Notes under the pieces: generated by a model
What the model saw: only the letters and a program-made list of their open reading frames with translations
Told to the model about the DNA's origin: nothing
Databases searched by the model: none
Part shown: piece after piece, positions 1 to 64,000 of the stretch
Layout: every line of letters begins with the position of its first letter
How positions within the stretch are numbered: position 1 is the stretch's first letter
Source: Candidatus Cloacimonadales bacterium
GTDB taxonomy: Bacteria > Cloacimonadota > Cloacimonadia > Cloacimonadales > JAIOQZ01
Length of the DNA: 64,000 nucleotides
Direction: 5' to 3'
Assembly (NCBI GenBank): GCA_963665815.1
Contig: OY762463.1
Location: 64,001-128,000, forward strand
Made by a program: the position numbers and the translations under genes

Positions 1-2241
1 CCTGTAGAGCTTACCAATGCAACAGTTGTCACTGCGGATGATGGTTTTGGAAACTTTATTGTAGACGATGGAACCGGAAGTATTACAGTCTCAGGTAATT
101 GTATATCTCAAAATGATTTAACTTTTGACATCATTAATGGAATGGTCTTTACTTCCATTAAAGGCATGATTTCCTATGACTACGGTTTTTACACAATCCA
201 TCCGAGATATGAGAGTGATTTTGTTCGAGGTGACGTTCCTGTTTCTCTCAATATACAGGGGCAAAATGCTAATATAGGAGATCAGTTAACAATTGACTTC
301 CTTCTCAACACTCCTTCAGATGAACAGATTGACAGTGTCAGGATCAATATTGCATACTCATCTAACATAATCTCTTATGATTCATATAATGCACCTCAGG
401 GTTACAATGCATCTTACTCAGACAATACAGGCTCAGGGGTTATCAGAATGACACCTGGACAGCAATTGAGCGGTCAGACACAGATTTTTACTCTTTCTAT
501 GGACGCCAACAATTCCGGAGATGCAGGGTTTGCTATAACGGACTTCTTTGTTAATGGCAGTTCCAATCTGAATGTTGTTGTAGGTGATTTCGTTGTAAGA
601 ACCGATTTATTGCGTCCTGCAGACGAGCTTACACGTATTCAAAGGCCTATCCTAAGTGTTCCGCAGATTGCTCCTCAAGGATCATCATTTGACATCATTG
701 TTAAAGGTCCGATGGGAGCTGCAAACTGGGATGCACGTCTGAAATATGCCGATTACGAACTGAATCTGCTTATTGAGAACTCTCAGTTCGATGCGCTCTA
801 TGACTTATGGACATTGACGGTTCAGACTCCGGCAACAGATATTTATGCGTTGTACGATATCTCTGTAACTTGCGATCAGATTGAAACAGATGTTGCTGAA
901 AACGCTGTTTATATGGTTCCACAATTCAGAGACAGCTATTATATAGCTCATTTTACAGATACTCACCTTCCGGGGCATACAATGTTCGGAGACGATCCGG
1001 GAGAACAGGATATGACCGAAGTTGAAGATTTGAGAGCGATTATCAATGACTTGAACGTAATCAGACCTGAGTTCATCCTTTTCACAGGTGATGTTGTGAA
1101 TGAGGGAGAGCTTGAAGAATTGAACGACAGGCGTTACTATACAATTGCCAAGAACCTGCTTACGGAACTTGATGTACCTGTATTTTTAGTGACAGGTAAT
1201 CATGACGTCGGTGGCTGGCAGCAGACTTCACCTCCTCCAGGAACAGCACGAGATAACTGGTTCAGATTCTTTGGCTGGTCATATCTGTCAGATTATGATA
1301 CGGAACCAAATACTCAGAACTACTATTTTAACTATGGCAATACTCTGTTCATAGGAATGGATGCCTATGATAATTACGATGATTACAGACTTGATCTGTT
1401 TGGAAGCACAAGTTTTACATCCTGGCAGCTAAACTGGATGAGGAATCTTGTTCAGAGTAACCCGAATATGGAAAAGGTTGCATTCTATCACTACGATTTT
1501 AACGATGATATATCCTTAACTGCTGAGAATCTTGATATGGCTCTCTGGGGGCATATACACTCGAATTCCGGAAGCATTGGCAGTTATCCTTACGATCTTG
1601 CAACAGAGTCTGTCTGTGACAATAACAGGGCTTTCAGAATCGTCAAGTTTGACAACGGCACTATCACGCCTCTTCAGACAATGTATGCCGGAGGAAACGG
1701 CGACAACTTTACTGTTGCTTACAGCGCTCCCAATAACGGGACTCAATCACAGAACACTGCAACGATTTACAACGGCTATAACACGAACTTCGAGCATGGA
1801 CTGGTAAAGTTTCATGTGAATTCCGGTTACAACTATATCTCAGATAATGGTTCGATTGTATACCAGATGAATGTTGATGGTCACAAAGAGGTTGCTGTCA
1901 GACTTAACATTCCGGCTAACGGCTCAACAACAGTATCTGTCAGTGCTACAACTGCAGTTACTGAGGATCAAGTTAACGATTTTCAGCTTCAGGCTGCAGT
2001 ATATCCTAATCCATTTAACCCAAAGACTAATGTAGTTTTCTCACTCAAACGGAAAGAGCATGTAAAAATTGATATGTACAACCTTAAGGGACAGAATGCT
2101 ATGACCATAGCAGACAGAGAGTTTGATAGTGGTATTCATGAAATTAGTGTTAATGCAGATGAGCTTGCTTCCGGTATATATTTTATCAGAATCAGATCTG
2201 AACATAACTCTGTAATAAAGAAGTGTGTACTGCTGAAGTAG
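1..2241 (+). CDS. Secreted metallophosphoesterase with cohesin-like domain and C-terminal T9SS/FlgD-type sorting domain (5'-partial; frame open from base 1)
   Basis: Calcineurin-like motifs DTH, GDVV, GNHD, GHIH; C-terminal YPNPFNP...SGIYFIRI; no stop in frame 1 upstream of 142. Confidence 0.8.
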   Translation, partial: PVELTNATVVTADDGFGNFIVDDGTGSITVSGNCISQNDLTFDIINGMVFTSIKGMISYDYGFYTIHPRYESDFVRGDVPVSLNIQGQNANIGDQLTIDFLLNTPSDEQIDSVRINIAYSSNIISYDSYNAPQGYNASYSDNTGSGVIRMTPGQQLSGQTQIFTLSMDANNSGDAGFAITDFFVNGSSNLNVVVGDFVVRTDLLRPADELTRIQRPILSVPQIAPQGSSFDIIVKGPMGAANWDARLKYADYELNLLIENSQFDALYDLWTLTVQTPATDIYALYDISVTCDQIETDVAENAVYMVPQFRDSYYIAHFTDTHLPGHTMFGDDPGEQDMTEVEDLRAIINDLNVIRPEFILFTGDVVNEGELEELNDRRYYTIAKNLLTELDVPVFLVTGNHDVGGWQQTSPPPGTARDNWFRFFGWSYLSDYDTEPNTQNYYFNYGNTLFIGMDAYDNYDDYRLDLFGSTSFTSWQLNWMRNLVQSNPNMEKVAFYHYDFNDDISLTAENLDMALWGHIHSNSGSIGSYPYDLATESVCDNNRAFRIVKFDNGTITPLQTMYAGGNGDNFTVAYSAPNNGTQSQNTATIYNGYNTNFEHGLVKFHVNSGYNYISDNGSIVYQMNVDGHKEVAVRLNIPANGSTTVSVSATTAVTEDQVNDFQLQAAVYPNPFNPKTNVVFSLKRKEHVKIDMYNLKGQNAMTIADREFDSGIHEISVNADELASGIYFIRIRSEHNSVIKKCVLLK

Positions 2242-2459
2242 TGTATACATATAAACTATTTATAACGGGAGGACAACCCAATTTACGGTGGTTTTCTCAT
2301 TATTAATTTTATAGCTTCGTTTATGCTCAGTGAAAATGAATAAATATTTATTTACAAGAAATTCTGAGTTATCGATGTCAGATTCTCCATCACAAGATAA
2401 TAAATATTTGGCATTTGTTGTATAGAAGATATGTTTTTACTAAATAAAAAGGAATTAAG

Positions 2460-4121
2460 ATGCAGTCCCAAAAGCTGAATAGCCTATATAAAAAGCTTGA
2501 AAAAGCGAAAGATTTTGAAAAGCAGGTGCAACTTAAGCATGAAATTGTAGAAATGCTTGAGAAGCAGTCATTAGATGATGCTCTTTTGTTTATAAATGAG
2601 TTCATTGAAGAACTGGACGAGCATGAAAGAGTTAATGATATCGATACATGCCTGGTGCGTAAAGCAAGCATTGTCCGTAAACTTGGTAATCCCGTTGAAG
2701 CGCGGAGTATTTATTTTGGTTTGTTGAAGGGAACTGAAAACCTCAGTATAAAAGCAAGAACCTATATGGGGTTTGCTGTGCTATATTATTCTTCCGGTGA
2801 CAGGTCCAGGACTCTTAAATACATTAATAAGGCAATAGAACTTGCTGAGAAAATAGATGACAGACTTACTTATGCCAAAGCTCTTAATGTTAAAGGAGCT
2901 GCCTGTATTACAGCTAACAAGAATCTCATGGCATATGATATTTTCTCTCGTGCAAAGAATGAGTTTTTGAAGCTGAATGAACTCTATCAGGCTGCCAATG
3001 CAGATGTCTGGCTAGCTTCTGCTTTAACGGAAATAGGTGATTATAACAGATCAATAGAGCACCTGACCAGTGCACTTGAGTGTTTTGAGAAACACGAAGT
3101 TCTGACCGGGATTGCTGACACATGCAACAGCCTTGGATTGAACTGTCTGCGTATAGATCAGTTTGAGCAGGCTAAAAATTTTCTTTTGAGAGCAATGGAA
3201 TACTATGTACACCATAAAGCTAAGGATAAACTGGCTGATATAGAGAGTAATCTGGGGTTGCTGTATAAGAAGCTTAAACGCTATCCCATGGCTCTTAAAC
3301 ATTACCATAAATCGCTTGAATACAGACCGGAAAACAGCTTTTACAAACGCATGTATACTCTCAGTAATATCTGCAGTCTGTATGTGGATATTGAAGACTT
3401 TGAGAATGCCGGGAAGTATCTGCAGTTGACACTGGATATTCATAATGATCTGAATTTGAAGGATCCGTTTATAAGCACTTATAATTTGGCACTGAGACTG
3501 GCAATGGTTACAGGTGATGATGGGAAGTTCAAGTTTTATGAGGGTAAAATTGCCGGATATGAAAGCTCAATGACTCTTGTTACTAAAGAAGCGTTCTTCA
3601 GTGTTTGCTCGAAATACTATGAGTCGAAGAATGACTACAATAAGACTATATACTATCTGAAGAAATTCATTGATTTGCAATACGATATACGAAATGAGAA
3701 CAGGGAATTGTATGAAACACTATTGTCTAACAGACTGGAAATTATAAAGTATACGGCTAATCTGGAAAAAGAAGAAAAAGAGAACGTAAAATTGCGTGAA
3801 CTGAATCAGGATTTACAGAAAGTAAACACCAAGCTGCTTGCTGCTCAGAAAGAGATTATAGAGCTGGAACGAAAAAACTCCGTGCTTGCCATGGGAATAA
3901 CCATTAACCATGAGATACGCCAGCCCTTAATGGCTCTCTACGGATATATTGAGATGTTGGACATGAATATTGAGAACAAAACGGAAGCCCAGCGACGCTT
4001 CTTTGAAAAGATCTATAAAAACAAAGAACAGATAGACGTCCTGCTGAGTAAATACCGCGATAACAACAAATATACCTTCGACGAGTATGTTGACGATATT
4101 ACGATGATCCAGTTTGAGTAG
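2460..4121 (+). CDS. TPR-repeat protein with coiled coil and HisKA dimerisation/phospho-acceptor domain (no HATPase domain)
   Basis: Multiple TPR-like helices (e.g. ADIESNLGLLY..ALKHYHKSLE); H-box INHEIRQPL near the C-terminus. Confidence 0.75.
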   Translation: MQSQKLNSLYKKLEKAKDFEKQVQLKHEIVEMLEKQSLDDALLFINEFIEELDEHERVNDIDTCLVRKASIVRKLGNPVEARSIYFGLLKGTENLSIKARTYMGFAVLYYSSGDRSRTLKYINKAIELAEKIDDRLTYAKALNVKGAACITANKNLMAYDIFSRAKNEFLKLNELYQAANADVWLASALTEIGDYNRSIEHLTSALECFEKHEVLTGIADTCNSLGLNCLRIDQFEQAKNFLLRAMEYYVHHKAKDKLADIESNLGLLYKKLKRYPMALKHYHKSLEYRPENSFYKRMYTLSNICSLYVDIEDFENAGKYLQLTLDIHNDLNLKDPFISTYNLALRLAMVTGDDGKFKFYEGKIAGYESSMTLVTKEAFFSVCSKYYESKNDYNKTIYYLKKFIDLQYDIRNENRELYETLLSNRLEIIKYTANLEKEEKENVKLRELNQDLQKVNTKLLAAQKEIIELERKNSVLAMGITINHEIRQPLMALYGYIEMLDMNIENKTEAQRRFFEKIYKNKEQIDVLLSKYRDNNKYTFDEYVDDITMIQFE

Positions 4122-4124
4122 ATA

Positions 4125-5083
4125 AATGTAATTGATCAATGTCTGTCCGCAATTCACAACCATTCTTCATCATCAATTTTAACACTGCGAATGTAATTGA
4201 TCAATGTCTGTCCGCAATTCACAACAATACGATAAAAGCTTATGTTCGACATCTTAATGTAATTGATCAATGTCTGTCCGCAATTCACAACGTGGTCGCT
4301 TACGGGATCACAAAGAGTGTCAATGTAATTGATCAATGTCTGTCCGCAATTCACAACTAACCAGACATGGTTTCAATTGGACAACTTAATGTAATTGATC
4401 AATGTCTGTCCGCAATTCACAACAATCTTGCCAGTGCAGAGCTTCTGTCACCTAATGTAATTGATCAATGTCTGTCCGCAATTCACAACAGAATGGTGTA
4501 TCAGAGTTGCCAGGAATGAAATGTAATTGATCAATGTCTGTCCGCAATTCACAACATGATCGGTTGGTTTTCAATAGCTATTCCAAATGTAATTGATCAA
4601 TGTCTGTCCGCAATTCACAACACTCTTTTTGGTACCTTTCGCCATTTTTTAAATGTAATTGATCAATGTCTGTCCGCAATTCACAACATTATAATGTTTT
4701 CTATGATAAATTCTTAAAATGTAATTGATCAATGTCTGTCCGCAATTCACAACAATAACATCAGCAGTGAATTCCTGAGGATAATGTAATTGATCAATGT
4801 CTGTCCGCAATTCACAACATAATGGCTTATATTCAGCACCATATTCAAAATGTAATTGATCAATGTCTGTCCGCAATTCACAACAAAATTATCCAAATTT
4901 ATTATACTCTTTCAAATGTAATTGATCAATGTCTGTCCGCAATTCACAACTAAATACCATCAATTGAATCTATACCTTCTTAATGTAATTGATCAATGTC
5001 TGTCCGCAATTCACAACAATAAAACTATTCGAGTTGGTGATAAGGGTAATGTAATTGATCAATGTCTGTCCGCAATTCACAAC
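4125..5083 (-). CRISPR. CRISPR array: 15 identical 36-bp repeats (minus strand GTTGTGAATTGCGGACAGACATTGATCAATTACATT) and 14 spacers of 29-31 bp
   Basis: Repeats start at 4125, 4190, 4256, 4322, 4388, 4454, 4520, 4586, 4652, 4718, 4783, 4849, 4915, 4982, 5048; orientation inferred from the GTTG 5' end and from pairing with the anti-repeat at 9404. Confidence 0.98.
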
Positions 5084-5148
5084 TATGCGATTTTAACTAT
5101 CTGTCAAGTAATAAATTATCTGCTTACAAAAGTAAAAAAATATTGGTG

Positions 5149-5523
5149 TTAAAGATCAATATCTTCCGATAATTCTTGTTGTTTCTCAATTTTCTCAAAT
5201 ATTGTGAGCTGTTCAGGTACGGAATCAGGCAGTTTTCTGAGTTTACCAAAATAAACTTCCATTCTTCCGAACTGTTTGTCAGTAAAAGTCAGTATTCTTA
5301 CTTCTCCATCCGGAGGTAAAGCTGCTTTCACTCTTTTTCTATGAACAGCAGCATTTTCCTCACTGGGGCAATGACGAGTCATTACGGAAAACTGCATCTT
5401 TGTGAATCCATCTTCTAACAACGTTTTACGGAATTTAACATAATTTTTTCTTGCTTTGGGTGTATCCATAGGAAGATCAAACATTACAAGGAGCCACATA
5501 GTACGAAAACCTCCAAAAATCAT
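5149..5523 (-). CDS. cas2: CRISPR-associated endonuclease Cas2
   Basis: MWLLVMFDLP...FRKTLLEDGF..MQFSV; adjacent to the array; overlaps the cas1 stop. Confidence 0.95.
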   Translation of the reverse strand: MIFGGFRTMWLLVMFDLPMDTPKARKNYVKFRKTLLEDGFTKMQFSVMTRHCPSEENAAVHRKRVKAALPPDGEVRILTFTDKQFGRMEVYFGKLRKLPDSVPEQLTIFEKIEKQQELSEDIDL

Positions 5524-6404
5524 AATATCAGTTCAGGGATCAGAATTTCTTTTTGATTCTTCATCATTACTTGTTTCACAGAGTTTACAAATCGTTCTAA
5601 TGCGGTGAACATCGGGTAACTTTCTCCCGAGATATTCAAATGCATATTTAATGCTGACAGAAGATAGTGTTTGCATTCTCTGTTTAGCTCTTCAGTGACA
5701 TTATTTCTATAGTTCAGTTCGAACACAAAATTATCAATTAGTGGACGAAAAGGTTCCATTAAATCATTTGCAAGACAAAATGAATCATATTGATTATGAT
5801 GATGTACTCCGAGAGACGGGTGTAAACCTGTGCCAACAATTGCCCTTGCTGTAACTGCTCTGATTACTGCATAACCATAGTTTAAACAGGCATTAATTCC
5901 ACCTTTTTCAAAATCTCTGACAAACTTTTTCCCAAAGAGTTCCTTCCAGTATATTGCTGCAGCTCTTGCTTCGCAATTCTCTGAATCACCTGTTTTTACC
6001 CGGGTTCGGATTGCTTTAAGCAGTTTACTATTCTTATCTCTCTTTTCCAGAATAGCGATCTGGGAAGAAATTTTTGCCTTAATTACTTGTTTCCATATAC
6101 GATTTTTCAATTGAGAATTCATATTTGCCTGCAAAAGCAAAACTTTTGAATGTAATGAGTTGCCAGTTAATGGCATAAGCACACTTACCGGAAGTTTTCT
6201 GGGATCACATACAATAACAGCGATGTTATTAGCAGAACAGGACGAAAGCAGATAATTTGTCACAGTGATCTGAGAATCAGCAAGCATTATCACAGCAATA
6301 TCTTCAAGGGGTACAGTACTGGTATCAATGTCGGTTCTTATAACTAACTGCTTATGTTTAACACTGAGTTTTGCATTAAGATTTATCTCAACTATTCTTT
6401 CCAT
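5520..6404 (-). CDS. cas1: Type II CRISPR-associated endonuclease Cas1
   Basis: EARAAAIYW, INACLNYGYAVIRA, LANDLMEPFRP motifs; start taken at MERIVEI. Confidence 0.96.
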   Translation of the reverse strand: MERIVEINLNAKLSVKHKQLVIRTDIDTSTVPLEDIAVIMLADSQITVTNYLLSSCSANNIAVIVCDPRKLPVSVLMPLTGNSLHSKVLLLQANMNSQLKNRIWKQVIKAKISSQIAILEKRDKNSKLLKAIRTRVKTGDSENCEARAAAIYWKELFGKKFVRDFEKGGINACLNYGYAVIRAVTARAIVGTGLHPSLGVHHHNQYDSFCLANDLMEPFRPLIDNFVFELNYRNNVTEELNRECKHYLLSALNMHLNISGESYPMFTALERFVNSVKQVMMKNQKEILIPELIL

Positions 6405-9348
6405 CTTTAAAATCCTGTGTGTTTCCCAGCATATCAACGTATAATTTTCTACATCTTAATTTGTTGGGAGATGTTATAAACTCTTCAGCTTTATTTTCCA
6501 ATGTTGAAGCATAATGCATTCGGAAGTAGATTCTGTTATTGTTTGGATCAAGTTTCTGTACTCTGTATATCTTGTTTACTCCTTCAACTTCAATTTCAAC
6601 CATATCATTTGCACAGAGCCACATAATGAATTCACCTTCAGGGTGGTCAAACTGAACCATTCCCTTTTTATCACATCTGATTCTTCTGGCAGCTTCAATC
6701 ATAGTGACCCATTTCCCGATTTGTTCTCCGCTAGGTAATCTTATTATCTCAACATGATGATTGTTTTGATATGCATAAAACTTGTATGCTTTACCTTTAT
6801 TATCTTTAAATGCGTGCAAGGAACTCGTTGTCCTGACTTCAGCAATTCTCACACTATTTATTGGTGTTTTCCCATCTTTATGTAATAGTTCAATTAAATC
6901 TTTTTCTTCTTTTGAAGCTTTATTCACTTTCTCAACATATTTTATTACAAGCTGTTTAACTGCATTATCACAAATTTTGCTGATTTTCGAAGAGCTTTTA
7001 AGGAAATCTGAAACAGGCACTTTACGGGAAAAATATGCTTTCCCTTTAGATTTCTGTGCGTGATAACCATAAGCAGTATCATGGTGTAACGATCCAATAA
7101 TTCCCCTCGTTGGTTGGTGGGATATTACAGCTTTGCTTATTATTTCTTCTGCTTCCTTGTAGAATCCATTCCATGGTTCAGGAATATTGATCAATCTGCT
7201 GTTAAAGAAGATTCCCTTTTCCATATTACTCGAGAGTTTAGACATTTTCTGTAACATGCTTTGAGTTGTACAGGCAATAACAAGAGCATCAATACAATGA
7301 TGTCTGTGGTCTTTCCTGTTCTTTTCATTCACATCATTTATGATCAGATTCAATTTCCATTTTTTCCTGAGAAGTGCTGTTAATTCACCTTTGCTTACTC
7401 TTGTTTTAAATCCATTTGCTTCGAAATATTTTTTCACTGTATTACATATATAACCGGTATCATTAAGTTGTCTGTTAGTGAACTTATCTTTATCAATCTC
7501 TTCCATCAAAAAGTATTTTCTTTTGCGACTGGGAAGTTTCACAATACGTCTTTTAATCTCATCCCACTTTTTAGGGTTGTTTTTGTATGCCTGAAAAGGA
7601 GTCATATTCTTCTTAACATTTCTGTTTTCATCTGCAAAGCAGAGTGTTTTATTCATATAGGAGTTATCCATTGAGATGCTCCAGGGAATAATATGTTCAA
7701 CATCAATGTCTTGAGAATATAATTGTTTAATCTCTATTGTTTTACCTGTATAAGGGCATACTTTTCCGCATTCTTCCCATAGGAGATATTTTGTGATTTG
7801 TGAATTTAGTGGACTCTCTTTCCCGAATTCTTCTTTTATCATCTTTTTTGCATGTTCTTTTTTGTCTGAGTTCTTTTTCTGGGTTTTACCGATACGCTCT
7901 TTCTGCTTTTTAGTCAGCTTCATCTCTCGGGGCATTTCAATAACAATTTCATCAATATTGCCATGATTTCTTATGATTGATTTTGTAAGCCTTATCGCTT
8001 GTCGAGCAGCCTTAGCAACAACGGGATTTCTCAGATCCTTCAGTATATGTTCAGATTCTGCAGGAGTATATTCAATTTCAGAATGCTTATAACCTGCTTT
8101 TTCACAAGCTTCGTTATATTTATAACCCTGTCTCATAAATGGAAGTAATGAGTTTATCGCTTTTCTGGAAAGATGGAGGTAGCCGGGTTGTAACTCTATC
8201 ACGAATATTTTCTCAATTATCTCAGGACTGAATTTCCAATGATTTTTCAGTCGCTTTTCCAGACTTTCCAAAGTATGTATTGTATGGAAATCTTCAACAA
8301 GTTGAGTTCTCTGCTTATCTGTAAAACTTTTCCATACTTTTGCTGACAATGCATTCGAGAAGGCTTTGTTCGTCAAATTACCTTTCAACTCTGATCTGGT
8401 TTCACTTTCAAGATTGAATTTTGCATTATCCGGGAAGCCTAATTCTTTCTTTAACTTGCTGAATTTTGATGTTTTCTGATTATCAAGGATGCGGAAAATT
8501 TTTTCTTTTTCAGTTTGATCAAGCTCTCGGGAACCGAATTTATCAGGGAAGAAGATTGTCATATTGTTAATATTCTGCCACATCATGAATTCTTGCGTTT
8601 CGAGAAAAGCTTTTGCAGCTCTTTGTCTATTCTTATGGAATATACATTTACCTATCAGGTGTTTCTTCATTCGGAGTGGTCTTTGCTCAATAATTGCTTC
8701 TTTACACTCATACATCAGCGATTTTTTTAGGATATCAGGATAATAAGAAGCCTGTTTCTCCCAGAGCAATTCGATTTCGTCAGCATACATTTTCCTTGCT
8801 GTATGAATTCTTCTTTTTACTGGTTGAAAATATAAATATTCTCCAAGTGTCTTATAATCGCTATTATCAATTTGTTGTTGGATTTCAGAAATCTCATTCA
8901 GTATCTTGCTGTTTTCTTTTGGTTTACCGTTCTTTCTATTGCTCCTGAATCCTCTTCTTTTATTTATATGACAGAGTATTCTACCTAATTGGAATAGTTC
9001 CAGCTTCTCATGTAAACCTTTATGTCTGAGAAAGTATGGATTTAATGTTGGTGCATTGCTTGTAATAAGTTCCTGAATTTCAGTATCAGAATTTGGAAGC
9101 AATCCATTATTCTTCAAAATTCCATACAATTCCTGTTTTCTGAATTTTCTTCTCTGAGTAAGTTTACGTTGACCTCTACATGTTCCTCTTCTTTTATTCG
9201 TAGGTACTTTTTTCTCTTTATCAATTGTTTCCTTAAAAATCCGGGAATCACCATTAACAAAGTTACCAATACGTTTCGATGAATCATGATTTATTAATGC
9301 CCATCCTACAGAATTTGTTCCTAAATCCAAACCCAAGATTTTTTTCAT
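6388..9348 (-). CDS. cas9: Type II-C Cas9, 986 aa
   Basis: RuvC-I GLDLGTNSVG, Arg-rich bridge helix, RRGF, RuvC-II IEMPRE, HNH DVEHIIP..N..N, RuvC-III HHCIDA; no csn2 or cas4 in the locus. Confidence 0.97.
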   Translation of the reverse strand: MKKILGLDLGTNSVGWALINHDSSKRIGNFVNGDSRIFKETIDKEKKVPTNKRRGTCRGQRKLTQRRKFRKQELYGILKNNGLLPNSDTEIQELITSNAPTLNPYFLRHKGLHEKLELFQLGRILCHINKRRGFRSNRKNGKPKENSKILNEISEIQQQIDNSDYKTLGEYLYFQPVKRRIHTARKMYADEIELLWEKQASYYPDILKKSLMYECKEAIIEQRPLRMKKHLIGKCIFHKNRQRAAKAFLETQEFMMWQNINNMTIFFPDKFGSRELDQTEKEKIFRILDNQKTSKFSKLKKELGFPDNAKFNLESETRSELKGNLTNKAFSNALSAKVWKSFTDKQRTQLVEDFHTIHTLESLEKRLKNHWKFSPEIIEKIFVIELQPGYLHLSRKAINSLLPFMRQGYKYNEACEKAGYKHSEIEYTPAESEHILKDLRNPVVAKAARQAIRLTKSIIRNHGNIDEIVIEMPREMKLTKKQKERIGKTQKKNSDKKEHAKKMIKEEFGKESPLNSQITKYLLWEECGKVCPYTGKTIEIKQLYSQDIDVEHIIPWSISMDNSYMNKTLCFADENRNVKKNMTPFQAYKNNPKKWDEIKRRIVKLPSRKRKYFLMEEIDKDKFTNRQLNDTGYICNTVKKYFEANGFKTRVSKGELTALLRKKWKLNLIINDVNEKNRKDHRHHCIDALVIACTTQSMLQKMSKLSSNMEKGIFFNSRLINIPEPWNGFYKEAEEIISKAVISHQPTRGIIGSLHHDTAYGYHAQKSKGKAYFSRKVPVSDFLKSSSKISKICDNAVKQLVIKYVEKVNKASKEEKDLIELLHKDGKTPINSVRIAEVRTTSSLHAFKDNKGKAYKFYAYQNNHHVEIIRLPSGEQIGKWVTMIEAARRIRCDKKGMVQFDHPEGEFIMWLCANDMVEIEVEGVNKIYRVQKLDPNNNRIYFRMHYASTLENKAEEFITSPNKLRCRKLYVDMLGNTQDFKDGKNS

Positions 9349-9368
9349 AGCTATCTCCTATAAAGTTC

Positions 9369-9396
9369 TTGACATATAACTAAATCTATTTAAGAT
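9369..9396 (+). promoter_or_regulatory. Sigma70-like promoter for tracrRNA (TTGACA-N16-TAAGAT)
   Basis: -35 at 9369-9374 and -10 at 9391-9396, immediately upstream of the anti-repeat. Confidence 0.6.
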
Positions 9397-9403
9397 TTAG
9401 TTA

Positions 9404-9508
9404 AATGTAATTGATCAATGTCTGCGTTGCTTTTCATAATAAGAGTTTTCGCAGGCTCTTCCCATTGGGAAACCTTTTCAGCCTCTCTAATCGGGGGCTG
9501 TTTTTTTT
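9404..9508 (+). ncRNA. tracrRNA
   Basis: 21-nt perfect anti-repeat AATGTAATTGATCAATGTCTG (9404-9424); then TTCATAAT, which can pair with crRNA GUUGUGAA; hairpins (AAGAG..CTCTT, TTCCCA/TGGGAA); terminator CAGCCTCT..GGGGGCTG-T8. Confidence 0.9.
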
Positions 9509-9638
9509 ATAGCCAAGTTTCAGACTAAATTAAGTATAATGTCAAGTCAAAAAAACATTGGACAATAAGTTAGTGAATCCTAAATAATATTTGACAAGTA
9601 AGTCCTGTTGTTCATCATCACCCCAAAGGAGCCCTACC

Positions 9639-10298
9639 ATGTACAGATTGATAATGTTTGATATAAATGGTACATTAATAAAACGCGACTCACGCACTGA
9701 CCTGCCTTTTGAGCATGCGGTAAATCAACTGCTGAACATTACCAACGCTCTGGAGGGAGTGAATACTTCCGCCCGTTCCGATAAAGATGTACTGATGGAG
9801 ATTCTCCAAAAGCACGGATTTGAGTTCTCAGAGAGCCTTTGGCAAGAGTTTCTGGTGTTGTACAGGAAGCAGTTGGAAGCCTTTAAGGATACGGATGTCT
9901 GGCGGGAGAACTCCACGGCTGTGTCATTTGTGAAGTCTTTACAGGAAAAGGGTTACCCTATGGTATTGATAACCGGGGAGCTGAGTATCGGGGCAGAATA
10001 TAAGCTCTCCAAGCTGGGGATCTGGAATTGCTTTGCCACAGGCGGATATGGGGAAGACGGTCTTAAACGCTTTGATATAGCTGAGACAGCTCTCAGAAAA
10101 GCAAAAGAGCACTACGGAACAGATTTTGAGGACATCACGATAATCGGTGATACAATTCTTGATATCAAGACTGCTAGACATCTCGGAGCAAAAGTAATAT
10201 CTATTACAACCGGGTCGAACACGAGAGACGAACTGGCAGAGCATGAGCCGGATATGATAATTGATGGATTTGAGGAAGTAGGGGATAGTTTGCAATAA
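9639..10298 (+). CDS. HAD-superfamily hydrolase (phosphoglycolate phosphatase-like)
   Basis: Motif I variant FDINGTL, ITG, IIGDTILDI; RBS AAGGAG before ATG at 9639. Confidence 0.85.
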   Translation: MYRLIMFDINGTLIKRDSRTDLPFEHAVNQLLNITNALEGVNTSARSDKDVLMEILQKHGFEFSESLWQEFLVLYRKQLEAFKDTDVWRENSTAVSFVKSLQEKGYPMVLITGELSIGAEYKLSKLGIWNCFATGGYGEDGLKRFDIAETALRKAKEHYGTDFEDITIIGDTILDIKTARHLGAKVISITTGSNTRDELAEHEPDMIIDGFEEVGDSLQ

Positions 10299-10299
10299 A

Positions 10300-10326
10300 A
10301 AAGCAGAGCTTAGAAAACTCTGCTTT
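10300..10326. terminator. Probable bidirectional intrinsic terminator
   Basis: AAAGCAGAG...CTCTGCTTT stem between convergent genes. Confidence 0.65.
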
Positions 10327-10341
10327 GTAGAAAGATATATT

Positions 10342-11460
10342 TTATCTGTTAAAGTATTCTTTTATGGTGTCGCAAACGTATCTAATCTGTTCTTCTGTAA
10401 TTTCAGGGAACATAGGCAGGGATACATTTCTACTTACAGTGTTTTCAGTAATCGGCAGGCTGCCTTTCTTGATATTCAGGTTAGCAAAGGCTTTTTGCAG
10501 GTGAACCGGCATTTTATAATGCAGGGCTGTTGCAATCCCTTTTGATTCCATGTATGCCATAAAGTCGTCTCGATTTTCCACAAGAATTACAAAGAGGTGA
10601 TATATAGGATCAATATTCTCTGGATTATATGGAAGCTGAATTTCTTTTACATCTGCCAGAAGTTCTTTATAGAGCTTTGCAGCTTGTTTTCTACTGTTGT
10701 TCCATTCATTAATGTGACGCAGCTTAATCTGCAGTGCAGCAGACTGCATAGCGTGCATTCTATGGGTTCTTCCCGGGAATTCATGAATATATTTCTCAAC
10801 AGAACCGTGATCTTTAAACATATCGCAAAATTCTGCAAATTCATCATTATTGGTTACAATTGCTCCACCTTCTCCGCAGGCACCAAGGTTTTTACCCGGG
10901 TAAAAGCTGTAGATAGTCGTGTCTGAGAACTCAGTTGTGGAACGCCATTTTCCATCAACTACAATACCTGAGCCGATTGACTGAGCAGCATCGTTGACTA
11001 TAATCAGATTGTGTTTATCAGCAATTTTACGAATTGTAACCAGATCAGCAGGTTGTCCGTAAAGGTTTACCGGCATAATTGCTTTTGTCGCAGGTGTAAT
11101 GTGCTTTTCTATTTCATTCGGATCAATATTCCATGTAGCGGGATCAATGTCTGCAAAAACAGGTTTTGCACCGGTAAAGTGAATACCTGCAACAGTAGCA
11201 ATAAATGTATTTGATGTTGTTACAACTTCATCGCCAGTACCAATACCTGCCGCTCTCAGCGCAATTTCTATTGCTGAAGTTCCTGAGTCCAGGGCAATTG
11301 CATGCTTTGTTCTGCTGAATTCAGCAAGATCAGCCTCGAACTCTTCTCCGGTCCTACCATGAACGAATTCGGTTCTGTTGTATAACTCTTCCCATTTGCT
11401 GAAGATTTCATTTTTCAGTTTTTCATGTTGGAATTTCAGTGTAACAAAAGGTACTTTCAT
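10342..11460 (-). CDS. DegT/DnrJ/EryC1/StrS family PLP-dependent aminotransferase
   Basis: SGTSA, DAAQSIG, SFYPGKNLGACGEGG. Confidence 0.93.
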   Translation of the reverse strand: MKVPFVTLKFQHEKLKNEIFSKWEELYNRTEFVHGRTGEEFEADLAEFSRTKHAIALDSGTSAIEIALRAAGIGTGDEVVTTSNTFIATVAGIHFTGAKPVFADIDPATWNIDPNEIEKHITPATKAIMPVNLYGQPADLVTIRKIADKHNLIIVNDAAQSIGSGIVVDGKWRSTTEFSDTTIYSFYPGKNLGACGEGGAIVTNNDEFAEFCDMFKDHGSVEKYIHEFPGRTHRMHAMQSAALQIKLRHINEWNNSRKQAAKLYKELLADVKEIQLPYNPENIDPIYHLFVILVENRDDFMAYMESKGIATALHYKMPVHLQKAFANLNIKKGSLPITENTVSRNVSLPMFPEITEEQIRYVCDTIKEYFNR

Positions 11461-11551
11461 ATCAACTCCATAGTTTTGTAATATGAATTATGTCTGAACA
11501 ATGACATAAGATTCAGTACTATAAAAAATAAACAAAAATACAGGTCAATCT

Positions 11552-12004
11552 ATATATTTCAAATTTTGGAATCCCCCCGTTTTTTCTTGAAAATCTGACT
11601 TCAAGAAAATTGGAAGGATTTTTAGCAGACATTTCTTAGAAAAATGCACTATTCATTTTCTTTGGTGCCAAAGAAAACGAAACAAAAGAAAATGGAGAAG
11701 TTGATGAAATTGTAAATTTCATCGAAAAGCACTCTTTTTAAAATGTATTTCCAGTAAACTGGAACCATAAATTTTTCCTGAAATCCTTCCAAGGCTTCAG
11801 GATTTCTTAACGGTTAAATTTATTATACAATAAAAAAGAGAAAATGCTATCATCAATGCAAAACAATCATACTTAGTTCAAAGCTATTACATTGATTCAT
11901 ATTTTCCACTGATTTACTGTTTCAATACTCTTATTTATAATAAGTTATACATACTTTGTATTTGGTTTTCGGGGGGGGGATGCCTAATATATTTCAAATT
12001 TTGG
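11552..12004. repeat. MITE-like structured intergenic element bounded by 18-bp direct repeats
   Basis: ATATATTTCAAATTTTGG at 11552-11569 and 11987-12004; inner ends ATC6G and CG9AT are inverted; at least five internal hairpins. Confidence 0.55.
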
Positions 12005-12069
12005 GTAAGATAAAAGAAAACCTGTCGAAGGTCTCAACAGGTTTAAGTATCATCAGAAAGTTATCGAAA

Positions 12070-12798
12070 CTATTTCATTCCATATTTCTCAAGAATTTTA
12101 TCGTAAGTACCGTTTTCTTTTATTGTTTTAAGACCTTTATTGAAATCGCTAATGATTTTTTTGGCATTTGGAATTGTTTTTGAAACAACTATATGAAGAT
12201 TATTCACCTGTAATGGTGGTTGAACGACATTAATCTTTGCGTATTGTTCCGGGAAATCCTGTTGGAGAATATGCAGCACAACCTCACGAGAGTTGGCAAT
12301 CAGATCAACGCGTTTGTTAAGAAGGAGTTTCAAGCTTGTTTTTGTGTCAGGACTAACCTCCTTGATAAGATATTCAGCTTTGTCAAATTCTTCAGTTGTA
12401 GAATAACCGCGGACAACACCGATCTTATAGTTTTTAAGGTCTTCCAGTTTTTTATACTTAATATTGTTTCCTTTTTGCTCAAAGAATACAACCTGAGTCT
12501 GAGTGATTGGTTCTGAATACTCAAAAATCTTAGCTCTGTCACTGTTGTAATAAGCTCCCATTAAAACCTGATAAGTTCCTCTTTCCGCTTCTGTGATAGC
12601 TCTTTTCCATGGCATCCAATTGTGTTGCAGGTCATGTCCGCTCGCTTTGAATGCTGCTTTCACTATCTGAGTCAGATAACCGTTGTCGGGGACTTTCTCT
12701 CCGTAGAATGGAGCCCATTCATCTGTTACAACGGTGTAAGTATCAGCAAATATGCTAAACGCAGAAACAATAAATAATACTGTCAGTAAATATTTCAT
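12070..12798 (-). CDS. Periplasmic substrate-binding protein (family 3 / PBPb-like)
   Basis: Signal peptide MKYLLTVLFIVSAFSIFA; WAPF, PWKRA, DFNKGLKTIKENGTYDKILEKY. Confidence 0.85.
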   Translation of the reverse strand: MKYLLTVLFIVSAFSIFADTYTVVTDEWAPFYGEKVPDNGYLTQIVKAAFKASGHDLQHNWMPWKRAITEAERGTYQVLMGAYYNSDRAKIFEYSEPITQTQVVFFEQKGNNIKYKKLEDLKNYKIGVVRGYSTTEEFDKAEYLIKEVSPDTKTSLKLLLNKRVDLIANSREVVLHILQQDFPEQYAKINVVQPPLQVNNLHIVVSKTIPNAKKIISDFNKGLKTIKENGTYDKILEKYGMK

Positions 12799-12918
12799 AC
12801 TATCCTCCGGTTTGTTTGAATTACAATACATAATATAAAAGAATATCACTCAGAAAGCAATGTAAATGCATAAAAAAAAGGTGTGTATAAAGCGATTTGT
12901 GAGCTTGTTTTTAAATTT

Positions 12919-13734
12919 CTATTTCTTAATTCTTAAAATAATGTGATTTAAGAAAAATGCTGTTCCAATAACAATGATAATTGTTGCACCGGGAGGAATA
13001 GCAAGAGTGTGGCTGAGGAAGAAACCGATAAGCATGAATATCAGAGTGAAAATTATACTCTTTATAATCATCTGGCGAGTATTTATTGAGTATGATTTGG
13101 CTATTGTTGAAGGCAGGGACAATAAGGCAACAACCATGATGATACCTACTACTTTCTGTAGTGCAACGATGGATATTGCAATAAGCACCATAAGCAGCAG
13201 ATAGTAGAATGTAACATTAATCCCTGAAATACGGGCATATTCCTGATCAAAACAGATAGCTACAAGTTTCTTGTAAAACGCTGCTATAAGGGTTATTGAA
13301 ATGATTGTTACAGTAAAAAGAATATACAGACTTTGTGAATTGACCAGCAGGAGATTCCCGAAAAGATATGACATTAGATCAACGGAATATCCGGGTGTAA
13401 AATTGATAAAAATTATCCCGATTGCCATTCCTATTGCCCAGAAAGAACTGATAATGCTGTCACTGATACTGCTATGGTTCAAAGTTACTAATCCGATTAT
13501 TACTGCTGAAATAAATGCGAATACAAATGCTCCAATGTATAAGTTAAGACTGAGGAAATTGGCGATACCAATTCCACCAAGGATTGCATGAGCTATGGAA
13601 CCACTCATCATTGTGATTTTCTTGTTGACTACAAATGTTCCGATCAAGCCGCATAGAACGGACGCAGCAAGTATGGAATACAAAGCATTTTGCATAAACT
13701 GGTAATGGATTACTGAATGAATGAAGTTTGTCAT
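12919..13734 (-). CDS. znuB: Zn/Mn ABC transporter permease
   Basis: AHAILGG, DLMSYLFGNLL, VVGIIMVVALL; hydrophobic. Confidence 0.85.
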   Translation of the reverse strand: MTNFIHSVIHYQFMQNALYSILAASVLCGLIGTFVVNKKITMMSGSIAHAILGGIGIANFLSLNLYIGAFVFAFISAVIIGLVTLNHSSISDSIISSFWAIGMAIGIIFINFTPGYSVDLMSYLFGNLLLVNSQSLYILFTVTIISITLIAAFYKKLVAICFDQEYARISGINVTFYYLLLMVLIAISIVALQKVVGIIMVVALLSLPSTIAKSYSINTRQMIIKSIIFTLIFMLIGFFLSHTLAIPPGATIIIVIGTAFFLNHIILRIKK

Positions 13735-13735
13735 A

Positions 13736-14464
13736 TTAAAGGTTACACCTGTGTTGAATCTGTTCTATAGTGTGATGATAGGTTTCTGCAATGTTTTCTA
13801 CTCTGATCTCGGAAGTGTTATGGACAGCAATATTTCTGTTTAAACACGCGACTCTTTTAACGAAACTGGATACAAAACTGATATCATGTGAAACAAGTAC
13901 AATGGTTTTTGATTCATTCAGCTCTCTAAGTGTTTCATAAATGGATTTCTCCGAACTGAAATCTACGCTTGCAGTGGGCTCATCAAGCAGGATAATTTCC
14001 GGATCACTGATAAGTGCACGACCTATGAGGACTCGTTGTTTCTGACCTCCGGATAATGAACCGAATCTGCTGAATCTCAGATCAGAAATCTTCAGCTTTT
14101 CCATAATATTATCCCTTCTGAACGCAATTTCCTTTTTCCCGATTGATGAAGACAGAACAGCTGATTCAAGGACATCCTGTACCTGAATAGGGAATGTATC
14201 ATCTATCTTGGAATATTGAGGGACATAACCAAACACACCGGAGCTTACTCTGTTCCGTCTTCCATTTACAAGGATTGATCCGGTGTCCGGCTTGAGAATA
14301 CCGAGCATCAGATTGAGCAGAGTTGTTTTACCTCCACCGTTTGGACCGATTATGCCCAGAAAATCAAGCTCAGGTATTTTTAGATTAATATCAGATAGTA
14401 CAGGTTTGTCTTTCAACCTATATGAGTAACTAACGTTACTGATTTCAATAATGTTTTTGCTCAT
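13736..14464 (-). CDS. znuC: Zn/Mn ABC transporter ATP-binding protein
   Basis: GPNGGGKT, LSGGQKQR, LLDEPT, VSHD. Confidence 0.88.
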   Translation of the reverse strand: MSKNIIEISNVSYSYRLKDKPVLSDINLKIPELDFLGIIGPNGGGKTTLLNLMLGILKPDTGSILVNGRRNRVSSGVFGYVPQYSKIDDTFPIQVQDVLESAVLSSSIGKKEIAFRRDNIMEKLKISDLRFSRFGSLSGGQKQRVLIGRALISDPEIILLDEPTASVDFSSEKSIYETLRELNESKTIVLVSHDISFVSSFVKRVACLNRNIAVHNTSEIRVENIAETYHHTIEQIQHRCNL

Positions 14465-15411
14465 TGGGTGAGTGCTTCCTTGAATATCCCGCTAATTTTA
14501 CTGATATTTTCCAGGTAATTATATGCAAGGGGATCAATTATAATGACTTTACCATCGATTTCTCCGGCAATACTTTTGGCGACAGATGAATCAAATTGCT
14601 TCTGTATGAAAATCACCTTAATATTGTTTTCTTTAAGCAGTTTGATAATTTCAGTAGTTTCTTTACTGTTGGGTGTTTTTCCTGAAATTTCTATTGGTAT
14701 CTGCTTCAGGTTGAAATCTCTGGCAAAATATCCCCATGATGGATGAAATACGGCAAAAGATCGTACTTCCAACTCTTCAAGATTGTTTTTTATTTCCAGC
14801 TCAATATCATTGATTTTTTTCAGGAAAGAATCGAAGTTTTTCTCATATATGTCTTTGTTCTCGAAATCTAATTCTATCAAGGAATTCAGTATTGTTTTAA
14901 GTTGAATTCTTACTAACTTAGGCGAAAGCCATATATGTGGATCAAGTTCTCCATGTTCATGCATATGTCCATTTGAATGATGATCGTGTTCTTCATGATC
15001 AACATTTTTTTCGTGATTATCAATATGATGATCAGACATAGCATCGATTATCTCTTCAAAGCTTTGCATGGGTTGTCGTTCAATTTCTTCATCAGTTGGA
15101 ACTACCTTTGTGCTTTTCAGCAATGCCTGAGCATTGTTGAGGAAGTTTTTTTCGTAAGGAACACCTATTGTAAAAAAAAGTGCAGCATCCTGCAATTTCT
15201 GGAACTGCTGTGGAGTAGGTTCATAAACTGCCGGGCTGTATCCCGGCTTAACCAGAGTTTCGACATTCCATAGATCACCGGTTATCTGTTCAACAAAATA
15301 CTTTTGCGGAAGTATACTCACAAATATTGTTTTATTATCTGAATGCACTTTTTTTGTGCAGCCTGTGACTGTAATAAGAGTTACCAGTAAAACTAATCCG
15401 AGTTTTCGCAT
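14461..15411 (-). CDS. znuA: Zn ABC transporter substrate-binding lipoprotein with His-rich loop
   Basis: Lipobox-like VTGC, His-rich loop, DPHIWLSP, FHPSWGYFA. Confidence 0.88.
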   Translation of the reverse strand: MRKLGLVLLVTLITVTGCTKKVHSDNKTIFVSILPQKYFVEQITGDLWNVETLVKPGYSPAVYEPTPQQFQKLQDAALFFTIGVPYEKNFLNNAQALLKSTKVVPTDEEIERQPMQSFEEIIDAMSDHHIDNHEKNVDHEEHDHHSNGHMHEHGELDPHIWLSPKLVRIQLKTILNSLIELDFENKDIYEKNFDSFLKKINDIELEIKNNLEELEVRSFAVFHPSWGYFARDFNLKQIPIEISGKTPNSKETTEIIKLLKENNIKVIFIQKQFDSSVAKSIAGEIDGKVIIIDPLAYNYLENISKISGIFKEALTQ

Positions 15412-15839
15412 GATTCACACACTCCTTTGATTACAAGATTTATGTCTTCTATGTTAAAATTATTCAATTGAGAAAACAGGGAGAATGTTTCCCTTATGCT
15501 GAATGGAGCAAGACAGATAACTTTTCCGCATTTCCTGCAGAAAAAGTGCGAATGAGAAGGCATACTGTTCAGTGACAGACCATAGTAGTGTTCACCTGCT
15601 ATACTGCTGATTTCCTTAATGACACCAATACGGCTCAGTATTCCGATAAACCTGTATATTGTTGATTGATCAATATCACTGATATTTTTATCTTCCTGCA
15701 AACTATTTGCAATTGCATCGGAAAGCATCTGAACAGAAAAACATGAATGAAGATCTAATATATGCTCTACAATAAGCTGTCTTTTCTCGGTATACCTGAT
15801 CTTATTTTCTCTTAAAATATCTATTATTTCTTTTTTCAT
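15393..15839 (-). CDS. zur: Fur-family regulator, probably Zur
   Basis: STIYR helix, HSHFFCRKCG, CESC; first gene of the znu operon; start uncertain. Confidence 0.75.
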   Translation of the reverse strand: MKKEIIDILRENKIRYTEKRQLIVEHILDLHSCFSVQMLSDAIANSLQEDKNISDIDQSTIYRFIGILSRIGVIKEISSIAGEHYYGLSLNSMPSHSHFFCRKCGKVICLAPFSIRETFSLFSQLNNFNIEDINLVIKGVCESCENSD

Positions 15840-15858
15840 GATGACAATATACATAAAA

Positions 15859-15873
15859 TGCAAATGGCTTGCA
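15859..15873. promoter_or_regulatory. Putative Zur/Fur operator TGCAA-N5-TTGCA
   Basis: Palindrome ~20 bp upstream of the zur-znuACB operon start. Confidence 0.5.
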
Positions 15874-16067
15874 AGAAAATTGTTTCGATAAACATGATAA
15901 ATTTACTAAATTTAGACATGGTACAGAATATGGGGTAGACTCACATTAATAAACACAAGTTACCATATTAACAATCATTATGAATAATAAACTATACAAA
16001 ATAATCATAGATTCTTATAAAAGAAAAGAAGATAAAAAAGAATGAAATTGAAATATGATTACTTGCA

Positions 16068-16747
16068 GTGTTTCAAAAGTTAATACAAGAAGTATTGTCT
16101 AAACTTGTTACTTTGGTACACGAAGAAGGGGAAAATATGAGAGACTGTTTGTTTGATGAAACCCCAATAGAAGATCTTACAGGTGATTTTGAAGGCGGTA
16201 AGATTCTTGACTATATAGGTAGACATAAAAGAGATCAAAGATTAGTTAATCTGTTTAAGAATAGTTCCTTAAATTTCATAAAAGATAAATATTATGGATA
16301 CGTTTCGAAAGATGAAACTGTAACAATAAAGTTATCTAAAGATTCGTATGGTAGTTATATATGTATTAGAAAAGGATTTAAGAGAAAAGTAACTGGCAAT
16401 GTCATTCTGGAAAATATACTTTCATGTAATAATCTTAAATACTCAAAATACAGGAATGAATACTTTGTATCTTACAAGAATTATAAATTAAATATAAATA
16501 TGAAGAATAATAATGAAATTGATTCATTGATTATCTATCTAAGGAATCTTTTTCTGTCAAAAAACTTAATGTGAATAATGTTGTTGTTAATATTGAGTCA
16601 AAATCTACAGTCGAAGGATATCAAGTAGAATTATATCCAGTAAATTCATCAAACGATGGAAAAGTAGAAGTCAGTGCAAATCTTTCTTTTAAAGATTCAG
16701 AAGAAAGCGATTATGCAATTGTTGTTTATAGAAAACCGATATATTAA
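16068..16747 (+). pseudogene. Internally deleted, frameshifted paralog of the two downstream repeat proteins
   Basis: GDFEGGKILDYIGRH domain is shared with the paralogs; 16529-16747 is nearly identical to 18809-19028 but lacks one G (AAGGAATC vs AAGGGAATC). Confidence 0.75.
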
Positions 16748-16757
16748 GGAAAAGTAA

Positions 16758-19028
16758 ATGAGTAAAAAAGAATCTATGAAATTCAGAATATTTAATGTTA
16801 AGAAATCTATTGTTGCAATTATTTTCCTTATAGCTTTTTCAGTGATAAGCATTTCAGCAAAAGAGAATATAGAACAATACACTTTTGATGAATTAGTTGA
16901 ATTGTTAAACAAAAATCAAAAGGATTCTGTAGTAAAATCAGTTTTAAAAAATAGAAACTACAAATTCAAATATGACAAAAAAAACAGGTTTTGGACATCA
17001 GAGAAAAAAGGTGTCAGAATCGGGGTAAATAGTAGTAAACGAGTGATAAAAGTAGAATTCTCATTCCGTTCTTTTGGAGAAAAATATTCAGGTGATTTAC
17101 CCAAAGAAAGCAATGAAAAAACATTGATGGAGAATTTTGACTGGTATAAAGACAGTAAAACCAAATACCATACAAAATATGAAAATAATCTTCTGTTCAC
17201 TTTAAATGTGATGTATGGTAACGACAATAACACTTTGCTGAAACACCTTACTGTAGAAAAATCTTATGAAGAATGGGTAAATCGTCCTCCAATGCAGAAT
17301 TTTGCTGTTGATGATAGAAATCCTGCCGACATAGAAGGTGATTTTGAAGGTGATAAGATTCTTGATTATATCGGACGGCATATTAACGATCCGGTTTTAG
17401 ATGATTTATTAAAATACAGTCCGCTTGAATTTACTCAAAATAGGAGTGGAACTTATACAAATAAAAAAAGGAATGTATATATATTCTTTTCAAAAGAGAT
17501 GTTTGTAAATGAGATAAGAATTGATAAAGGCTTTGAAAATTTGGTCCCCGGAAATATAAAATTTGAAAATCTTCTTTCAAACAAAAATTGGGATTATCCA
17601 AACACTTATAATTCTTATGACATCAAATATAAAAACTATTTATTTTCTATTAAGAAGTTTCCTAATAATGCTATCAGATGGTTGAAAATTACACCCACAG
17701 AATTTACCAAAAAAAAGGGAGAAGCAATAGTTTTGGTATCAAAATTCGAAAGTATAAAATTGGAAGGAGATGTTTTTCTTCAATTGTTAGGTTTATCTAT
17801 CAAAAGCAAATTTGTAGAATATTTACTGGAAAAATACAATTTTACTAAAAATGGAGAAACATATTACAAATCAGAGTCTCTGGGAGTTTCTATCTTTGTA
17901 AGAAGAAAATCTAAAGCAATAAAAGAAATTTCTGCAAACAATAGTGATGGAGCTTATTTCAAAGGAACTCTTCCATATAATCTTACATTCGATTCATTTC
18001 TTGATGGAAGTGACTTAGAGTTTAGGAAAACAGATTATGCTTATGAGGCTTTTAAAGATGGATTTAAAACCTATGTGGCTTCAGATGATGGAAAAAATGT
18101 CGAGTTTATTGCTTTTTCAGATAATTATAATCCACTTGCATCAGACAGAATTTCTCACTCAATTGATGAAAAAGAATATAAGAATAAGAAAATTGAAGGT
18201 GATTTGCTCTTGAATCTGATTGGAGAAAGTGTTTACGATAACTTCGTTGATTTTTTATTTGATGAATATAAGTTTGAAAAAGGGATAGCACATGGATTTG
18301 AAGAAGTAAATGATCAGTATGATTCAGAATCACTAGGACTATCCTTCTTAACAAGCAAAAAAACAAAAGTAATTGAGAGAATTGTCATCAAAAATACTGA
18401 AGAAGGAAAGTTTGTGGGTAAACTTCCTTTTGATATTAAAATGGATTCATTTTTGTCAAATACTAGTGTTAATTTCCAAAAGATTAATGATATTTATGGT
18501 GCGAAAAAGTATGGTTATCTATTCTTGGTAAACTCAAATGATGGGAAAAAGGCTGATCAACTTCTGTTCCAAAGTATTGTAGAATCAGATAAACCAAATA
18601 CTGTTGCAGAAAATTTAGACTCAGACTCAAATTCAAAAAATACAACACCTCAAAATATAGATCATTTAATTCGTGAATTTGCCAGTAGTTTAAATGTAGA
18701 AGGCTGGTATTTAGTTACAAAGAAGATTGATAGCTCAATTAAAGGTGTTAATAATTATTATTCAAGTGTTGAGTTTGGCTCTTGGTCAAACAATTTATAT
18801 ATCATTCAGATTATCTATCTAAGGGAATCTGTTTCTGTCAAAAAACTTAAAGTGAATGATGTTGTTATTAATATGGAGTCAAAATCTACAGTCGAAGGAT
18901 ATCAAGTCGAATTATATCCAGTAAATTCATCAAACGATGGAAAAGTAAAAGTCAGTGCAAATCTTTCTTTTAAAGATTCAGAAGAAAGCGATTATGCAAT
19001 TGTTGTTTATAGGAAACCAGTTTATTAG
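16758..19028 (+). CDS. Secreted hypothetical protein with about four ~130-aa internal repeats and a conserved C-terminal domain
   Basis: Signal peptide-like N-terminus; repeats of the type EGD.LL.LIG.S...F.G.LP. Confidence 0.75.
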   Translation: MSKKESMKFRIFNVKKSIVAIIFLIAFSVISISAKENIEQYTFDELVELLNKNQKDSVVKSVLKNRNYKFKYDKKNRFWTSEKKGVRIGVNSSKRVIKVEFSFRSFGEKYSGDLPKESNEKTLMENFDWYKDSKTKYHTKYENNLLFTLNVMYGNDNNTLLKHLTVEKSYEEWVNRPPMQNFAVDDRNPADIEGDFEGDKILDYIGRHINDPVLDDLLKYSPLEFTQNRSGTYTNKKRNVYIFFSKEMFVNEIRIDKGFENLVPGNIKFENLLSNKNWDYPNTYNSYDIKYKNYLFSIKKFPNNAIRWLKITPTEFTKKKGEAIVLVSKFESIKLEGDVFLQLLGLSIKSKFVEYLLEKYNFTKNGETYYKSESLGVSIFVRRKSKAIKEISANNSDGAYFKGTLPYNLTFDSFLDGSDLEFRKTDYAYEAFKDGFKTYVASDDGKNVEFIAFSDNYNPLASDRISHSIDEKEYKNKKIEGDLLLNLIGESVYDNFVDFLFDEYKFEKGIAHGFEEVNDQYDSESLGLSFLTSKKTKVIERIVIKNTEEGKFVGKLPFDIKMDSFLSNTSVNFQKINDIYGAKKYGYLFLVNSNDGKKADQLLFQSIVESDKPNTVAENLDSDSNSKNTTPQNIDHLIREFASSLNVEGWYLVTKKIDSSIKGVNNYYSSVEFGSWSNNLYIIQIIYLRESVSVKKLKVNDVVINMESKSTVEGYQVELYPVNSSNDGKVKVSANLSFKDSEESDYAIVVYRKPVY

Positions 19029-19034
19029 GAGTAG

Positions 19035-20843
19035 TTGAAAATGATAAAAAAAAGATTTCGTGGATATAGAATTTGCAGTAAAAATATAATAACCATAATT
19101 TTTTTGTTCTTTCAACTATTCTTTGTAGAATGCTTAGTAGCAAAGAAATATGTTGAACAATATACTTTTGATGAGTTTGTAGAACTGATTGGTTTGAAAA
19201 AAGGAGATTCTCATTTAAAATCTGTAGTTAAAAATAAAAACTATAAATTCAAATATACGAAGAAAAATCGATCTTGGAAATCCAAAAAGAAGGGGGTGAA
19301 AATAGAACATGATGAGAACAATATAGTTGATAAAATTATTCTTTCAGGTAGCTCATATGGAGAAAAATACACAGGGGATCTTCCTAACTCTTGTACTTCT
19401 GAGAATATTCTGGATTCCTTTGATTGGTATAGATCGAAAAAACTAAAATATTATACTTGTTACAAAAAGGATTATCTAATAACTTTATTAGCAAATGAGA
19501 GATACAACGGTACAAAAATTTATGGTTTTGAAATAAAAAAAATGGATATAGATTGGGTTGAAAAACCTGCTTTGCGTGATTGTAATTGTGATGATACTCC
19601 ACCTGATGAATTGACTGGAGATTTTAAGGGAGACAAAATCCTTGATTATGTTGGACGTCATGAATCTAATCCAATTGTAAAATCACTATTGGTGGATAGT
19701 TCTTTGAATTTCGAGAATAAGGGAAATGGTGATTATGTTTCAAAAAATAGAAGTGTGATAATCAAATTCTCTGATGATTACAATGTTAAATCAATCACGA
19801 TAAAAAAAGGGTTTAACCGGTTAGTTCCAGGGAACATTGAATACAAGAATCTATTATCCTGCAGGAACTGGGAATATACAAGAGGATACAATTACAGTGA
19901 AGTTAATTATAAAGGTTACTTACTTTCAATTTACAGGTCAATGAACAATGATATAGAAAAACTGGTTATCACTCCAGCTGCTTATAATGCAAAAAAAGAT
20001 AAACAGTTAATTGCTAAACAGAAATATAAAGACACTAAAGTAGAAGGTGATTTGCTGATGAATTTGATTGGAGAAAGTATTTACGATGACTTTGTTGATT
20101 ATTTATTTGATGAATATAATTTTGCAAAAGATAAAAACCAATTTGAATCTAAAGCTTTGGGATTGACTCTGATCACTGATTCTAAAACAAACAGAATAGA
20201 TAAAGTTCTAATGGTAAACACACAGGAACAGCAATTCGAAGGTAAACTTCCATATAATCTCAAGTTTGATTCATTCTTTACGAGCTCTAACTTGAACTTC
20301 ATGAAAATAGATGATTATTACGCAGCAACCAAAGATAATTATCTTTTTATTGCAAGTACTAGCGATGGAAATGAAGCCGATTATTGTATGATTCAGAAAG
20401 CTCCACAATCAAAAACTGTTGCAAAAAAAAAAGAAACATATTCAAAAAAAACAACTCCCCAAAAAATAGAACATTTAATCCGTGAACTTGCAAGTAGTTT
20501 AAGTGTAGAAGGATGGTATTTAGTTACAAAGAAGCTTGATAACTCAATTAAAGGTGTTAATAATTATTATTCAAGTGTTGAGTTTGGCTCTTGGTCAAAT
20601 AATTTATATGTTATTCAGATTATTTATCAAAGGAAATCTGTTTCTGTCAAAAAACTTAAAGTGAATGATGTTGTTATTAATATGGAATCAAAAGATACAA
20701 TGGAAGGGTATCAAGTAGAATTATATCCAGTAAATTCATCAAATGATGGAAAAGTAAAAGTCAGTGCAAATCTTTCGTTTAAAGATGCTGAAGAAACTGA
20801 TTACGCAATTGTTGTTTATAGGAAACCGATATCTAAAAGATGA
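19035..20843 (+). CDS. Paralog of 16758-19028 with one fewer internal repeat
   Basis: Shared EQYTFDE.VEL N-terminal segment, GDKILDY.GRH domain and near-identical C-terminal ~125 aa. Confidence 0.75.
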   Translation: MKMIKKRFRGYRICSKNIITIIFLFFQLFFVECLVAKKYVEQYTFDEFVELIGLKKGDSHLKSVVKNKNYKFKYTKKNRSWKSKKKGVKIEHDENNIVDKIILSGSSYGEKYTGDLPNSCTSENILDSFDWYRSKKLKYYTCYKKDYLITLLANERYNGTKIYGFEIKKMDIDWVEKPALRDCNCDDTPPDELTGDFKGDKILDYVGRHESNPIVKSLLVDSSLNFENKGNGDYVSKNRSVIIKFSDDYNVKSITIKKGFNRLVPGNIEYKNLLSCRNWEYTRGYNYSEVNYKGYLLSIYRSMNNDIEKLVITPAAYNAKKDKQLIAKQKYKDTKVEGDLLMNLIGESIYDDFVDYLFDEYNFAKDKNQFESKALGLTLITDSKTNRIDKVLMVNTQEQQFEGKLPYNLKFDSFFTSSNLNFMKIDDYYAATKDNYLFIASTSDGNEADYCMIQKAPQSKTVAKKKETYSKKTTPQKIEHLIRELASSLSVEGWYLVTKKLDNSIKGVNNYYSSVEFGSWSNNLYVIQIIYQRKSVSVKKLKVNDVVINMESKDTMEGYQVELYPVNSSNDGKVKVSANLSFKDAEETDYAIVVYRKPISKR

Positions 20844-20874
20844 ACTTATTAACTATCTTTTTAACCTTCACTCT

Positions 20875-21060
20875 TATAAAGTGACACCCAAGAGTACATA
20901 GGCCACATATAGCATCTTGCTTTTTTAACTTTTAATTTATTAGCCATTTACACTTATTTTACAACGCTTTTGCGGTATTCCGCAAACGCGATAGCGACCA
21001 TATTGAATTGAAATTCGAAAAAACGATTAGCAAAAACGCTTAGACGCAGAACCGCAACAG
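20875..21060 (+). repeat. Left end L1 (outer copy)
   Basis: First 27 bp identical to 22889-22915; similarity to 22889-23255 continues apart from a ~170-bp indel. Confidence 0.85.
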
Positions 21061-21101
21061 CTATTTATAAAAATTCTGAAACCATAAAACGATTTATTAA
21101 T

Positions 21102-22832
21102 TTATAGATTTAAAAATTTTAGAAACTCTTCTTGGATTTCATTTTTCTTTTCTTCTTTTATATTGTCTTTTTGCCACTCTATAATGGAATGAATTGGTTT
21201 TAGATGATTACTCGGAGGTTTAGATATTCCTAAAAAATCTTCAAAATCCTTATCGAATATTTTTCTATCTTTAGAGAACGGATAAGCTTGATATTCATCA
21301 TCCAAGAAAGAATTTACAATATCCCAGAATCCTATATCTGCACTATTTCCTTTGTTATTTATAAAATCCTTATCATACCATACAGAGTGTTTGATGCCCA
21401 TTTCATTCAGCAGTTCCATATATTTTGGAATATTATACTTCCCTTCTGCATTTAATACAAAGAAATCCCTATTTTTAATAGTGCTCCAATCATTATCTAA
21501 GAGATATAGAATTAGATTTCTTTCTGTTGCACCTTCGCAAATTAAAACCTTACTTGCAAAAAACATTTTAGCTCTTTCTGAATCGACGCTAAAAGAAAGC
21601 TTAAGAATTTCATAATATTCAGGTATATCAAAATTTAATTTTTTTTCAATGTTCTTAACTAAGTGTTCATGTGTTTCAGGATTTGATTTGATCTCGTTGA
21701 GTTTTGCAACCAATTTTCCTAAGCCTGAACTGAGTATGTTGGGATCTATGTGATAGGTTAGAGAAACACCTTCTTCTTTTTTGATATGAGTATTTTTTTT
21801 GACATCTGCAAAATTATTAGAGACAAAATTTGTAGAGTGTGTAGTTATTATAACTTGATTATCTTGAGTATTTGCTAAATCTTGCAAGCTCGCATTTAAT
21901 GTATCTTGTTGAGATGGATGCAAAAATGCTTCTGGTTCTTCAAATAAAATCAAAGTAAGATTAGATTGAAAATCCTTCTTTTTAGGAGCTTTAACAGGTT
22001 GGTATTTAGGAGTAAGATTTATTAGAGCATAAATTAAATGTCTCTGGAATCCTTGTCCAAAATCCTCAATTTTTTGTTGTGAATCACCTAATTCAGCATC
22101 GCTAAAATAATGAGAAACTAGGTTCTTTACGATATCTTCTGGTTTTAACTCATTGAAAAATATTTTGAAATTGATCCCCCAATCACCGATTAAATCATTA
22201 ATGTCGGCTTCAACAGTCTTAATCGATAATTCATCTTCTTTATTTTCTTTTAAAAGTTTTTCAAAAGTATTAAATGATTTTGTTAATTGTACAAATTCCT
22301 TTGATTGTTTTACAACTGATTTGAAGACAAAATTCATAATATCTCTGAATGGAGAAGGTCCACTTGTTTTTAATTGCTCAGAGGATTTACTTACATCTGG
22401 GATATAGACTAAGTTCCCAATTTTTGATCGAGATACTGCTCTCATTCCATAAAACTGATTTGTGGATAACTTACCACTTTCATAAGCATGAATATTAGAT
22501 TGTTTGCTATCGAATAACTCTTTATCTGTGGAAGCAAAATAACGTCTTAATTTTAATACTTTATCTTCAGTCTTATATTCATCCTTCAATGTATCAAACT
22601 CACAATTCTCTAATTTATAATGTAATTCTATCCAACTTTCTTTGTCAGTTGTATCAAATATTGGAAAATCAGTTTTAGAGTATTTTACATCATCATAAAA
22701 TAAACGAAGAGCATAAATAAGATTGGATTTCCCAGAGTTATTTTTCCCGATAAATAAGCTATATTCATATAAATCTATTTCTTCGTGTTTGAAAGATTTG
22801 ATGTTGTGGACAATCATTTTGACAATATACAT
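21102..22832 (-). CDS. OLD-family ABC-ATPase/TOPRIM nuclease (putative anti-phage)
   Basis: Walker A GKNNSGKS, signature-like GQGFQR, Walker B LFEEPEAFLHP, TTHS; TOPRIM LICEGATE and YDKD. Confidence 0.88.
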   Translation of the reverse strand: MYIVKMIVHNIKSFKHEEIDLYEYSLFIGKNNSGKSNLIYALRLFYDDVKYSKTDFPIFDTTDKESWIELHYKLENCEFDTLKDEYKTEDKVLKLRRYFASTDKELFDSKQSNIHAYESGKLSTNQFYGMRAVSRSKIGNLVYIPDVSKSSEQLKTSGPSPFRDIMNFVFKSVVKQSKEFVQLTKSFNTFEKLLKENKEDELSIKTVEADINDLIGDWGINFKIFFNELKPEDIVKNLVSHYFSDAELGDSQQKIEDFGQGFQRHLIYALINLTPKYQPVKAPKKKDFQSNLTLILFEEPEAFLHPSQQDTLNASLQDLANTQDNQVIITTHSTNFVSNNFADVKKNTHIKKEEGVSLTYHIDPNILSSGLGKLVAKLNEIKSNPETHEHLVKNIEKKLNFDIPEYYEILKLSFSVDSERAKMFFASKVLICEGATERNLILYLLDNDWSTIKNRDFFVLNAEGKYNIPKYMELLNEMGIKHSVWYDKDFINNKGNSADIGFWDIVNSFLDDEYQAYPFSKDRKIFDKDFEDFLGISKPPSNHLKPIHSIIEWQKDNIKEEKKNEIQEEFLKFLNL

Positions 22833-22842
22833 TTTTCCTCCT

Positions 22843-22888
22843 TTATCGCATCACTCTAAACAAAAACGCCATCACACCCAAAATCCTG
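22843..22888 (-). pseudogene. 3' remnant of a paralogous phage repressor gene (RILGVMAFLFRVMR*)
   Basis: 22849-22888 matches 24581-24620 (RILGEMAFLFRVMR*) with 3 substitutions; cut exactly at left end L2. Confidence 0.85.
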
Positions 22889-23255
22889 TATAAAGTGACA
22901 CCCAAGAGTACATAGACTACATCGAGCATCTTCTCCTTTTATCTCTTTATTAATTCAATATTTACACTTATTTTACATCGCTTTTGCAAAACTTCCATTT
23001 TAGAGAGATTTACAGTGTCCAATTTCTGGTTTGTTTCTGTTTTGACGGCTTGTTTGGGGATGCTAAAAGGTTTGTAAGTTACTTTAAATCATTATGTTAT
23101 AAATCGTTGGTCGTTTGTGGCTGTGAAAATACTCGCTAACTCAACCGCTTTTGCGCTTTTGCGCCATTCCGCAAATGCGATAGCGACCATTTCGGTTTGA
23201 TTTTCTGCAAAAGCGATTTGCAATAACGCTGAGACACCGAAACGCAATTGCGTTA
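22889..23255 (+). repeat. Left end L2 (inner copy)
   Basis: TATAAAGTGACACC terminal repeat followed by CGCTTTTGCG/CGCAAATGCG motifs. Confidence 0.85.
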
Positions 23256-23334
23256 AAAAAGAAATGATCGGAATATTTTTCTGATTATTTGACAAACGAA
23301 ATCGTTATGTAATTTTTTACATAAGGAGATAAAT

Positions 23335-24567
23335 ATGAGAAAATGCATAATCTGTAGAATGGATAAATCAGAAGATTTGTTTAATGATGAACATGTTATT
23401 CCTGATTCAATATCTGGTTATTATCATATAAATAAAGTGTGCAAAGAATGTAATTCAAAAATTGGTAGTAAAATTGACAGTCATTTAACAAATCATTTAT
23501 TAATTGAATTTCAAAGACATTTGCTAAAAATAAAAGGGAAGAAAGGTAAAGTACCCAATCCATTAAAAGGTACTCACGAGGTCAAGGAAACTGGACAAAA
23601 AGTAAGATTAGATTTAGACTCAGAAGGTAAATTTGCACCAAGATATTTTCCTCTTATCCCTCAAAGCATTAATGATAGCCAGCCTTTCATCATAGATGCA
23701 CGAGATAAAAGTAAAATTGAACCAATTATTAAAGGTTTTGCAAAGAAGCAAGGTTTATCAAGAAGTGACATAAAGGTCGAAAGTACATTAGAAAGAGATA
23801 GAAAATGGATAGTAGGTAATTTTGCTGTTGATACTAAGAAATTTAAAATGGCGTTATTGAAAATAGCTTATGAATTTACAGTAGATCAGGTTAAAGATTA
23901 TTTCGATGATCCTATGGCTAAGGTTGTCTCAAATCTACTACTCAATGCAGACTTTGATAAACTTTATGATTCAATAGTGTTTTATGGAGATGGAATAGAT
24001 AATCGGATTGTTGATCAATTTTCCAGATTCATCAATTTCAATGATAACAATCATTATCTGGTTCTTTTAGGTTCAGAAACATTGGGTCTAATCTGCTATG
24101 TTAATCTATTTGCTACATTTTATCTTGGAATAAAGATGAGTGACAAACCTTATTTGATTGGTCATAGTATAGTTGTTGGCATAAATGATATTAATCAAAA
24201 AAAATTTTCTGTTTCAACTCTTGAAAATATTATAAATAAAATGTACCCTACAACGGAATATAATTTTCAATTTCATTTCAAAGATCAAGAATCATACGAA
24301 GAGTTTATATTAAATGAAAATATTCCATCATCGTCAGTCTATAAGGAGAACAATGATATTCCATTCTACAACTCAAATGGTGAAATAATTTATAATAATA
24401 TCGAGTTAAAACTTCACCAAAAACAACTTAAATACACAGATATAAATGATCAGCAAAACAAGCTTATAACAAATATCATTCTGGATGAAGAACTTTATAT
24501 TAGGTTACTTCCTATGAACAAGCTATGCAAAGTTGTTTCAGTTAATATTGAAAGAATCCGAAAATGA
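23335..24567 (+). CDS. HNH endonuclease-domain protein (putative defence cargo)
   Basis: N-terminal CIIC..EHVIP...CKECNS zinc-binding HNH motif; RBS AAGGAG. Confidence 0.8.
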   Translation: MRKCIICRMDKSEDLFNDEHVIPDSISGYYHINKVCKECNSKIGSKIDSHLTNHLLIEFQRHLLKIKGKKGKVPNPLKGTHEVKETGQKVRLDLDSEGKFAPRYFPLIPQSINDSQPFIIDARDKSKIEPIIKGFAKKQGLSRSDIKVESTLERDRKWIVGNFAVDTKKFKMALLKIAYEFTVDQVKDYFDDPMAKVVSNLLLNADFDKLYDSIVFYGDGIDNRIVDQFSRFINFNDNNHYLVLLGSETLGLICYVNLFATFYLGIKMSDKPYLIGHSIVVGINDINQKKFSVSTLENIINKMYPTTEYNFQFHFKDQESYEEFILNENIPSSSVYKENNDIPFYNSNGEIIYNNIELKLHQKQLKYTDINDQQNKLITNIILDEELYIRLLPMNKLCKVVSVNIERIRK

Positions 24568-24574
24568 TTCTTAA

Positions 24575-25306
24575 CTACCTCATCACTCTAAACAAAAATG
24601 CCATCTCACCTAAAATCCTGAAGGTTTCAAGTTCGTAGTCTTCAATTATGATGACATTGTAATCTTCATTTAATGGTCTTAGTAAAACTCTTCTTTTATC
24701 TCCATCAAACTGAAGTTTTTTAAGTGTTACACCATCAGGAGTTTGGCAAGCACAGATTTTTCCATCAAGATTTAGCACATCATTTCGTTCGTGAATTATC
24801 ACAACATCACCATTCATAATTTTCGGAGCCATACTGTTTCCATTTATTCTAAGTGCAACATAGGTATCCTGCGAATCAGATAAATAGGCTTTTGGGATTT
24901 CAATATATTTCCACGGCTCTGCATCATATCCGTCAATAGGACTACCGGCAGCAATTTCACCATAAATCGGAAGTGTGATATTTCTTGAATCAAATGGGTT
25001 AAGTTTATGTTGATAAACAGTTTTACTACCGGACATTTCCTCTAAGCCTTTATTATTGCCTTCTCCATAAAGCTTTCCATCTGCATCCGGAATAAACATA
25101 CTACCCTTACCGGTGATAAGCCAATTCAGGTTCAATCCATAGTTTTCATTGATACGAGCCATCGCAGGTGGCGAAGGTTTACTCGGCTTTTTTCTACTTG
25201 TCCAGTCAGAGACGTTGCTCTGAGTTACTTCAATGGTCTTGGCGAACTCGGAACGTGTTATACCAAGAGAGTTTATGAACATTGTTAATCTGTCTTTAAT
25301 ATCCAT
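24575..25306 (-). CDS. Phage CI-like repressor (HTH + S24 peptidase)
   Basis: XRE HTH, NLNWLITGKG, AAG cleavage site, GNSM (Ser) and TLKK (Lys). Confidence 0.92.
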   Translation of the reverse strand: MDIKDRLTMFINSLGITRSEFAKTIEVTQSNVSDWTSRKKPSKPSPPAMARINENYGLNLNWLITGKGSMFIPDADGKLYGEGNNKGLEEMSGSKTVYQHKLNPFDSRNITLPIYGEIAAGSPIDGYDAEPWKYIEIPKAYLSDSQDTYVALRINGNSMAPKIMNGDVVIIHERNDVLNLDGKICACQTPDGVTLKKLQFDGDKRRVLLRPLNEDYNVIIIEDYELETFRILGEMAFLFRVMR

Positions 25307-25337
25307 TCGACCTCCTTATTTGTTCTCTGCGAACAAA

Positions 25338-25353
25338 TTGCAACATGTTGCAA
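25338..25353. promoter_or_regulatory. Perfect 16-bp palindrome TTGCAACATGTTGCAA in the immunity region (putative operator)
   Basis: Lies between the divergent repressor and Cro/Ner-like genes. Confidence 0.55.
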
Positions 25354-25473
25354 GGGACTGCGAATGACGGCAGTTTTTCCTTGACTACATCGCAAGGCTA
25401 TAATTTTATAGCTTCACGATGACATGGTTTGCAAGTTTGCGAAGCGTGTCAATGAAAAAATTAGGAGGTTCCG

Positions 25474-25716
25474 ATGAGATCAAAGTATCATCCGGCGGAA
25501 ATCAGAGCAGCAATGACGCTTAAAAGTCTCACTACCATTGCAATATCAAAGCAAATGTCCATCTCAAGAAGGACTCTTGATTACTTCATAAGTGGACAAT
25601 TAAATATGAGCAGATCAGAAGAATTTATAGGACTTCTACAGCCTGAGCTTGATGAAATAAGTAAAACCTTTCGCAAACATATCGGCAAAGATTTGCAACT
25701 TTGCGAAGTAGGATAA
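25474..25716 (+). CDS. Small HTH protein, Cro/Ner-like
   Basis: HPAEIRAAM..K N-terminus resembles Ner; divergent from the repressor; RBS AGGAGG. Confidence 0.65.
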   Translation: MRSKYHPAEIRAAMTLKSLTTIAISKQMSISRRTLDYFISGQLNMSRSEEFIGLLQPELDEISKTFRKHIGKDLQLCEVG

Positions 25717-25718
25717 TT

Positions 25719-27727
25719 ATGGATTTTCAAGAGTTAACGATTCAGGATGTTCAAAAAGTGTTTTCTAAAAGTCGAGACGGTGCTTATAGAATGGCTAAAT
25801 TGAATAATTGGGATTATGAATTCAAGTCTCTTGATAAAGGCGGAAGATTCAAACTCTATAAAGTCCCGACTGCGATTATACCTAAAGAAGAAGTTGTTGC
25901 CGCAGAAGCGATATCTGACGCAGTAAAAGCCGAAGTAGTCGAGTATGATCCTACAATTGAAAATCTTATGCCTGAAATTAAAATTCCTGAACACGAACTT
26001 TATAGAGCACAGTTAAAAGCAGAGCTTTGTGAGAAGGTAATTTCTGAATTTCATAAGATTAAGGTTAAAAAGCAAGCAGTAGAAAATGTTCTGGATGCTT
26101 ATAATAGAGGAATGCTCATACCTGAATTATTCAGACTCGAAGATACAAGAACTGCTCGCACTTTACGAATGTGGCTTAGAACCTATGAAGAGAGTGGTCG
26201 TGATTTCAAATCCCTTACTCGCTTATCAAAGGCTTCTGCTCAGATGAAGGCAACCGAGAAAGAACAAAACTTCCTTCTTGGATTACTACTTGATGCCAAC
26301 AGAATCAAAATCGGTTCAGCTATCAGAAAGTAAAACAATTCAGCAGACTTGGAGCAATCGAATCTCCAACCAGTGAAAGAGCACTTAGACGATGGTGTGA
26401 GAGTTGGAGAGACAGCCATGTCCAACAATGGAATCTTCTTCGCAACGGAAACAAGTTTATTAAGGATAACACCTTATTCAGCCTTGATCGTGCAGAATGT
26501 CTCAATGTTGGTGATGTCTGGGTTGCTGATGGTCATAAACTGGCTTTTGATATTATTGATCCGGTTTCAGGCAAACCAAAACGTATGATGCTGATTATGT
26601 TCTTTGATTGGGCAAGCCGATATCCGGTAGGAGCATCACTGGCAAATTCTGAAGATTCAGAACATATTCTGATGGCTCTTAGAAACGGAATCCTTCACTG
26701 GAAAGGCAGACCAAAGTATGTCTATCTTGATAATGGTAGAGCATTTAAATCAAAACTGTTTCATCAGAATTGGGAGAAGCATAATCTCGAAGAGGAATTA
26801 TGCGGAATATTTCCAAGACTGGATATCAGTGCAGTTTTTGCCAAAGCCTACAATGCCAGAGCGAAAGTGGTTGAGAGATTTTTCAACACATTCCAGGAAG
26901 ATTTTGAAAGATTTATGGATACTTTCAGAGGTTCTGGAATCGGAGATAAACCGGCATTTCTGATGCGTAATGAAAAATGGATTCAGAAACTGAAAAAACG
27001 TGAGCCACTGACTGTAGAACAGGCAAAGCAATTTATGGCAATCTACTTTCAAGAGCTTTATGGCAAAACACCTCATGGCGGATTAAAAGCCAAAACTCCT
27101 CTTGAAGTTTTCAGGTCTGCAGAAGTTCCGGAGAACAGAAAAATCGAATCTTCTGAACTGAATTTTATGATGCTTAAAGTTGATGAAAGAAAAGTCAGAG
27201 GAAACGGCATCCAGCTTTCAAACGTGATTTACTATCACGATTATCTGATGAACTATGTAGGTCAGAAAGTATCACTCAGATACGATTTGATGGATATGCG
27301 ATCGATTCTGGTTTATGACAAAGACGGAAAACTTATCTGTCAGGCATTAATCAAGAAATCAGTTCATCCGTTTATCAAACTGGCAGTCAATCAGCCATTA
27401 GCCGAAAAGCAACTTCAAAAACAAATCGCTCATCAAAGAAAATTAGAGAAAAATGTAAAACGTGATTCTGCCATCCTGCAAAAGCAGGTTCAGGAAGCAA
27501 TTTCAGAATTTGAACTGCCAATGCTGAAACTTCCGGATTCAGCTTTTAATGAAAATGGCTTACTTGAACATAACGCTACTGTCGATGAAAGCCTTGATAT
27601 CGATAGAATGGCTGAACAGACAGCACATTTATTATCAAAATCCACTCCTGCTCCAATTGAAAAAACGGCTGAAGAGCAGGGATTGGAAAACTTAGACAAA
27701 TTACTAAAACAAATAGGCATAGATTAG
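25719..27727 (+). pseudogene. Mu A-like DDE transposase interrupted by a -1 frameshift at ~26328
   Basis: Adding one A at AGAAAG gives a continuous ORF with VADGH, YLDNGRAF, KVVERFF and a Mu-transposase C-terminal domain (RKVRGNGI, RYDLMD). Confidence 0.85.
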
Positions 27728-27735
27728 GAGATCAC

Positions 27736-28452
27736 ATGAGAGAATATGCTTTAGCACAAACAAGTAATGTAAAACAAGCTTATGATTTGTTTGATTACCT
27801 TATTAAAAGACCAAAAACTGAAATGGTCGGGTTAGGACTTATCTACGGACCTCCGGGACTGGGCAAAAGCAGATTTGCCAGACAGACTGCAATTCAAAAT
27901 GATTATATCTACTTCAGATTAGAAGCTACAATGACAGCTAAAAGCTTTGCCGGAAGGCTTCTTGAAAGAATCTACTTCCACTTTGGAATGCCGAAAATTG
28001 GAATCAGAGGGACTGCCAATGATATTTTTCATCGCTGTCTTGAAATACTGAAAAATTTTGAAAACACAATTATCGTAATTGATGAGATTGATTATGCTTT
28101 CAAAAACAAGAAAATCTTAGGCAGTATCCGAGACATCGTTGATCAGACTCTTTCGATTGTTGTATTAGTCGGTATGGCTGACGCTAAAGAGAAGCTTCTT
28201 GCCGCAGATGCTCATTACTTTGACAGGTGCAATTTCTTCTGCCAATTCAAACCATTAAACGAAAGTGATTTAACACTTTTATGTAAAGAGGTGTGTGATG
28301 TTGAAGTTGATGACATAGTAATCAAACATATAGCCAAAAAGACTAAAGGCAATATTCGTAAATTTATCAAATCACTCTACTCTCTTGAAAATCTGGCAGA
28401 AAGAGAAAACTTAACTGTCATCAGACCTGAGCATATTACATCAATGCAGTAG
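27736..28452 (+). CDS. Transposition AAA ATPase (MuB/TniB-like)
   Basis: GPPGLGKS, VIDEID, VLVGM; directly after the transposase. Confidence 0.88.
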   Translation: MREYALAQTSNVKQAYDLFDYLIKRPKTEMVGLGLIYGPPGLGKSRFARQTAIQNDYIYFRLEATMTAKSFAGRLLERIYFHFGMPKIGIRGTANDIFHRCLEILKNFENTIIVIDEIDYAFKNKKILGSIRDIVDQTLSIVVLVGMADAKEKLLAADAHYFDRCNFFCQFKPLNESDLTLLCKEVCDVEVDDIVIKHIAKKTKGNIRKFIKSLYSLENLAERENLTVIRPEHITSMQ

Positions 28453-28460
28453 GAGAAATC

Positions 28461-29561
28461 ATGGAAATATCATTCTATAAGAAAGTTAGAAATTTCATAG
28501 AGTTTTTTGATAAGCCTTTCACCGGTGACGTTGTTGCCGGTGAAACCGGTCTTACAATTAAGCAGGTTACCAGAGTTCTTGGTAAGATGAATGACGTAGG
28601 TTTAATCAAGCCCATTTCATCACAAGGCAAGTTCAGAATCTATATCAAGAACATTGAATACAAAGAAGAAAATCCGATGAACAACTATAACTTCGAAATC
28701 AAATTTCTAAAATCTATGATTCGTAAATTGAAAACCGGTAATTATAGCAGTACACGTCAGCTTGAAGACGTTATGGATGGTGACAGAAGAAAAGTAACTC
28801 GCTATTTGATAGCTCTCTGTTCAATCGGAATGGTAGATTTGATAAACGGTAAATACAAAGTGGTTAAGGATGTTGACCTGCTTCTGATTGGAAGCAAGAT
28901 GGATCGATCAATTTTAAGAAAACTCAAAGATAAAGAAATCGAATTTACAGAAGGAGTAATAATGGGAAGAAAGGAGAAAATACTTACAGATGCACATGGT
29001 CGGGAATATCCTGCTAAAATACTTGATCCTCAAATTGTGAAGAGAGACACTATTGTTAATCGTTTAATGGGCAAAGCATTGAGATTACACGATAAAATAG
29101 AAACCGAGAAAATTAAGATGGTTGAAGATATTGATAAATACCTCACTCAAACAGCTCAGAAATATGGAGAAGAATGGAAAGGCAATGCTGAATTGGTTTC
29201 CTTTGATGGTAAGTATAAAATTGAAATCAGAAACCGAGAGCGTATTGAATTCAGCGAAAAACTCCAAATTGCAAAACAGAAGATTGATGAGTGTCTAAAA
29301 CGCTGGAGCGAGGATTCAAATGTTAATCTTCAGGCAGTTATCAAAGAAGCATTTCAGGTTGATAAAAAAGGCGAAATTGCCAAAAGCAGAATCTTAGGTC
29401 TCCGCCGTTTCAACATCAAAGATAAACAATGGCAACAAGCTATGGATTTAATAGACGAAGCCATACAAGTTACTTCAACCAAGCAGTATATTGCATTTTA
29501 TGAAAGACCATCGGAAGACAAATCATTTCAGCTTGTATCACTAAATTTTAGTGCGTTATAG
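28461..29561 (+). CDS. HTH-containing N-terminal region in frame with a DUF3164-like protein (internal RBS and ATG at 28962)
   Basis: KGN..L.SFDG, AKQKIDECL..WS, AFQVDKKG, W..AM..I..AI, ..L.FSAL as in DUF3164 of Mu-like phages. Confidence 0.7.
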   Translation: MEISFYKKVRNFIEFFDKPFTGDVVAGETGLTIKQVTRVLGKMNDVGLIKPISSQGKFRIYIKNIEYKEENPMNNYNFEIKFLKSMIRKLKTGNYSSTRQLEDVMDGDRRKVTRYLIALCSIGMVDLINGKYKVVKDVDLLLIGSKMDRSILRKLKDKEIEFTEGVIMGRKEKILTDAHGREYPAKILDPQIVKRDTIVNRLMGKALRLHDKIETEKIKMVEDIDKYLTQTAQKYGEEWKGNAELVSFDGKYKIEIRNRERIEFSEKLQIAKQKIDECLKRWSEDSNVNLQAVIKEAFQVDKKGEIAKSRILGLRRFNIKDKQWQQAMDLIDEAIQVTSTKQYIAFYERPSEDKSFQLVSLNFSAL

Positions 29562-29706
29562 AAACTAACAGAGCAGGGCGATAAACTCCGGATTTTCGGA
29601 GTGTTTCTCTTTGCTCTCTTTTTTTGACATTTTTTGTGGTAACTCTGGGCAACGCTGTTTGACCCTGTTGGCAACTCCTATTTATATGAACTCAGGAGAT
29701 AAAAAT

Positions 29707-29919
29707 ATGGTTCAGGTTTTTAATGAAAGCAAGTGTTATACTCCCTTGAGAGTATCAGAAATTTTGGCTGTTGATATCAGCACCATCTACAGGCTGATCA
29801 GAGATATTGATCATCCGCTTCCTGCATTCAGGCTTAAATCCAATGGTCAATTACGAGTGCATGGAAAAGAAATAAACAAGTATTTAGAAGATCACAAGGT
29901 TGATCCTCTAAACGAATAA
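29707..29919 (+). CDS. Excisionase-like HTH DNA-binding protein
   Basis: YTPLRVSEILAVDISTIYRLI..LPAFRL; RBS GGAG. Confidence 0.75.
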   Translation: MVQVFNESKCYTPLRVSEILAVDISTIYRLIRDIDHPLPAFRLKSNGQLRVHGKEINKYLEDHKVDPLNE

Positions 29920-30318
29920 ATGATGACAAACAGGCAGATTGAGTTTGCAAAGCGTTTGAGAAAGAAGATAGTCATTTTCGCAAAAAATGATCTCCGAATG
30001 ACTATGAATGACCTTCACTCTCAAATGGAATCTCTGGGATACGGAACCTCCCTCAGGCAACTCAGTCTGCCTTCTCTTATTAATCTCAACCAAACACTTA
30101 AAGGTAAATCAAACTGTATTCACGAAAATCTCGATGCTCAAGGCAAGAAAATCTGGGCATTGTATAAATCTTCAACTTGGAGCAAAGAGCAGTTATATGG
30201 CTTCATTGCTCAGAAATTCGGAAAATCCGGAATTCAGTATTTAACCAAACAAGAAAAAGGAACTTTGATTAAAGTCTTACAAAGCTATGAACTCAAGAGA
30301 ATACAAAATCAAACGTGA
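29920..30318 (+). CDS. Mu GemA/gp16-like (DUF1018) protein
   Basis: KKIWALY, L.GFI..KFG..IQYLT..E...LI..L pattern; position in the early-middle region. Confidence 0.6.
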   Translation: MMTNRQIEFAKRLRKKIVIFAKNDLRMTMNDLHSQMESLGYGTSLRQLSLPSLINLNQTLKGKSNCIHENLDAQGKKIWALYKSSTWSKEQLYGFIAQKFGKSGIQYLTKQEKGTLIKVLQSYELKRIQNQT

Positions 30319-30748
30319 ATCAGCTAAGAAGCTGTATCTGAAAGGTGAAACCAATGCTGTTGCTCTTGCTAAAATTTATGGAGTAACAGATAAAACCGTT
30401 CGCAACTGGATTAGAACCGGTAAATGGGAAGCTGAGTATGATGAGATTTCAAGTCTTGAAGATGAGATTAAAATAGCAGTTAAGAAGGCTTTAATCAAGG
30501 CTCTCAAAGAATATGCCAGAGACCCGCAAAACACCGCTCTACAATCCCTTGTTTCGCTTCTCAGGCAATACAACAAAGACATTGAACCAACCAGAGATTT
30601 TATCGAATATATGAAGAAATTTCTGGATTGGCTTGTTGATTTCTTTCTTACACGAAACGATGATGATATCGCTAGAGCAATTCAAAAGGAAATATTGGGA
30701 GAAGCCGGTATTGTAGAATACTTCAGGAAGCGTGCAAGTAGTGGTTAA
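30287..30748 (+). CDS. Putative terminase small subunit (HTH, DUF1804-like)
   Basis: AKKLYL.G...LA..YGV..KTVRNW...GKW; directly upstream of the large terminase. Confidence 0.65.
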   Translation: MNSREYKIKRESAKKLYLKGETNAVALAKIYGVTDKTVRNWIRTGKWEAEYDEISSLEDEIKIAVKKALIKALKEYARDPQNTALQSLVSLLRQYNKDIEPTRDFIEYMKKFLDWLVDFFLTRNDDDIARAIQKEILGEAGIVEYFRKRASSG

Positions 30749-32285
30749 AATTACTCAGAAAGATTACAAAAACTTTACTGCAATTGCTTCCAAGACTTCT
30801 AGTGTAAAGCCATTTCCCAATGATACACCGACAAAGCAGAAGCAAAGAATTAAAAAGGCTACCGGTAATGACTGGAAAGCCTTCTCTTATTTCTGCAAAA
30901 ACTATTTTCCACACATTTTCAAACTTACATTTGCAGATGCTCATCAGGAGATGTTTGAGATAACAGAAGAATATGACGGCATAACTTCCATTACCGGATT
31001 CAGAGGTTTAGGAAAAACTGTTTTAATGGGAGTGGTTTATCCAATCTGGAAAATTATCAAAGGTGAGAGATATGTAATTCATACTGCTGCAGATGCTGAT
31101 CTGGCTGAAGAAAGAACTGCTTTCACTTATAACGAACTTACTCAAAATAAAAGACTTCATACTGATTTAGATGGTTTACTTCCAATTTATAGAGATGAAT
31201 CAGACTTTTATCTTCAGAATAAATGCCGTATTAGAGCAAGAGGTATAAAACAATCCTTCAGAGGAAGTATTAATCCTCGCACTTCAACTCGTCCCGGATT
31301 AGTAGTCTGTGATGATATCGACAAAGAAGAAAATATCGGCAACCAATCCATTGGCAGAAAAAAGATGGATAAGATTGTGCAAGAGATTGGTGGAGCTTTA
31401 AATCCAGCGGGAAATGGCAAGATCATCTGGCTTGGGAACCTTGTTCATCCCAATTATGCAATCTGTCAGTTTCAGCAAAGTATCATTGATGAAATCAAAT
31501 CCGAAGATCAGGATTTTAATCAAGATTCTGTTCAGCATTTATTCGTTACGGAAAGAAGACTGCTTAGATTTCCGTTAGAGAATCCTTACGGAAATTCCGT
31601 GTGGGAAAAACAATATCCAACATCTGAAATCCCGAATCTGAAGAAGAAATTCGGATTAACAGGTTATCAAAGAGAGTTTCTTGGCAAGCCTGTTATCGAA
31701 GGCAATATGTTCAAATTTCATTGGTTTACCAAATATACTAAACTACCGAAACGATTTAAGAAAGTGTGGATGTATGCTGATCCAGCTTGGGGTGAGAAAG
31801 GTTGCTACAAAGCGATCATCTCAATAGGATATGATGGAATCAGGTTTTACATCATTCACGTGTGGATCAGGCAGACTGAGAACAGTAAGTTCTTTAGTTA
31901 TTACTATGATGCTTATCAGGAGTTATCAAAGAAATATGGTGTTAGATTCAGATCAGCAATGGAGACTAATTTTGGTCAGCATCGTATTCTTACTGATTTT
32001 GACAGATGGTGTAGAGAAAATAATCGCAATCCGATCTCTCACAGAATCAGAAGAATCAACAACGATAAAAACAAAGGCTTGAGAATAGAGAGAACTGATA
32101 CTGTAATTGAAACTGGCAAAGTTCAATTTCCTGATGGTCAGGATACTCCAACTCTTATCAATCAATTTCTAACTTATCCGGATGGATACGTGGATGGACC
32201 CGATGCTCTCGCAGGTTGCCTTGAACGCTTTCCTGAATATGATTGCGGAAGAAACAGAGTCAAAGTAAGGAGTTTTTCCTTTTGA
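30732..32285 (+). CDS. Phage terminase large subunit
   Basis: FRGLGKT, RPGLVVCDDID, YADPA, VDGPDA nuclease motifs. Confidence 0.85.
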   Translation: MQVVVKITQKDYKNFTAIASKTSSVKPFPNDTPTKQKQRIKKATGNDWKAFSYFCKNYFPHIFKLTFADAHQEMFEITEEYDGITSITGFRGLGKTVLMGVVYPIWKIIKGERYVIHTAADADLAEERTAFTYNELTQNKRLHTDLDGLLPIYRDESDFYLQNKCRIRARGIKQSFRGSINPRTSTRPGLVVCDDIDKEENIGNQSIGRKKMDKIVQEIGGALNPAGNGKIIWLGNLVHPNYAICQFQQSIIDEIKSEDQDFNQDSVQHLFVTERRLLRFPLENPYGNSVWEKQYPTSEIPNLKKKFGLTGYQREFLGKPVIEGNMFKFHWFTKYTKLPKRFKKVWMYADPAWGEKGCYKAIISIGYDGIRFYIIHVWIRQTENSKFFSYYYDAYQELSKKYGVRFRSAMETNFGQHRILTDFDRWCRENNRNPISHRIRRINNDKNKGLRIERTDTVIETGKVQFPDGQDTPTLINQFLTYPDGYVDGPDALAGCLERFPEYDCGRNRVKVRSFSF

Positions 32286-33172
32286 ATTATTTTGATCGAT
32301 TGATGTTTGAATACTACAGAGTACTCAACAATTCCTGGAAGAAGGAAATCAAAGACTCTGCAAAGCAAGCGATACAGATGCTATCTGATATTCCAAAGTC
32401 TGAAAGGCTAAATAAACGTCATATTGATGATATTATGCAAGTAATCAACTCAAACCTTAGCGAAGACTTTTCATCGCTTGTACGGCAGGATACAAAGGCA
32501 TTCATACAAAGAAATCTTATGCTTGGTCTCAATGATGTTGAAAAGCAGGTTCCACACAATACTTCAATTGGTTTGTATGGGATAAAAGAAAGAAAGCTTG
32601 AAACTCTGATCACAAAGCAGAATCTTTTCTGGATTGGTAACAAATACGGAACTGATATTGAAACCGGATTTAAGCAAACTTTGAAAGAAGCTGTTTCTTC
32701 AGGATATACAAGAGAAATGTTAACTGATAAACTAATAGAGCAGTTTCAGCATCTTGGAGAGAAATCACAACATTACTGGCAGGGATTAGCTGAACACACA
32801 GCTCTAAGGGTTAGAGAATTTGGAAGATTAGAAGGCTATAACAAAGCTGGAGCGAAAGGCTATAGATTAGTAGTAATTCTGGATGGAAGAACTTCTGAAA
32901 TTTGCAGAGCATTAGCAGCTCAGAATAAAGTTTATCCTCTTAATGAGGCAATTGATACGATGCAGGAATTAATGAATATTGATACCCAAAAGCATTCATT
33001 GGAATCCGTAAGAGAAATGACTAAAGAAATGGCACCGTGGGTTTCTGATAAGCAAATAGTAAGAAACTCCAACGGTGCTCCCATTGGAGTTTCTGGAAAT
33101 CATACTCCGTTTCCACCCTTTCACTGGAAGTGTAGGACAACTACGGAGATAAGCTTCAATTTAAATACTTAA
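32282..33172 (+). CDS. Phage minor head protein (Mu gpF-like)
   Basis: DGRTSEIC ... PPFHWKCRT; start uncertain. Confidence 0.8.
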   Translation: MNYFDRLMFEYYRVLNNSWKKEIKDSAKQAIQMLSDIPKSERLNKRHIDDIMQVINSNLSEDFSSLVRQDTKAFIQRNLMLGLNDVEKQVPHNTSIGLYGIKERKLETLITKQNLFWIGNKYGTDIETGFKQTLKEAVSSGYTREMLTDKLIEQFQHLGEKSQHYWQGLAEHTALRVREFGRLEGYNKAGAKGYRLVVILDGRTSEICRALAAQNKVYPLNEAIDTMQELMNIDTQKHSLESVREMTKEMAPWVSDKQIVRNSNGAPIGVSGNHTPFPPFHWKCRTTTEISFNLNT

Positions 33173-33183
33173 TCAATATCATG

Positions 33184-34149
33184 TTATGCTTTGAAATTGA
33201 TACATTTTTGTATTCCTTTCTCTATTGAAGAAAAATGTGTACAAAGTTTATCGTAATACTTCTTAATGCCATGTTCGAGAAAATGGAACGAGATTTCAGG
33301 TACTATTTCCTTAATCAAAGAATTATCTGCTTCAAATTTTTCTACATCATAACTTCTAGCTTCTAAAATATTAATTTTTGATTTTTTCCCCACAATATGT
33401 TCTATTGTTTCAATTAATTTATAAAGAGAACTTGCATTCCCTGGTGCAATATGAAAACACATGGATTTGATTCTTTTAGTATTTACAATTTCTTCTAGTT
33501 TTCTGAATACTAAAAGAAAATCATCAATAAAAGTAAAATCTATTAACTGACCACCACCCTCAATATTAACAATCTGATTATTAAGTATGGATTTCATAAA
33601 TGATGGTACTACTCTACCAGGAATATCATGTATCGAACCATAAATATTTGATAATCTCATAATTAAAAGCTGTGAATTGTAAATTTTTGAATAACTAATC
33701 CATAAATTTTCTGAAATTAATTTTGAGTGACCATAAATATTTATAGGTTCTTTATCGCAATCTTCAGAAACATTTCTTCCTTTTTCCCCATAAACTTCTC
33801 TGCTACTAGCAAAAATAATCCAAGGTGTTTTACTACACGATTTGATAGCATTTATTATGTTCTTAGTTCCTTCAATATTGGTCTGTATACATTTTTCTTT
33901 ATTAAGTTCGGCCTCTACGACTCTTGATACAGCTGCAAGATGAACAACTCCATCAGGATTTAATTTTGGTATAATCGACATACATTGATTGTAGTCACAT
34001 ATATCTAAACTAACAAAATCAGACTTTCTTCTGTTTATTTTTCTTTCTTTAATATCTAAGGAGATATAATTGTTTTCATCACCAAACTTCTGTAAAATTT
34101 CAGTTCCTAAAACACCTTCTCCACCAATTAATAATATTTTCTTTTTCAT
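33184..34149 (-). CDS. NAD-dependent epimerase/dehydratase (extended SDR)
   Basis: GGEGVLG, VHLAA, SSREVYG, YGHSK, RLSNIYG. Confidence 0.9.
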   Translation of the reverse strand: MKKKILLIGGEGVLGTEILQKFGDENNYISLDIKERKINRRKSDFVSLDICDYNQCMSIIPKLNPDGVVHLAAVSRVVEAELNKEKCIQTNIEGTKNIINAIKSCSKTPWIIFASSREVYGEKGRNVSEDCDKEPINIYGHSKLISENLWISYSKIYNSQLLIMRLSNIYGSIHDIPGRVVPSFMKSILNNQIVNIEGGGQLIDFTFIDDFLLVFRKLEEIVNTKRIKSMCFHIAPGNASSLYKLIETIEHIVGKKSKINILEARSYDVEKFEADNSLIKEIVPEISFHFLEHGIKKYYDKLCTHFSSIEKGIQKCINFKA

Positions 34150-37142
34150 TAACCATTAAACTCCGTAATTTTTTCTTGATAAATATGTTCTAATCCATAA
34201 TCAGCTAATACTTGATAAAAATCTCTGTTAATATAATTAATAGCTCGTGAAAAACCTATTGCCAAATCATTTAACAAATCCTTATTATAAGTAGTTTTTT
34301 TTATCTCTGTTTTATAATATTGGACTAATCTTTTAATGCCTTTTTCTGTCGCAAATAAGCCATATACATACGCAATATCTCCTTTTACATGGAGGTGTTC
34401 ATCTGTAAAAAATAATTTTAATAAAAGTTCCGATAATTCTATAAAATTCGTTCTGCTTAGAGCTTTTAACTCTTCTAAAAATAATATAGTGATACACTTA
34501 TGCCATTTAATATTTGATTTTAGTGCCTTTTTTATTGTATTCAAGACTCTTCTTTCATTACTAAGATTTATTATTGGTGTATTTGTACTTTTGTTTAATT
34601 TTTCTAAATATGTGTTTCTTAGTATATCTAAAGATAGATCACTTTTGCAAATCTTTTTCGTACAATTTAGAAGAAAAATAAAATCATCTTCCTGACAATA
34701 TTCTCTATTGATAGATCGTAAAATTCTTGACCATTCGTTCTCTTCAACAAGATCATGTATATGATTCTTCTTCACAAAGAAAACATCAATTTTATCTTTT
34801 AAAGAATCAAGAGTTCTTCTTCTTAGGTAAGAGATTTCTTCGTTTTGTTGCTCCTTTAATAAAGAAACGTATATGCTTTTAAGCATATCTACACTATTAT
34901 TGTCTGTTTGGTATCCCAATGCCAGTACAACTGTAGTTCTTTTCTCTATTGAATAAGTTGAAAATGATGTAAACAAAACTTCTCTTACAATATAAGGAAG
35001 ATTACCTAATGTTGCTGATGTTTTATTACGTGTCCAAATAGAACAATTTTTTAAAAGTTCATTAATCAATTCTTTAAGATTACTTTTTGTATACTTATAT
35101 CCTAGTTGAATTGACTGAGCAGCACAAAATGGATTATTTTTACATAATTTTTGAAATATATCTTCACTTTTCACAAAAATAGTAACGTATTTAGCTATTG
35201 TATACAACCATTCATTATCTCTACTTATAGAAATAATTTCATCAATATCACTTATATAATAATGAAAATAAACGGTAATTAATCGGAAGGCATTTGTATT
35301 ATGTGACACTCGTATTGGTGTATTTCTTCCTCCATCTTGCCTTATAGTTTTGGTTCTAATAAGAATCTTTAAAATTATGGTTAGCAAATCTTTTGTATTA
35401 GCTTCCGGATGCTCTTTTCTTAGAAATTGTTCAATATAAGGTTCATTGAAAGAGAAAGCTCTAAAATCTTTATAAAGCTTAAAAAAAAGTTTTGAAATAA
35501 GGCATAATATGTATAAACTACTTTTGTCATCATTAAAGACTTCACGATCTTTAAAAATAGTGAAAACAGGTTTTAGGAGGCATTGGTTAATTTCATTATT
35601 AAATTTTGATATTTCATCCATAATATTTTTTAAGATAAAGAAATCTATCTCCGAAGTTGATGATGGGAATCTTTTATGTTTATTCTTAAATAATCGAACA
35701 TTATGTATAGAAATTGGGTCTCCAGTTAAATTAAGATCTTTATTTAACTTAAATCTGTTTTCAATTTCAATATCAGAACAGTTATTAATGGAATATGGTT
35801 CTAATAGTAAGACTAATATTGAAGTATCAGTAATAAATCTTTTAATTTTTTCAACATTATCATTTTGACAGAGAGCAATAAATCTAATTTTTAACTCTAC
35901 AAGATCATTCAGTATTTTCTTAAGTAATTCATCGTTGTGAAAATCATCAATGAAGTCTAGGACAATAACTATGGAATGCTTTTTAATAAATTCATCTATT
36001 GTAGCATTACTAATAAAATCAGTAATGAAATAGCGCCATTTTTTTATGTTATTAAAGATAATATTTTGAGATTTATCATATTGCTCAATTTTTTTTACAT
36101 TTAAATAAAACCATATACTTCTTTCTTGTTGACTATTGGCAACAAGCGACAAATACTTTCCTGATATAGTTTTTCCATAGCCATGTTGTGCTGTAATTAT
36201 TATTGATCTTGAATCGTGAATTATGTTCTCTATTTTATAAGGGTGCTGATGAAGAGTTTTAAATGAGGGATACCATACATCATCAACACTTTCTAAAAAA
36301 CTATCTTTCTGAAAACTAACTTTCTCACGATCAATAATTTTGCTTCTAACTGATGCTATATCGATATTTAAAGGGACTGCAAAAAAAGTGTAGTTTTTAC
36401 CTTTTATTGAATATGGATAAATTGATACATTTTCATGGTGAAGTTGAAAATTTGTTTCATTATAAACCTGAACCAAGATTTCAGTAAAGACTTTTTCTAA
36501 TTCTGTTTTTGGATGTCGTGGTTTTACTAAATTAGATTCATTAGTAATAAATTTTGAAAGAGCAATTGAGTACGGTGACTTATCAATATCCTTAAATCCA
36601 CCTTGGGCAAAATTACCATGAGTTGTTGAAGTAACTAACATTAGTGATTCAAAAGCAACTGATTTCCTTTTTAATAATGTCTGTAATGAGTCACGACCTG
36701 CAACTTTTGTTAATAGTTGATTTCTACATACATCGAGAACAATGATTACATTTCCACTATAACTTATTTGTATATTATCAATTACATCAGCTATAGATAT
36801 GCCAGATAATCTGTTACCTTCAGCATAAACAGAATCATCACTTTGAATAAAAATTTCTTCACCTTCAATTCCATATCCATGTCCTACAATATATAGAAAT
36901 ATTAACTCATTACCTGATTGATCGGCATGTCTCGCTGCACTTGATATTAAGTGAATTAAGTCTTCTCTCTTATTAATCAATACTGGATAATCTTCATGGT
37001 AGGTCCACATCGGGAAAAATGAACTTCTTTCTACGCTTTTAAAACTATTGAGAATAATATCAGCACTTGGATAAGCTGAAATCAAGGGCTCGAAGTTATT
37101 TTCATAACTCATTGCAACAAAAAGAGCATATCCTTTTTTCAT
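34149..37142 (-). CDS. Caspase (C14)-like peptidase + NACHT/STAND NTPase + HEAT-like repeats (NLR-like), 997 aa
   Basis: Catalytic dyad YIVGHG and VLDVCR; Walker A variant AQHGYGKT; Walker B VLDFIDDF; C-terminal helical repeats (RNKTSATLG, RTTVVLALG). Confidence 0.75.
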   Translation of the reverse strand: MKKGYALFVAMSYENNFEPLISAYPSADIILNSFKSVERSSFFPMWTYHEDYPVLINKREDLIHLISSAARHADQSGNELIFLYIVGHGYGIEGEEIFIQSDDSVYAEGNRLSGISIADVIDNIQISYSGNVIIVLDVCRNQLLTKVAGRDSLQTLLKRKSVAFESLMLVTSTTHGNFAQGGFKDIDKSPYSIALSKFITNESNLVKPRHPKTELEKVFTEILVQVYNETNFQLHHENVSIYPYSIKGKNYTFFAVPLNIDIASVRSKIIDREKVSFQKDSFLESVDDVWYPSFKTLHQHPYKIENIIHDSRSIIITAQHGYGKTISGKYLSLVANSQQERSIWFYLNVKKIEQYDKSQNIIFNNIKKWRYFITDFISNATIDEFIKKHSIVIVLDFIDDFHNDELLKKILNDLVELKIRFIALCQNDNVEKIKRFITDTSILVLLLEPYSINNCSDIEIENRFKLNKDLNLTGDPISIHNVRLFKNKHKRFPSSTSEIDFFILKNIMDEISKFNNEINQCLLKPVFTIFKDREVFNDDKSSLYILCLISKLFFKLYKDFRAFSFNEPYIEQFLRKEHPEANTKDLLTIILKILIRTKTIRQDGGRNTPIRVSHNTNAFRLITVYFHYYISDIDEIISISRDNEWLYTIAKYVTIFVKSEDIFQKLCKNNPFCAAQSIQLGYKYTKSNLKELINELLKNCSIWTRNKTSATLGNLPYIVREVLFTSFSTYSIEKRTTVVLALGYQTDNNSVDMLKSIYVSLLKEQQNEEISYLRRRTLDSLKDKIDVFFVKKNHIHDLVEENEWSRILRSINREYCQEDDFIFLLNCTKKICKSDLSLDILRNTYLEKLNKSTNTPIINLSNERRVLNTIKKALKSNIKWHKCITILFLEELKALSRTNFIELSELLLKLFFTDEHLHVKGDIAYVYGLFATEKGIKRLVQYYKTEIKKTTYNKDLLNDLAIGFSRAINYINRDFYQVLADYGLEHIYQEKITEFNG

Positions 37143-37150
37143 ATTAAAAC

Positions 37151-37465
37151 TCAGGAGTTTGTAAATTCAAGTTCAATAGCACCATCAACCTGTCCTGAAA
37201 CTATTACAATCTCACCTTTCATTGAAAACCCTAGTTTTATCGTTACTTTAGATAATTTTCTAGTAGAATTTTTTGTAACATTACTACTTTCAATATTTGC
37301 AATTAATGGAGCAATTAAATCATTTAACTGGTTCTGTATTTCTTCAATCTTGATTTTAACGAATTCATTTTTTTTTCTTCCATACGTTCTTGAAGTCGAG
37401 AAAGTTTCTTGTTTTTCTGTGATATCTGTCTGTATAGCTTTTACAATTATACTCTGATCAGTCAT
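37151..37465 (-). CDS. Small peptidase-co-occurring (Pepco/Trypco-like) protein
   Basis: Helix followed by beta hairpins LSKVTIKLGFSMKGEIVIVSGQVDGAIELEF; 8 bp upstream of the caspase gene. Confidence 0.7.
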   Translation of the reverse strand: MTDQSIIVKAIQTDITEKQETFSTSRTYGRKKNEFVKIKIEEIQNQLNDLIAPLIANIESSNVTKNSTRKLSKVTIKLGFSMKGEIVIVSGQVDGAIELEFTNS

Positions 37466-37499
37466 AATCTTTCCTCCTACTTAGATTGATTTTATTTTG

Positions 37500-38090
37500 C
37501 TACTTAATATATTTTGCTTCTTTTAACAAACAAATTATTGCTTCCATTTGAATGTGACGATATTTATTACAACTATTTGATTCTGTTTTTAATTTACCCG
37601 TAATCGAGTCAAAAGTTATGAAATGAATTTTATTTTTTCTTGCAAATGCTTCAAGAATATGATTTTTTCCCAATAAATCAAACAAGCCAGTTTGATTAGG
37701 ATTAACAAAATCATTATAATAATTATTTTTATTCCTAGTATTTATCCTTTCTATGTTTTTCTCAATATCACTTGATATGCATTTAAAGATTAGGACTTCA
37801 ACTCTTTTTAAGGTTTTCACCAAATCAATGAATCTAGTTTTTGATGATCTAAAATCAAAACATCCATCGAGAACAATGTCTATAGGTAAATTCTTTATTA
37901 GATTTAAGTGTTGAAACAGTAAGTCATACCTATTATATCTTTTAGATTCAATAATATTGCCAGCCATATCATGAGCTTTGCCATACTGGCTAGGAGATAA
38001 ATATAACAAATTAAATCTCGTACTAATCAATTGCGAAATGGATGTTTTGTAGGAACCAGGCATACCATACAACAGAATTATACTATTCAT
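37500..38090 (-). CDS. P-loop small-molecule/nucleotide kinase (AAA_33-like)
   Basis: LLYGMPGSYKT, IVLDGCF, ERINTR lid motif. Confidence 0.75.
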   Translation of the reverse strand: MNSIILLYGMPGSYKTSISQLISTRFNLLYLSPSQYGKAHDMAGNIIESKRYNRYDLLFQHLNLIKNLPIDIVLDGCFDFRSSKTRFIDLVKTLKRVEVLIFKCISSDIEKNIERINTRNKNNYYNDFVNPNQTGLFDLLGKNHILEAFARKNKIHFITFDSITGKLKTESNSCNKYRHIQMEAIICLLKEAKYIK

Positions 38091-38829
38091 TTTTAATAAA
38101 CCTTTGTAACGACCATTTCTGTTCATAAGTTAATATGTTATCTGTTAGCGAAAAAATAACTTTATTTCTGGAATCATTCATTGAGCTAATCAACCAGCTT
38201 GTAAATTCGCGTATTTGAGAAAACTCGTCAGATTTATTAAAATACTCGAAAATATTTATCTTCCTTATATGATAACTTACTTTATTATAATCAAGAACCC
38301 ATTTGCTAGAATTAAATAAAGACTCTATTTCTCTCTCTGTGTATACGCTTTTTCTTAAAGGTTGAATGTGTTTTTTCAGCTTTATCAGTATGTTTTTAGA
38401 GAACTCATCCTCTGGAGAAACAAAATGATGAGATAAAATAACACAATCATTACTTATTGCTAATCTATCTATTTCTTTGAGTAACTCTTCCATCTCAGAG
38501 GGTGTAAAATATTGTAGTAATTGTCTAATTAAAAAAAAAGATGTGGAGTTATCAATAATAGGAATATCCCTGACGTCTGAGCAAATCGATTTCAAATTAT
38601 TATTACTATACCTTTTACACATTTCTGATGAACAGTCAATCCCAATAATATTCTTAGTCTTCAATTTTTTGCTTATGATACCAGTTCCACAACCTAACTC
38701 TAAAATCAAGCCTTTTAAGTCAGGTAACCCATGGATAAAAATATCTAATAACTCTTTATCTTGTCTCCATGATGTTTCAACATCATATTGTTCTGCAAGT
38801 TGGTTAAAATGATTAATAATTTTTTGCAT
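38083..38829 (-). CDS. Class I SAM-dependent methyltransferase
   Basis: F...A..YD, ILELGCGTG, GIDCSSEM, DVRDIP. Confidence 0.88.
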   Translation of the reverse strand: MQKIINHFNQLAEQYDVETSWRQDKELLDIFIHGLPDLKGLILELGCGTGIISKKLKTKNIIGIDCSSEMCKRYSNNNLKSICSDVRDIPIIDNSTSFFLIRQLLQYFTPSEMEELLKEIDRLAISNDCVILSHHFVSPEDEFSKNILIKLKKHIQPLRKSVYTEREIESLFNSSKWVLDYNKVSYHIRKINIFEYFNKSDEFSQIREFTSWLISSMNDSRNKVIFSLTDNILTYEQKWSLQRFIKNE

Positions 38830-40084
38830 TTTCTAATATATCCACTGTTGATGATACTGTGCCATCAGTATCTATTTTGAATAAAGGATTATTTGCATTC
38901 TGTTTTACAAAAACAGATGGTGCATTTGATGTTGAGATTCCAGTAAGATTCGCTGATTGCTCGTGAATGACATTAAACGTGAAATAACTCTTTTTATTAA
39001 TTCCCTGAACCATTTCAAAGACTCTTGCTCCTTTAAATAGAATAAGTGTACAACCAAGCAATAAAGCTATCAATTCATCACTGAATTCAAGAGGACTAAT
39101 ACCGCTTCCTTTGGGTCCATTCTTAAAAACATTAAATCTTCCATTAAGCTGTTCTTTTAATTTATTGAAACTATGCATTTCTAGTATATCAATTGCATCA
39201 AAATAAGAAAAATCATTTGCATATTGTCCGTTTCTTGGCACCAGGGTTATCTCAAGTGTTGAGTTAAACTCTAAAAGGTTTAAAATGATTTTCATGTCAA
39301 AAATTGATTCTATATAATCATCTGTAAAAAATACAAGTTTTGTATTAGGTTGTGACACATCATGTAAAAAATCATTAATGTGATCGATAACAAAGTTGTC
39401 GTTCAGTTTTTTTAACATCAAGTCTTCTATTGTAGAGTTAGAAATCTTCTTTCCATTATCAAAAAATTTAATAATGTTATCAGTAGTTAGCTTTGATGGT
39501 ATACAAGATTTATAAGAATTTTTAACATCATATCCAACCGTCCCAGAGATTACAGAGAATCTGATTTGATCTTTTAAGGGTAATGAGTCCATAGTATTTA
39601 ACATATGAAAACATACATTTTTTCCTAACTCATTAAAATCTTTATTAATGTGGATGGGAAAAAATTGATCAGAAAAAAGAACTATCTTAACTATTCTATT
39701 AATAATATCAGTTGTTTGCTGTATAGATGCAATATCTATAACAGAACTATTATATTCAGTAATTTTGTAAGTCAAAATTTCAACAATAAGGTTTCCTAAC
39801 TCATCAGAATCATAATAGTCATAAGCAATTGTCTCTGTATCCAATAGTGAGTTGTAAAAGTCTTTAACCAATGTTACTATCCAAATTTTAAAGTTCTCTT
39901 TATCATCCTTTTCATGCAAATTATTGAATTTATTGCTAACTGTAATTGTACCTGGGAGAAAAAATTCACTAATTAAACTTGTTGATGATGTGTTTTTCTT
40001 ATTATAAATTAGGTAATCATATACTTCTATGGCATATTCTTCGATATTGTTTGATTTACTTTTTATTCTTGCTTTTTGTTTCAT
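38813..40084 (-). CDS. DUF89/ARMT1-like metal-dependent phosphatase (divergent)
   Basis: FFTDDYIESIFD, LVPR...ANDFS and LFKGARVFE align with the DUF89 DNxGE..D / ND / KG..NYE motifs. Confidence 0.6.
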   Translation of the reverse strand: MKQKARIKSKSNNIEEYAIEVYDYLIYNKKNTSSTSLISEFFLPGTITVSNKFNNLHEKDDKENFKIWIVTLVKDFYNSLLDTETIAYDYYDSDELGNLIVEILTYKITEYNSSVIDIASIQQTTDIINRIVKIVLFSDQFFPIHINKDFNELGKNVCFHMLNTMDSLPLKDQIRFSVISGTVGYDVKNSYKSCIPSKLTTDNIIKFFDNGKKISNSTIEDLMLKKLNDNFVIDHINDFLHDVSQPNTKLVFFTDDYIESIFDMKIILNLLEFNSTLEITLVPRNGQYANDFSYFDAIDILEMHSFNKLKEQLNGRFNVFKNGPKGSGISPLEFSDELIALLLGCTLILFKGARVFEMVQGINKKSYFTFNVIHEQSANLTGISTSNAPSVFVKQNANNPLFKIDTDGTVSSTVDILENAKNY

Positions 40085-40143
40085 AATTTTTAAGCTCCTT
40101 TCCTACAAAATTTCGTTACATATTTATTAGTTACTTATTTTGT

Positions 40144-40824
40144 TCATCTATCACTATAATCACCTGACATTATTATAGGTAAATGTCCCAAATCTCTTAA
40201 ATATTGTACAACTCGATGACCTTCATATTCGACTTCATAAACAGTAACTCCAGAGAATTTTGATATATGTTTGGCATGAATTTGGTCAAGTCTATGGTTA
40301 TTTGATACAAATATAGATATTTCTTTCTTATTGTGCATTGATTCATGAAACAGTGGTTTTAAATCCCAGATTTTCTTCTTGAAAAGACTACATTTATAAG
40401 TATTAATTTTTTGGGTTATCCAGCGTAAATCTTTGTTTTTTATCATTAAGTGTGGAGATAAAAACGTCTGAGGTGAAAATGCAATCACCTTACCCATTTT
40501 CAATAAAAGCGAAAACAAAATTGCTGCATATCCTCCCATAGAATTACCAACAAAGATAACTTCATTTGGGGTTATTGCTTCAATTTGCTTAAATAAAAAT
40601 GCTTTCATTGATTCAATGTCATTTGCAACATCAATAATGCCATTTTGATACCAACATTGTGAAAAATCTCGAATAAATATTTTGTTTTCATCAAGGATTC
40701 TTGAGGCACTATAGAATTCAAATGGTGGCATAGCAATACCAGCATTTAATCCTCCAAAAAAAACAAACAGTTTTTTGCTTTCTTTATGTAACTCAATTTC
40801 AACTGATTTTCTACTATTTTTCAT
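40144..40824 (-). CDS. Alpha/beta hydrolase-fold protein
   Basis: Nucleophile elbow GNSMGG, AFSPQT, C-terminal D and GH. Confidence 0.75.
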   Translation of the reverse strand: MKNSRKSVEIELHKESKKLFVFFGGLNAGIAMPPFEFYSASRILDENKIFIRDFSQCWYQNGIIDVANDIESMKAFLFKQIEAITPNEVIFVGNSMGGYAAILFSLLLKMGKVIAFSPQTFLSPHLMIKNKDLRWITQKINTYKCSLFKKKIWDLKPLFHESMHNKKEISIFVSNNHRLDQIHAKHISKFSGVTVYEVEYEGHRVVQYLRDLGHLPIIMSGDYSDR

Positions 40825-40982
40825 TTCTACTTAGTAGTCTCCTTACCTCTCTTAAAATAAAAATTTACGAGTAACTATACTTGTCAATTTATATATTTAT
40901 TGAAATCAATTTCCCATTTTCTCTCTTAACTCTCCACAACTCGGTTTGATCTATTTACCCCGCATAGTTTTATTACCTCATT

Positions 40983-41381
40983 ATGAGAAAAAATAAAAAT
41001 GACGTGTCCGGCTTTATGACGGATTGGAAAGAGATTAACTTCTTTGAAGAGCATGAGTTTGAATGCTCTTGTTGTGGAATAGTAATTATTTCAAAGAAAC
41101 TTGTTTTGATGCTAGATTTAGCTCGTGAGTTATCAGAAACAGCCTTTGTTATTACAAGCGGATACAGATGCAAAAAACACAACAAGGAAGTTGGTGGAGT
41201 TAGGAGTTCATCTCACTTGAAGGGATTTGCCGTAGATATTGCTGTTCCTGATAATATTACTCGTCTTAAAATCCTCAGAGGATTAATCATTGCCGGATTC
41301 CGAAGAATAGGCATTGGAAAAGACTTTATCCATGTAGATATTGATCCTACAAAACCAAATAACATCTGGTTGTACAAATGA
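40983..41381 (+). CDS. Peptidase M15A endolysin
   Basis: EFECSCCG, ITSGYRC..HN..VGG...S.HL.G.AVDI, FIHVD. Confidence 0.9.
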   Translation: MRKNKNDVSGFMTDWKEINFFEEHEFECSCCGIVIISKKLVLMLDLARELSETAFVITSGYRCKKHNKEVGGVRSSSHLKGFAVDIAVPDNITRLKILRGLIIAGFRRIGIGKDFIHVDIDPTKPNNIWLYK

Positions 41382-41836
41382 TACCTGTAACCACTGAAAC
41401 AACTCTCAAAATCCTCAATCTCAATTCAGATGAAAGAATCCTTTCTCTCTTTGAAGAACATTCTGATATTGTTATGCTTTGGCTAAAAAGGGTAACTGAT
41501 GAATCGATCTGGACAGAAATCAAAGAAGGAACTGCTGAAGCTGATATTCTCAATGTTTATAAGTTTGCCTATTGCTACTATTTACTGTCTTCAACTATAG
41601 AATTTCTCAACTTAAAGACCATCGGAGAAGGCATTATCAAAACAACCGGAATCGATCAGCAATCAACAGAGCTGCTCTCCGGTATTGAGATCAAATCATT
41701 CAAAAATCAATTAGAAATCAAAGCTCTGGAACTCATTTCAGAACATATCAATGCTGATGGATTTGATCGTCTTCGTGAACTGAAACTTGGTACATCCAAG
41801 CTTAAACAAACCAGAACCAGAGCTACTGTAATATGA
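41378..41836 (+). CDS. Phage hypothetical protein (possible head-tail connector)
   Basis: Coupled ORF in the late operon. Confidence 0.5.
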   Translation: MIPVTTETTLKILNLNSDERILSLFEEHSDIVMLWLKRVTDESIWTEIKEGTAEADILNVYKFAYCYYLLSSTIEFLNLKTIGEGIIKTTGIDQQSTELLSGIEIKSFKNQLEIKALELISEHINADGFDRLRELKLGTSKLKQTRTRATVI

Positions 41837-42296
41837 GTATCGATACTGAAATCCTCAGAGCAATTTACAAAGCACTGGAAAGCAGACTACATCTTATCGG
41901 TAGCGTTATTGAAGGTGAAGCCAGACGACTTATTCTGGAACGTGATATTAAAGATAAAGGTGACTTCTTTCAAAACACCGGATATGCTATTCAATTCAAC
42001 GATGCATCAATTGATCTCGCTGTAGGTTCTAATGTTGCTCATGAGCAATACGTTCTGGGAGGAAAAGTTCCTTCCTGGACTCCACTCGAACCTTTGAGGC
42101 TTGGGTTGAACGTAAAGGCTTGGATTGGGTAGATAAAAAGACAGGAAAACAACTAACAATTGAGCAAATCGCATATCTGATTCGTGGGAAAATCAAAAGA
42201 GAAGGAATTCCGGAAAGAAACATCTTCGCAGAGATTATCAAGAACAAAGAGCAATGGATTTACCAACAACTTGATTCAATCGAGGTTATAATATGA
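41833..42296 (+). pseudogene. Phage neck/tail-completion protein (HK97 gp10-like), frameshifted at ~42097
   Basis: VGSNVAHEQYV..G; continues in another frame as AWVERKGL...IKREGIPERNIF to a TGA overlapping the next ATG. Confidence 0.65.
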
Positions 42297-42670
42297 CTTT
42301 TATTGAAAAACGAAATCTTATTACTCAAGCTCTTGTTGCTATTGGAATAGATGGGAAAAACATCAACTACTCAAAAGATATTATCCCAAGATCATTCCCT
42401 GCTGTTCTTGTTGTGCTACAAGGCGAACAAGGTAAGAATCCAACCTCAAGACAATTCTGCTCGTTTGAGTATAATATCGAAGTTTTCCTCATTGCTGATG
42501 TTAATAATTCAAATGATCCGGATACCGTAATTTTAACGCTTTCAGATAAGTTTAAATCCGAATACAGAGAACTAATGAAACAGGATATTCCTCGAATTGA
42601 ATTCTATCCTGCAAGAGCTGATGCCGGAAGAAAAGTCCGCATAGCAAAGGTTTATACGGTATCAGAATGA
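42293..42670 (+). CDS. Phage protein (possible tail terminator)
   Basis: FPAVLVV motif, size and position. Confidence 0.5.
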   Translation: MTFIEKRNLITQALVAIGIDGKNINYSKDIIPRSFPAVLVVLQGEQGKNPTSRQFCSFEYNIEVFLIADVNNSNDPDTVILTLSDKFKSEYRELMKQDIPRIEFYPARADAGRKVRIAKVYTVSE

Positions 42671-43851
42671 GAGTAAAGAAACTCGGTGGATTCAATATCG
42701 GAATCGTCAGCACTGAAGAGCTACTTTCAAAGAGTTACTCTTCTGAAGCTGTAAATCTGGATTCATACAACTGGGAAGGAAAGCGAAAACTTTCTAAATC
42801 AGCAGAAAAGAAAAAGATGATTCCTGCACCATTCTCAATGGCAAACCTTCTTAAACTTATAGAAAAGGATGAATATCATTCCGGCTGTATTTCCGCTAAG
42901 ATAAATACAACATTGATGCAGGTTGAAGTAAAGAATAGCCAACTCAAAAAGTGGTTTCTGGATGCAGAATATCCGGGCAATGATGATATTATTCTCACTC
43001 TTGGAGAATTGCTCAAATACTTTCTTTCCTGTGGAAATGGTTTCATTATTAAGATGCGAAACTCGGCAGGATTATGGGTTGGTATGGAAAGGCTTCTACC
43101 TACTGAAGTGCAACTACTTGAAAACTATGACGAGTTTGGTTTCTTCAAACCTGACTTTCTGCATGTCAAAAACGGTAAAAAGAAGTTCTTCTCCGGTGAT
43201 GATGTTATCCATTTCAAAAATCCTACTCATAGATCAAATGCTTGGGGTGTTGCCTGTTTACCGGTTGCCATCAATATCGAGATATTAGAGCAGATTAAAA
43301 CCTTTGATTTCAACAACTTCAAAAACGGACTTCTGGTTGATTACTTCATGATAGTAGAAGGTGGAAGCCTTAAAGATGATGTTGTAGAAGATACTGAAGG
43401 AAATGAAGTTCTAAAGGATGCTTTTACAGTAATCGAAGAAACTCTCCAATCCGCTAAAGGCAATAACAAATCACACACTACTGTCTTGATTGAGACTGAG
43501 AATAAAGATGCTAAAATCAGGCTTGAACCACTCAGACAACAAGAAAGAGATGGTGGCTTTATATCTTTAAAGAAAGACCTTAGAGAAGGCATTTTTGCTT
43601 ATCATAGAGTTCCAGCAAGGATAGTGTCTCAGCTCATTCCGGGTCAACTCGGCGGAGACAATAAATCTGACATGCTCATGTTTTATCATTTCGTTATAAA
43701 ACCGCTCCAACACCGTCTAGGGCAGGTGTTAGCAAAGGAGTTTAATAAAGAATACAAGTGGAATTTAACCGCACAGGACTTCGATTTTGGCGATTTGACT
43801 GCCATCTTCGAATCCGCAGACGAGAAGCTCTTTCGAGCAGTTAAAAATTAA
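42667..43851 (+). CDS. Phage portal protein (PBSX-like)
   Basis: GNGF, VIHFK, FKNG, I.AYHRVP..IV, I.PLQ. Confidence 0.8.
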   Translation: MRVKKLGGFNIGIVSTEELLSKSYSSEAVNLDSYNWEGKRKLSKSAEKKKMIPAPFSMANLLKLIEKDEYHSGCISAKINTTLMQVEVKNSQLKKWFLDAEYPGNDDIILTLGELLKYFLSCGNGFIIKMRNSAGLWVGMERLLPTEVQLLENYDEFGFFKPDFLHVKNGKKKFFSGDDVIHFKNPTHRSNAWGVACLPVAINIEILEQIKTFDFNNFKNGLLVDYFMIVEGGSLKDDVVEDTEGNEVLKDAFTVIEETLQSAKGNNKSHTTVLIETENKDAKIRLEPLRQQERDGGFISLKKDLREGIFAYHRVPARIVSQLIPGQLGGDNKSDMLMFYHFVIKPLQHRLGQVLAKEFNKEYKWNLTAQDFDFGDLTAIFESADEKLFRAVKN

Positions 43852-43982
43852 AAATGAAAAATGAAAAATTAAAAGGAAGAAAAAAGATGATACATCGAGG
43901 ATTGAGAGACAGTTACTTAACTTTTGCAAACAACCATCTCTTAATTCTTAATTATTAATTCTTAACTCATTTGGAGGTTGGA

Positions 43983-45719
43983 TTGAAAGCTAAGAAAATC
44001 GTAAAAAAGGGAGAACTTAGAAACGTAGAGGTTGAGCTGGTATCTTTGCTTTTTGATGATATGACTCCTGCAAATCAGAAAGGATTTGTGATCAAATCAG
44101 CAAACGGAAAGAGCTATCGAATTAAAGGAAGCTCCAAGAAGTTTAAAAGTGAAACAAAAGGTTCACAAGGTCGATTATACGTCACTTTGATGGAACCGGA
44201 AGTTGAAGACGCACAGGGTGATTTTTATACTGTAGATGAAATCCAGAAAGCATGTGATTATTTCTCAAAACATGGAATGGTTGGAAAGAATGATATCAAC
44301 CACAATAATCATCCGGTAAATGATTTCACAGTAGCTGAGAACTATATTCTCAAAACTGCTGATGAAGTGCATTTTCCTGATGTCAAAGTCGGCTCATGGG
44401 TTCAAGTTCTCAAGTGTGTTGATCTTACATCTCCACTCTGGAAGAAAGTTGAGAAAGGTGATTTTAACGGTGTTTCCATCTATGGTAGAGCAGATGATTT
44501 GGGAGAAACTTCTGCAGCTCTCAAAGCTATCAAAGATGAGCTTTCAGGATTGAAAGAACTTCAAAAATCAATGCAGGATAAAGAACGTCAGACAGAGCTT
44601 GAAAAAGCGATTACAGAGTTGGAATCCAAGCTTTCTGAACTTGAGAAAAGTCTTGGTGATTCTTCACTTCGGGAGGCAGTCAAAAGCATTGAGAAGTCGC
44701 TTAACAGCTTATCTGTCACAATGAATAAAGCTATTTCTAAATCAATCAAAGGAGAACCATCAGAGTTTGAAGGTGATCGTGAAGTTGTTATCAACGGTGA
44801 GAAAATTTTTGTCAAAGCTGCACATCGTGAAATCTACAAAGGCATTGCTGATGTTGATTCAGGTAAAAAGATGAATATTCTTACCCCAAACACAACATCT
44901 CTTTTCATTGATGAAGTTGTTGGATCAAAACCGGGTGATACTTTAACAGACATCTCAGTAATTCCACTCTTGAAAGATGAAAGCATCGATGTTGGTTTAA
45001 TCGAAGATTTGATCTTTAAGAATCAGCTTGATGGAGCATTATCCGCTCAGGATGTTACTTCAGCCGATATGCAATGCCCAACTGGTATCCTCAATGCTGA
45101 ATTTACTCTCGGAAGAGATATTGTGGAATTTTACAAAGACAAATACGGAGAAGATGCCTTCGGTGCTTATGTTGAACAGCATATTGCTAAGAAAGCAGAA
45201 AAAGCGATCCGTCTTTTACTTTTCAAAGGTGATAGAAGTTCTGCAGCAGCTAAACTAAAGGCTTTAAATGGTGTCATCAAACTAGCAACTGACAATTCAG
45301 ATATCACCACTATAAATCCAACAACTTATGCTGAATGGTCAGAACGCTTTGAACAGACTCTTCTTCTCTTCTCAGATGAGATGCTGGAAGAACAGGAAAA
45401 CTTCAAAATGTATGTATCTCATAAGGACCTGATACGTATCAGAACTGAGCTTGGAAAACGTGAGACCAATAAAGGTGATAAACTACTTCTTGAAGGTGGA
45501 AAAGTGTCATTTGCCGGTATCCCTGTTAAAGCTCGATTAATGCCTGACAATTACATCATCGTTGGTTTGACCAAGTTTATTATAATCGGTTATAGAACCG
45601 ATGCAGAGCTTAAAGTTGAGCATCATGGTTCAGACTGGAAATACCACTGGTATATCAGAATCAGACCGGGCATCACCTACGTTCCAAACTTTGTAAAAAT
45701 CTACCAATTAACCGAATAG
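43983..45719 (+). CDS. Fused XkdF-like prohead protease / coiled-coil scaffold / major capsid protein
   Basis: VSL..D..PAN, DAQGDF, GSWV, GDFNGVSIYG; central coiled coil; C-terminal HK97-like part (LFKGD, LNGVIK, FAGIPV); RBS GGAGG then TTG. Confidence 0.7.
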   Translation: MKAKKIVKKGELRNVEVELVSLLFDDMTPANQKGFVIKSANGKSYRIKGSSKKFKSETKGSQGRLYVTLMEPEVEDAQGDFYTVDEIQKACDYFSKHGMVGKNDINHNNHPVNDFTVAENYILKTADEVHFPDVKVGSWVQVLKCVDLTSPLWKKVEKGDFNGVSIYGRADDLGETSAALKAIKDELSGLKELQKSMQDKERQTELEKAITELESKLSELEKSLGDSSLREAVKSIEKSLNSLSVTMNKAISKSIKGEPSEFEGDREVVINGEKIFVKAAHREIYKGIADVDSGKKMNILTPNTTSLFIDEVVGSKPGDTLTDISVIPLLKDESIDVGLIEDLIFKNQLDGALSAQDVTSADMQCPTGILNAEFTLGRDIVEFYKDKYGEDAFGAYVEQHIAKKAEKAIRLLLFKGDRSSAAAKLKALNGVIKLATDNSDITTINPTTYAEWSERFEQTLLLFSDEMLEEQENFKMYVSHKDLIRIRTELGKRETNKGDKLLLEGGKVSFAGIPVKARLMPDNYIIVGLTKFIIIGYRTDAELKVEHHGSDWKYHWYIRIRPGITYVPNFVKIYQLTE

Positions 45720-45727
45720 GAGGATAT

Positions 45728-45928
45728 ATGTGGAAATGGATACTGAAACAAGCGTTGAAATCACTCGCTGAACCGATTGTTGATGCAATCATCCTTGCTC
45801 TTGAAAACTTAGCAGCAAGAACAGGCAATACTATTGATGATCAGTTTGTTGCTAAGTTCAAAGAGTTCAAAGAAGCAATAATCGGCTTCATCCTCGCTAA
45901 CTGCGATAAAATCGTCAAATCAAGCTGA
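45728..45928 (+). CDS. Small phage protein (holin-like)
   Basis: LAART.NTIDD motif; RBS GGAGG. Confidence 0.5.
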   Translation: MWKWILKQALKSLAEPIVDAIILALENLAARTGNTIDDQFVAKFKEFKEAIIGFILANCDKIVKSS

Positions 45929-45938
45929 GGAGTAACCA

Positions 45939-46481
45939 ATGTCACTTACAAAACCAACATTGCCATCCGGTATGAGTTCAGGAGATTTAGCCGATCTCCT
46001 GAACCAGATCGGGAAGGTCGATGTTTATAATATTTATGCTGCAATCGGAAGTATGTCTTCTGCTGAAATTACAGCAATGTTTGCCAATTTGGGTGCAATA
46101 AATGCAGAGTTGACAGCTTCATTTGAAGAAGTGGGAGAGCTTGCAGAGAAACCGTTCAAAGCCGAATCCAAAACAGAAAAATTAAAAACTCGCCACTATC
46201 AATTGGAAGGCAAACGAACAAACGTGGTTACAACTACCATCGTTGGAATTTCTGAAGCGAAAAAGAACTGGTTGGAAGATCAAAGTGCAGGAATGACACA
46301 ACTTACTTTTGTAGCTCTTTCTAAAGATAAAACGCAGGCAATTCTGATTAATGGATGCCGATGGACTGTAGATTGGAGCGGTGAAGCTGATGGCTTATAC
46401 ACTCAGGAAATCACAACTGAATTCACAGGCAAAACTTCTGAGAAGATCGTCTTCTTCAATCAGATAAGTGCGTCTGAATAG
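45939..46481 (+). CDS. Putative major tail/tube protein
   Basis: Beta-rich 180-aa protein after the capsid gene; RBS GAGGAG. Confidence 0.5.
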   Translation: MSLTKPTLPSGMSSGDLADLLNQIGKVDVYNIYAAIGSMSSAEITAMFANLGAINAELTASFEEVGELAEKPFKAESKTEKLKTRHYQLEGKRTNVVTTTIVGISEAKKNWLEDQSAGMTQLTFVALSKDKTQAILINGCRWTVDWSGEADGLYTQEITTEFTGKTSEKIVFFNQISASE

Positions 46482-46489
46482 GAGTTACA

Positions 46490-46642
46490 ATGGATGTTGA
46501 AGTAAAAAAGAAAATCGATGATGTGCATAAAGAAATCTACGGTAACGGCAATTCATCTAATTCAATGGTGACTCGTATTGCAAAGATGGAAAGCACAATC
46601 AAAATTAACTTTCATTTCAATATATCAAATTGTAAAAGTTGA
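46490..46642 (+). pseudogene. Phage gene apparently truncated at the cargo junction (~46610)
   Basis: MDVEVKKKIDDVHKEIYGNG..MVTRIAKME then an abrupt change to AT-rich sequence. Confidence 0.5.
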
Positions 46643-46654
46643 GATATTTAAATT

Positions 46655-48121
46655 TTAATGATCAGTAAATACCATGCTGTTCAATAAATCAGAAATTTTT
46701 ATAACAGCTATACCTGAAGTAATATCAGACATAGCATAAGGAATTATAAGTTTATCATTGTGAACCAATCCTCCACAAGAATATATTACGTTTGGAACAT
46801 ATCCTTCACGTTCCTCATCGTTTGGAGTTAACAAAGGTTCCTCTAGTCTAGCTATAATTTTTGAAGGATTGTCAATATCAAGAAGTATTACTCCCAAAGA
46901 ATATTGCCTCATAGGACCAACACCATGCGTAAGCACAAGCCAGCCTTCACTTAACTCAATTGGAGATCCACAGTTTCCTATTTGAACAAACTCCCAAGAC
47001 TCTGTCGGTTCTTGAATTATCTTTGATTCGTACCAGAAATGTAGATTGTCTGAATACATTATACGATTATTTTCACCATCTTGCCTGGAAAGCATTACAT
47101 ATTTTCCATCTATTTTACGAGGAAAAAGTGCCATTCCTTTGTTTTGAACAGCTTCTCCATTTAATGTACTAATATTGAAGGATACAAAATCGGTAGTTTC
47201 TATTAGTTGAGGTAGAATTCCATGACCACTGTAGGCAGTATATGTTGCATAATATGTCACTTCGTTATTATCATCAAAGAATTCAACAAAGCGTGCATCT
47301 TCTATTCCTCTACTCTCATTATCGGAAACAGGAAATATAACTCTTTCTGAAATTTTTGATTTATCATTAAAATTAATCCTGTAGTTTGAATTTGCTAACC
47401 ACTTAATATTATTTATAGTTAGGTTATGATAGTTGAAATCTGGTGTTAAATGTAATTTATTTATACTTTCTTTTAATTGCGAATATGTAAAAATCATAGG
47501 CATAGTTTTCAATATATTACGACTTGTTTCATTCCAAAATTTCATATCTTCAAGTTTAAGACAGAATAAGGATTTATCATATAAAGGATCATGAGAAATA
47601 TCAGGAGTTTCCACATAATCAGAAATTTGATCGAAAAGGAAAGAACCATTACATTCTATAATACCACTTCGAAAGACAATAGATGAAATATGCCCTTCTC
47701 CAGTAGCTCTTAAGCTCATAATAAATCTTAACTGTCCATGCTTAACACCATTTTGATTTGGATGTGGAACTATTGACGGATTAAAAAGAGCAGCAGATTC
47801 AATTGAATATTCCATTGTAAAATATGCACCTATGAGCATTTTCTTTTCTTTACTAATAGTTATATTGGTAGGTATATACTCAGAAACTTTGAAGAAACTA
47901 TGACTAAGTTGTTGCTCAATATTTTTATGTCTATCGTAAAAATTCGCTCGAACTTTCATTAACAGATTACGAGTATCTTTTTCTGATAACCTTATTACTC
48001 GATCAATTATCCTACTTACTCGTAAGTCATTATTTGGTATATGAATTCTAGTAATTACTCTACTAGTATCACGGACAATCCTGATTTGATTCCTTTTAAT
48101 TTTCGATTGAATATTTTCCAT
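46655..48121 (-). CDS. GH130-like glycoside phosphorylase/hydrolase with N-terminal extension
   Basis: ALFNPS, SLRATGEGHISS, GIEDARF, EREGYVPNVIYSCG. Confidence 0.88.
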   Translation of the reverse strand: MENIQSKIKRNQIRIVRDTSRVITRIHIPNNDLRVSRIIDRVIRLSEKDTRNLLMKVRANFYDRHKNIEQQLSHSFFKVSEYIPTNITISKEKKMLIGAYFTMEYSIESAALFNPSIVPHPNQNGVKHGQLRFIMSLRATGEGHISSIVFRSGIIECNGSFLFDQISDYVETPDISHDPLYDKSLFCLKLEDMKFWNETSRNILKTMPMIFTYSQLKESINKLHLTPDFNYHNLTINNIKWLANSNYRINFNDKSKISERVIFPVSDNESRGIEDARFVEFFDDNNEVTYYATYTAYSGHGILPQLIETTDFVSFNISTLNGEAVQNKGMALFPRKIDGKYVMLSRQDGENNRIMYSDNLHFWYESKIIQEPTESWEFVQIGNCGSPIELSEGWLVLTHGVGPMRQYSLGVILLDIDNPSKIIARLEEPLLTPNDEEREGYVPNVIYSCGGLVHNDKLIIPYAMSDITSGIAVIKISDLLNSMVFTDH

Positions 48122-48151
48122 TTCCCATTTCCTATTGTTTTAAGCAATAAC

Positions 48152-49165
48152 TCATTTCAAAAGAATCTTGTTATAAACATTTATATAAGCTGTGATCATT
48201 TTTTCACGGCTAAATTTTGATTTTGCCCAATTGTGACAGTTAACTCTATTAATGTATCTAATATTTTTTACTGCAAAAACTGCTTGTGAAATATCATTTA
48301 CAAGAAAACCCGTTTTCGAGTCATCAATTAATTCCGGCATTGAGCCTTTATTAAAAGCTATTACTGGTGTTCCGCAAAGCATTGCTTCTGCTACACTTAA
48401 GCCAAATGGTTCACAAAAATTAATTGGGTGCAATAACGCATAAGCATTTCCCAAGAGTTTATCACGTTCTTTCACTCCTGAATTTCCAACGAATATGATA
48501 TCTTTGTTGTTAATTAATGGTTTTATCTTGTTTTCATAGTACTTTTCATCTTGGATCAAACCTGAAACAACAAGCTTTCTTCCTGATTTTTTAGCAATTT
48601 GAATGGCTTCATAAGTACCCTTTTCAGGGTGAATTCGACCAAAATACAAAAGGTAATCTTTTGCTACTGGTTTAAATGTAAAGTTGGAAGTGTCAATTCC
48701 ATTGTATACAGTTGCAATATAATCCAATTCAGGGCTTCGGTCAGAATTACTGATAGAAACATAATAGTTATCATTATTGTATTTTTTAAAAACAGGAATT
48801 ATTTTTGGAGATGAAAATCCATGAATAGTAGTAACCATTGGAGTTTGTATTAATCTAGAAAAACTAAGAGGTAAAAAATCGAAATTATTATGTATCAAAT
48901 CGAAATCATTCGCCATCTCCATTAAGTTACTTATATGCAAACATTCCCATACTTTAGGTTCAATATTTTGATCTTCTGCATATGCTGTTTCACAAACATA
49001 CTCCAACTTTCCTTTTGTAATAGAATTCCCTGTGGCAAAAAGAGTTACATCAAAACCTTTTTCTACAAGTCCTTCAGCAATATTAGATGTCACCTGCTCC
49101 CAAGGGCCATATTTTATGGGTGGTGTACGCCATGCAATTGGTGATAATACAGCAATTTTCATCAT
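48152..49165 (-). CDS. GT4 glycosyltransferase
   Basis: PP..YGPWE, GRIHPEKG, EPFGLSVAEAM. Confidence 0.92.
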   Translation of the reverse strand: MMKIAVLSPIAWRTPPIKYGPWEQVTSNIAEGLVEKGFDVTLFATGNSITKGKLEYVCETAYAEDQNIEPKVWECLHISNLMEMANDFDLIHNNFDFLPLSFSRLIQTPMVTTIHGFSSPKIIPVFKKYNNDNYYVSISNSDRSPELDYIATVYNGIDTSNFTFKPVAKDYLLYFGRIHPEKGTYEAIQIAKKSGRKLVVSGLIQDEKYYENKIKPLINNKDIIFVGNSGVKERDKLLGNAYALLHPINFCEPFGLSVAEAMLCGTPVIAFNKGSMPELIDDSKTGFLVNDISQAVFAVKNIRYINRVNCHNWAKSKFSREKMITAYINVYNKILLK

Positions 49166-50088
49166 TATAGAGGACTTCTTGAATTATTTAAGCAATGATC
49201 AACAAGATCATCAATGACTGCTGTCCCAACACACATCACTTTGTCTGCACCACCCCAATAAATTTTTACTGTTCCATCTGGTTCCGGAACTGCTGCACAA
49301 GAAAAAACAACATTATGAACATATCCTGTAATTTCATAATCTTCTTCAGGTTGCAATATCCAGTCATCACCAACTGCAATAATTTTTGAAGGATCAACAA
49401 GATCGTGTAATGCAACTCCAAGGCGGTAGACACACCCATCCATTGTTGGAAATACACCATGATAAATATTCAGCCAACCTCGCAAAGTCTTTATTGGTGG
49501 AGCTCCAGGACCTATTTTCATTTCATCCCAATGATATTGCATTGGTTTCATTATAAGTTTTGCTTGTCCCCAGTACTTAAGATCAGGGGAATATGATATC
49601 CATATTGACCAAGGAGAAATCTCAGAATGAGGTCTGTCTAAACGTGCATATAATCCATTAAATTTTTCAGGGAAGATAACTACATTCCTATAATCAGCTT
49701 CTGTAATAAACGATAACCGCTCAATAAAAATAAAATCTATAGTTTTAGCAAGACCAATGCGCACACCATGTCTAGAATAAGCACTGTAAGTAATAAGATA
49801 CTCACCGTCTATATTTATTATACGTGGATCTTCAATTCCATATTCTTCATAATCTTTGAAAATGCCATCATTCTCTGGAACCATAAATGGTTTCTCATCA
49901 ACCTTAAAATTATAGCCATCAATACTAATGGCTTTTCCTAAAATACTTCGCCCATTTCTTTTGTGTGACCTAAAAATCATAACGTAAGTATTTTCAAATT
50001 TTACAACAGCAGCATTGTGAACAGTAGCAACAGGATAAGGAACATCTTTTTTTGTGAGAATTGGATTGTTTTTATATCGTACTATCAT
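49165..50088 (-). CDS. GH130 glycoside phosphorylase/hydrolase
   Basis: RYKNNPIL, GIEDPRI, YEITGYVHNVVF, YWGGAD. Confidence 0.9.
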   Translation of the reverse strand: MIVRYKNNPILTKKDVPYPVATVHNAAVVKFENTYVMIFRSHKRNGRSILGKAISIDGYNFKVDEKPFMVPENDGIFKDYEEYGIEDPRIINIDGEYLITYSAYSRHGVRIGLAKTIDFIFIERLSFITEADYRNVVIFPEKFNGLYARLDRPHSEISPWSIWISYSPDLKYWGQAKLIMKPMQYHWDEMKIGPGAPPIKTLRGWLNIYHGVFPTMDGCVYRLGVALHDLVDPSKIIAVGDDWILQPEEDYEITGYVHNVVFSCAAVPEPDGTVKIYWGGADKVMCVGTAVIDDLVDHCLNNSRSPL

Positions 50089-52334
50089 AATTTTGCATCT
50101 TTCAAATCGGATATATGATATTCTTCATAAGCTTGCAAAACAGTGATGTAAGAAATTGTATAGGCTAAAATACTTTCAGCTCCTTGATTTCGATTTACTC
50201 CATAGCTTTCCAATCCATCGCAACAACCTTTTGTTTCGAAATCGTATAAAATAATTCTTAAATCGTTTTCTCCAAGAAACCACATAAATGAGGAAAATAA
50301 TTTTTCAAGATAACCCTTTTCATTGGTAAACTTATATGCCTGATGAAACATTAAGACCATTGCCATAGCATCAATTGGCTGTTGGGCAAATTTCGATACT
50401 TCTTCACCTTTTTTATACCAGTCTTCGTTTCCAATTATGGATAAATAGCCTTCGCTCATTGTAGTATCTGTTAGGAAATGCATTGTTTTCACACCAATAG
50501 TTCTAAAATCATTATCGTTTAAAACTTCTGCTGAATGTAATAATGCTAAAGGTAGAATAGCGTTGTCGTATGCTAGTAGTTCTTCAAACCAAACCCATTT
50601 TTCTGTACAATTATTTTTAAAGCCTTCTGCCAATTTTGTTGCTAATTTCTTAAGTAACTCAATCATCTCATCATCAGAAGGAGAAATGCGTAGATAATAA
50701 CTTAAACCAAGTATAATATTGGCAATACCTCGAATGGATTTTACATTATCAAAATTTGGAACAGCTTTAAAAAATATAGATTTTCCAATTTGAAAATATG
50801 AATCGGATGGAGCATTTGCAATCATATAACCAAGTGCCCAAATTGTCCTTCCAAAAGAATCTTCTGATCCTACTTCATCAAGAAAGCTGCGGTTAAAGCT
50901 CATGAAGTTCCTAAAAGTTCCATTTTCATTTTGCATATAATCTATATAACTAAGATAAATTGGACATAATTCAAGAGCTGTGTAATCTTTCTTTTGATTA
51001 AAAACCATTAAAGCCATGAGTAATGCTCTAGAATTATCATCGATACAATAGCCTTCTTTTAAAAATGGTATCCCATATTTCGCATGTTGTATAATCCCAG
51101 TATCATCTGTCATCCTTTTAATATGAGTTAGTGAAAACGTTGGAAGAAGCATCAAATTAAAAGGAGTTGCTTTCCTTTTCTCGATTACTAAATCCTCTGC
51201 AACAACATTTACCAGTAAATTGTAATATTTTTTACCAATTTTTGGCCAAGTTATTTCTCTTCCATATTTGTAAGCCTTTTTTCTTATAGCCAGTCTCTTT
51301 TGGGGGTTATCAAGTAATTCTATCAAAACCTCTGTGAGTTGGTGCACATCATTGAAATCAAACAACACTCCCTTTTCATCTTCAAGTAATTCAGATGCAT
51401 GCCAATATGGTGTAGAAACAACTGCAGAACCTACTCCTATCGCATAAGAAAGTGTTCCGCTTGTTATTTGAGCTTCATTCAAATAAGGAGTAATATAAAT
51501 ATCTGAAGCATATAAATATTTGAATAGGTCACTTTGATCTACAAACTTATCTAACATGAGAATATGTTTTTCAAGATTGAGATCTTTTATTAGACTAGAA
51601 AGGTAAATTCTATATTCTTCACCTGAGTGGCGAAGCACATTTGGGTGAGTTTTTCCTAAAATGATATACAATGTTTCAGGATGCTTTTCAACAACTTTTG
51701 GCAATGCTTTGATGGCTACTTCAATTCCTTTATTCCTACTTATAAAGCCAAAGGTAAGCAATATATTTTTCTTCTCAAGTTTAAATTCTCTTTTGGTATC
51801 TATTTGAGAATAGTCAAAATCAGGAACACCATGTTCAATACAAACTATTTTATCTTTTGGAGCTTCATAAATATTTACAAGAAGGTCAATTGCCTTCTGA
51901 CTCATTACTACTATTCTATTAGCAATCTTACAAATTTCCTTAAGTATTGATTTTTCAGTATATGAAGGTGATTTTAGAATTGTATGTAAGGTAACGATTA
52001 ATGGGATTTTAAGTCGATATAGAAGAGGGAGTATATATATTCCACTTTGTCCACCATAGATACCAAATTCATGCTCTAGTACACAGCAATCTGCCCCACA
52101 ATGATTTATATATTTTACTGCCGATAAATAATCCTTTTGCGATTCCTGTTTTATTGTCATTTTTACTTCTTCAGGATACACATAATTTTTACCAAAATCA
52201 TTCATAGCTACAACAAAATTTTCACTCATTTCTCCTTTATTCTCAGCGAACCTGACGGCGTTATAAAGGTCTCTAGTAAATGCCCCTATACCGCATTCTC
52301 GAGGAGGATAAGATCCTATATAAACATTTTTCAT
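50085..52334 (-). CDS. GT4 glycosyltransferase fused to a C-terminal (alpha/alpha)-barrel domain
   Basis: YPPRECGIG, EHEFGIYGG, QITSGTLSYA; C-terminal DDTGIIQHA, DDNSRAL, NQGAES. Confidence 0.88.
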   Translation of the reverse strand: MKNVYIGSYPPRECGIGAFTRDLYNAVRFAENKGEMSENFVVAMNDFGKNYVYPEEVKMTIKQESQKDYLSAVKYINHCGADCCVLEHEFGIYGGQSGIYILPLLYRLKIPLIVTLHTILKSPSYTEKSILKEICKIANRIVVMSQKAIDLLVNIYEAPKDKIVCIEHGVPDFDYSQIDTKREFKLEKKNILLTFGFISRNKGIEVAIKALPKVVEKHPETLYIILGKTHPNVLRHSGEEYRIYLSSLIKDLNLEKHILMLDKFVDQSDLFKYLYASDIYITPYLNEAQITSGTLSYAIGVGSAVVSTPYWHASELLEDEKGVLFDFNDVHQLTEVLIELLDNPQKRLAIRKKAYKYGREITWPKIGKKYYNLLVNVVAEDLVIEKRKATPFNLMLLPTFSLTHIKRMTDDTGIIQHAKYGIPFLKEGYCIDDNSRALLMALMVFNQKKDYTALELCPIYLSYIDYMQNENGTFRNFMSFNRSFLDEVGSEDSFGRTIWALGYMIANAPSDSYFQIGKSIFFKAVPNFDNVKSIRGIANIILGLSYYLRISPSDDEMIELLKKLATKLAEGFKNNCTEKWVWFEELLAYDNAILPLALLHSAEVLNDNDFRTIGVKTMHFLTDTTMSEGYLSIIGNEDWYKKGEEVSKFAQQPIDAMAMVLMFHQAYKFTNEKGYLEKLFSSFMWFLGENDLRIILYDFETKGCCDGLESYGVNRNQGAESILAYTISYITVLQAYEEYHISDLKDAKL

Positions 52335-52679
52335 AACTTAAAATCCACATCAAAATTATAAAACAAATGTAATCTATTTTTTACAATTACACAACTTCTA
52401 GGTATCATATTAATCTCCTCAAATCAAACAACCAAGGTTTCCAAAAAAGTAAAAAAAAGAGAGTGTACTTATCAACTAATGAAAGCAACTTTTCTATTTT
52501 TTTAACATCACTCAATAAGGTATCAAAGAACTGAAAATCATATTTTTTTAAATAACTTTTTCCATTTAAATTGTACTAAACAATATGCAACCTATAGAAG
52601 TCAAGGTTTTAAAATTCTTAGAGTTAGATTTATTTTAATGTGTTAAATGATTTGCTGCATAAATAGTGGGTGATTCTCC

Positions 52680-52886
52680 GGACAAACAAGTAAATCCAGA
52701 ACATATTCACATACGTTTCAGCATATCAATTCGCAAATAGAAGAGCGATTAGCATCAGTAGAAACTCAATTAACTATTGCAAATATCATTGATTCATTTG
52801 CTCAAGATACAGATGCATTACAAGCTCTTGCAAATGTTCTTCATTCATCAAATACACTTGCTCAGAAGGTTGTGGAGTTAAGTTAG
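52680..52886 (+). pseudogene. 3' remnant of a phage gene at the right cargo junction
   Basis: Open frame GQTSKSRT...AQKVVELS* with no start codon, followed directly by the next ATG. Confidence 0.5.
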
Positions 52887-53139
52887 ATGAAGACGATACG
52901 ACAGAATACTTTGTTTGATTTGGTTAATAAGAAAACCAAGCCAACTATCTCGACATATAAGGGATATTGCCTTTGTTAAATCAGTAATCCCAATAGTTGA
53001 TGAGAAAGAGGATTTAGGAATTTTTGATAATAATAAAATTCTGAATGAAGAAACATTTCTAATTCAACCAAATACAGGACAGATGTTTAGGAAAGACAAT
53101 AAATTATACGTTTTTAAGGAGAACAGCGATGACAGCTAA
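52887..53139 (+). pseudogene. Small phage gene, frameshifted at ~52961
   Basis: MKTIRQNT...STYK continues as DIAFVKS...KLYVFKE if one G is added. Confidence 0.5.
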
Positions 53140-53278
53140 AGAACTAATTAAAATAAGAAAACATGAACTACAACAGGATTATGATAAACTGAATAAAACT
53201 CTCAAAGAAACTGAAGAGCTGAAGCTCAAGACTGAAGGTGCTTTGTTAATATTAACCAAAATTGAAAAGGAGATATAA
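53129..53278 (+). CDS. Small coiled-coil phage protein (49 aa)
   Basis: RBS AGGAG; MTAKELIKIRK...IEKEI*. Confidence 0.5.
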   Translation: MTAKELIKIRKHELQQDYDKLNKTLKETEELKLKTEGALLILTKIEKEI

Positions 53279-53279
53279 G

Positions 53280-53852
53280 ATGGCAGGAAACTGGGTAGAA
53301 GTATTAGATTCATCAAAACTTGGACAAGCAAATGGAATAGCACAATTGGATGATAAACAAGAACTTGCATCTGCACAAATTCCAACATTACCAGTGAGCA
53401 AACTATCTGGAACACTAAGTGAATCTCAAATACCGAGTTTGCCAGCAACAAAGATTACTTCTGGAACATTTTCATCTTCTAGAATTCCATCGTTAGATGC
53501 TTCGAAAATAACAACCGGAGCTCTTGGAAGTGACAGGATTCCAACCTTATCTCAAAGCAAAATCTCAGGATTATCCACTGCTCTGGCTGGTAAAGTTTCA
53601 ACGTCTATCAAAGTCAATGGACATGCTTTGACAGGCAATGTTAGCGTTACCAAAACCGATATTGGTTTGTCAAATGTGGAAAACAAATCTTCAGCAACAA
53701 TAAGAAATGAGATCACAAAAGTTAATATTACAAATACAGGAGTCAATACATCAGATTTAATCAAAGGTGTTAGAGAATTGCCAACATCAGGAACAGATGG
53801 AGAAATGGTGAAGTTCAACGATGCCTTATATGTTTGGAAGGATTCTGTATAA
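53280..53852 (+). CDS. Tail fibre-like protein with IPSLxASKITSGT repeats
   Basis: About four 18-aa repeats; VNGHALTGNVSVTKTDIGLSNVEN motif typical of tail fibres. Confidence 0.75.
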   Translation: MAGNWVEVLDSSKLGQANGIAQLDDKQELASAQIPTLPVSKLSGTLSESQIPSLPATKITSGTFSSSRIPSLDASKITTGALGSDRIPTLSQSKISGLSTALAGKVSTSIKVNGHALTGNVSVTKTDIGLSNVENKSSATIRNEITKVNITNTGVNTSDLIKGVRELPTSGTDGEMVKFNDALYVWKDSV

Positions 53853-54517
53853 TGTGGCAGAAATTGGTTCAAAACAATGATATCAAGGACAACTTTTTAT
53901 TAGAATCGCAGATTTATGAATATACCCTTGGCGAGCCACTACCAGATAAACCTGACTATTCTTGTTCTGATGGTGGAATCCTTATCCGAGTACTTGTTCC
54001 TACCTTATTATATGAGTGGGAAACATCAATCAAAGAAATTGGAACACCGCTATTCCAAATTTTCAAATATGAAGCAAATTTTGATACAAGAGCCAGGCTA
54101 TATCATGAAGAATACATCAAGCATTTATCGGTTGGTAATAACAGAGTTCGAGCGAATATCTATCTTAGTCCCGGTAGATATTATCTGCGAGTATCGAAAG
54201 CTGATTTTACGATAAGCAGAACGCTATCATTTAATCCTGAAAACAAGTTCATTCAATTTAATGATTCTTGCCAGATTAAGAAGGACGAACCATATCCAAC
54301 TTGGAGAGATACTCCAACAACGGATGTATGGTTTTGTATTTTCTCTTTGAAATTTAAGATTAGAAAATCAGATTTGTATCTCGGATTTGAACACAGAATG
54401 TTTGATGACCGTCACTTGCTTTATGGAGCTTTTTATCATGCTCCTGACCCAGATGGAATTTTAAGAACATTTATCTTTGATGGCAGAGGACAAGTCGTTG
54501 AAGGAATGAAAATTTGA
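53852..54517 (+). CDS. Phage hypothetical protein
   Basis: Coupled ORF followed by a terminator. Confidence 0.55.
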   Translation: MWQKLVQNNDIKDNFLLESQIYEYTLGEPLPDKPDYSCSDGGILIRVLVPTLLYEWETSIKEIGTPLFQIFKYEANFDTRARLYHEEYIKHLSVGNNRVRANIYLSPGRYYLRVSKADFTISRTLSFNPENKFIQFNDSCQIKKDEPYPTWRDTPTTDVWFCIFSLKFKIRKSDLYLGFEHRMFDDRHLLYGAFYHAPDPDGILRTFIFDGRGQVVEGMKI

Positions 54518-54523
54518 GCAAAG

Positions 54524-54561
54524 AAATAGCCCATCTCGTTTTGAAATGGGCTTTATTTTTT
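54524..54561. terminator. Intrinsic terminator ending the late operon
   Basis: AGCCCAT...ATGGGCT stem followed by a T-tract. Confidence 0.65.
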
Positions 54562-54932
54562 TACCATTCTCGCCATTGAAATGTAATATCCTGATTGTTA
54601 TAACTACTCAAATCAATTTGAACAGCCTTTGCAATGCTGATAAAAAGTAAGCATAAATCGTCTCGTTCGCCTGTTTCAATTAAGGTTTCATCTATTTCAG
54701 CATTTAATATATTCAATTCTATTACAGCAGTCTTAAATTTTTCAACCATCTTATCTTCGTTAGCTTTGCTTCCCATTTCTATGAGTTCATCAATTAATTT
54801 AATAAATATAGCATCAACTTTCAGGAGATTCTTTTCTGTATATTGGTATAAACCAAGTGCAAAAAGATTACTCCATTTTTTTTTAAACAAACCTCTCTCT
54901 TTAATATTATTCAAAGTTCTAATATCAATCAT
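54561..54932 (-). CDS. Hypothetical protein (DUF4844-like)
   Basis: IETGERDDLC..F..IA motif; C-terminal WREW. Confidence 0.5.
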   Translation of the reverse strand: MIDIRTLNNIKERGLFKKKWSNLFALGLYQYTEKNLLKVDAIFIKLIDELIEMGSKANEDKMVEKFKTAVIELNILNAEIDETLIETGERDDLCLLFISIAKAVQIDLSSYNNQDITFQWREW

Positions 54933-55080
54933 TCTTAACTCCTTTTTATGTATCACTTTATGTCTCCAATATAGAGACTTACCATTATACAGTCAAGTAG
55001 ATAAGAATATGTTTGCGACAAAGTTTATTTATTGAATTGCAACGATTTAACTGTGGTATAAATCAATTTTTAAATACTTT

Positions 55081-55484
55081 GTGACGCAGGTTTTTCCTTA
55101 AGGAAAATACGGTGTCACTTTTTTTCGGGAAGGATTTTCTGTAATTGTATATAAAGCAATCAAATAACAAGTCGCAAAACTTGAATGGCAAAAGTGACGT
55201 CATAATTTCCTTACCGAGTGGTAAGGAAAAACCGGTGTCACAAATTTTTAGGACAGAAAAGAGGTAACTCTTTATTTTTCAACGTCTCGCCAAAAGTGAC
55301 TGCACTTTTTCCTTAATTTGGGCAAAAAATGAAGAATGGAAGAATTGCCGTCACTTGCAGTCTGATGGAATCAATAGAGTTATTTGTTTATTTTTAAATG
55401 AGTTATGAATTATGAAGAGATTTAAGATTGCAAAATTAAGGAAATTATGGTGTCACAAGTGGCAAAAACCGGTGTCACTTTATA
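55081..55484. repeat. Right end with eight copies of a 19-bp motif (consensus AAGGAAAAAnnGGTGTCAC)
   Basis: Copies at 55081(-), 55100(+), 55194(-), 55223(+), 55296(-), 55336(+), 55438(+), 55460(+); terminal repeat ends at 55484. Confidence 0.85.
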
Positions 55485-55571
55485 CTTTATATCTACATTA
55501 CATAAAAAAATCGGCTTCACACAAGCTTCGCCGAATCAGTCTTCCTTTTTCACTTCGTTCAAAACGAAGAC

Positions 55572-55920
55572 TGGTGGAGGTGGCGGGAATCGAACCCGCG
55601 TCCAAAGATATACCAGAAACTGAATCTACATGTTTAGGCATTCCAAATCTTATGCATGAACAGGAAATGCTCAAACTGAGTCATGCACCAGCCCCAAAAT
55701 CTTAGTTGCGTGCAAGAGGCAGGACACGCAAAGCAGCTCTGGAAACATCGCTCGTTGTAAAACCCAAAGCAAATTTTACAGGAGCGTAGCTACGTTATTA
55801 TGCAGCTAAAGCGTAATTTTCGTTTGCATTTAATTTAAGTATCACCGTGATTAACGGGTAGGTAATCTCCCCGACATGCATCAGCAACCAATTCTATCCC
55901 TGTCGAAACCAGTCACCCCC
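55572..55920 (-). ncRNA. ssrA: tmRNA, tag peptide ANENYALAA**
   Basis: 5' GGGGGTGACTGGTTTCGAC; 3' GGTTCGATTCCCGCCACCTCCACCA with G3-U wobble in the acceptor stem; tag ORF 55827-55795. Confidence 0.96.
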
Positions 55921-56089
55921 ATATAACATGTTATAATGCGGTTGGTACGAAGAATTCATGCCTTAAAGTCAAATTACTGACCTTTGTATTTCGCGCAACT
56001 TATTTTTACAGCAATTTCTGCTCATGCCCTTATTATAACATAATTGATTTACAAAATAAGACATTTTTCTAAAAAAGATCTGAGGAAAA

Positions 56090-56755
56090 ATGGAAAATAT
56101 TAAGTTTAAACTTGATGAAGAAACGATCGAAATCGTACTTGAAAAGAAAAAGATAAAACGCCTTTATCTCAAGGTTAAGAAAGACGGTACAATCCTGATC
56201 AGTGCTCCCGTAAATGCGAGTATGGACTATATTATGGATTTTCTGGACTCCAGGAAAAAATGGCTGAAAGACAAGCTCCAGCATGTGTCCGGTATCAGAG
56301 ATAAAAACAGAAAGGTTTACTTTCTGGGGGAAGAGATCGATCATACCTATACATATTCTGTAGAGTATAGTATATTGTTTCGGGATAAGATTCTGATGCT
56401 TACTGGTCCGCAGTGGAACGACGAGATATTCGAACACATGAAAACTGCATGGTATAAACAGCAGGCAAGAAGGATACTCCCTGAAATAGCGAGAGAAGTA
56501 GTGATGAAATACAACTTTCCGCAAGATGTTGTGTTTAATGTCCGAAAAATGAAATCACGTCTCGGAACATGCTATTCAAACAGAAGGATGATCAATCTTA
56601 ACTCGGAGCTGATAAAGATGGAAATTCCTGTCATAGAATTTATTATCTTACATGAGCTGTGCCACCTTAAGCAACCTAACCATGGAAAGAGATTCTATAA
56701 TCTACTGACAATGTTAATGCCTGATTGGAAGAAACGTAAGAAAAGAATCTTCTGA
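56090..56755 (+). CDS. YgjP/DUF45 (M48-like) metallopeptidase-family protein
   Basis: MKSRLGTC, HELCHL..NH..RFY, PDWK. Confidence 0.85.
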   Translation: MENIKFKLDEETIEIVLEKKKIKRLYLKVKKDGTILISAPVNASMDYIMDFLDSRKKWLKDKLQHVSGIRDKNRKVYFLGEEIDHTYTYSVEYSILFRDKILMLTGPQWNDEIFEHMKTAWYKQQARRILPEIAREVVMKYNFPQDVVFNVRKMKSRLGTCYSNRRMINLNSELIKMEIPVIEFIILHELCHLKQPNHGKRFYNLLTMLMPDWKKRKKRIF

Positions 56756-56756
56756 A

Positions 56757-57122
56757 TCAGTTTGTCAGTTCCTGAGCAATTATAAGTGAGTTGCCGTCCG
56801 GATCTCTCAATGAACATGATTTGATATTACCGGCAGTATTAATCTCCTCAATCACTGTTCCACCTGAAATTACAGCAGCCTGATAAGATTTTATAATGTT
56901 TTCTACGAAGAAACTGAGCTGAATATTATTTTCGTCAGCGGATATACCTGCAACATCCTTCGGGCATAATATTATGTTAATATCACCAATTGCCGAGCCA
57001 TAAATAAAGTCGTTGCCCAGATTATACTCTTCAAATTCTATTCCGAAAACTTTACTGTAAAAATCTATGCATTCCTCAACATTATCAATAGCTATGGTTA
57101 TTTGAAAGATTGAATTGCTCAT
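56757..57122 (-). CDS. VOC/glyoxalase family protein
   Basis: FYSKVFG, RDPDGN. Confidence 0.85.
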   Translation of the reverse strand: MSNSIFQITIAIDNVEECIDFYSKVFGIEFEEYNLGNDFIYGSAIGDINIILCPKDVAGISADENNIQLSFFVENIIKSYQAAVISGGTVIEEINTAGNIKSCSLRDPDGNSLIIAQELTN

Positions 57123-57235
57123 ATCGACTCCTGATGTTTTATTGTAAGATTTACAATGAGTTTGTTTTTGTCAAAATATTTCTAACTTGACACAATAACT
57201 ACATACTTCTATGTAAAGACAAGATCGGAGGAAAT

Positions 57236-57646
57236 ATGAAAAGAAAAGTGCTTCTAATTTTGTTTATTGCAGCAGTACTCACTCTTACTGCTATTCCCAA
57301 GAAAGTGCTATACAACAGAATATTGAAAGAGAGAGAGCTTCAGGTTGAAGTGTTAAGAACTTCCTGCAACGAACAGAAAGTTGTTTCACTGCATAGAACT
57401 ACTGCAGATTCACTGTACAGACAAGTAAAAGTTCTCAAAGAGAAGAAAAAGGATGATGACCTCAGAAAACTTCTCGAAAAGCTTTTCATTCTTTATCGTG
57501 TAGCTCTTGCTAAACATGATTTCGAGAATAGTGAGCAGCGAATAGTCAATCAGACACAGTCACTATCAATCGCAAAGGAACAGCTTCAGTATGCTATGCA
57601 GCGTCTGCAATACCTCAGAAAGGAGATTGCAAATGAAAAGAAATAA
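57236..57646 (+). CDS. Secreted helical hypothetical protein
   Basis: Signal peptide; RBS GGAGG; coupled to the OmpA gene. Confidence 0.6.
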   Translation: MKRKVLLILFIAAVLTLTAIPKKVLYNRILKERELQVEVLRTSCNEQKVVSLHRTTADSLYRQVKVLKEKKKDDDLRKLLEKLFILYRVALAKHDFENSEQRIVNQTQSLSIAKEQLQYAMQRLQYLRKEIANEKK

Positions 57647-58478
57647 ACTGATACTGTTACTCTTATTGATTCCTGTTCTTGTAATGGCAACCAGTTATGA
57701 AGATGAAATGCTGTCTCTTAAAACAGGTAAAGAAAGGCTGGAAAAATCTTACGAAGCCTATTTAAAATCAGGTGTAACTCGTGAGGTTGACTTATATCCT
57801 CTCGCACTTGCCAGGATTGAAACTGTAATGAGCCTGCCGCAGAGAGACTTCGGAACAATAGAGTTTCAGGACGAAATAGATGTTACATTGTATCTTATAG
57901 AAGCAGCAAATCTGCAGATGACTTCTGCCAAAAACTATAGTCTGATCATGGATTTACGTATAGAAAGTGAAGATACATATCGCCGTATAAGTAAGATCCA
58001 GAAAGAGATTAATGAACTTGAAAAAAATGTTGCCCAATTACGTGAAGAAAGACTGATGCGGGAGATGGAAGCACGTCTAAGTAAGCTCCAGAGTGAACTT
58101 ATCAGTGTTCGTTCCACTGCAAAAGGTACAATCATTTCCATGTCCGATATCCTGTTCAGCACCGGCAAGTCAGATCTGACAACTGACCTGAAAATCAGTC
58201 TGGCACGAATATCCGGTATATTGTCATTCTATTCTGACTTCAATATCATTGTGGAAGGTCACACCGACAATCACGGAAGCAAAAAACTCAACGACAAGCT
58301 CTCACTTGACAGAGCTAAAAGCGTAAAATCATTCCTTATTGATATGGGGGTCGAGAAAACTCGTCTAACAGCAAAAGGACTCGGCTTCAGTGCTCCTGTA
58401 GCATCCAATGATACGAAAGCCGGCAGAGCAAAAAACAGACGTGTTGACCTGATTATTGTAGATAAACATAACAAATAG
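57633..58478 (+). CDS. OmpA-family peptidoglycan-binding protein
   Basis: LF.TGKS, EGHTDN, LSLDRAKSV, NRRVD. Confidence 0.9.
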   Translation: MKRNKLILLLLLIPVLVMATSYEDEMLSLKTGKERLEKSYEAYLKSGVTREVDLYPLALARIETVMSLPQRDFGTIEFQDEIDVTLYLIEAANLQMTSAKNYSLIMDLRIESEDTYRRISKIQKEINELEKNVAQLREERLMREMEARLSKLQSELISVRSTAKGTIISMSDILFSTGKSDLTTDLKISLARISGILSFYSDFNIIVEGHTDNHGSKKLNDKLSLDRAKSVKSFLIDMGVEKTRLTAKGLGFSAPVASNDTKAGRAKNRRVDLIIVDKHNK

Positions 58479-58581
58479 TATTTTCATTACTTATATAATA
58501 TACGAAAGGCTGCAGTGTAATACTGTGGTCTTTTTTTGTTTCACAGGGAGAGGAAAAGAAGCAGTTGCCAGGATAGTAGGA

Positions 58582-59925
58582 TTATTCCCTTATTCTCTTA
58601 TCCTTTGTGTCAAAGAAAATTGGTACATCAGCAGTATATATTTTGACATATCCTTTTCTGGACTTTTTTCTGAATATATTGAATTTATTGTATTTCTTGA
58701 AAATGTTGAATACTTTGGTGCCCCTATACTTTGTTGGCAATGGCAAGTAATAGTGGAGTCTCAAAAACTTCTGTCTGGATTCAATGAACTCAAAATTTTC
58801 CGAATAACAAGCTTCCCAATATTCCTCATCTTCTGATGTAAAATTTTTATCTCCAATCGAACCATACATAAATCCGGAGTGGAAGGAAAGATACATTTTG
58901 CCATAAATATCAATATCAACTAAAGACAGATTTGTTATTCTTTCGGTAATTATTTTTCGCTCAAATATTTTATTGCCTTCTAAATCAATTTTAGCTAAAT
59001 GTAAATTACCAGTATATGAGCTTTCATGAGCTGAAAACACATACAAAAGACTGTCAGGTCCCATAATGAACTGTGAATTAATATTACTTACTACAGGATA
59101 AGATTTTTCCCATTCTAGATTTCCATCTTGGTCAAATCTGCTAATTTTCTTAGTTTTACTCGTTTCCCTTCCATAAAGATATTCCTTGGAAGATTCTCTG
59201 TAAACAGTATATGAAGTATATATATTCCCATTATTATCAATTAGACATGTAAGGTTTATATCATTAGTATTTGAATCAAACTTTTGTTCCCATATCTGTT
59301 GAAAATCCGAAGTCATCTTCAATAATATTATTTCTGAATCTTCAAATGCTTTTACATAATAGTCACCTAAGAAATCATAATTGTAACCTAAAAAAACATA
59401 ATTACCATCATGATCAATTTTCATGTCGCGTATTTCTAAAATATTATCAGTCAAGTTCTTAACTAATTGGATATTAAGTTTATCATCCGTCTTCAGCAAA
59501 AGGCAATTTCCTGATACTTTATTGTTATGCATTTTTACTGTAAGTGTATCATTTAGTATGAGATCACGGGAATATTGTATACTAAAGTAATAACTATCCG
59601 GATCGGACTCATCCCTGAAACAGTTTATATCAGCAGGATAGCTTGAATGAATTGACATTTTCCTGTGCTTCCAACCTTTATCAAGACTGATCGTATACTT
59701 AAAATGAGGATCATTAGTTTGCTTCTTATCATAAAGCCTATCAATTTTACTGCATATTATTCCACTATCATCTGTAAGTAGTACATTAAATCCGTAGTTT
59801 GAGTTAACATTATGTATTTTCTTTTCCAAATCAGTATAGCGCCAGGAAAATAATAGTGATATGATTGAAACTGAGACGTAAATGAAATTCATTAATTCAA
59901 CTCCCTTTTCTAAAGTTTGAGACAT
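58582..59925 (-). CDS. Hypothetical protein with beta-propeller-like repeats
   Basis: Repeated D..GN..W motifs; start may be 59892. Confidence 0.55.
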   Translation of the reverse strand: MSQTLEKGVELMNFIYVSVSIISLLFSWRYTDLEKKIHNVNSNYGFNVLLTDDSGIICSKIDRLYDKKQTNDPHFKYTISLDKGWKHRKMSIHSSYPADINCFRDESDPDSYYFSIQYSRDLILNDTLTVKMHNNKVSGNCLLLKTDDKLNIQLVKNLTDNILEIRDMKIDHDGNYVFLGYNYDFLGDYYVKAFEDSEIILLKMTSDFQQIWEQKFDSNTNDINLTCLIDNNGNIYTSYTVYRESSKEYLYGRETSKTKKISRFDQDGNLEWEKSYPVVSNINSQFIMGPDSLLYVFSAHESSYTGNLHLAKIDLEGNKIFERKIITERITNLSLVDIDIYGKMYLSFHSGFMYGSIGDKNFTSEDEEYWEACYSENFEFIESRQKFLRLHYYLPLPTKYRGTKVFNIFKKYNKFNIFRKKSRKGYVKIYTADVPIFFDTKDKRIRE

Positions 59926-60017
59926 ACTTCTTTAAACTAATTTGAACTATATTCGTCAATATTTCTGTGTTATTTCTTGAGAGCAAAGAAAAGCCTGCAT
60001 GTGGCAGGCTGAAAAAT

Positions 60018-61463
60018 CTATTTTTTCGTTATTTTGAACTTTTCCAAATCTTCCTCGTAAAGGATATAGTCTGTCCCTTCTTTAATGCAATACAAAACAC
60101 AGTTGTTAGTAAAATCAAGCTTTAGATAGTCTATATTATCGTCTGTAACCTCAAAAGGAACCTCGTATATCTCCTGTAAAACTCCCAGTGTATCTAATAC
60201 TGCTCCATATCGATAACCTTTTTTAAGTTTATATCCTTTATAAAAAATATTCTCTCGAATAAACAGATTTATACAGAGTTTATCTTTTTCATTTTCATCA
60301 AAAAAAGAATATTGAACATCTGGCAATTCTTTTTCCCATTTTATATCACCGGTATGACTATCAAGGCAAATGATTCTACTTTCAAAAAAATTTGATGGTA
60401 ATCTTTTCAGATCATCCTTATCCAAAACACCTTGATAATGAGTAGAATCAGCTTTGTATAAAACGATTACATCACCCGAATTGAGTAGATTTATACTAAA
60501 AATTCTTTCAGGAAATGCATCCTGTACTTTCTTCATCCAAGCTATATTCCCTAAATTATCATATTTTGCAACAAAATCACAACCCTTCATAGGATAAATT
60601 TCCCTTCCTTTGTCAACATTGAGATATTCTTTCTCATAGATTATTGAGCTATTTGAAGTACCGCCCACGGATATTTCCCCACTGTCATTGAGTACTGATC
60701 TTCTTATGATAATTCCCTTTACTCCAGCATATGTCTTTTTGATTATAGACTCACCTTTTTCATTAAATTTCTCAAATGCTATTTGTTTATTTTCGTTAAT
60801 ATTCAACTTATTCTTTATATTCATATCATTTTTACAAATGATTGATAACCAGTCTTTTTTCTCAACAGTAGTCAAATAAATCTCATTTCCAGTTAAGAAA
60901 TTAATATCTACTAAGCTTCCTTCATTTTCAAGTTTTCTTACCCACTTTAACTCACACTTATTATTAATCAACATTATGCCAGGAAGATAATTAACTAATG
61001 TATTGGGTTCTGGTATAATGTTCCGAAATTGTATACTTTTTACATCACCAGCCCAAATAGCTGTATTTCCATTCTTATCATCAATAAACACATAGGGATA
61101 ATAATCATCTGAATCAATTTGAAAATTCCATTTAATTCTACTTTTTGAGTCAATGCAAAGTCCAAGTAAGCCATATTTTGTATGAAACTCAAAATCCTGT
61201 TTATTTATCATTAGATTAATTTCTTCTTTCTCAAGTTTTGTCCCTCCTTGATTTTCTGATAAATCAATAGTCATATCTCTCTTTGTAATACTCTCATTGG
61301 TAATTACGGCAGATATCTGATAATCTCCAGTATCTGTCTTTGAGATATTGTTCAAGAATTGTTCATAAATCATCTCGTCAATTTCTATTTTAAGGATTTC
61401 ACTTTTTGAATATAGGAAACTGAAAATGGATATCATTGCAATAGTAGCTATATAAATTTTCAT
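60018..61463 (-). CDS. Secreted hypothetical protein with beta-propeller-like repeats
   Basis: Signal peptide; FVAKYDNLGNIAW, LDSHTGDIKW. Confidence 0.6.
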   Translation of the reverse strand: MKIYIATIAMISIFSFLYSKSEILKIEIDEMIYEQFLNNISKTDTGDYQISAVITNESITKRDMTIDLSENQGGTKLEKEEINLMINKQDFEFHTKYGLLGLCIDSKSRIKWNFQIDSDDYYPYVFIDDKNGNTAIWAGDVKSIQFRNIIPEPNTLVNYLPGIMLINNKCELKWVRKLENEGSLVDINFLTGNEIYLTTVEKKDWLSIICKNDMNIKNKLNINENKQIAFEKFNEKGESIIKKTYAGVKGIIIRRSVLNDSGEISVGGTSNSSIIYEKEYLNVDKGREIYPMKGCDFVAKYDNLGNIAWMKKVQDAFPERIFSINLLNSGDVIVLYKADSTHYQGVLDKDDLKRLPSNFFESRIICLDSHTGDIKWEKELPDVQYSFFDENEKDKLCINLFIRENIFYKGYKLKKGYRYGAVLDTLGVLQEIYEVPFEVTDDNIDYLKLDFTNNCVLYCIKEGTDYILYEEDLEKFKITKK

Positions 61464-61691
61464 TATTTCTCCTTAATTATTGTATTCTATATCATAACAG
61501 TCAGGTGTATTTGGGATATATCTAATTTTGTAGGTCTCAGGATTTCTATATGGTCGTATTAATTCATAAAGTCCATTAAAAAATAATTCCCCTCTCTGCA
61601 CAATAATCAGTCAAGGAAAATATCCGAGGGGTTCAGCAAGTAAAAAAGGCTGCAGTGTACACTACAGCCTGTATATAAAATTATTTTTTGT

Positions 61692-63200
61692 TTAGAAGTG
61701 GTATGTCAATCCGAAGTGCAGAGCTGTCTCAGCAAGACTGCTTGTTGAATCGTCATATTCATTGGCAATAACGCTGGTATCAACGTTGTCTTCCTTCTCC
61801 ATATTTATTTCGAATGCTACATCTGCTTCGAATCTATCGCTAATTTTATAACCTGTACCAAGAGTTACATGGTGTTCTACGATTGCAGGGAAGATAGGTA
61901 TCAGGGTTTCTGCCGGAACAGGATTACTCGCATAGTTGTAGCCGGCTCTTAAGGCAACTTTATCGTTCAGGTGGTACTCTGTACCAAGTGCAATTACAAC
62001 CTGGTTTTCCCATTCTAACGGCATTTCCAGATTAACATCTTTAGAGCCCATCATTGTGTTAATATTTGCATTGTTTCCATCTGTAAATTTCATTGAGAAC
62101 TTGTCCATCGCGTCTTCCCAGCTTATGTATTTAACATCCATTCCAAGAAGCAGTTTATCAGTAGCCATGAATGCAACTCCAAAGCCTATTTCCTGAGGCC
62201 AGGACATCTCAACTTCTACATCATAATCGGATATCATACCAAGCTGCATATTAATACCCATGCCGGCAAGCTGGGTATTTACTCCCAGTCGAGCTGTATC
62301 AAGATCAGCACCTTGTTGCATAGCTCCACCGACCATTCTTTCAAATGCCTGCCCAAACTGAGAGTCCATATCCATACTGGCTTCTCCTTCAAAAGTCAGG
62401 GTTGAAGGCATTGTATAGGAGAATCCGAATGAGACCTTATCGCTCATTTTGTAGGAAAGTCCCATTGTTCCGCCAAATCCGATCGCTGTTACAGCATCTC
62501 CCATATCTGCATAAGCAGTAACTTCTTCATAACCCAGTCCACCGTCAGTTGGGGCGGCTGCAAACATTTGACCGAATGTCATACCTGTTCCCGGAGCAGC
62601 AACACCTTCCATTTTCATAGGATCAATAGAATAAGGCATTTTCATTTCCAGCATAGCATAGCCAAAACTTGGTGCTAAACCTATTGCAAATTGTTCATTG
62701 AAATTATAGGAAATACTTGGGATAAACTTAATGTATCCGATTTTTGAATGATATTCCAGATCAGTCATAAGAGCATCGCTCTGTGTGGTTGGGTCAGCAT
62801 CATATTGTCTGAATACATCGTGTTTCATATCTTTGTAGGTTGCTCCCATTCCACCTTGTGAGTACATGCCAAAACCGAATGTGAACTTATCACTCAGCTT
62901 TTGCCCATAAGCAACATTTGGCAGCATGAAAACAGCACTTTCAGCTTCCTTGTCATTCATGTCATTCTTAAATGTTACTGCAGGGAAGAGAAGTCCTGTT
63001 CCAAGCTTAAGCTGTTTTCCCTCAATTCTGCTGATTCCTGCCGGGTTAGTATTTATAGAGTTCACATCACCTGTAAGACCAAGGCTTATACCGCCCATTG
63101 CGGAAGAGCGTGGTCCGTATCCAATCATATTCATACCATTTGTAGAGTATAAAGAAATTGTGAGTATGATTAACATACTGAGTATTGTAAGTTTTTTCAT
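61692..63200 (-). CDS. FadL/TodX/OmpP1-family outer-membrane transporter
   Basis: G....AMGG, NPAG, LRAGYNY, C-terminal YHF; signal peptide. Confidence 0.88.
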   Translation of the reverse strand: MKKLTILSMLIILTISLYSTNGMNMIGYGPRSSAMGGISLGLTGDVNSINTNPAGISRIEGKQLKLGTGLLFPAVTFKNDMNDKEAESAVFMLPNVAYGQKLSDKFTFGFGMYSQGGMGATYKDMKHDVFRQYDADPTTQSDALMTDLEYHSKIGYIKFIPSISYNFNEQFAIGLAPSFGYAMLEMKMPYSIDPMKMEGVAAPGTGMTFGQMFAAAPTDGGLGYEEVTAYADMGDAVTAIGFGGTMGLSYKMSDKVSFGFSYTMPSTLTFEGEASMDMDSQFGQAFERMVGGAMQQGADLDTARLGVNTQLAGMGINMQLGMISDYDVEVEMSWPQEIGFGVAFMATDKLLLGMDVKYISWEDAMDKFSMKFTDGNNANINTMMGSKDVNLEMPLEWENQVVIALGTEYHLNDKVALRAGYNYASNPVPAETLIPIFPAIVEHHVTLGTGYKISDRFEADVAFEINMEKEDNVDTSVIANEYDDSTSSLAETALHFGLTYHF

Positions 63201-63414
63201 ATTTACCTTTCCTATGTTTTATTTTACATAAAGTATAGTAAAATAATGAGAAAAAGCAAGTAAGTAATTAGTTGCTATGTAAGAAACAGTATGAAGATAA
63301 CTTTACAATGAAAATCTGTTCAAGAAATGGAGATATGAACATTTGGATAGTAATAAGATATCTTTGATGTATATTTCTAATGAGGAAATTAATCTGATTG
63401 AAAGATTTGTATTA

Positions 63415-64000
63415 TTAAACAAGTATCTTCTCACATATTTCTTGAAGTATTTCTTTCTTATCAACATAGTTCATCTTCTGGTCAATACAGACGAGATTTA
63501 ACAGAAGTGTATGAAGATCAGGACTTACTTCTGCAATGTCAGTTTGAAAGCGCTTAAGCGGGGGCATAAACAGTTTTCTGTGAGATGCATAGAAAGCCTT
63601 GGCAATATGCTCAAGTATATCCTGAAGTGAAAATGCAAAATGATAGCTATTCTTGAATCCCCAGTCTTCTATGAATTCACTCCTGAGATAATTCAGGGAA
63701 TCCTTGACAGTCTCCTGTGCTAACTCAGGAGGGTAAGAACCAACATTTTCTTTGAGATTGAAGAAAATTCTCTCAGGATCGTGAACAGGATCTGTTTCCA
63801 CAAGCTTATGCTGAATAAATGATTGCCATTTCAATAGCGTTTCTTTGGAGCTGAACAGATTACTTGCAGTCTTCTTATACCAATCTTCATTATAGATACA
63901 GAAGCAAACTTCCTTGTCTTCGTACTTGAAATGAGGTACTTCATGGAAGTATTTTTCAAACTCAAACATTGCTTTCAATTTCGATTCAACTTGCTGAATT
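63415..64000 (-). CDS. Hypothetical protein, 5'-partial
   Basis: ORF appears to run to the window edge. Confidence 0.45.
   Translation of the reverse strand, partial: IQQVESKLKAMFEFEKYFHEVPHFKYEDKEVCFCIYNEDWYKKTASNLFSSKETLLKWQSFIQHKLVETDPVHDPERIFFNLKENVGSYPPELAQETVKDSLNYLRSEFIEDWGFKNSYHFAFSLQDILEHIAKAFYASHRKLFMPPLKRFQTDIAEVSPDLHTLLLNLVCIDQKMNYVDKKEILQEICEKILV

Follow-up and report, generated by a model that had tools for sequence, protein, structure and literature searches.

The locus downstream of the tmRNA gene ssrA in the window (the whole 64,000-nt stretch of DNA analysed) raises the question of how a Mu-like element with two left ends and only one right end came to lie beside a stable-RNA gene, and whether elements of its kind prefer such places. 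We consider it likely that positions 20875-55484 are the wreck of two successive Mu-type prophages of one lineage, which inserted right end first downstream of ssrA by a preferred, non-exclusive integration pathway.

The 14-mer TATAAAGTGACACC occurs exactly at three tips, 20875-20888 (plus strand), 22889-22902 (plus) and 55471-55484 (minus), and nowhere else in the 3.96-Mb genome; with one mismatch, it is found in two more places (genome positions 1326095 and 3306194). The tmRNA gene (55572-55920, minus; tag ANENYALAA) was identified with ARAGORN and matches Rfam RF00023 with 189 bits. The right tip (55484) and the 3' end of the gene are 87 bp apart. The 3' flank of ssrA (55492-55571, minus), regarded as the target region, reads as two hairpins and the terminator T-run, and the tip lies about 22 bp beyond this T-run. 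The observation made in an earlier note on this DNA, a double left end and a single right end just past the ssrA terminator, is confirmed.

The left end of the older element (L1, 20875-21101, plus) and that of the newer one (L2, 22889-23334, plus) have their first 27 bases in common and can be aligned over about 100 bases, with scattered differences. L2 includes a 67-aa ORF (23092-23295, minus) without a Pfam or PHROG match, and the L1 region contains a partial copy of the sequence encoding it. Between both ends lies a gene for an OLD-family ATPase-TOPRIM nuclease of 576 aa (21102-22832, minus; Pfam AAA_15 1.5e-28, OLD-like_TOPRIM 5.5e-15; PADLOC Old 1.5e-56), assigned to the older element as left-arm cargo. 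It is followed, directly left of L2, by a remnant of the older repressor gene (22843-22887, minus), which reads RILGVMAFLFRVMR and a stop. The intact CI/LexA-type repressor (HTH and S24 peptidase; 24575-25306, minus; Pfam Peptidase_S24 3e-21; phrog_4 2.4e-38) ends in RILGEMAFLFRVMR and a stop. As had been claimed, L2 cuts the older gene so that exactly its last 14 codons and the stop are left; 13 of the 14 residues are identical to the intact C-terminus.

At the right end (55081-55484, minus), which carries eight GTGAC-type repeats, the seven bases outside the tip (55485-55491, minus) are a copy of the tip, TATAAAG being followed directly by TATAAAG. We take this 7-bp stub for what is left of an earlier right end, namely its outer tip. 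A 5-bp target duplication is absent for L1 and the right end as well as for L2 and the right end, the flanks being ACTCT, TCCTG, and CTTTA. Neither the window nor the genome gave a duplicate of the ssrA 3' end or flank, only chance matches of 11-20 bases, and none of the 44 window ORFs had a Pfam match to an integrase, a recombinase, or TniQ at E≤0.001, in agreement with the earlier statement that integrase, TniQ, and an att duplication of ssrA are not recognisable; TnsA was likewise without a Pfam match in the window ORFs. An empty ssrA site was not found: the same-genus genome G005 is non-syntenic, and the flanks are strain-specific or repeat-rich.

Because there is neither a target duplication in the window nor an empty site, we infer the history of the locus, including the order of events. 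A first element would have landed beside ssrA in this genome, and a second one 7 bp inside the right tip of the first. A deletion starting exactly at the left tip of the second element would have removed most of the older one, stopping 14 codons short of the end of its repressor gene and sparing this stub, the OLD nuclease gene, and L1; in the course of later decay, MuA would have been frameshifted and the tail genes replaced. Two arrivals with the newer element deleting most of the older one, as proposed in the earlier note, fit the 7-bp stub, the missing duplications, and the abutment of L2 on the old repressor gene.

Alternatively, the newer element could have transposed into the repressor gene of the resident, homologous recombination between the co-oriented copies then removing the duplicated part, without a second ssrA-directed event. 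This course would give the observed order L1-OLD-repressor stub-L2...R and has a parallel in genome G008, which harbors a second double left end whose inner end cuts the repressor at about residue 118. It is nevertheless rather unlikely, since it predicts a 5-bp duplication between the flanks of L1 and the right end, where ACTCT stands against CTTTA (TCTAC beyond the stub), and does not account for the 7-bp stub at the right tip.

Relatives of the element with the same ends or gene order are flanked by 5-bp duplications, indicating true Mu-type transposition and true transposon ends. A complete relative with the same tips (G009_0.41M) has the duplication ATAGA and no stub, its right tip lying 75 bp past tRNA-Asn, and two elements of a sister MuA clade have clean duplications (TCTGA and TCCAT) at non-tRNA loci. 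When the flanks of homologous elements were tabulated, as the earlier note had suggested, 15 of 29 right-end loci in two families of the phylum proved to lie downstream of a tRNA or tmRNA gene at a distance of no more than 130 bp, and the rest at other loci; the count covers families f1 and f6 and genome G011 and takes right ends that carry the tip 13-mer, with stacks collapsed and five tips on small contigs of G007 left out, using a search pattern derived from the window, a sorting of left and right tips by judgement, and genomes that are mostly metagenome assemblies. The right end faces the 3' end of the RNA gene at all 15 RNA-adjacent loci; a left tip facing a tRNA 3' end was found at none of the loci compared.

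Seven different RNA genes are hit; the right tip follows their 3' end at 35-87 bp, in one case at about 125 bp. Besides ssrA in the window genome (G000, 87 bp), these are tRNA-Pro(ggg) (G001 50 bp, G002 63 bp, G003 65 bp, G004 45 bp, G011 46 bp), tRNA-Pro(cgg) (G006, 42 bp), tRNA-Pro(tgg) (G120 and G121, both 44 bp, with different end types at the same junction nucleotide), tRNA-Val(cac) (G001 45-59 bp, G003 35 bp, G004 40-61 bp), tRNA-Asn(gtt) (G009 75 bp, G116 72 bp), and tRNA-Met (G009, about 125 bp with a later group II intron discounted). At tRNA-Pro(ggg), the junctions vary within one genus (+45, +50, +63, and +65), and no shared sequence was seen by eye at the junctions compared. Owing to these varying distances and the lack of an evident common sequence, a simple ruler from one binding site misfits some cases. 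The tRNA-Pro(ggg) and tRNA-Val sites, recurrent within one genus, may be partly inherited. Two further right ends face ssrA from farther away: in G010, that of a close relative of the window element at a distance of about 1 kb, with later insertions between them, and in G009 one whose tip follows a 3' fragment of ssrA at 164 bp, the fragment having been displaced and lying behind an att-flanked island of 9.4 kb. Independent insertion is suggested by the differing tRNA-Pro(ggg) junctions and by G000 and G010, whose tmRNA genes are 68% identical but whose prophage proteins are 72-87% identical.

The 130-bp downstream zones make up 0.069% of the position-by-strand space in G000, and the binomial tail amounts to 3.7e-18 for 7 of 19 loci and to 6.4e-41 for 15 of 27. 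As controls, none of 88 chance matches of the pattern in other phyla and none of 30 loci of the f3 sister phage lineage were RNA-adjacent. The remaining 14 of the 29 right-end loci are not beside an RNA gene, and the same holds for three of the seven full-length elements in the MuA clade of the window. Taken together, right ends lie past RNA genes far more frequently than expected by chance, and the data support a real but non-obligate, orientation-specific preference for the flanks of stable-RNA genes. The interpretation given in the earlier note is partly supported: the site-preferring transposable phage it postulated is borne out by the relatives, but its range of sites is broader, the target being the 3' flank of stable-RNA genes rather than ssrA as such, and the preference is not obligate.

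The earlier note had also considered a preference of the element for its own kind, which gains support from right-end stubs of 6-50 bp stacked at no fewer than eight loci, newer right ends often lying inside older ones at a distance of between a few and 50 bp. The stubs measure 6, 8, 27, and 49 bp at tRNA-Val in G001, 17 and 50 bp at tRNA-Pro in G002, 8 and 13 bp at tRNA-Val in G004, 15 and 11 bp at tRNA-Val in G003, and 7 bp in the window. Targeting of this kind could even be the only one at work: newcomers would be drawn to resident ends or remnants via bound transposase or repressor, or homologous recombination would replace residents, and the link to tRNA genes would have arisen by chance from a few old insertions used over and over again. 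In addition to the stacks, this would account for a tip stub of the sister clade (TGTGAAGTGAC) at tRNA-Val in G003, for right ends within the left-end region of another element in G006, and for the resident repressor genes cut by inner left ends in G000 and G008. However, the seven RNA genes belong to two host families and stand in unrelated contexts, so that seven RNA-adjacent founding events would be required, the element at tRNA-Asn in G009 has a clean duplication and no stub, and different end types occupy one nucleotide, +44 from tRNA-Pro(tgg), in G120 and G121. We regard own-kind targeting as the sole cause as distinctly unlikely.

Random Mu-type insertion followed by selection, in which only harmless insertions persist and tRNA flanks happen to be harmless, is very unlikely. 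Other insertions are also found just past terminators (the left end of G004_0.99M lies 7 bp after a T-run), and both the sister clade and the f3 lineage occupy varied loci, as expected from such a process. Yet there are thousands of equally harmless intergenic sites, whereas 15 of 29 loci fall into about 0.07% of the position-by-strand space, and neither the constant orientation of the right end toward the RNA gene nor the identical junction nucleotides of different elements are explained. That misassembly produced the double left end or the junction at ssrA can practically be dismissed: assemblers may go wrong at such repeats, and the genome probably stems from a metagenome, but it consists of a single 3.96-Mb contig, the same architecture recurs in G008, and a second assembly, made by a different assembler from one sample that may be the source of the genome assembly, yielded in each of three runs a 7203-nt Logan contig that covers 20747-23400 with 0 differences and bridges L1, the OLD gene, and L2, so that the chimera considered in the earlier note is rejected.

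In the favored reading, a preferred pathway used by two successive prophages, MuA and MuB might be recruited with fixed polarity by an asymmetric target complex sitting at stable-RNA gene 3' flanks, much as TnsD/TniQ-TnsC act in Tn7-like elements. The best candidate for a target selector or MuB partner is encoded directly after MuB (27736-28452, plus; MuB/TniB-like AAA+ ATPase, 238 aa; AAA_22 6.5e-12, TniB 4.9e-9; phrog_296 1.5e-28): a protein (28461-29561, plus) in which a tandem winged-helix domain (residues ~5-134) is fused to DUF3164 (176-364; Pfam 4.3e-56). Its AlphaFold model has a pLDDT of 74.9. Modelled together with MuB, it reached an ipSAE of 0.68 compared with 0.34 for the best control, a score that states model confidence and is not a measurement. 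Of 80 solved complexes, 58 came up to that ipSAE mark, as did 2 of 110 mismatched pairs; these counts apply only roughly, since the alignments used for the complex model were our own. At least 90% of the contacts agree between the runs, with a partner pLDDT of at least 76, and residues 3-30, 69-80, and 138-145 of the winged-helix part form the predicted MuB interface. The protein at 28461, named as a possible targeting factor in the earlier note, is thus modelled to bind the AAA+ protein and remains a candidate. A much diverged tandem-HTH protein also follows MuB in the sister clade with its non-tRNA insertions; its presence therefore does not track the RNA-flank trait. TniQ was not detected at E≤0.001 in the 23 ORFs of G001 and the 26 ORFs of G009 either, leaving room for a selector non-homologous to TniQ.

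The element shares with transposable phages (Mu, the D3112/B3 and BcepMu/KS10 types, "Saltoviridae") the MuA-type DDE transposase (rve and Mu-transpos_C) and MuB-type AAA+ ATPase, the CI/LexA-like repressor at the left end, GemA-like and DUF3164 genes, terminase-portal-MuF head genes, ends with repeated transposase sites, and, in its relatives, 5-bp target duplications. Mu itself integrates at random. PMC8705779 reports TA...TA tips for Leptospira transposable prophages and describes the integration of Mu-like phages as random. The lineage of the window differs in its orientation-specific bias for tRNA/tmRNA 3' flanks, in two internal slots with minus-strand cargo, and in the tandem winged-helix domain that is joined to DUF3164 or lies next to it; MuA identity to phage records is no higher than 22-33%, and the copy in the window is defective.

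Tn7 generates a 5-bp duplication and inserts with its right end proximal to the 3' flank of a conserved gene; its target immunity would oppose insertions stacked into resident ends. Common to Tn7-like elements and the lineage studied here are 5-bp duplications, present here in relatives, insertion some tens of bases beyond a tRNA gene, a right end with densely spaced binding sites, and a fixed, right-end-proximal orientation downstream of a conserved gene. Differences are that TnsA and TniQ/TnsD were not found here (Pfam, E≤0.001), the phage nature with head genes, the partial preference, and the frequent stacking of insertions. The pattern in the relatives suggests a transposable phage choosing safe landing sites much as Tn7 does. 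According to the sections of PMC10293859 used, the Tn7-like transposase and AAA+ regulator are homologous to MuA and MuB, CAST I-D homes 30-33 nt downstream of a tRNA gene with TnsD, and MuB forms a separate clade in the TnsC tree, with no selector reported there. Integrase-borne islands and prophages at tRNA genes and ssrA use the same genomic addresses, as does an integrase-type island with a 133-bp att repeat at ssrA in G009, but they recombine inside the 3' end of the RNA gene and duplicate it, whereas the window element is without integrase or att repeat and its relatives carry 5-bp duplications. The eukaryotic retrotransposons Ty3 and Dictyostelium TRE insert at a set distance from tRNA genes of any identity; they read the RNA polymerase III machinery, which is absent in bacteria, and use reverse transcription.

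The element in the window is a defective Mu-like prophage and not a working phage, because its transposase is frameshifted and tail genes are absent. In MuA (25701-27727, plus; phrog_310 3.2e-64; Mu-transpos_C 8.6e-19; rve), which lies next to the MuB gene, a 1-nt deletion after 26330 leads to a stop at 26331-26333, the downstream frame being open from 26294; the missing base is seen in the alignment to three intact relatives, and intact MuA proteins of relatives comprise 696-787 aa. The left arm of the newer element carries as cargo a 410-aa HNH_5 endonuclease-domain protein (23335-24567, plus; Pfam HNH_5 8.6e-16) without a PADLOC match. Genes for an HTH_17 protein, a GemA-like protein, the small and large terminase subunits (TerL phrog_38 2.8e-58), and a MuF-like head protein follow at 29611-33172 (plus). 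The block at 40983-46481 (plus), with an M15 endolysin, three small ORFs, portal, a protease-capsid fusion, and two small head ORFs, has a conserved order in relatives, and the overall order Rep-MuA-MuB-...-TerL-MuF-[cargo slot]-lysin-portal-capsid-[slot]-fibre-R is common to at least 12 elements. Of the tail module, only a 196-aa fibre-like ORF and a 227-aa ORF were recognised (53262-54517, plus; phrog_23008 1.2e-12), homologues of which adjoin the right end in relatives. Cargo island 2 (46655-52334, minus; two GH130 and two GT1 glycosyl-transfer genes) occupies the position where the intact relative in G001 has plus-strand Dam and presumed tail genes, including one for a beta-helix protein. 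Cargo island 1 (33184-40824, minus; GC 0.26-0.29) encodes an epimerase, a 997-aa caspase-STAND-like protein, a Pepco-like protein, a methyltransferase, an ARMT1-like protein, and a hydrolase; its slot holds minus-strand cargo in relatives too, in G001 a type III R-M system and a 1583-aa WD40 protein.

The source genome is a single contig of 3,963,599 bp with a completeness of 98.66%. The 14-mer TATAAAGTGACACC occurs exactly at 20875 (+), at 22889 (+) and at 55471–55484 (−), and has no other copy genome-wide. These sites are the outer, older left end (L1), the inner, newer left end (L2) and the right end (R), respectively, which bears out the earlier note that two left ends are accompanied by only one right end. 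L1 and L2 have the first 27 bases in common and diverge beyond them. The tmRNA gene ssrA (55572–55920, −; identified with ARAGORN) is the sole stable-RNA gene of the window. Its 3′ end is 87 bp and its terminator T-run about 22 bp away from the right tip at 55484, in accordance with the placement just past the terminator described before. The minus-strand frame immediately to the left of L2 reads RILGVMAFLFRVMR*, and 13 of the 14 C-terminal residues are identical to those of the intact repressor (24575–25306), so that the truncation of an older repressor gene to its last 14 codons by the inner left end is confirmed as well. A 7203-nt Logan contig from three runs of one sample, which may be the genome's own source, covered 20747–23400 with 0 differences; run X1, with a small share (0.06), gave short pieces only, with differences. 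Because the contig spans this section without any difference, the order L1–OLD-family nuclease–L2 is not an artefact of one assembler. The bridged junction rules out an assembly chimera, for which the earlier note had left room. An integrase/att model is also ruled out, since there was neither an integrase gene nor an att repeat duplicating the ssrA 3′ end; both had been reported missing before, together with TniQ.

The gene order was read from Pfam, PHROGs and PADLOC. The outermost left feature, L1 (start 20875, +), is followed by a gene for an OLD-family nuclease (21102–22832, −) between L1 and the repressor stub, the stub itself, L2 (22889, +), a 67-aa ORF, and genes encoding an HNH_5 protein, the CI/S24 repressor (24575–25306), MuA, a MuB/TniB-like AAA+ ATPase, and a 366-aa protein with two winged helices and DUF3164 (28461–29561, +). 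Genes for an HTH_17 protein, a GemA-like protein, the small and the large terminase subunit, and a MuF-like protein come next. Cargo block 1 (7.6 kb, minus strand, low GC) encodes an epimerase, a 997-aa caspase-STAND-like protein, a methyltransferase, and others, and cargo block 2 (5.7 kb, minus strand) contains two GH130 and two GT1 genes. An M15 lysin, the portal and a protease–capsid fusion are encoded between the two blocks. The element closes with a tail-fibre-like ORF and a 400-bp right end with eight GTGAC repeats. In an intact relative (G001), the block-1 position is occupied by a type III restriction-modification system and a WD40 giant, and the block-2 position by plus-strand Dam genes, unassigned ORFs, and a beta-helix protein; the second slot of a relative in G008 contains genes for two T9SS-sorted proteins. 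Since other genes are found at both positions in these relatives, both 'gaps' are cargo slots of the lineage. In slot 1 of the window (34149–37465), the 997-aa protein, which has a caspase-like domain and weak STAND/AAA matches, is followed by a Pepco-like small protein; the two could be a defence pair, for which PADLOC gave no match. The muA gene is split. In an alignment with three intact relatives, one base is absent after 26330, resulting in a stop at 26331. A programmed frameshift was rejected, as no slippery heptamer was seen at the shift site and the relatives carry one extra base there, and for the latter reason the break was read as a mutation; the one-base deletion may also be a sequencing error. 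Having neither a tail module nor a working transposase, the window copy is a defective prophage that has lost both.

MuA homologues were detected in all eight genomes of the family (27 places), and the gene order of the window is common to at least 12 regions. Exact 5-bp target duplications were found for three elements, two in G004 (TCTGA at 0.99 Mb, TCCAT at 2.90 Mb) and one in G009 (ATAGA at 0.41 Mb), the tips of the latter being the window's own TATAAAG...CTTTATA. The best MuA match in the phage collection reached only 22–33% identity. DUF3164 occurs in 209 phage records and is common among the early proteins of known transposable phages. On the basis of the transposase, MuB, the ends, and the duplications in relatives, the element is a true Mu-type transposon. 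A complete element adjacent to tRNA-Asn in G009 (retrieved stretch L206) additionally encodes a 282-aa resolvase/invertase-type serine recombinase in its early region (15807–16655, −) and a Phg_2220_C protein between MuA and MuB.

The tip was searched for within the family, with a 21-base pattern across all prokaryotes, each species represented by a single genome (106 stretches, of which 18 belong to this phylum), and with a 13-mer in 232 genomes of the phylum (match in 67). The flanks were read with ARAGORN and Rfam. The tally comprises two families of the phylum (f1 and f6) and G011; stacked tips were collapsed to one locus and five tips on small G007 contigs were left out. At 15 of 29 right-end loci, a tRNA or tmRNA gene is located at most 130 bp upstream, with the tip toward the 3′ end of the gene. 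These genes are ssrA (G000, the window's genome, 87 bp), tRNA-Pro(ggg) (G001, G002, G003, G004, and G011; 50, 63, 65, 45, and 46 bp, respectively), tRNA-Pro(cgg) (G006, 42 bp), tRNA-Pro(tgg) (G120 and G121, 44 bp each), tRNA-Val(cac) (G001, 45 bp to the outermost stub; G003, 35 bp; G004, 40 bp), tRNA-Asn (G009, 75 bp; G116, 72 bp), and tRNA-Met (G009, about 125 bp once a group II intron is discounted). This intron (L184 3372–5397; Rfam D1–D4 and domain V) lies between tRNA-Met and the Mu-like right tip and ends 6 bp before the tip. The other 14 loci are elsewhere: G001:C2:10330, G002:C5, G007:C30, G117, G004 at 1.84 and 1.97 Mb, two G006 loci within the left end of another element, G008 at 2.19 Mb (710 bp and one gene away from tRNA-Gly), G009 at 2.83 and 3.08 Mb, G119 at 1.97 Mb, and G120 and G121 with tRNA-Arg 209 and 767 bp away, respectively. 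The site preference suspected in the earlier note is supported by these relatives, in a form that extends beyond ssrA to the 3′ flanks of other stable-RNA genes and that is not obligate.

ssrA is nonetheless the gene faced in two cases from the elsewhere group or outside the tally. In G009, the right tip is 164 bp past the old ssrA 3′ end, which has been displaced by a 9.4-kb island (L275 and L164, G009:C1:3074001–3088000); the 133-bp att direct repeat of this island, 97.7% identical, covers the ssrA 3′ end and its flank. In G010, a close relative of the window element (MuB 85%, TerL 87% identical) has a truncated right end about 1 kb from ssrA, separated from it by a GIY-YIG gene and repeats. 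GIY-YIG genes were seen just past ssrA in G005, G009, and G010. Among the flanks read, no left tip faced a tRNA 3′ end. One and the same Met-His-Arg-Met-Met-Arg tRNA cluster has an element's left end on its 5′ (upstream) side in two genomes, at 208 bp in G010 (L150) and at 518 bp in G008 (L182). No tip-like motif was found past the other 41 tRNA genes of G000, ssrA being the only match in 42 flanks. The junction distances cluster at 35–50 bp for tRNA-Pro and tRNA-Val and amount to 72–87 bp where a separate terminator hairpin follows the gene; no shared sequence was seen at the junctions.

The controls and INDEPENDENCE comprised out-of-phylum hits, the sister phage lineage f3, a binomial test, the independence of kin, and a MuA tree. 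None of 88 pattern matches outside the phylum and none of 30 f3 loci faced a tRNA gene. The f3 lineage has the tip, MuA (51%) and MuB (45%) in common with the window lineage, and no other gene. In G000, the 130-bp zones downstream of the 42 tRNA/tmRNA genes make up 0.069% of the position-by-strand space. The binomial tails were 3.7e-18 for 7/19 and 6.4e-41 for 15/27, counts that preceded 15/29 and include kin; as kin cannot be treated as independent, a conservative tally rests on the seven different RNA genes. Independence of the insertions is indicated by the tRNA-Pro(ggg) junctions, which differ within one genus, the G002 flank extending 18 bp past the G004 junction. In G120 and G121, two different right-end types are located at the same nucleotide, +44 from tRNA-Pro(tgg). 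The tmRNA of G000 is only 67–68% identical to those of G009 and G010; the prophage proteins are far closer. In the MuA tree, the window clade (support 96/99) contains every full-length element whose right end adjoins an RNA gene (four) as well as three whose right end does not, and the sister clade has none among three determined. The controls, the evidence for independence, and the MuA tree thus indicate a bias that is strong, orientation-specific, and partial, and the site preference for tRNA/tmRNA 3′ flanks is probably real.

Beside RNA genes, the right tip often has in front of it short stubs with the same tip sequence, remnants of earlier right ends. At tRNA-Val, G001 has stubs of 6, 8, 27, and 49 bp; at tRNA-Pro, G002 has two, of 17 and 50 bp. 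Stubs of 8 and 13 bp were seen in G004, and G003 has one of 15 bp together with an 11-bp stub of the sister clade's tip. The window stub measures 7 bp, and one of 29 bp is present at a non-tRNA locus in G001. If elements landed repeatedly at nearly the same distance from an RNA gene, each new tip would come to lie at, or slightly within, the one already there, and stubs of this kind would result. They would also result from attraction to resident ends, and the data do not separate these two explanations. On a 2.5-kb contig (G026:C319; L217, approximately 1000–1019), a right end cut at ...GGTGTCACT directly abuts the left tip TATAAAGTGACACCCC, an R–L junction of the kind that tandem or circular forms would produce. 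In the sister clade, left tips directly after right-end fragments (...GCGTGTCACTTCACACACAC|TATAAAATGACACC; G001C1_17k, G004_3.78M, G003C19_0.52M), away from tRNA genes, are nested or abutted ends.

In textbooks, transposable phages exemplify near-random integration, and Mu-type DNA packaged in virions has host flanks attached; programmed, orientation-specific insertion beside conserved genes is a hallmark of Tn7-like elements, which need a TniQ/TnsD selector. The window lineage resembles the transposable phages in transposase, MuB, ends, and duplications, but departs from them in the choice of site. This choice, the tRNA flank, is shared with the Tn7-like elements, whereas a selector of the TniQ/TnsD family is missing; neither TniQ nor TnsA nor an integrase was found in the window, G001, or G009. 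According to PMC10293859, there are Tn7-like elements that TnsD directs to sites a few tens of bases beyond a tRNA gene. A literature search that covered listings, abstracts and passages of PMC10293859 and PMC8705779, supplementary site tables aside, turned up no Mu-like phage directed to tRNA or tmRNA genes. A Mu-type lineage landing right end first past tRNA/tmRNA genes without TniQ would mean that target selection has more than one evolutionary origin on the MuA/MuB–TnsB/TnsC chassis. Such a lineage would also provide a new selector, possibly a compact one, with which DNA could be inserted programmably or at safe sites, and the preference would explain the tRNA and ssrA flanks of these genomes as layered graveyards of phage ends and cargo, defence genes included. 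Proteins encoded beside MuB would gain a testable role.

The T-arm and acceptor end, common to all target genes, are a possible landmark. The product of the gene after muB has two winged helices, which in the window are fused to DUF3164; of 191 DUF3164 homologues found, 25 have the length of the fused form and align over most of the query. The AlphaFold model of the protein has a pLDDT of 74.9. Its winged-helix part gave only generic tandem winged-helix matches (Foldseek E ≥ 3.7e-4, TM ≤ 0.19), and those to RNA polymerase III RPC62, TFIIIC tauB, and SelB were not taken as evidence of function. DUF3164 alone folds confidently (pLDDT 87), and its best matches among solved structures (Foldseek E 0.1; VIA-align Z 6.4, mostly one long helix) were below background. 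The modelled complex with MuB reached an ipSAE of 0.68 versus 0.34 for the best control; among solved complexes 58 of 80, and among mismatched pairs 2 of 110, attained this mark, rough counts obtained with our own alignments. At least 90% of the contacts agreed between runs, the partner pLDDT was at least 76, and the modelled contacts are located in the winged-helix part, with an interface that includes residues 3–30 of this protein and residues 49–60 and 78–88 of MuB. The modelling supports a binding of MuB by this protein. A diverged winged-helix homologue also follows MuB in the sister clade, which rules out the protein as a marker of the tRNA-seeking clade; its mere presence therefore does not explain the trait. 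That the winged-helix-DUF3164 protein is the selector appears rather unlikely. In a full reading that is similarly speculative, the Mu-like clade would have evolved a TniQ-free, Tn7-style 'safe harbour' lysogeny with a MuB-binding winged-helix/DUF3164 selector. The two-winged-helix protein, fused or adjacent to DUF3164, would bind MuB, read a feature common to tRNA and tmRNA genes, and load MuB with fixed polarity, so that the right end would join a few dozen bases downstream; lytic replication would stay random. If this is true, the MuB neighbourhood in transposable phages encodes target selectors, and the widespread early protein DUF3164 belongs to the target-capture machinery.

The history of the window's locus has to account for the 7-bp stub by ssrA, the absence of a 5-bp duplication for both L1/R and L2/R, and the abutment of L2 on the 14 repressor codons. 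An older element may have resided beside ssrA, and the newer one would have inserted 7 bp inside the older right tip, giving ssrA-stub-[R...L2][R1...L1], where R1 is the older right end. A deletion from exactly L2 would then have removed the older element as far as its repressor. Intramolecular Mu-type transposition produces deletions that start exactly at an element end. The alternative, in which the newer element entered the resident repressor and the two copies then recombined, predicts an L1/R duplication, which is not present, and does not account for the 7-bp stub. A second double left end, in G008, has tips 1936 bp apart, the inner one cutting the repressor at about residue 118; this hints at a bias for the repressor region that neither the deletion from L2 nor the recombination model explains. 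A third candidate, in the f3 lineage (G031:C72, L263; tips at 1742 and 3369, 1627 bp apart), was rejected, as its inner tip lacks a repressor stub; a host-flank motif is repeated before each left tip, and the arrangement resembles a joint duplication of flank and end.

No empty site was found for the window locus or for the G009 tRNA-Asn element. About 3 kb around ssrA are shared with G005 of the same genus at 88.8% identity, and nothing is shared downstream; the flank of the G009 tRNA-Asn element consists of dispersed repeats. To the left of L1, 16125–20843 is low in GC (0.28–0.30) and contains paralogous large ORFs (756 aa, 602 aa, and fragments) with no Pfam, PHROG, or PADLOC match. Since the 602-aa protein is present in only one of the 232 genomes, the DNA left of L1 is strain-specific. 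Positions 1–16000 of the window map to scattered places in G005, and a MITE-like repeat of about 430 bp (11544–11976) occurs in dozens of copies, 80–90% identical, across that genome.

What the first reader, a model, noticed from the sequence alone, without database searches (positions are those of the whole stretch)
33184..40824. Candidate undescribed immune operon: caspase-NACHT-HEAT sensor and Pepco-like partner embedded among small-molecule-modifying enzymes
Seen: seven same-strand, very AT-rich genes sit antisense between the phage minor-head and endolysin genes. The order is alpha/beta hydrolase, DUF89-like phosphatase, SAM methyltransferase, P-loop kinase, 104-aa Pepco/Trypco-like protein, 997-aa caspase(H/C dyad intact)-STAND-HEAT protein, and SDR epimerase. 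Several junctions overlap (38813/38829, 38083/38090, and TAATG at 34149) or are only 8-34 bp apart, which implies one coupled operon. Known: effector-NACHT/STAND-repeat proteins (Avs, bacterial NLR-like) are anti-phage pattern receptors, and Pepco/Trypco domains accompany peptidases in conflict systems. Inference: the phosphatase/methylase/kinase/epimerase set may make or modify a nucleotide or sugar-nucleotide (signal, antiviral metabolite or modification) coupled to a proteolytic death switch. I know of no described system with this gene combination.
Basis: partly seen in the sequence, partly recalled or inferred. Interest (0 to 1): 0.85.

Follow-up and report, generated by a model that had tools for sequence, protein, structure and literature searches.

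The report
Caspase sensor pair nested among enzymes
A prophage cargo slot that usually holds anti-phage systems here carries a very rare caspase-armed sensor and its small, probably pore-forming partner, wedged inside a set of small-molecule enzymes whose link to this death switch is suggestive but unproven.

Summary
Seven tightly packed minus-strand genes (33184-40824) have GC 0.27-0.30 against 0.37 in the flanks.

In 13 related elements from 10 Cloacimonadota genomes this position is a variable cargo slot. It holds recognised defence systems in 10 of the 13 and none of the seven genes.

The core is a Pepco-like 104-aa protein plus a caspase-NACHT-helical-repeat protein. This kind is already described (Kaur 2020) and was tested for a trypsin-Avs4 relative (Evans 2025 preprint). 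This family is tiny: 9 hits at E<=1e-10, self included, among 1.84 billion representatives.

The enzymes look separable. A kinase-methyltransferase fusion followed by a similar SDR exists without the pair in genome G216. In a Parabeggiatoa MAG the pair is instead coupled to carbamoyltransferase, radical-SAM and NUDIX genes.

However, enzymes adjoin the pair in every neighbourhood I could see, and one metagenome contig probably carries both DUF89-like and Pepco-like relatives.

Verdict: a new variant of a known abortive-infection module. An integrated metabolite-linked system stays open at about 25%.

This scan had found Pepco-caspase-STAND pairs before on other DNA.

The parts
40144..40824 (-). 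226-aa small alpha/beta-hydrolase with a GNSMGG nucleophile elbow; first gene of the block, with its own Shine-Dalgarno-like site
   Evidence: ORF. Pfam hits are all below cut-off (UPF0227 19.8 bits against 21; Hydrolase_4). NCBIfam XcbB/CpsF 23.7 bits against cut-off 125. ESM Atlas feature score 0.98 to alpha/beta-hydrolase clusters. No Arg-Gly dipeptide in the translation.
38813..40084 (-). 423-aa DUF89/ARMT1-like putative metal-dependent phosphatase with a divergent N-terminal half
   Evidence: Pfam ARMT1-like_dom E 1.6e-12, 47.7 bits, residues 213-364. ESM Atlas 0.93, with all 30 hits in the ARMT1-like set. Only one relative in 5.8 billion clusters, P0019 at 51% identity. Found in 1 of 232 genomes of the class, the window's own.
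38083..38829 (-). 248-aa class I SAM methyltransferase; overlaps the DUF89 gene by 17 nt
   Evidence: Methyltransf_25/11, E about 1e-12. Aligns over residues 3-239 to the MTase half of the G216 kinase-MTase fusion (26% identity, E 2e-21).
37500..38126 (-). 208-aa P-loop kinase-like protein (Walker A GMPGSYKT); overlaps the MTase gene
   Evidence: AAA_18/AAA_33 below cut-off. PADLOC VakA E 6.9e-6. 30% identical to the N-terminal half of a 449-aa kinase-MTase fusion in G216.
37151..37465 (-). 104-aa Pepco/Trypco1-like small protein, the putative protease-activated pore former; strong AGGAGG site upstream
   Evidence: Pfam Pepco E 3.8e-5, 24.6 bits against cut-off 27. 4 of 4 subfamily members hit Pepco at E<=0.1 and 3 of 4 hit Trypco1. 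46% identical to the 103-aa gene upstream of the L023 caspase-STAND gene. Relatives P0021 and P0022 at 51-52%.
34149..37142 (-). 997-aa caspase (1-257) - NACHT-like NTPase (about 300-470) - helical/winged-helix region - helical-repeat (about 640-997) protein; starts 8 nt after the Pepco-like gene
   Evidence: Peptidase_C14 27.8 bits. H88, C139, K324, D396. Model pLDDT 76.6. Fold matches to NLRC4/NOD2/NLRP3/Avs4 and to MALT1/caspase-3, Z 19-20.5.
33184..34149 (-). 321-aa extended-SDR nucleotide-sugar epimerase/dehydratase-type enzyme; its ATG overlaps the caspase gene's stop codon (TAATG)
   Evidence: Pfam Epimerase E 7e-35. Below every NCBIfam equivalog cut-off (best is dTDP-glucose 4,6-dehydratase, 100 bits against 365). 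PDB relatives are UDP-glucose 4-epimerases and dTDP-glucose dehydratases.
32243..33172 (+). Mu-F-like head morphogenesis gene; left border of the variable cargo slot
   Evidence: Phage_Mu_F 27.3 bits. 55-73% identical homologues border the slot in all 13 related loci.
40983..41381 (+). Peptidase_M15_3 endolysin-type gene; right border of the slot
   Evidence: Pfam E 2.9e-16. Homologues at the right border in 8 of 13 related loci; in the other 5 the border is the next gene, the homologue of 41378-41836.

Best explanation
The block is horizontally acquired cargo in the variable slot of a Mu-like prophage or phage-derived element of a Cloacimonadota bacterium. The slot is expressed antisense to the head genes and in relatives mostly holds anti-phage systems.

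The working core is a two-gene abortive-infection module. The 997-aa protein is an NLR-like sensor. Its C-terminal helical repeats recognise a trigger, most likely a phage protein. The NACHT NTPase then oligomerises, which brings the N-terminal caspase domains together and activates them. The caspase cuts the 104-aa Pepco-like protein, which then permeabilises the membrane and kills or arrests the infected cell.

Shown here: the architecture, the intact catalytic and NTPase residues, the conserved gene pair, the location in a defence slot, and a weak predicted caspase-Pepco interface. Inferred by analogy: trigger, oligomerisation, cleavage and pore formation.

The five enzymes are best read as one or two separable small-molecule modules that travel with the pair rather than as obligatory parts of the switch. 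The modules are DUF89 phosphatase - methyltransferase - kinase, with the SDR and perhaps the hydrolase. They probably act on a nucleotide, nucleotide-sugar or sugar-phosphate. The pair sits nested between the kinase and the SDR. What the enzymes make is unknown.
For: Location:
- 13 related loci from 10 genomes share terS-terL-MuF-[slot]-(M15)-three small genes-portal-capsid. None has any of the seven genes (tblastn, E 1e-5).
- The slot is 0.7-12.9 kb long and lower in GC than the rest of the locus in 13 of 13.
- PADLOC finds defence proteins in the slot in 10 of 13: RM types I, II and III; Gabija; four BREX genes; PDC-M68; PDC-S41; spbK-like; Lit-like; RmrA-like.
- 51 of 61 slot ORFs are antisense to the head genes.

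The pair:
- The caspase fold, the NACHT-like fold and the invariant H/C/Walker residues are present.
- The Pepco-like gene lies 8 nt upstream in both the window and L023, where the two Pepco-like proteins are 46% identical.
- 4 of 4 subfamily members hit Pfam Pepco.
- Evans et al. 2025 (sections 8 and 10 read) showed that a Pepco plus a protease-Avs4 alone give portal-triggered toxicity in E. coli.
- Complex prediction, caspase 1-265 with the Pepco-like protein: weak support. Score 0.48, best of 3 controls 0.00. The mark was reached by 58 of 80 solved complexes and 2 of 110 mismatched pairs, but at 0.60 or under by only 7 of the 80 and by both mismatches. The runs agree in at least 85% of contacts and partner pLDDT is at least 65.

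Separability of the enzymes:
- G216 has a 449-aa kinase-MTase fusion. Both halves match the window's two genes, and it is followed by an epimerase-type SDR. No caspase, Pepco, DUF89 or hydrolase is within the 14 kb fetched.
- L023 has the pair with carbamoyltransferase, radical-SAM and NUDIX genes instead.
- Three Shine-Dalgarno-led sub-blocks fit this reading: hydrolase; DUF89-MTase-kinase; Pepco-caspase-SDR.
Against: - The pair is nested inside the enzyme set, not beside it. The SDR start overlaps the caspase stop codon. In L023 the carbamoyltransferase start overlaps it by 4 nt. That is the signature of co-translated partners.
- No minus-strand terminator-like site lies inside the block.
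- All seven genes have a similar, very low GC.
- The only known relative of the DUF89-like gene and one of the two relatives of the Pepco-like gene are equally diverged (51%). Each is recorded on a JGI contig of 11,344 bases. If that is one contig, the linkage has survived long divergence.
- Nucleotide- or sugar-type enzymes adjoin the pair in every neighbourhood I could see (2 read in full, 1 inferred).
- The Pepco-like protein lacks the C-terminal tail whose removal activates SsPepco, so the activation step cannot be the same.
- The slot is not only for defence. L013 and L017 carry secreted T9SS proteins and L022 an IS transposase.
- No function was tested.
Confidence: 0.5

Rival explanations
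1. Integrated metabolite-linked NLR system. The enzymes and the pair form one defence system. The variable tailoring enzymes make, modify or destroy a nucleotide or nucleotide-sugar. That molecule is either sensed by the conserved helical-repeat domain, or is a second antiviral output released together with the proteolytic death switch. The enzyme sets would be phosphatase/methylase/kinase/epimerase here and carbamoyltransferase/radical-SAM/NUDIX in L023.
For: - Nesting of the pair between the kinase and the SDR. The caspase-to-SDR 1-nt overlap here parallels the caspase-to-carbamoyltransferase 4-nt overlap in L023.
- Probable co-occurrence of DUF89-like and Pepco-like relatives on one 11,344-base contig at 51% identity.
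- The C-terminal repeat region is at least as conserved across the family as the catalytic domains. Mean pairwise identity is 0.280 against 0.243 for the caspase and 0.259 for the NACHT region, over 15 pairs. That is not the pattern of a fast-diversifying sensor.
- The radical-SAM protein of L023 matches MoaA, viperin and QueE models, all nucleotide-acting, over its first 100 residues only.
- The window kinase gives a weak PADLOC hit to a model named VakA. I did not find what that name stands for.
Against: - The enzyme sets in the window and L023 share no family.
- MTase + kinase + SDR exist without the pair in G216.
- Pepco-protease pairs work as two-gene systems (Evans 2025, section 8).
- The SDR match between the window and G216 is only 24% identity, which any two extended SDRs may reach.
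- Overlapping genes also arise between unrelated neighbours in compact islands.
Confidence: 0.25
2. Dual-effector protease system. The alpha/beta-hydrolase is a second latent effector cut by the same caspase, as in the caspase/alpha-beta-hydrolase pairs of Kaur 2020 and the LcCaspase-LcHydrolase pair of Evans 2025. The four remaining enzymes are unrelated cargo.
For: - Kaur et al. 2020 (passage read) state that in their vWA-MoxR systems a caspase-superfamily domain always comes with a neighbouring alpha/beta-hydrolase gene.
- Evans 2025 (section 7 read) showed that such a hydrolase is a zymogen cut twice by its caspase.
- The block holds both a caspase and a small alpha/beta-hydrolase on one strand.
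Against: - The hydrolase is four genes and 3 kb from the caspase gene, not adjacent.
- It has 226 residues, whereas the three LcHydrolase fragments sum to about 33 kDa.
- It has no Arg-Gly dipeptide, the conserved cleavage motif (translation).
- No hydrolase accompanies the pair in L023, and none was found in that genome with this query.
- I could not compare it with LcHydrolase itself, because no tool gave me that sequence.
Confidence: 0.1
3. Not anti-phage. The enzymes decorate a host surface glycan (lysogenic conversion, for example phosphate or methyl groups on a sugar). The caspase-NLR pair acts as an addiction or host cell-death module that stabilises the element, or the block is inert passenger DNA in a decaying prophage.
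For: - The slot also carries non-defence cargo: secreted T9SS proteins in L013 and L017.
- The hydrolase weakly resembles XcbB/CpsF capsule proteins and Asp2-type esterase clusters.
- The SDR is of the nucleotide-sugar type.
- Earlier notes on this genome describe phosphate- and methyl-decorated glycan operons (not tested here).
- The element looks incomplete. There are no tail genes after the capsid gene in the window and the MuA-like ORF is only 380 aa.
Against: - The block holds no glycosyltransferase, flippase or membrane protein. None of the seven has a clear hydrophobic span.
- All seven ORFs are intact with conserved catalytic residues.
- 10 of 13 sister slots hold defence systems.
- The protease-Pepco kind has been shown to respond to phage proteins (Evans 2025).
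Confidence: 0.1

Closest known systems
Pepco-protease effector modules, e.g. SsPepco-SsAvs4 of Streptomyces subrutilus (Evans et al. 2025, bioRxiv 10.1101/2025.11.14.688446; catalogued as Trypco1/2 by Kaur et al. 2020, PMC7159879)
   Same: A small protein of about 100 aa in the Pepco/Trypco family is encoded immediately upstream of a protease fused to a STAND NTPase and a repeat sensor. Both lie on one strand among defence genes. The expected logic is sensor, then protease, then cleaved pore former.
   Different: - The protease is a caspase (C14), not trypsin-like.
- The NTPase matches no Avs model in PADLOC.
- The Pepco-like protein only reaches sub-threshold Pfam scores.
- It ends 2-3 residues after its last conserved strand (ELEFT), so it has no C-terminal tail to remove.
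- The pair is nested in an enzyme operon.
- The family is extremely rare.
Caspase / alpha-beta-hydrolase zymogen pairs (LcCaspase-LcHydrolase, Evans 2025 section 7; caspase-hydrolase pairing in Kaur 2020)
   Same: A caspase-superfamily protease and a small alpha/beta-hydrolase lie in one same-strand block.
   Different: The two genes are not adjacent, there is no R|G motif, the hydrolase is shorter, and the hydrolase is absent from the L023 relative.
Bacterial NLR-like sensors (Avs/AVAST, bNACHT). The names are recalled; Avs4 (8dgf) and Avs3 (8dgc) appear among the fold matches
   Same: N-terminal effector, central NACHT-type NTPase and C-terminal repeats. Fold matches to NLRC4, NOD2, NLRP3 and Avs4.
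   Different: No PADLOC Avs or NLR model matches at E<=0.1. The effector acts through a separate small protein. The sensor repeats are not more variable than the catalytic domains.
Defence hotspots of temperate phages and satellites (P2/P4-type hotspots; recalled, not read here)
   Same: A fixed position between conserved phage genes holds different, mostly antisense, low-GC defence cargo in different relatives.
   Different: The slot lies inside the head-morphogenesis module of a Mu-like element of Cloacimonadota. It also carries secreted proteins and an IS.

Membership tests
Pepco-protease effector module (Evans 2025; Kaur 2020) | Small protein belonging to the Pepco/Trypco family | tested here: inconclusive
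   Pfam Pepco 24.6 bits, E 3.8e-5, below the cut-off of 27. 4 of 4 subfamily members hit Pepco at E<=0.1 and 3 of 4 hit Trypco1. The monomer model is poor (pLDDT 59): strands plus one central helix. No solved relative.
Pepco-protease effector module (Evans 2025; Kaur 2020) | Encoded next to a protease gene on the same strand, as a conserved pair | tested here: met
   8-nt gap in the window. Same order and 8-nt gap in L023 with 46% identity.
Pepco-protease effector module (Evans 2025; Kaur 2020) | Protease catalytically competent and fused to a sensor such as a STAND NTPase | tested here: met
   H88 and C139 invariant. Caspase fold Z 20.5. NACHT-like fold. Walker A and B intact.
Pepco-protease effector module (Evans 2025; Kaur 2020) | Charged, disordered C-terminal tail removed by cleavage after a conserved Ile (SsPepco I97) | tested here: not met
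   All four subfamily members end 1-2 residues after the conserved ...IELEFT strand, so there is no tail. A different cleavage site would be needed. Candidates are the basic, low-confidence loops at residues 17-33 and 67-71.
Pepco-protease effector module (Evans 2025; Kaur 2020) | Protease binds and cleaves the small protein; the cleaved form permeabilises membranes; toxicity depends on a phage trigger | not testable with these tools
   Only a predicted interface is available: weak support, score 0.48 against a best control of 0.00.
NACHT-type STAND / bacterial NLR-like (Avs, bNACHT) | P-loop NTPase with Walker A/B and a NACHT-like fold followed by repeats | tested here: met
   GxGKT 321-325 and D396 invariant. 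Foldseek top hits are NLRC4, NOD2 and NLRP3, E about 4e-7, prob 1.0, though TM is only 0.2-0.45 on the multidomain model. Helical pairs over 640-997.
NACHT-type STAND / bacterial NLR-like (Avs, bNACHT) | Match to a curated NACHT or Avs sequence model | tested here: not met
   The window protein has no Pfam NACHT hit; nSTAND3 reaches 20.7 bits against a cut-off of 27.2. The L023 relative scores NACHT 23.3 against 26.7. No PADLOC Avs/NLR model at E<=0.1.
Caspase / alpha-beta-hydrolase zymogen module | Hydrolase gene adjacent to the caspase gene, with conserved R|G cleavage motifs | tested here: not met
   Four genes lie between them. There is no Arg-Gly dipeptide in the 226-aa translation. No direct comparison with LcHydrolase was possible.
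DUF89 / ARMT1-like damage-control phosphatases | Pfam ARMT1-like domain above cut-off; equivalog-level match | tested here: inconclusive
   The domain criterion is met (47.7 bits against 25, but only profile positions 124-281 of 311). The NCBIfam equivalog is far below cut-off (21.3 against 440). Metal-binding motifs were judged only from memory.
Any system in PADLOC-DB v2 | System-defining proteins matched | tested here: not met
   Seven proteins were scanned. Only weak single hits appeared: mad2 2.3e-5, VakA 6.9e-6, IetA 1.6e-3, caspase 0.046. The library dates from 2023.

The most novel reading that the evidence does not exclude
The pair and its neighbours form a modular 'metabolite-linked NLR' defence operon. 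A conserved caspase-NACHT-repeat sensor with a tail-less Pepco-like executioner is translationally coupled to interchangeable nucleotide or nucleotide-sugar tailoring cassettes: DUF89 phosphatase/methylase/kinase/epimerase here, carbamoyltransferase/radical-SAM/NUDIX in Parabeggiatoa. A small molecule made or altered by the cassette then either gates the sensor or is a second antiviral output. No such coupling of an NLR-type protease switch to small-molecule tailoring enzymes turned up in my literature searches.
Probability: 0.25. Interest if true: 0.8.

Novelty: new variant of a known kind. Interest (0 to 1): 0.5.

Why it matters
If the simple reading holds, this adds three things:
- a very rare, caspase-armed branch to the newly characterised Pepco-protease defence modules;
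- a Pepco form that cannot be activated by C-terminal trimming, so it points to a second activation mode;
- a defence-cargo slot in the head module of Mu-like elements of Cloacimonadota, a phylum with no cultured phage-host model. That slot can be mined for further systems. Several slot ORFs have no PADLOC or Pfam match.

If the integrated reading holds, it would be a first case of an NLR-type proteolytic death switch wired to small-molecule tailoring enzymes. It would link protein-sensing and metabolite-based immunity in bacteria.

Tried and rejected
Searches for more family members and their neighbourhoods that found nothing:
- Word-index search with the 997-aa protein: self only.
- Two metagenome scans, one with alignment A2 and one with P0002.
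- Three viral-contig scans, with A2, P0008 and P0019.
- blastn of the block against phage records.
- tblastn of the 997-aa and DUF89-like proteins against plasmids.
- Profile A2 in 55 genomes of the Parabeggiatoa order: 1 of 55, the known one.
- The window's DUF89-like and hydrolase proteins in genome G041: none.
- The look-up of encoding contigs was closed, so the contigs of P0002-P0009, P0019 and P0021 could not be read.

Other steps that led nowhere:
- Alignment A1 had no stretch conserved enough for a locus scan. I rebuilt it without the partial sequences as A2.
- Sequencing runs: 3 holders, all from one sample of one study, and no RNA holder listed. Co-transcription could therefore not be examined.
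- The laid contigs only confirm the assembly.
- The promoter scan was at chance level: 52 found against 53 expected.
- PDB sequence searches for the kinase, DUF89 and hydrolase proteins gave nothing below E 0.08.
- Literature searches found nothing for DUF89 with 'phage defense' or 'conflict systems', nor for 'anti-phage' + NACHT + caspase-like + epimerase.
- The search for VakA with viperin returned only unrelated papers, so the meaning of the PADLOC name VakA stays unknown to me.

Ideas considered and dropped:
- An RNA-repair reading of kinase + phosphatase + methylase (Pnkp/Hen1-like), because there is no ligase and no supporting hit.
- The L023 radical-SAM protein as a viperin, because only the generic first 100 residues match.

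Supplementary files of Evans 2025, which may list Pepco neighbourhoods, were not available.

Full report
OBSERVATION. They are packed at +59, -17, -44, +34, +8 and -1 nt. GC is 0.25-0.31 across 33-41 kb against about 0.37 on either side. GC3 is 0.17-0.27 in the seven genes against 0.31-0.37 in six flanking phage genes.

Pfam confirms the DUF89/ARMT1-like domain, the class I methyltransferase, the extended-SDR epimerase/dehydratase and the C14 caspase above its cut-offs. The Pepco, alpha/beta-hydrolase, P-loop kinase and STAND assignments rest on sub-threshold hits. NCBIfam adds only weak matches, among them 'caspase, EACC1-associated type'. PADLOC recognises no system.

An AlphaFold2 model of the 997-aa protein (pLDDT 76.6) has three parts. 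The N-terminal domain has a caspase fold (MALT1 Z 20.5, caspase-3 Z 19.4). The centre's best Foldseek matches are the NACHT proteins NLRC4, NOD2 and NLRP3, and also Avs4. The C-terminal third consists of helical repeats. His88, Cys139, Lys324 and Asp396 are in place, and the corresponding columns are invariant in the family. None of the seven proteins has a clear membrane span.

WHERE IT SITS. The window holds a Mu-like element from about 24.5 to 46.5 kb. Its genes are a CI-type repressor, Mu-transposase and MuB-like genes, DUF3164, terminase, Mu-F, then the block, then M15 peptidase, portal and a protease-capsid fusion.

A DNA search of 40 relatives plus the window's own genome matched the head genes in 19 of 41 genomes. 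Outside the own genome, nothing matched the part of the query that corresponds to the block. I fetched 13 such loci from 10 genomes. All 13 keep the backbone at 33-82% protein identity. None has a relative of any of the seven genes at E 1e-5.

Between the Mu-F homologue and the M15 or next gene lies a slot of 718 to 12,861 bases. It is lower in GC than the rest of the locus in 13 of 13. PADLOC found defence proteins there in 10 of the 13 (61 ORFs from my own simple ORF caller):
- type II RM (L010);
- PDC-M68 (L011, and an A-like gene in L016);
- a GajB-like helicase (L012);
- Gabija plus type I RM (L014);
- type I RM plus an RmrA-like gene (L015);
- a Lit-like gene and a methylase (L016);
- an spbK-like gene and PDC-S41 (L017);
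- BrxP, BrxC, PglZ and BrxL (L018);
- type III RM (L019);
- type I RM (L020).

The other three loci differ. One slot is nearly empty (L021), one holds an IS transposase (L022) and one holds three T9SS-tailed secreted proteins (L013). L017 also carries two secreted proteins. In all, 51 of 61 slot ORFs are antisense to the head genes. The block therefore occupies a cargo slot that is mainly, but not only, used for defence.

THE PAIR. The 997-aa protein is almost an orphan. The word-index search returned only itself. An exhaustive phmmer scan of 1.84 billion representatives returned 17 proteins at E<=0.001. Nine were at E<=1e-10, self included, and seven of the weaker ones share only the caspase domain. 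The relatives are singletons on contigs of 7-17 kb.

Only one neighbourhood could be fetched: L023 from a Candidatus Parabeggiatoa MAG. There a 103-aa gene, 46% identical to the window's 104-aa gene, lies 8 nt upstream of a 996-aa caspase-STAND gene. All four known members of this small-protein subfamily hit Pfam Pepco at E<=0.1, and three of four hit Trypco1.

I read the abstract and sections 4, 7, 8 and 10. Pepco, EACC1, an MBL-fold enzyme and an alpha/beta-hydrolase are latent effectors released by an adjacent protease that is fused to diverse sensors. SsPepco with the trypsin-type SsAvs4 is sufficient for portal-triggered toxicity in E. coli. [quoted passage not shown]

The window's protein differs in one respect. 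It and its three relatives end one or two residues after the conserved IELEFT strand, so there is no tail to remove. Any cleavage must be elsewhere, perhaps in the basic, low-confidence loops at 17-33 or 67-71.

A complex prediction of caspase residues 1-265 with the small protein gave weak support. The score was 0.48 and the best of three controls 0.00. That mark was reached by 58 of 80 solved complexes and 2 of 110 mismatched pairs, but at 0.60 or under by only 7 of the 80 and by both mismatches. The runs agree in at least 85% of contacts and partner pLDDT is at least 65.

THE ENZYMES: ONE SYSTEM OR SEVERAL? Evidence for separability:
- A search of the class with the kinase found matches in 3 of 232 genomes, own included.
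- In G216 the match is the N-terminal half of a 449-aa kinase-methyltransferase fusion. Its C-terminal half aligns with the whole of the window's methyltransferase (26% identity, E 2e-21).
- The next gene downstream in G216 is an epimerase-type SDR (24% identical to the window's). Upstream lie a second methyltransferase, an Mrr_cat-containing ORF and a weakly thymidylate-kinase-like ORF.
- No caspase, Pepco, DUF89 or hydrolase relative lies in those 14 kb.
- So methyltransferase and kinase work together (a Rosetta-stone fusion), probably with an SDR, without the pair.
- Conversely, in L023 the pair is followed by a NodU-type carbamoyltransferase (start overlapping the caspase stop by 4 nt), a radical-SAM protein and a 529-aa NUDIX protein, and then by a split Septu PtuA. 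None of these is related to the window's enzymes.

Evidence for coupling:
- In the window the pair is nested between the kinase and the SDR, and the SDR start overlaps the caspase stop.
- There is no internal minus-strand terminator-like site.
- Composition is uniform across the seven genes.
- The single relative of the DUF89-like protein (P0019, 51%) and one of the two relatives of the Pepco-like protein (P0021, 51%) are both recorded on a JGI contig of 11,344 bases. I take this to be one contig but could not read it.
- No full-length caspase-STAND relative of about 50% identity was seen. The only such piece is a 62-aa fragment on another contig. That contig may therefore end inside the gene or may carry another protease.

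MECHANISM. I commit at about 0.5 to a two-gene abortive-infection switch that works like the Pepco-protease modules. The helical repeats sense a trigger, NACHT assembly activates the caspase, the Pepco-like protein is cleaved and the membrane is permeabilised. The enzymes are separable passengers acting on a nucleotide, nucleotide-sugar or sugar-phosphate.

The integrated alternative, at about 0.25, is that interchangeable tailoring cassettes supply or alter a small molecule tied to the sensor or to a second antiviral output. In its favour, enzymes adjoin the pair in every neighbourhood seen (two read, one inferred). Also, the repeat region is at least as conserved as the catalytic domains: 0.280 against 0.243 and 0.259 mean pairwise identity.

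A dual-effector reading, with the hydrolase as a second substrate, draws on Kaur 2020 (passage read) and Evans 2025 section 7. It is weakened by the distance between the genes, by the hydrolase's size and by the lack of an Arg-Gly motif. A non-defence reading (surface-glycan conversion plus an addiction module) cannot be excluded.

NOVELTY. The kind (small Pepco/Trypco protein + protease + STAND sensor) is known, and this scan has met it before on other DNA. Four things are new here: the very rare caspase-NACHT family, the tail-less Pepco form, the nesting in an enzyme operon with a parallel in L023, and the cargo slot in Cloacimonadota Mu-like elements.

My literature searches found no description of an NLR-type protease switch coupled to such enzymes. 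The library lacks most subscription journals, and the supplements of Evans 2025 were not available.

All functional statements are inference; nothing was tested at the bench. The host is named Cloacimonadota only by earlier notes.

Noticed in passing
L010-L022 (related loci), slot between the Mu-F homologue and the M15/next gene: A variable, low-GC, mostly antisense cargo slot inside the head module of Mu-like elements in 10 Cloacimonadota genomes. It holds RM I/II/III, BREX genes, Gabija, PDC-M68, PDC-S41, spbK-like and Lit-like genes. Several large slot ORFs have no PADLOC or Pfam match (for example L010:5690-6934, L018:12626-14380, L020:3655-6071, L019:3723-8474 with only weak beta-propeller hits). 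These are candidates for unknown defence genes.
   Followed up: partly
L023:7310-11817 (Ca. Parabeggiatoa MAG): A NodU-type carbamoyltransferase (700 aa), a radical-SAM protein (296 aa; MoaA/viperin/QueE-like over the first 100 residues only) and a 529-aa NUDIX protein follow the caspase-STAND gene with overlapping or near-overlapping junctions. This may be a nucleotide-modifying module in its own right. A PtuA (Septu) gene split into two ORFs follows at 13290-14524.
   Followed up: partly
L032:1559-8148 (G216:C4): A same-strand operon: a weakly thymidylate-kinase-like ORF, a 376-aa unknown, a 462-aa Mrr_cat-containing ORF, a methyltransferase, a 449-aa P-loop kinase-methyltransferase fusion and an epimerase-type SDR. 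Function unknown. In G257 three paralogous kinase-GNAT fusions match the same kinase.
   Followed up: partly
window 5149-9348: Type II CRISPR-Cas genes on the minus strand: Cas9 (986 aa; HNH_4, RuvC_III, Cas9 alpha-helical lobe), Cas1 and Cas2. I did not look for the repeat array or tracrRNA; the 4121-5149 gap is a likely place.
   Followed up: no
window 16068-24567: A second low-GC island (0.26-0.32) just outside the prophage repressor gene. It holds an OLD-family ATPase-TOPRIM protein (21102-22832, PADLOC Old E 1.5e-56), a 410-aa HNH_5 protein, and 168-, 756- and 602-aa ORFs with no Pfam or PADLOC match.
   Followed up: partly
window 24575-46481: The Mu-like element looks incomplete within the window. 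The Mu-transposase-like ORF has only 380 aa (Mu-transpos_C plus a partial rve). No tail genes follow the protease-capsid fusion gene (43971-45719). The next genes (46655-52334, minus strand, low GC) are GH130 and glycosyltransferase genes.
   Followed up: no
L012:5042-5146: A second copy of the last 36 codons of the Mu-F homologue (67% identical to the window's residues 268-303) lies inside the cargo slot. It looks like a scar of cargo exchange by recombination at the slot's left border.
   Followed up: no
window 33062-33094: A 14-bp-stem inverted repeat at the 3' end of the Mu-F gene, 90 nt downstream of the SDR stop codon on the minus strand. It is the only terminator-like site for the block (with a poor T-run). 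It is also where the Logan contigs of the source sample break.
   Followed up: partly
window 55572-55920: tmRNA gene on the minus strand, tag peptide ANENYALAA.
   Followed up: no
G041:C57:19833-20282 (L025): A second, unrelated open frame of about 994 aa with a caspase-like N-terminus (E 4.3e-6 to the family profile) in the same Parabeggiatoa genome.
   Followed up: no
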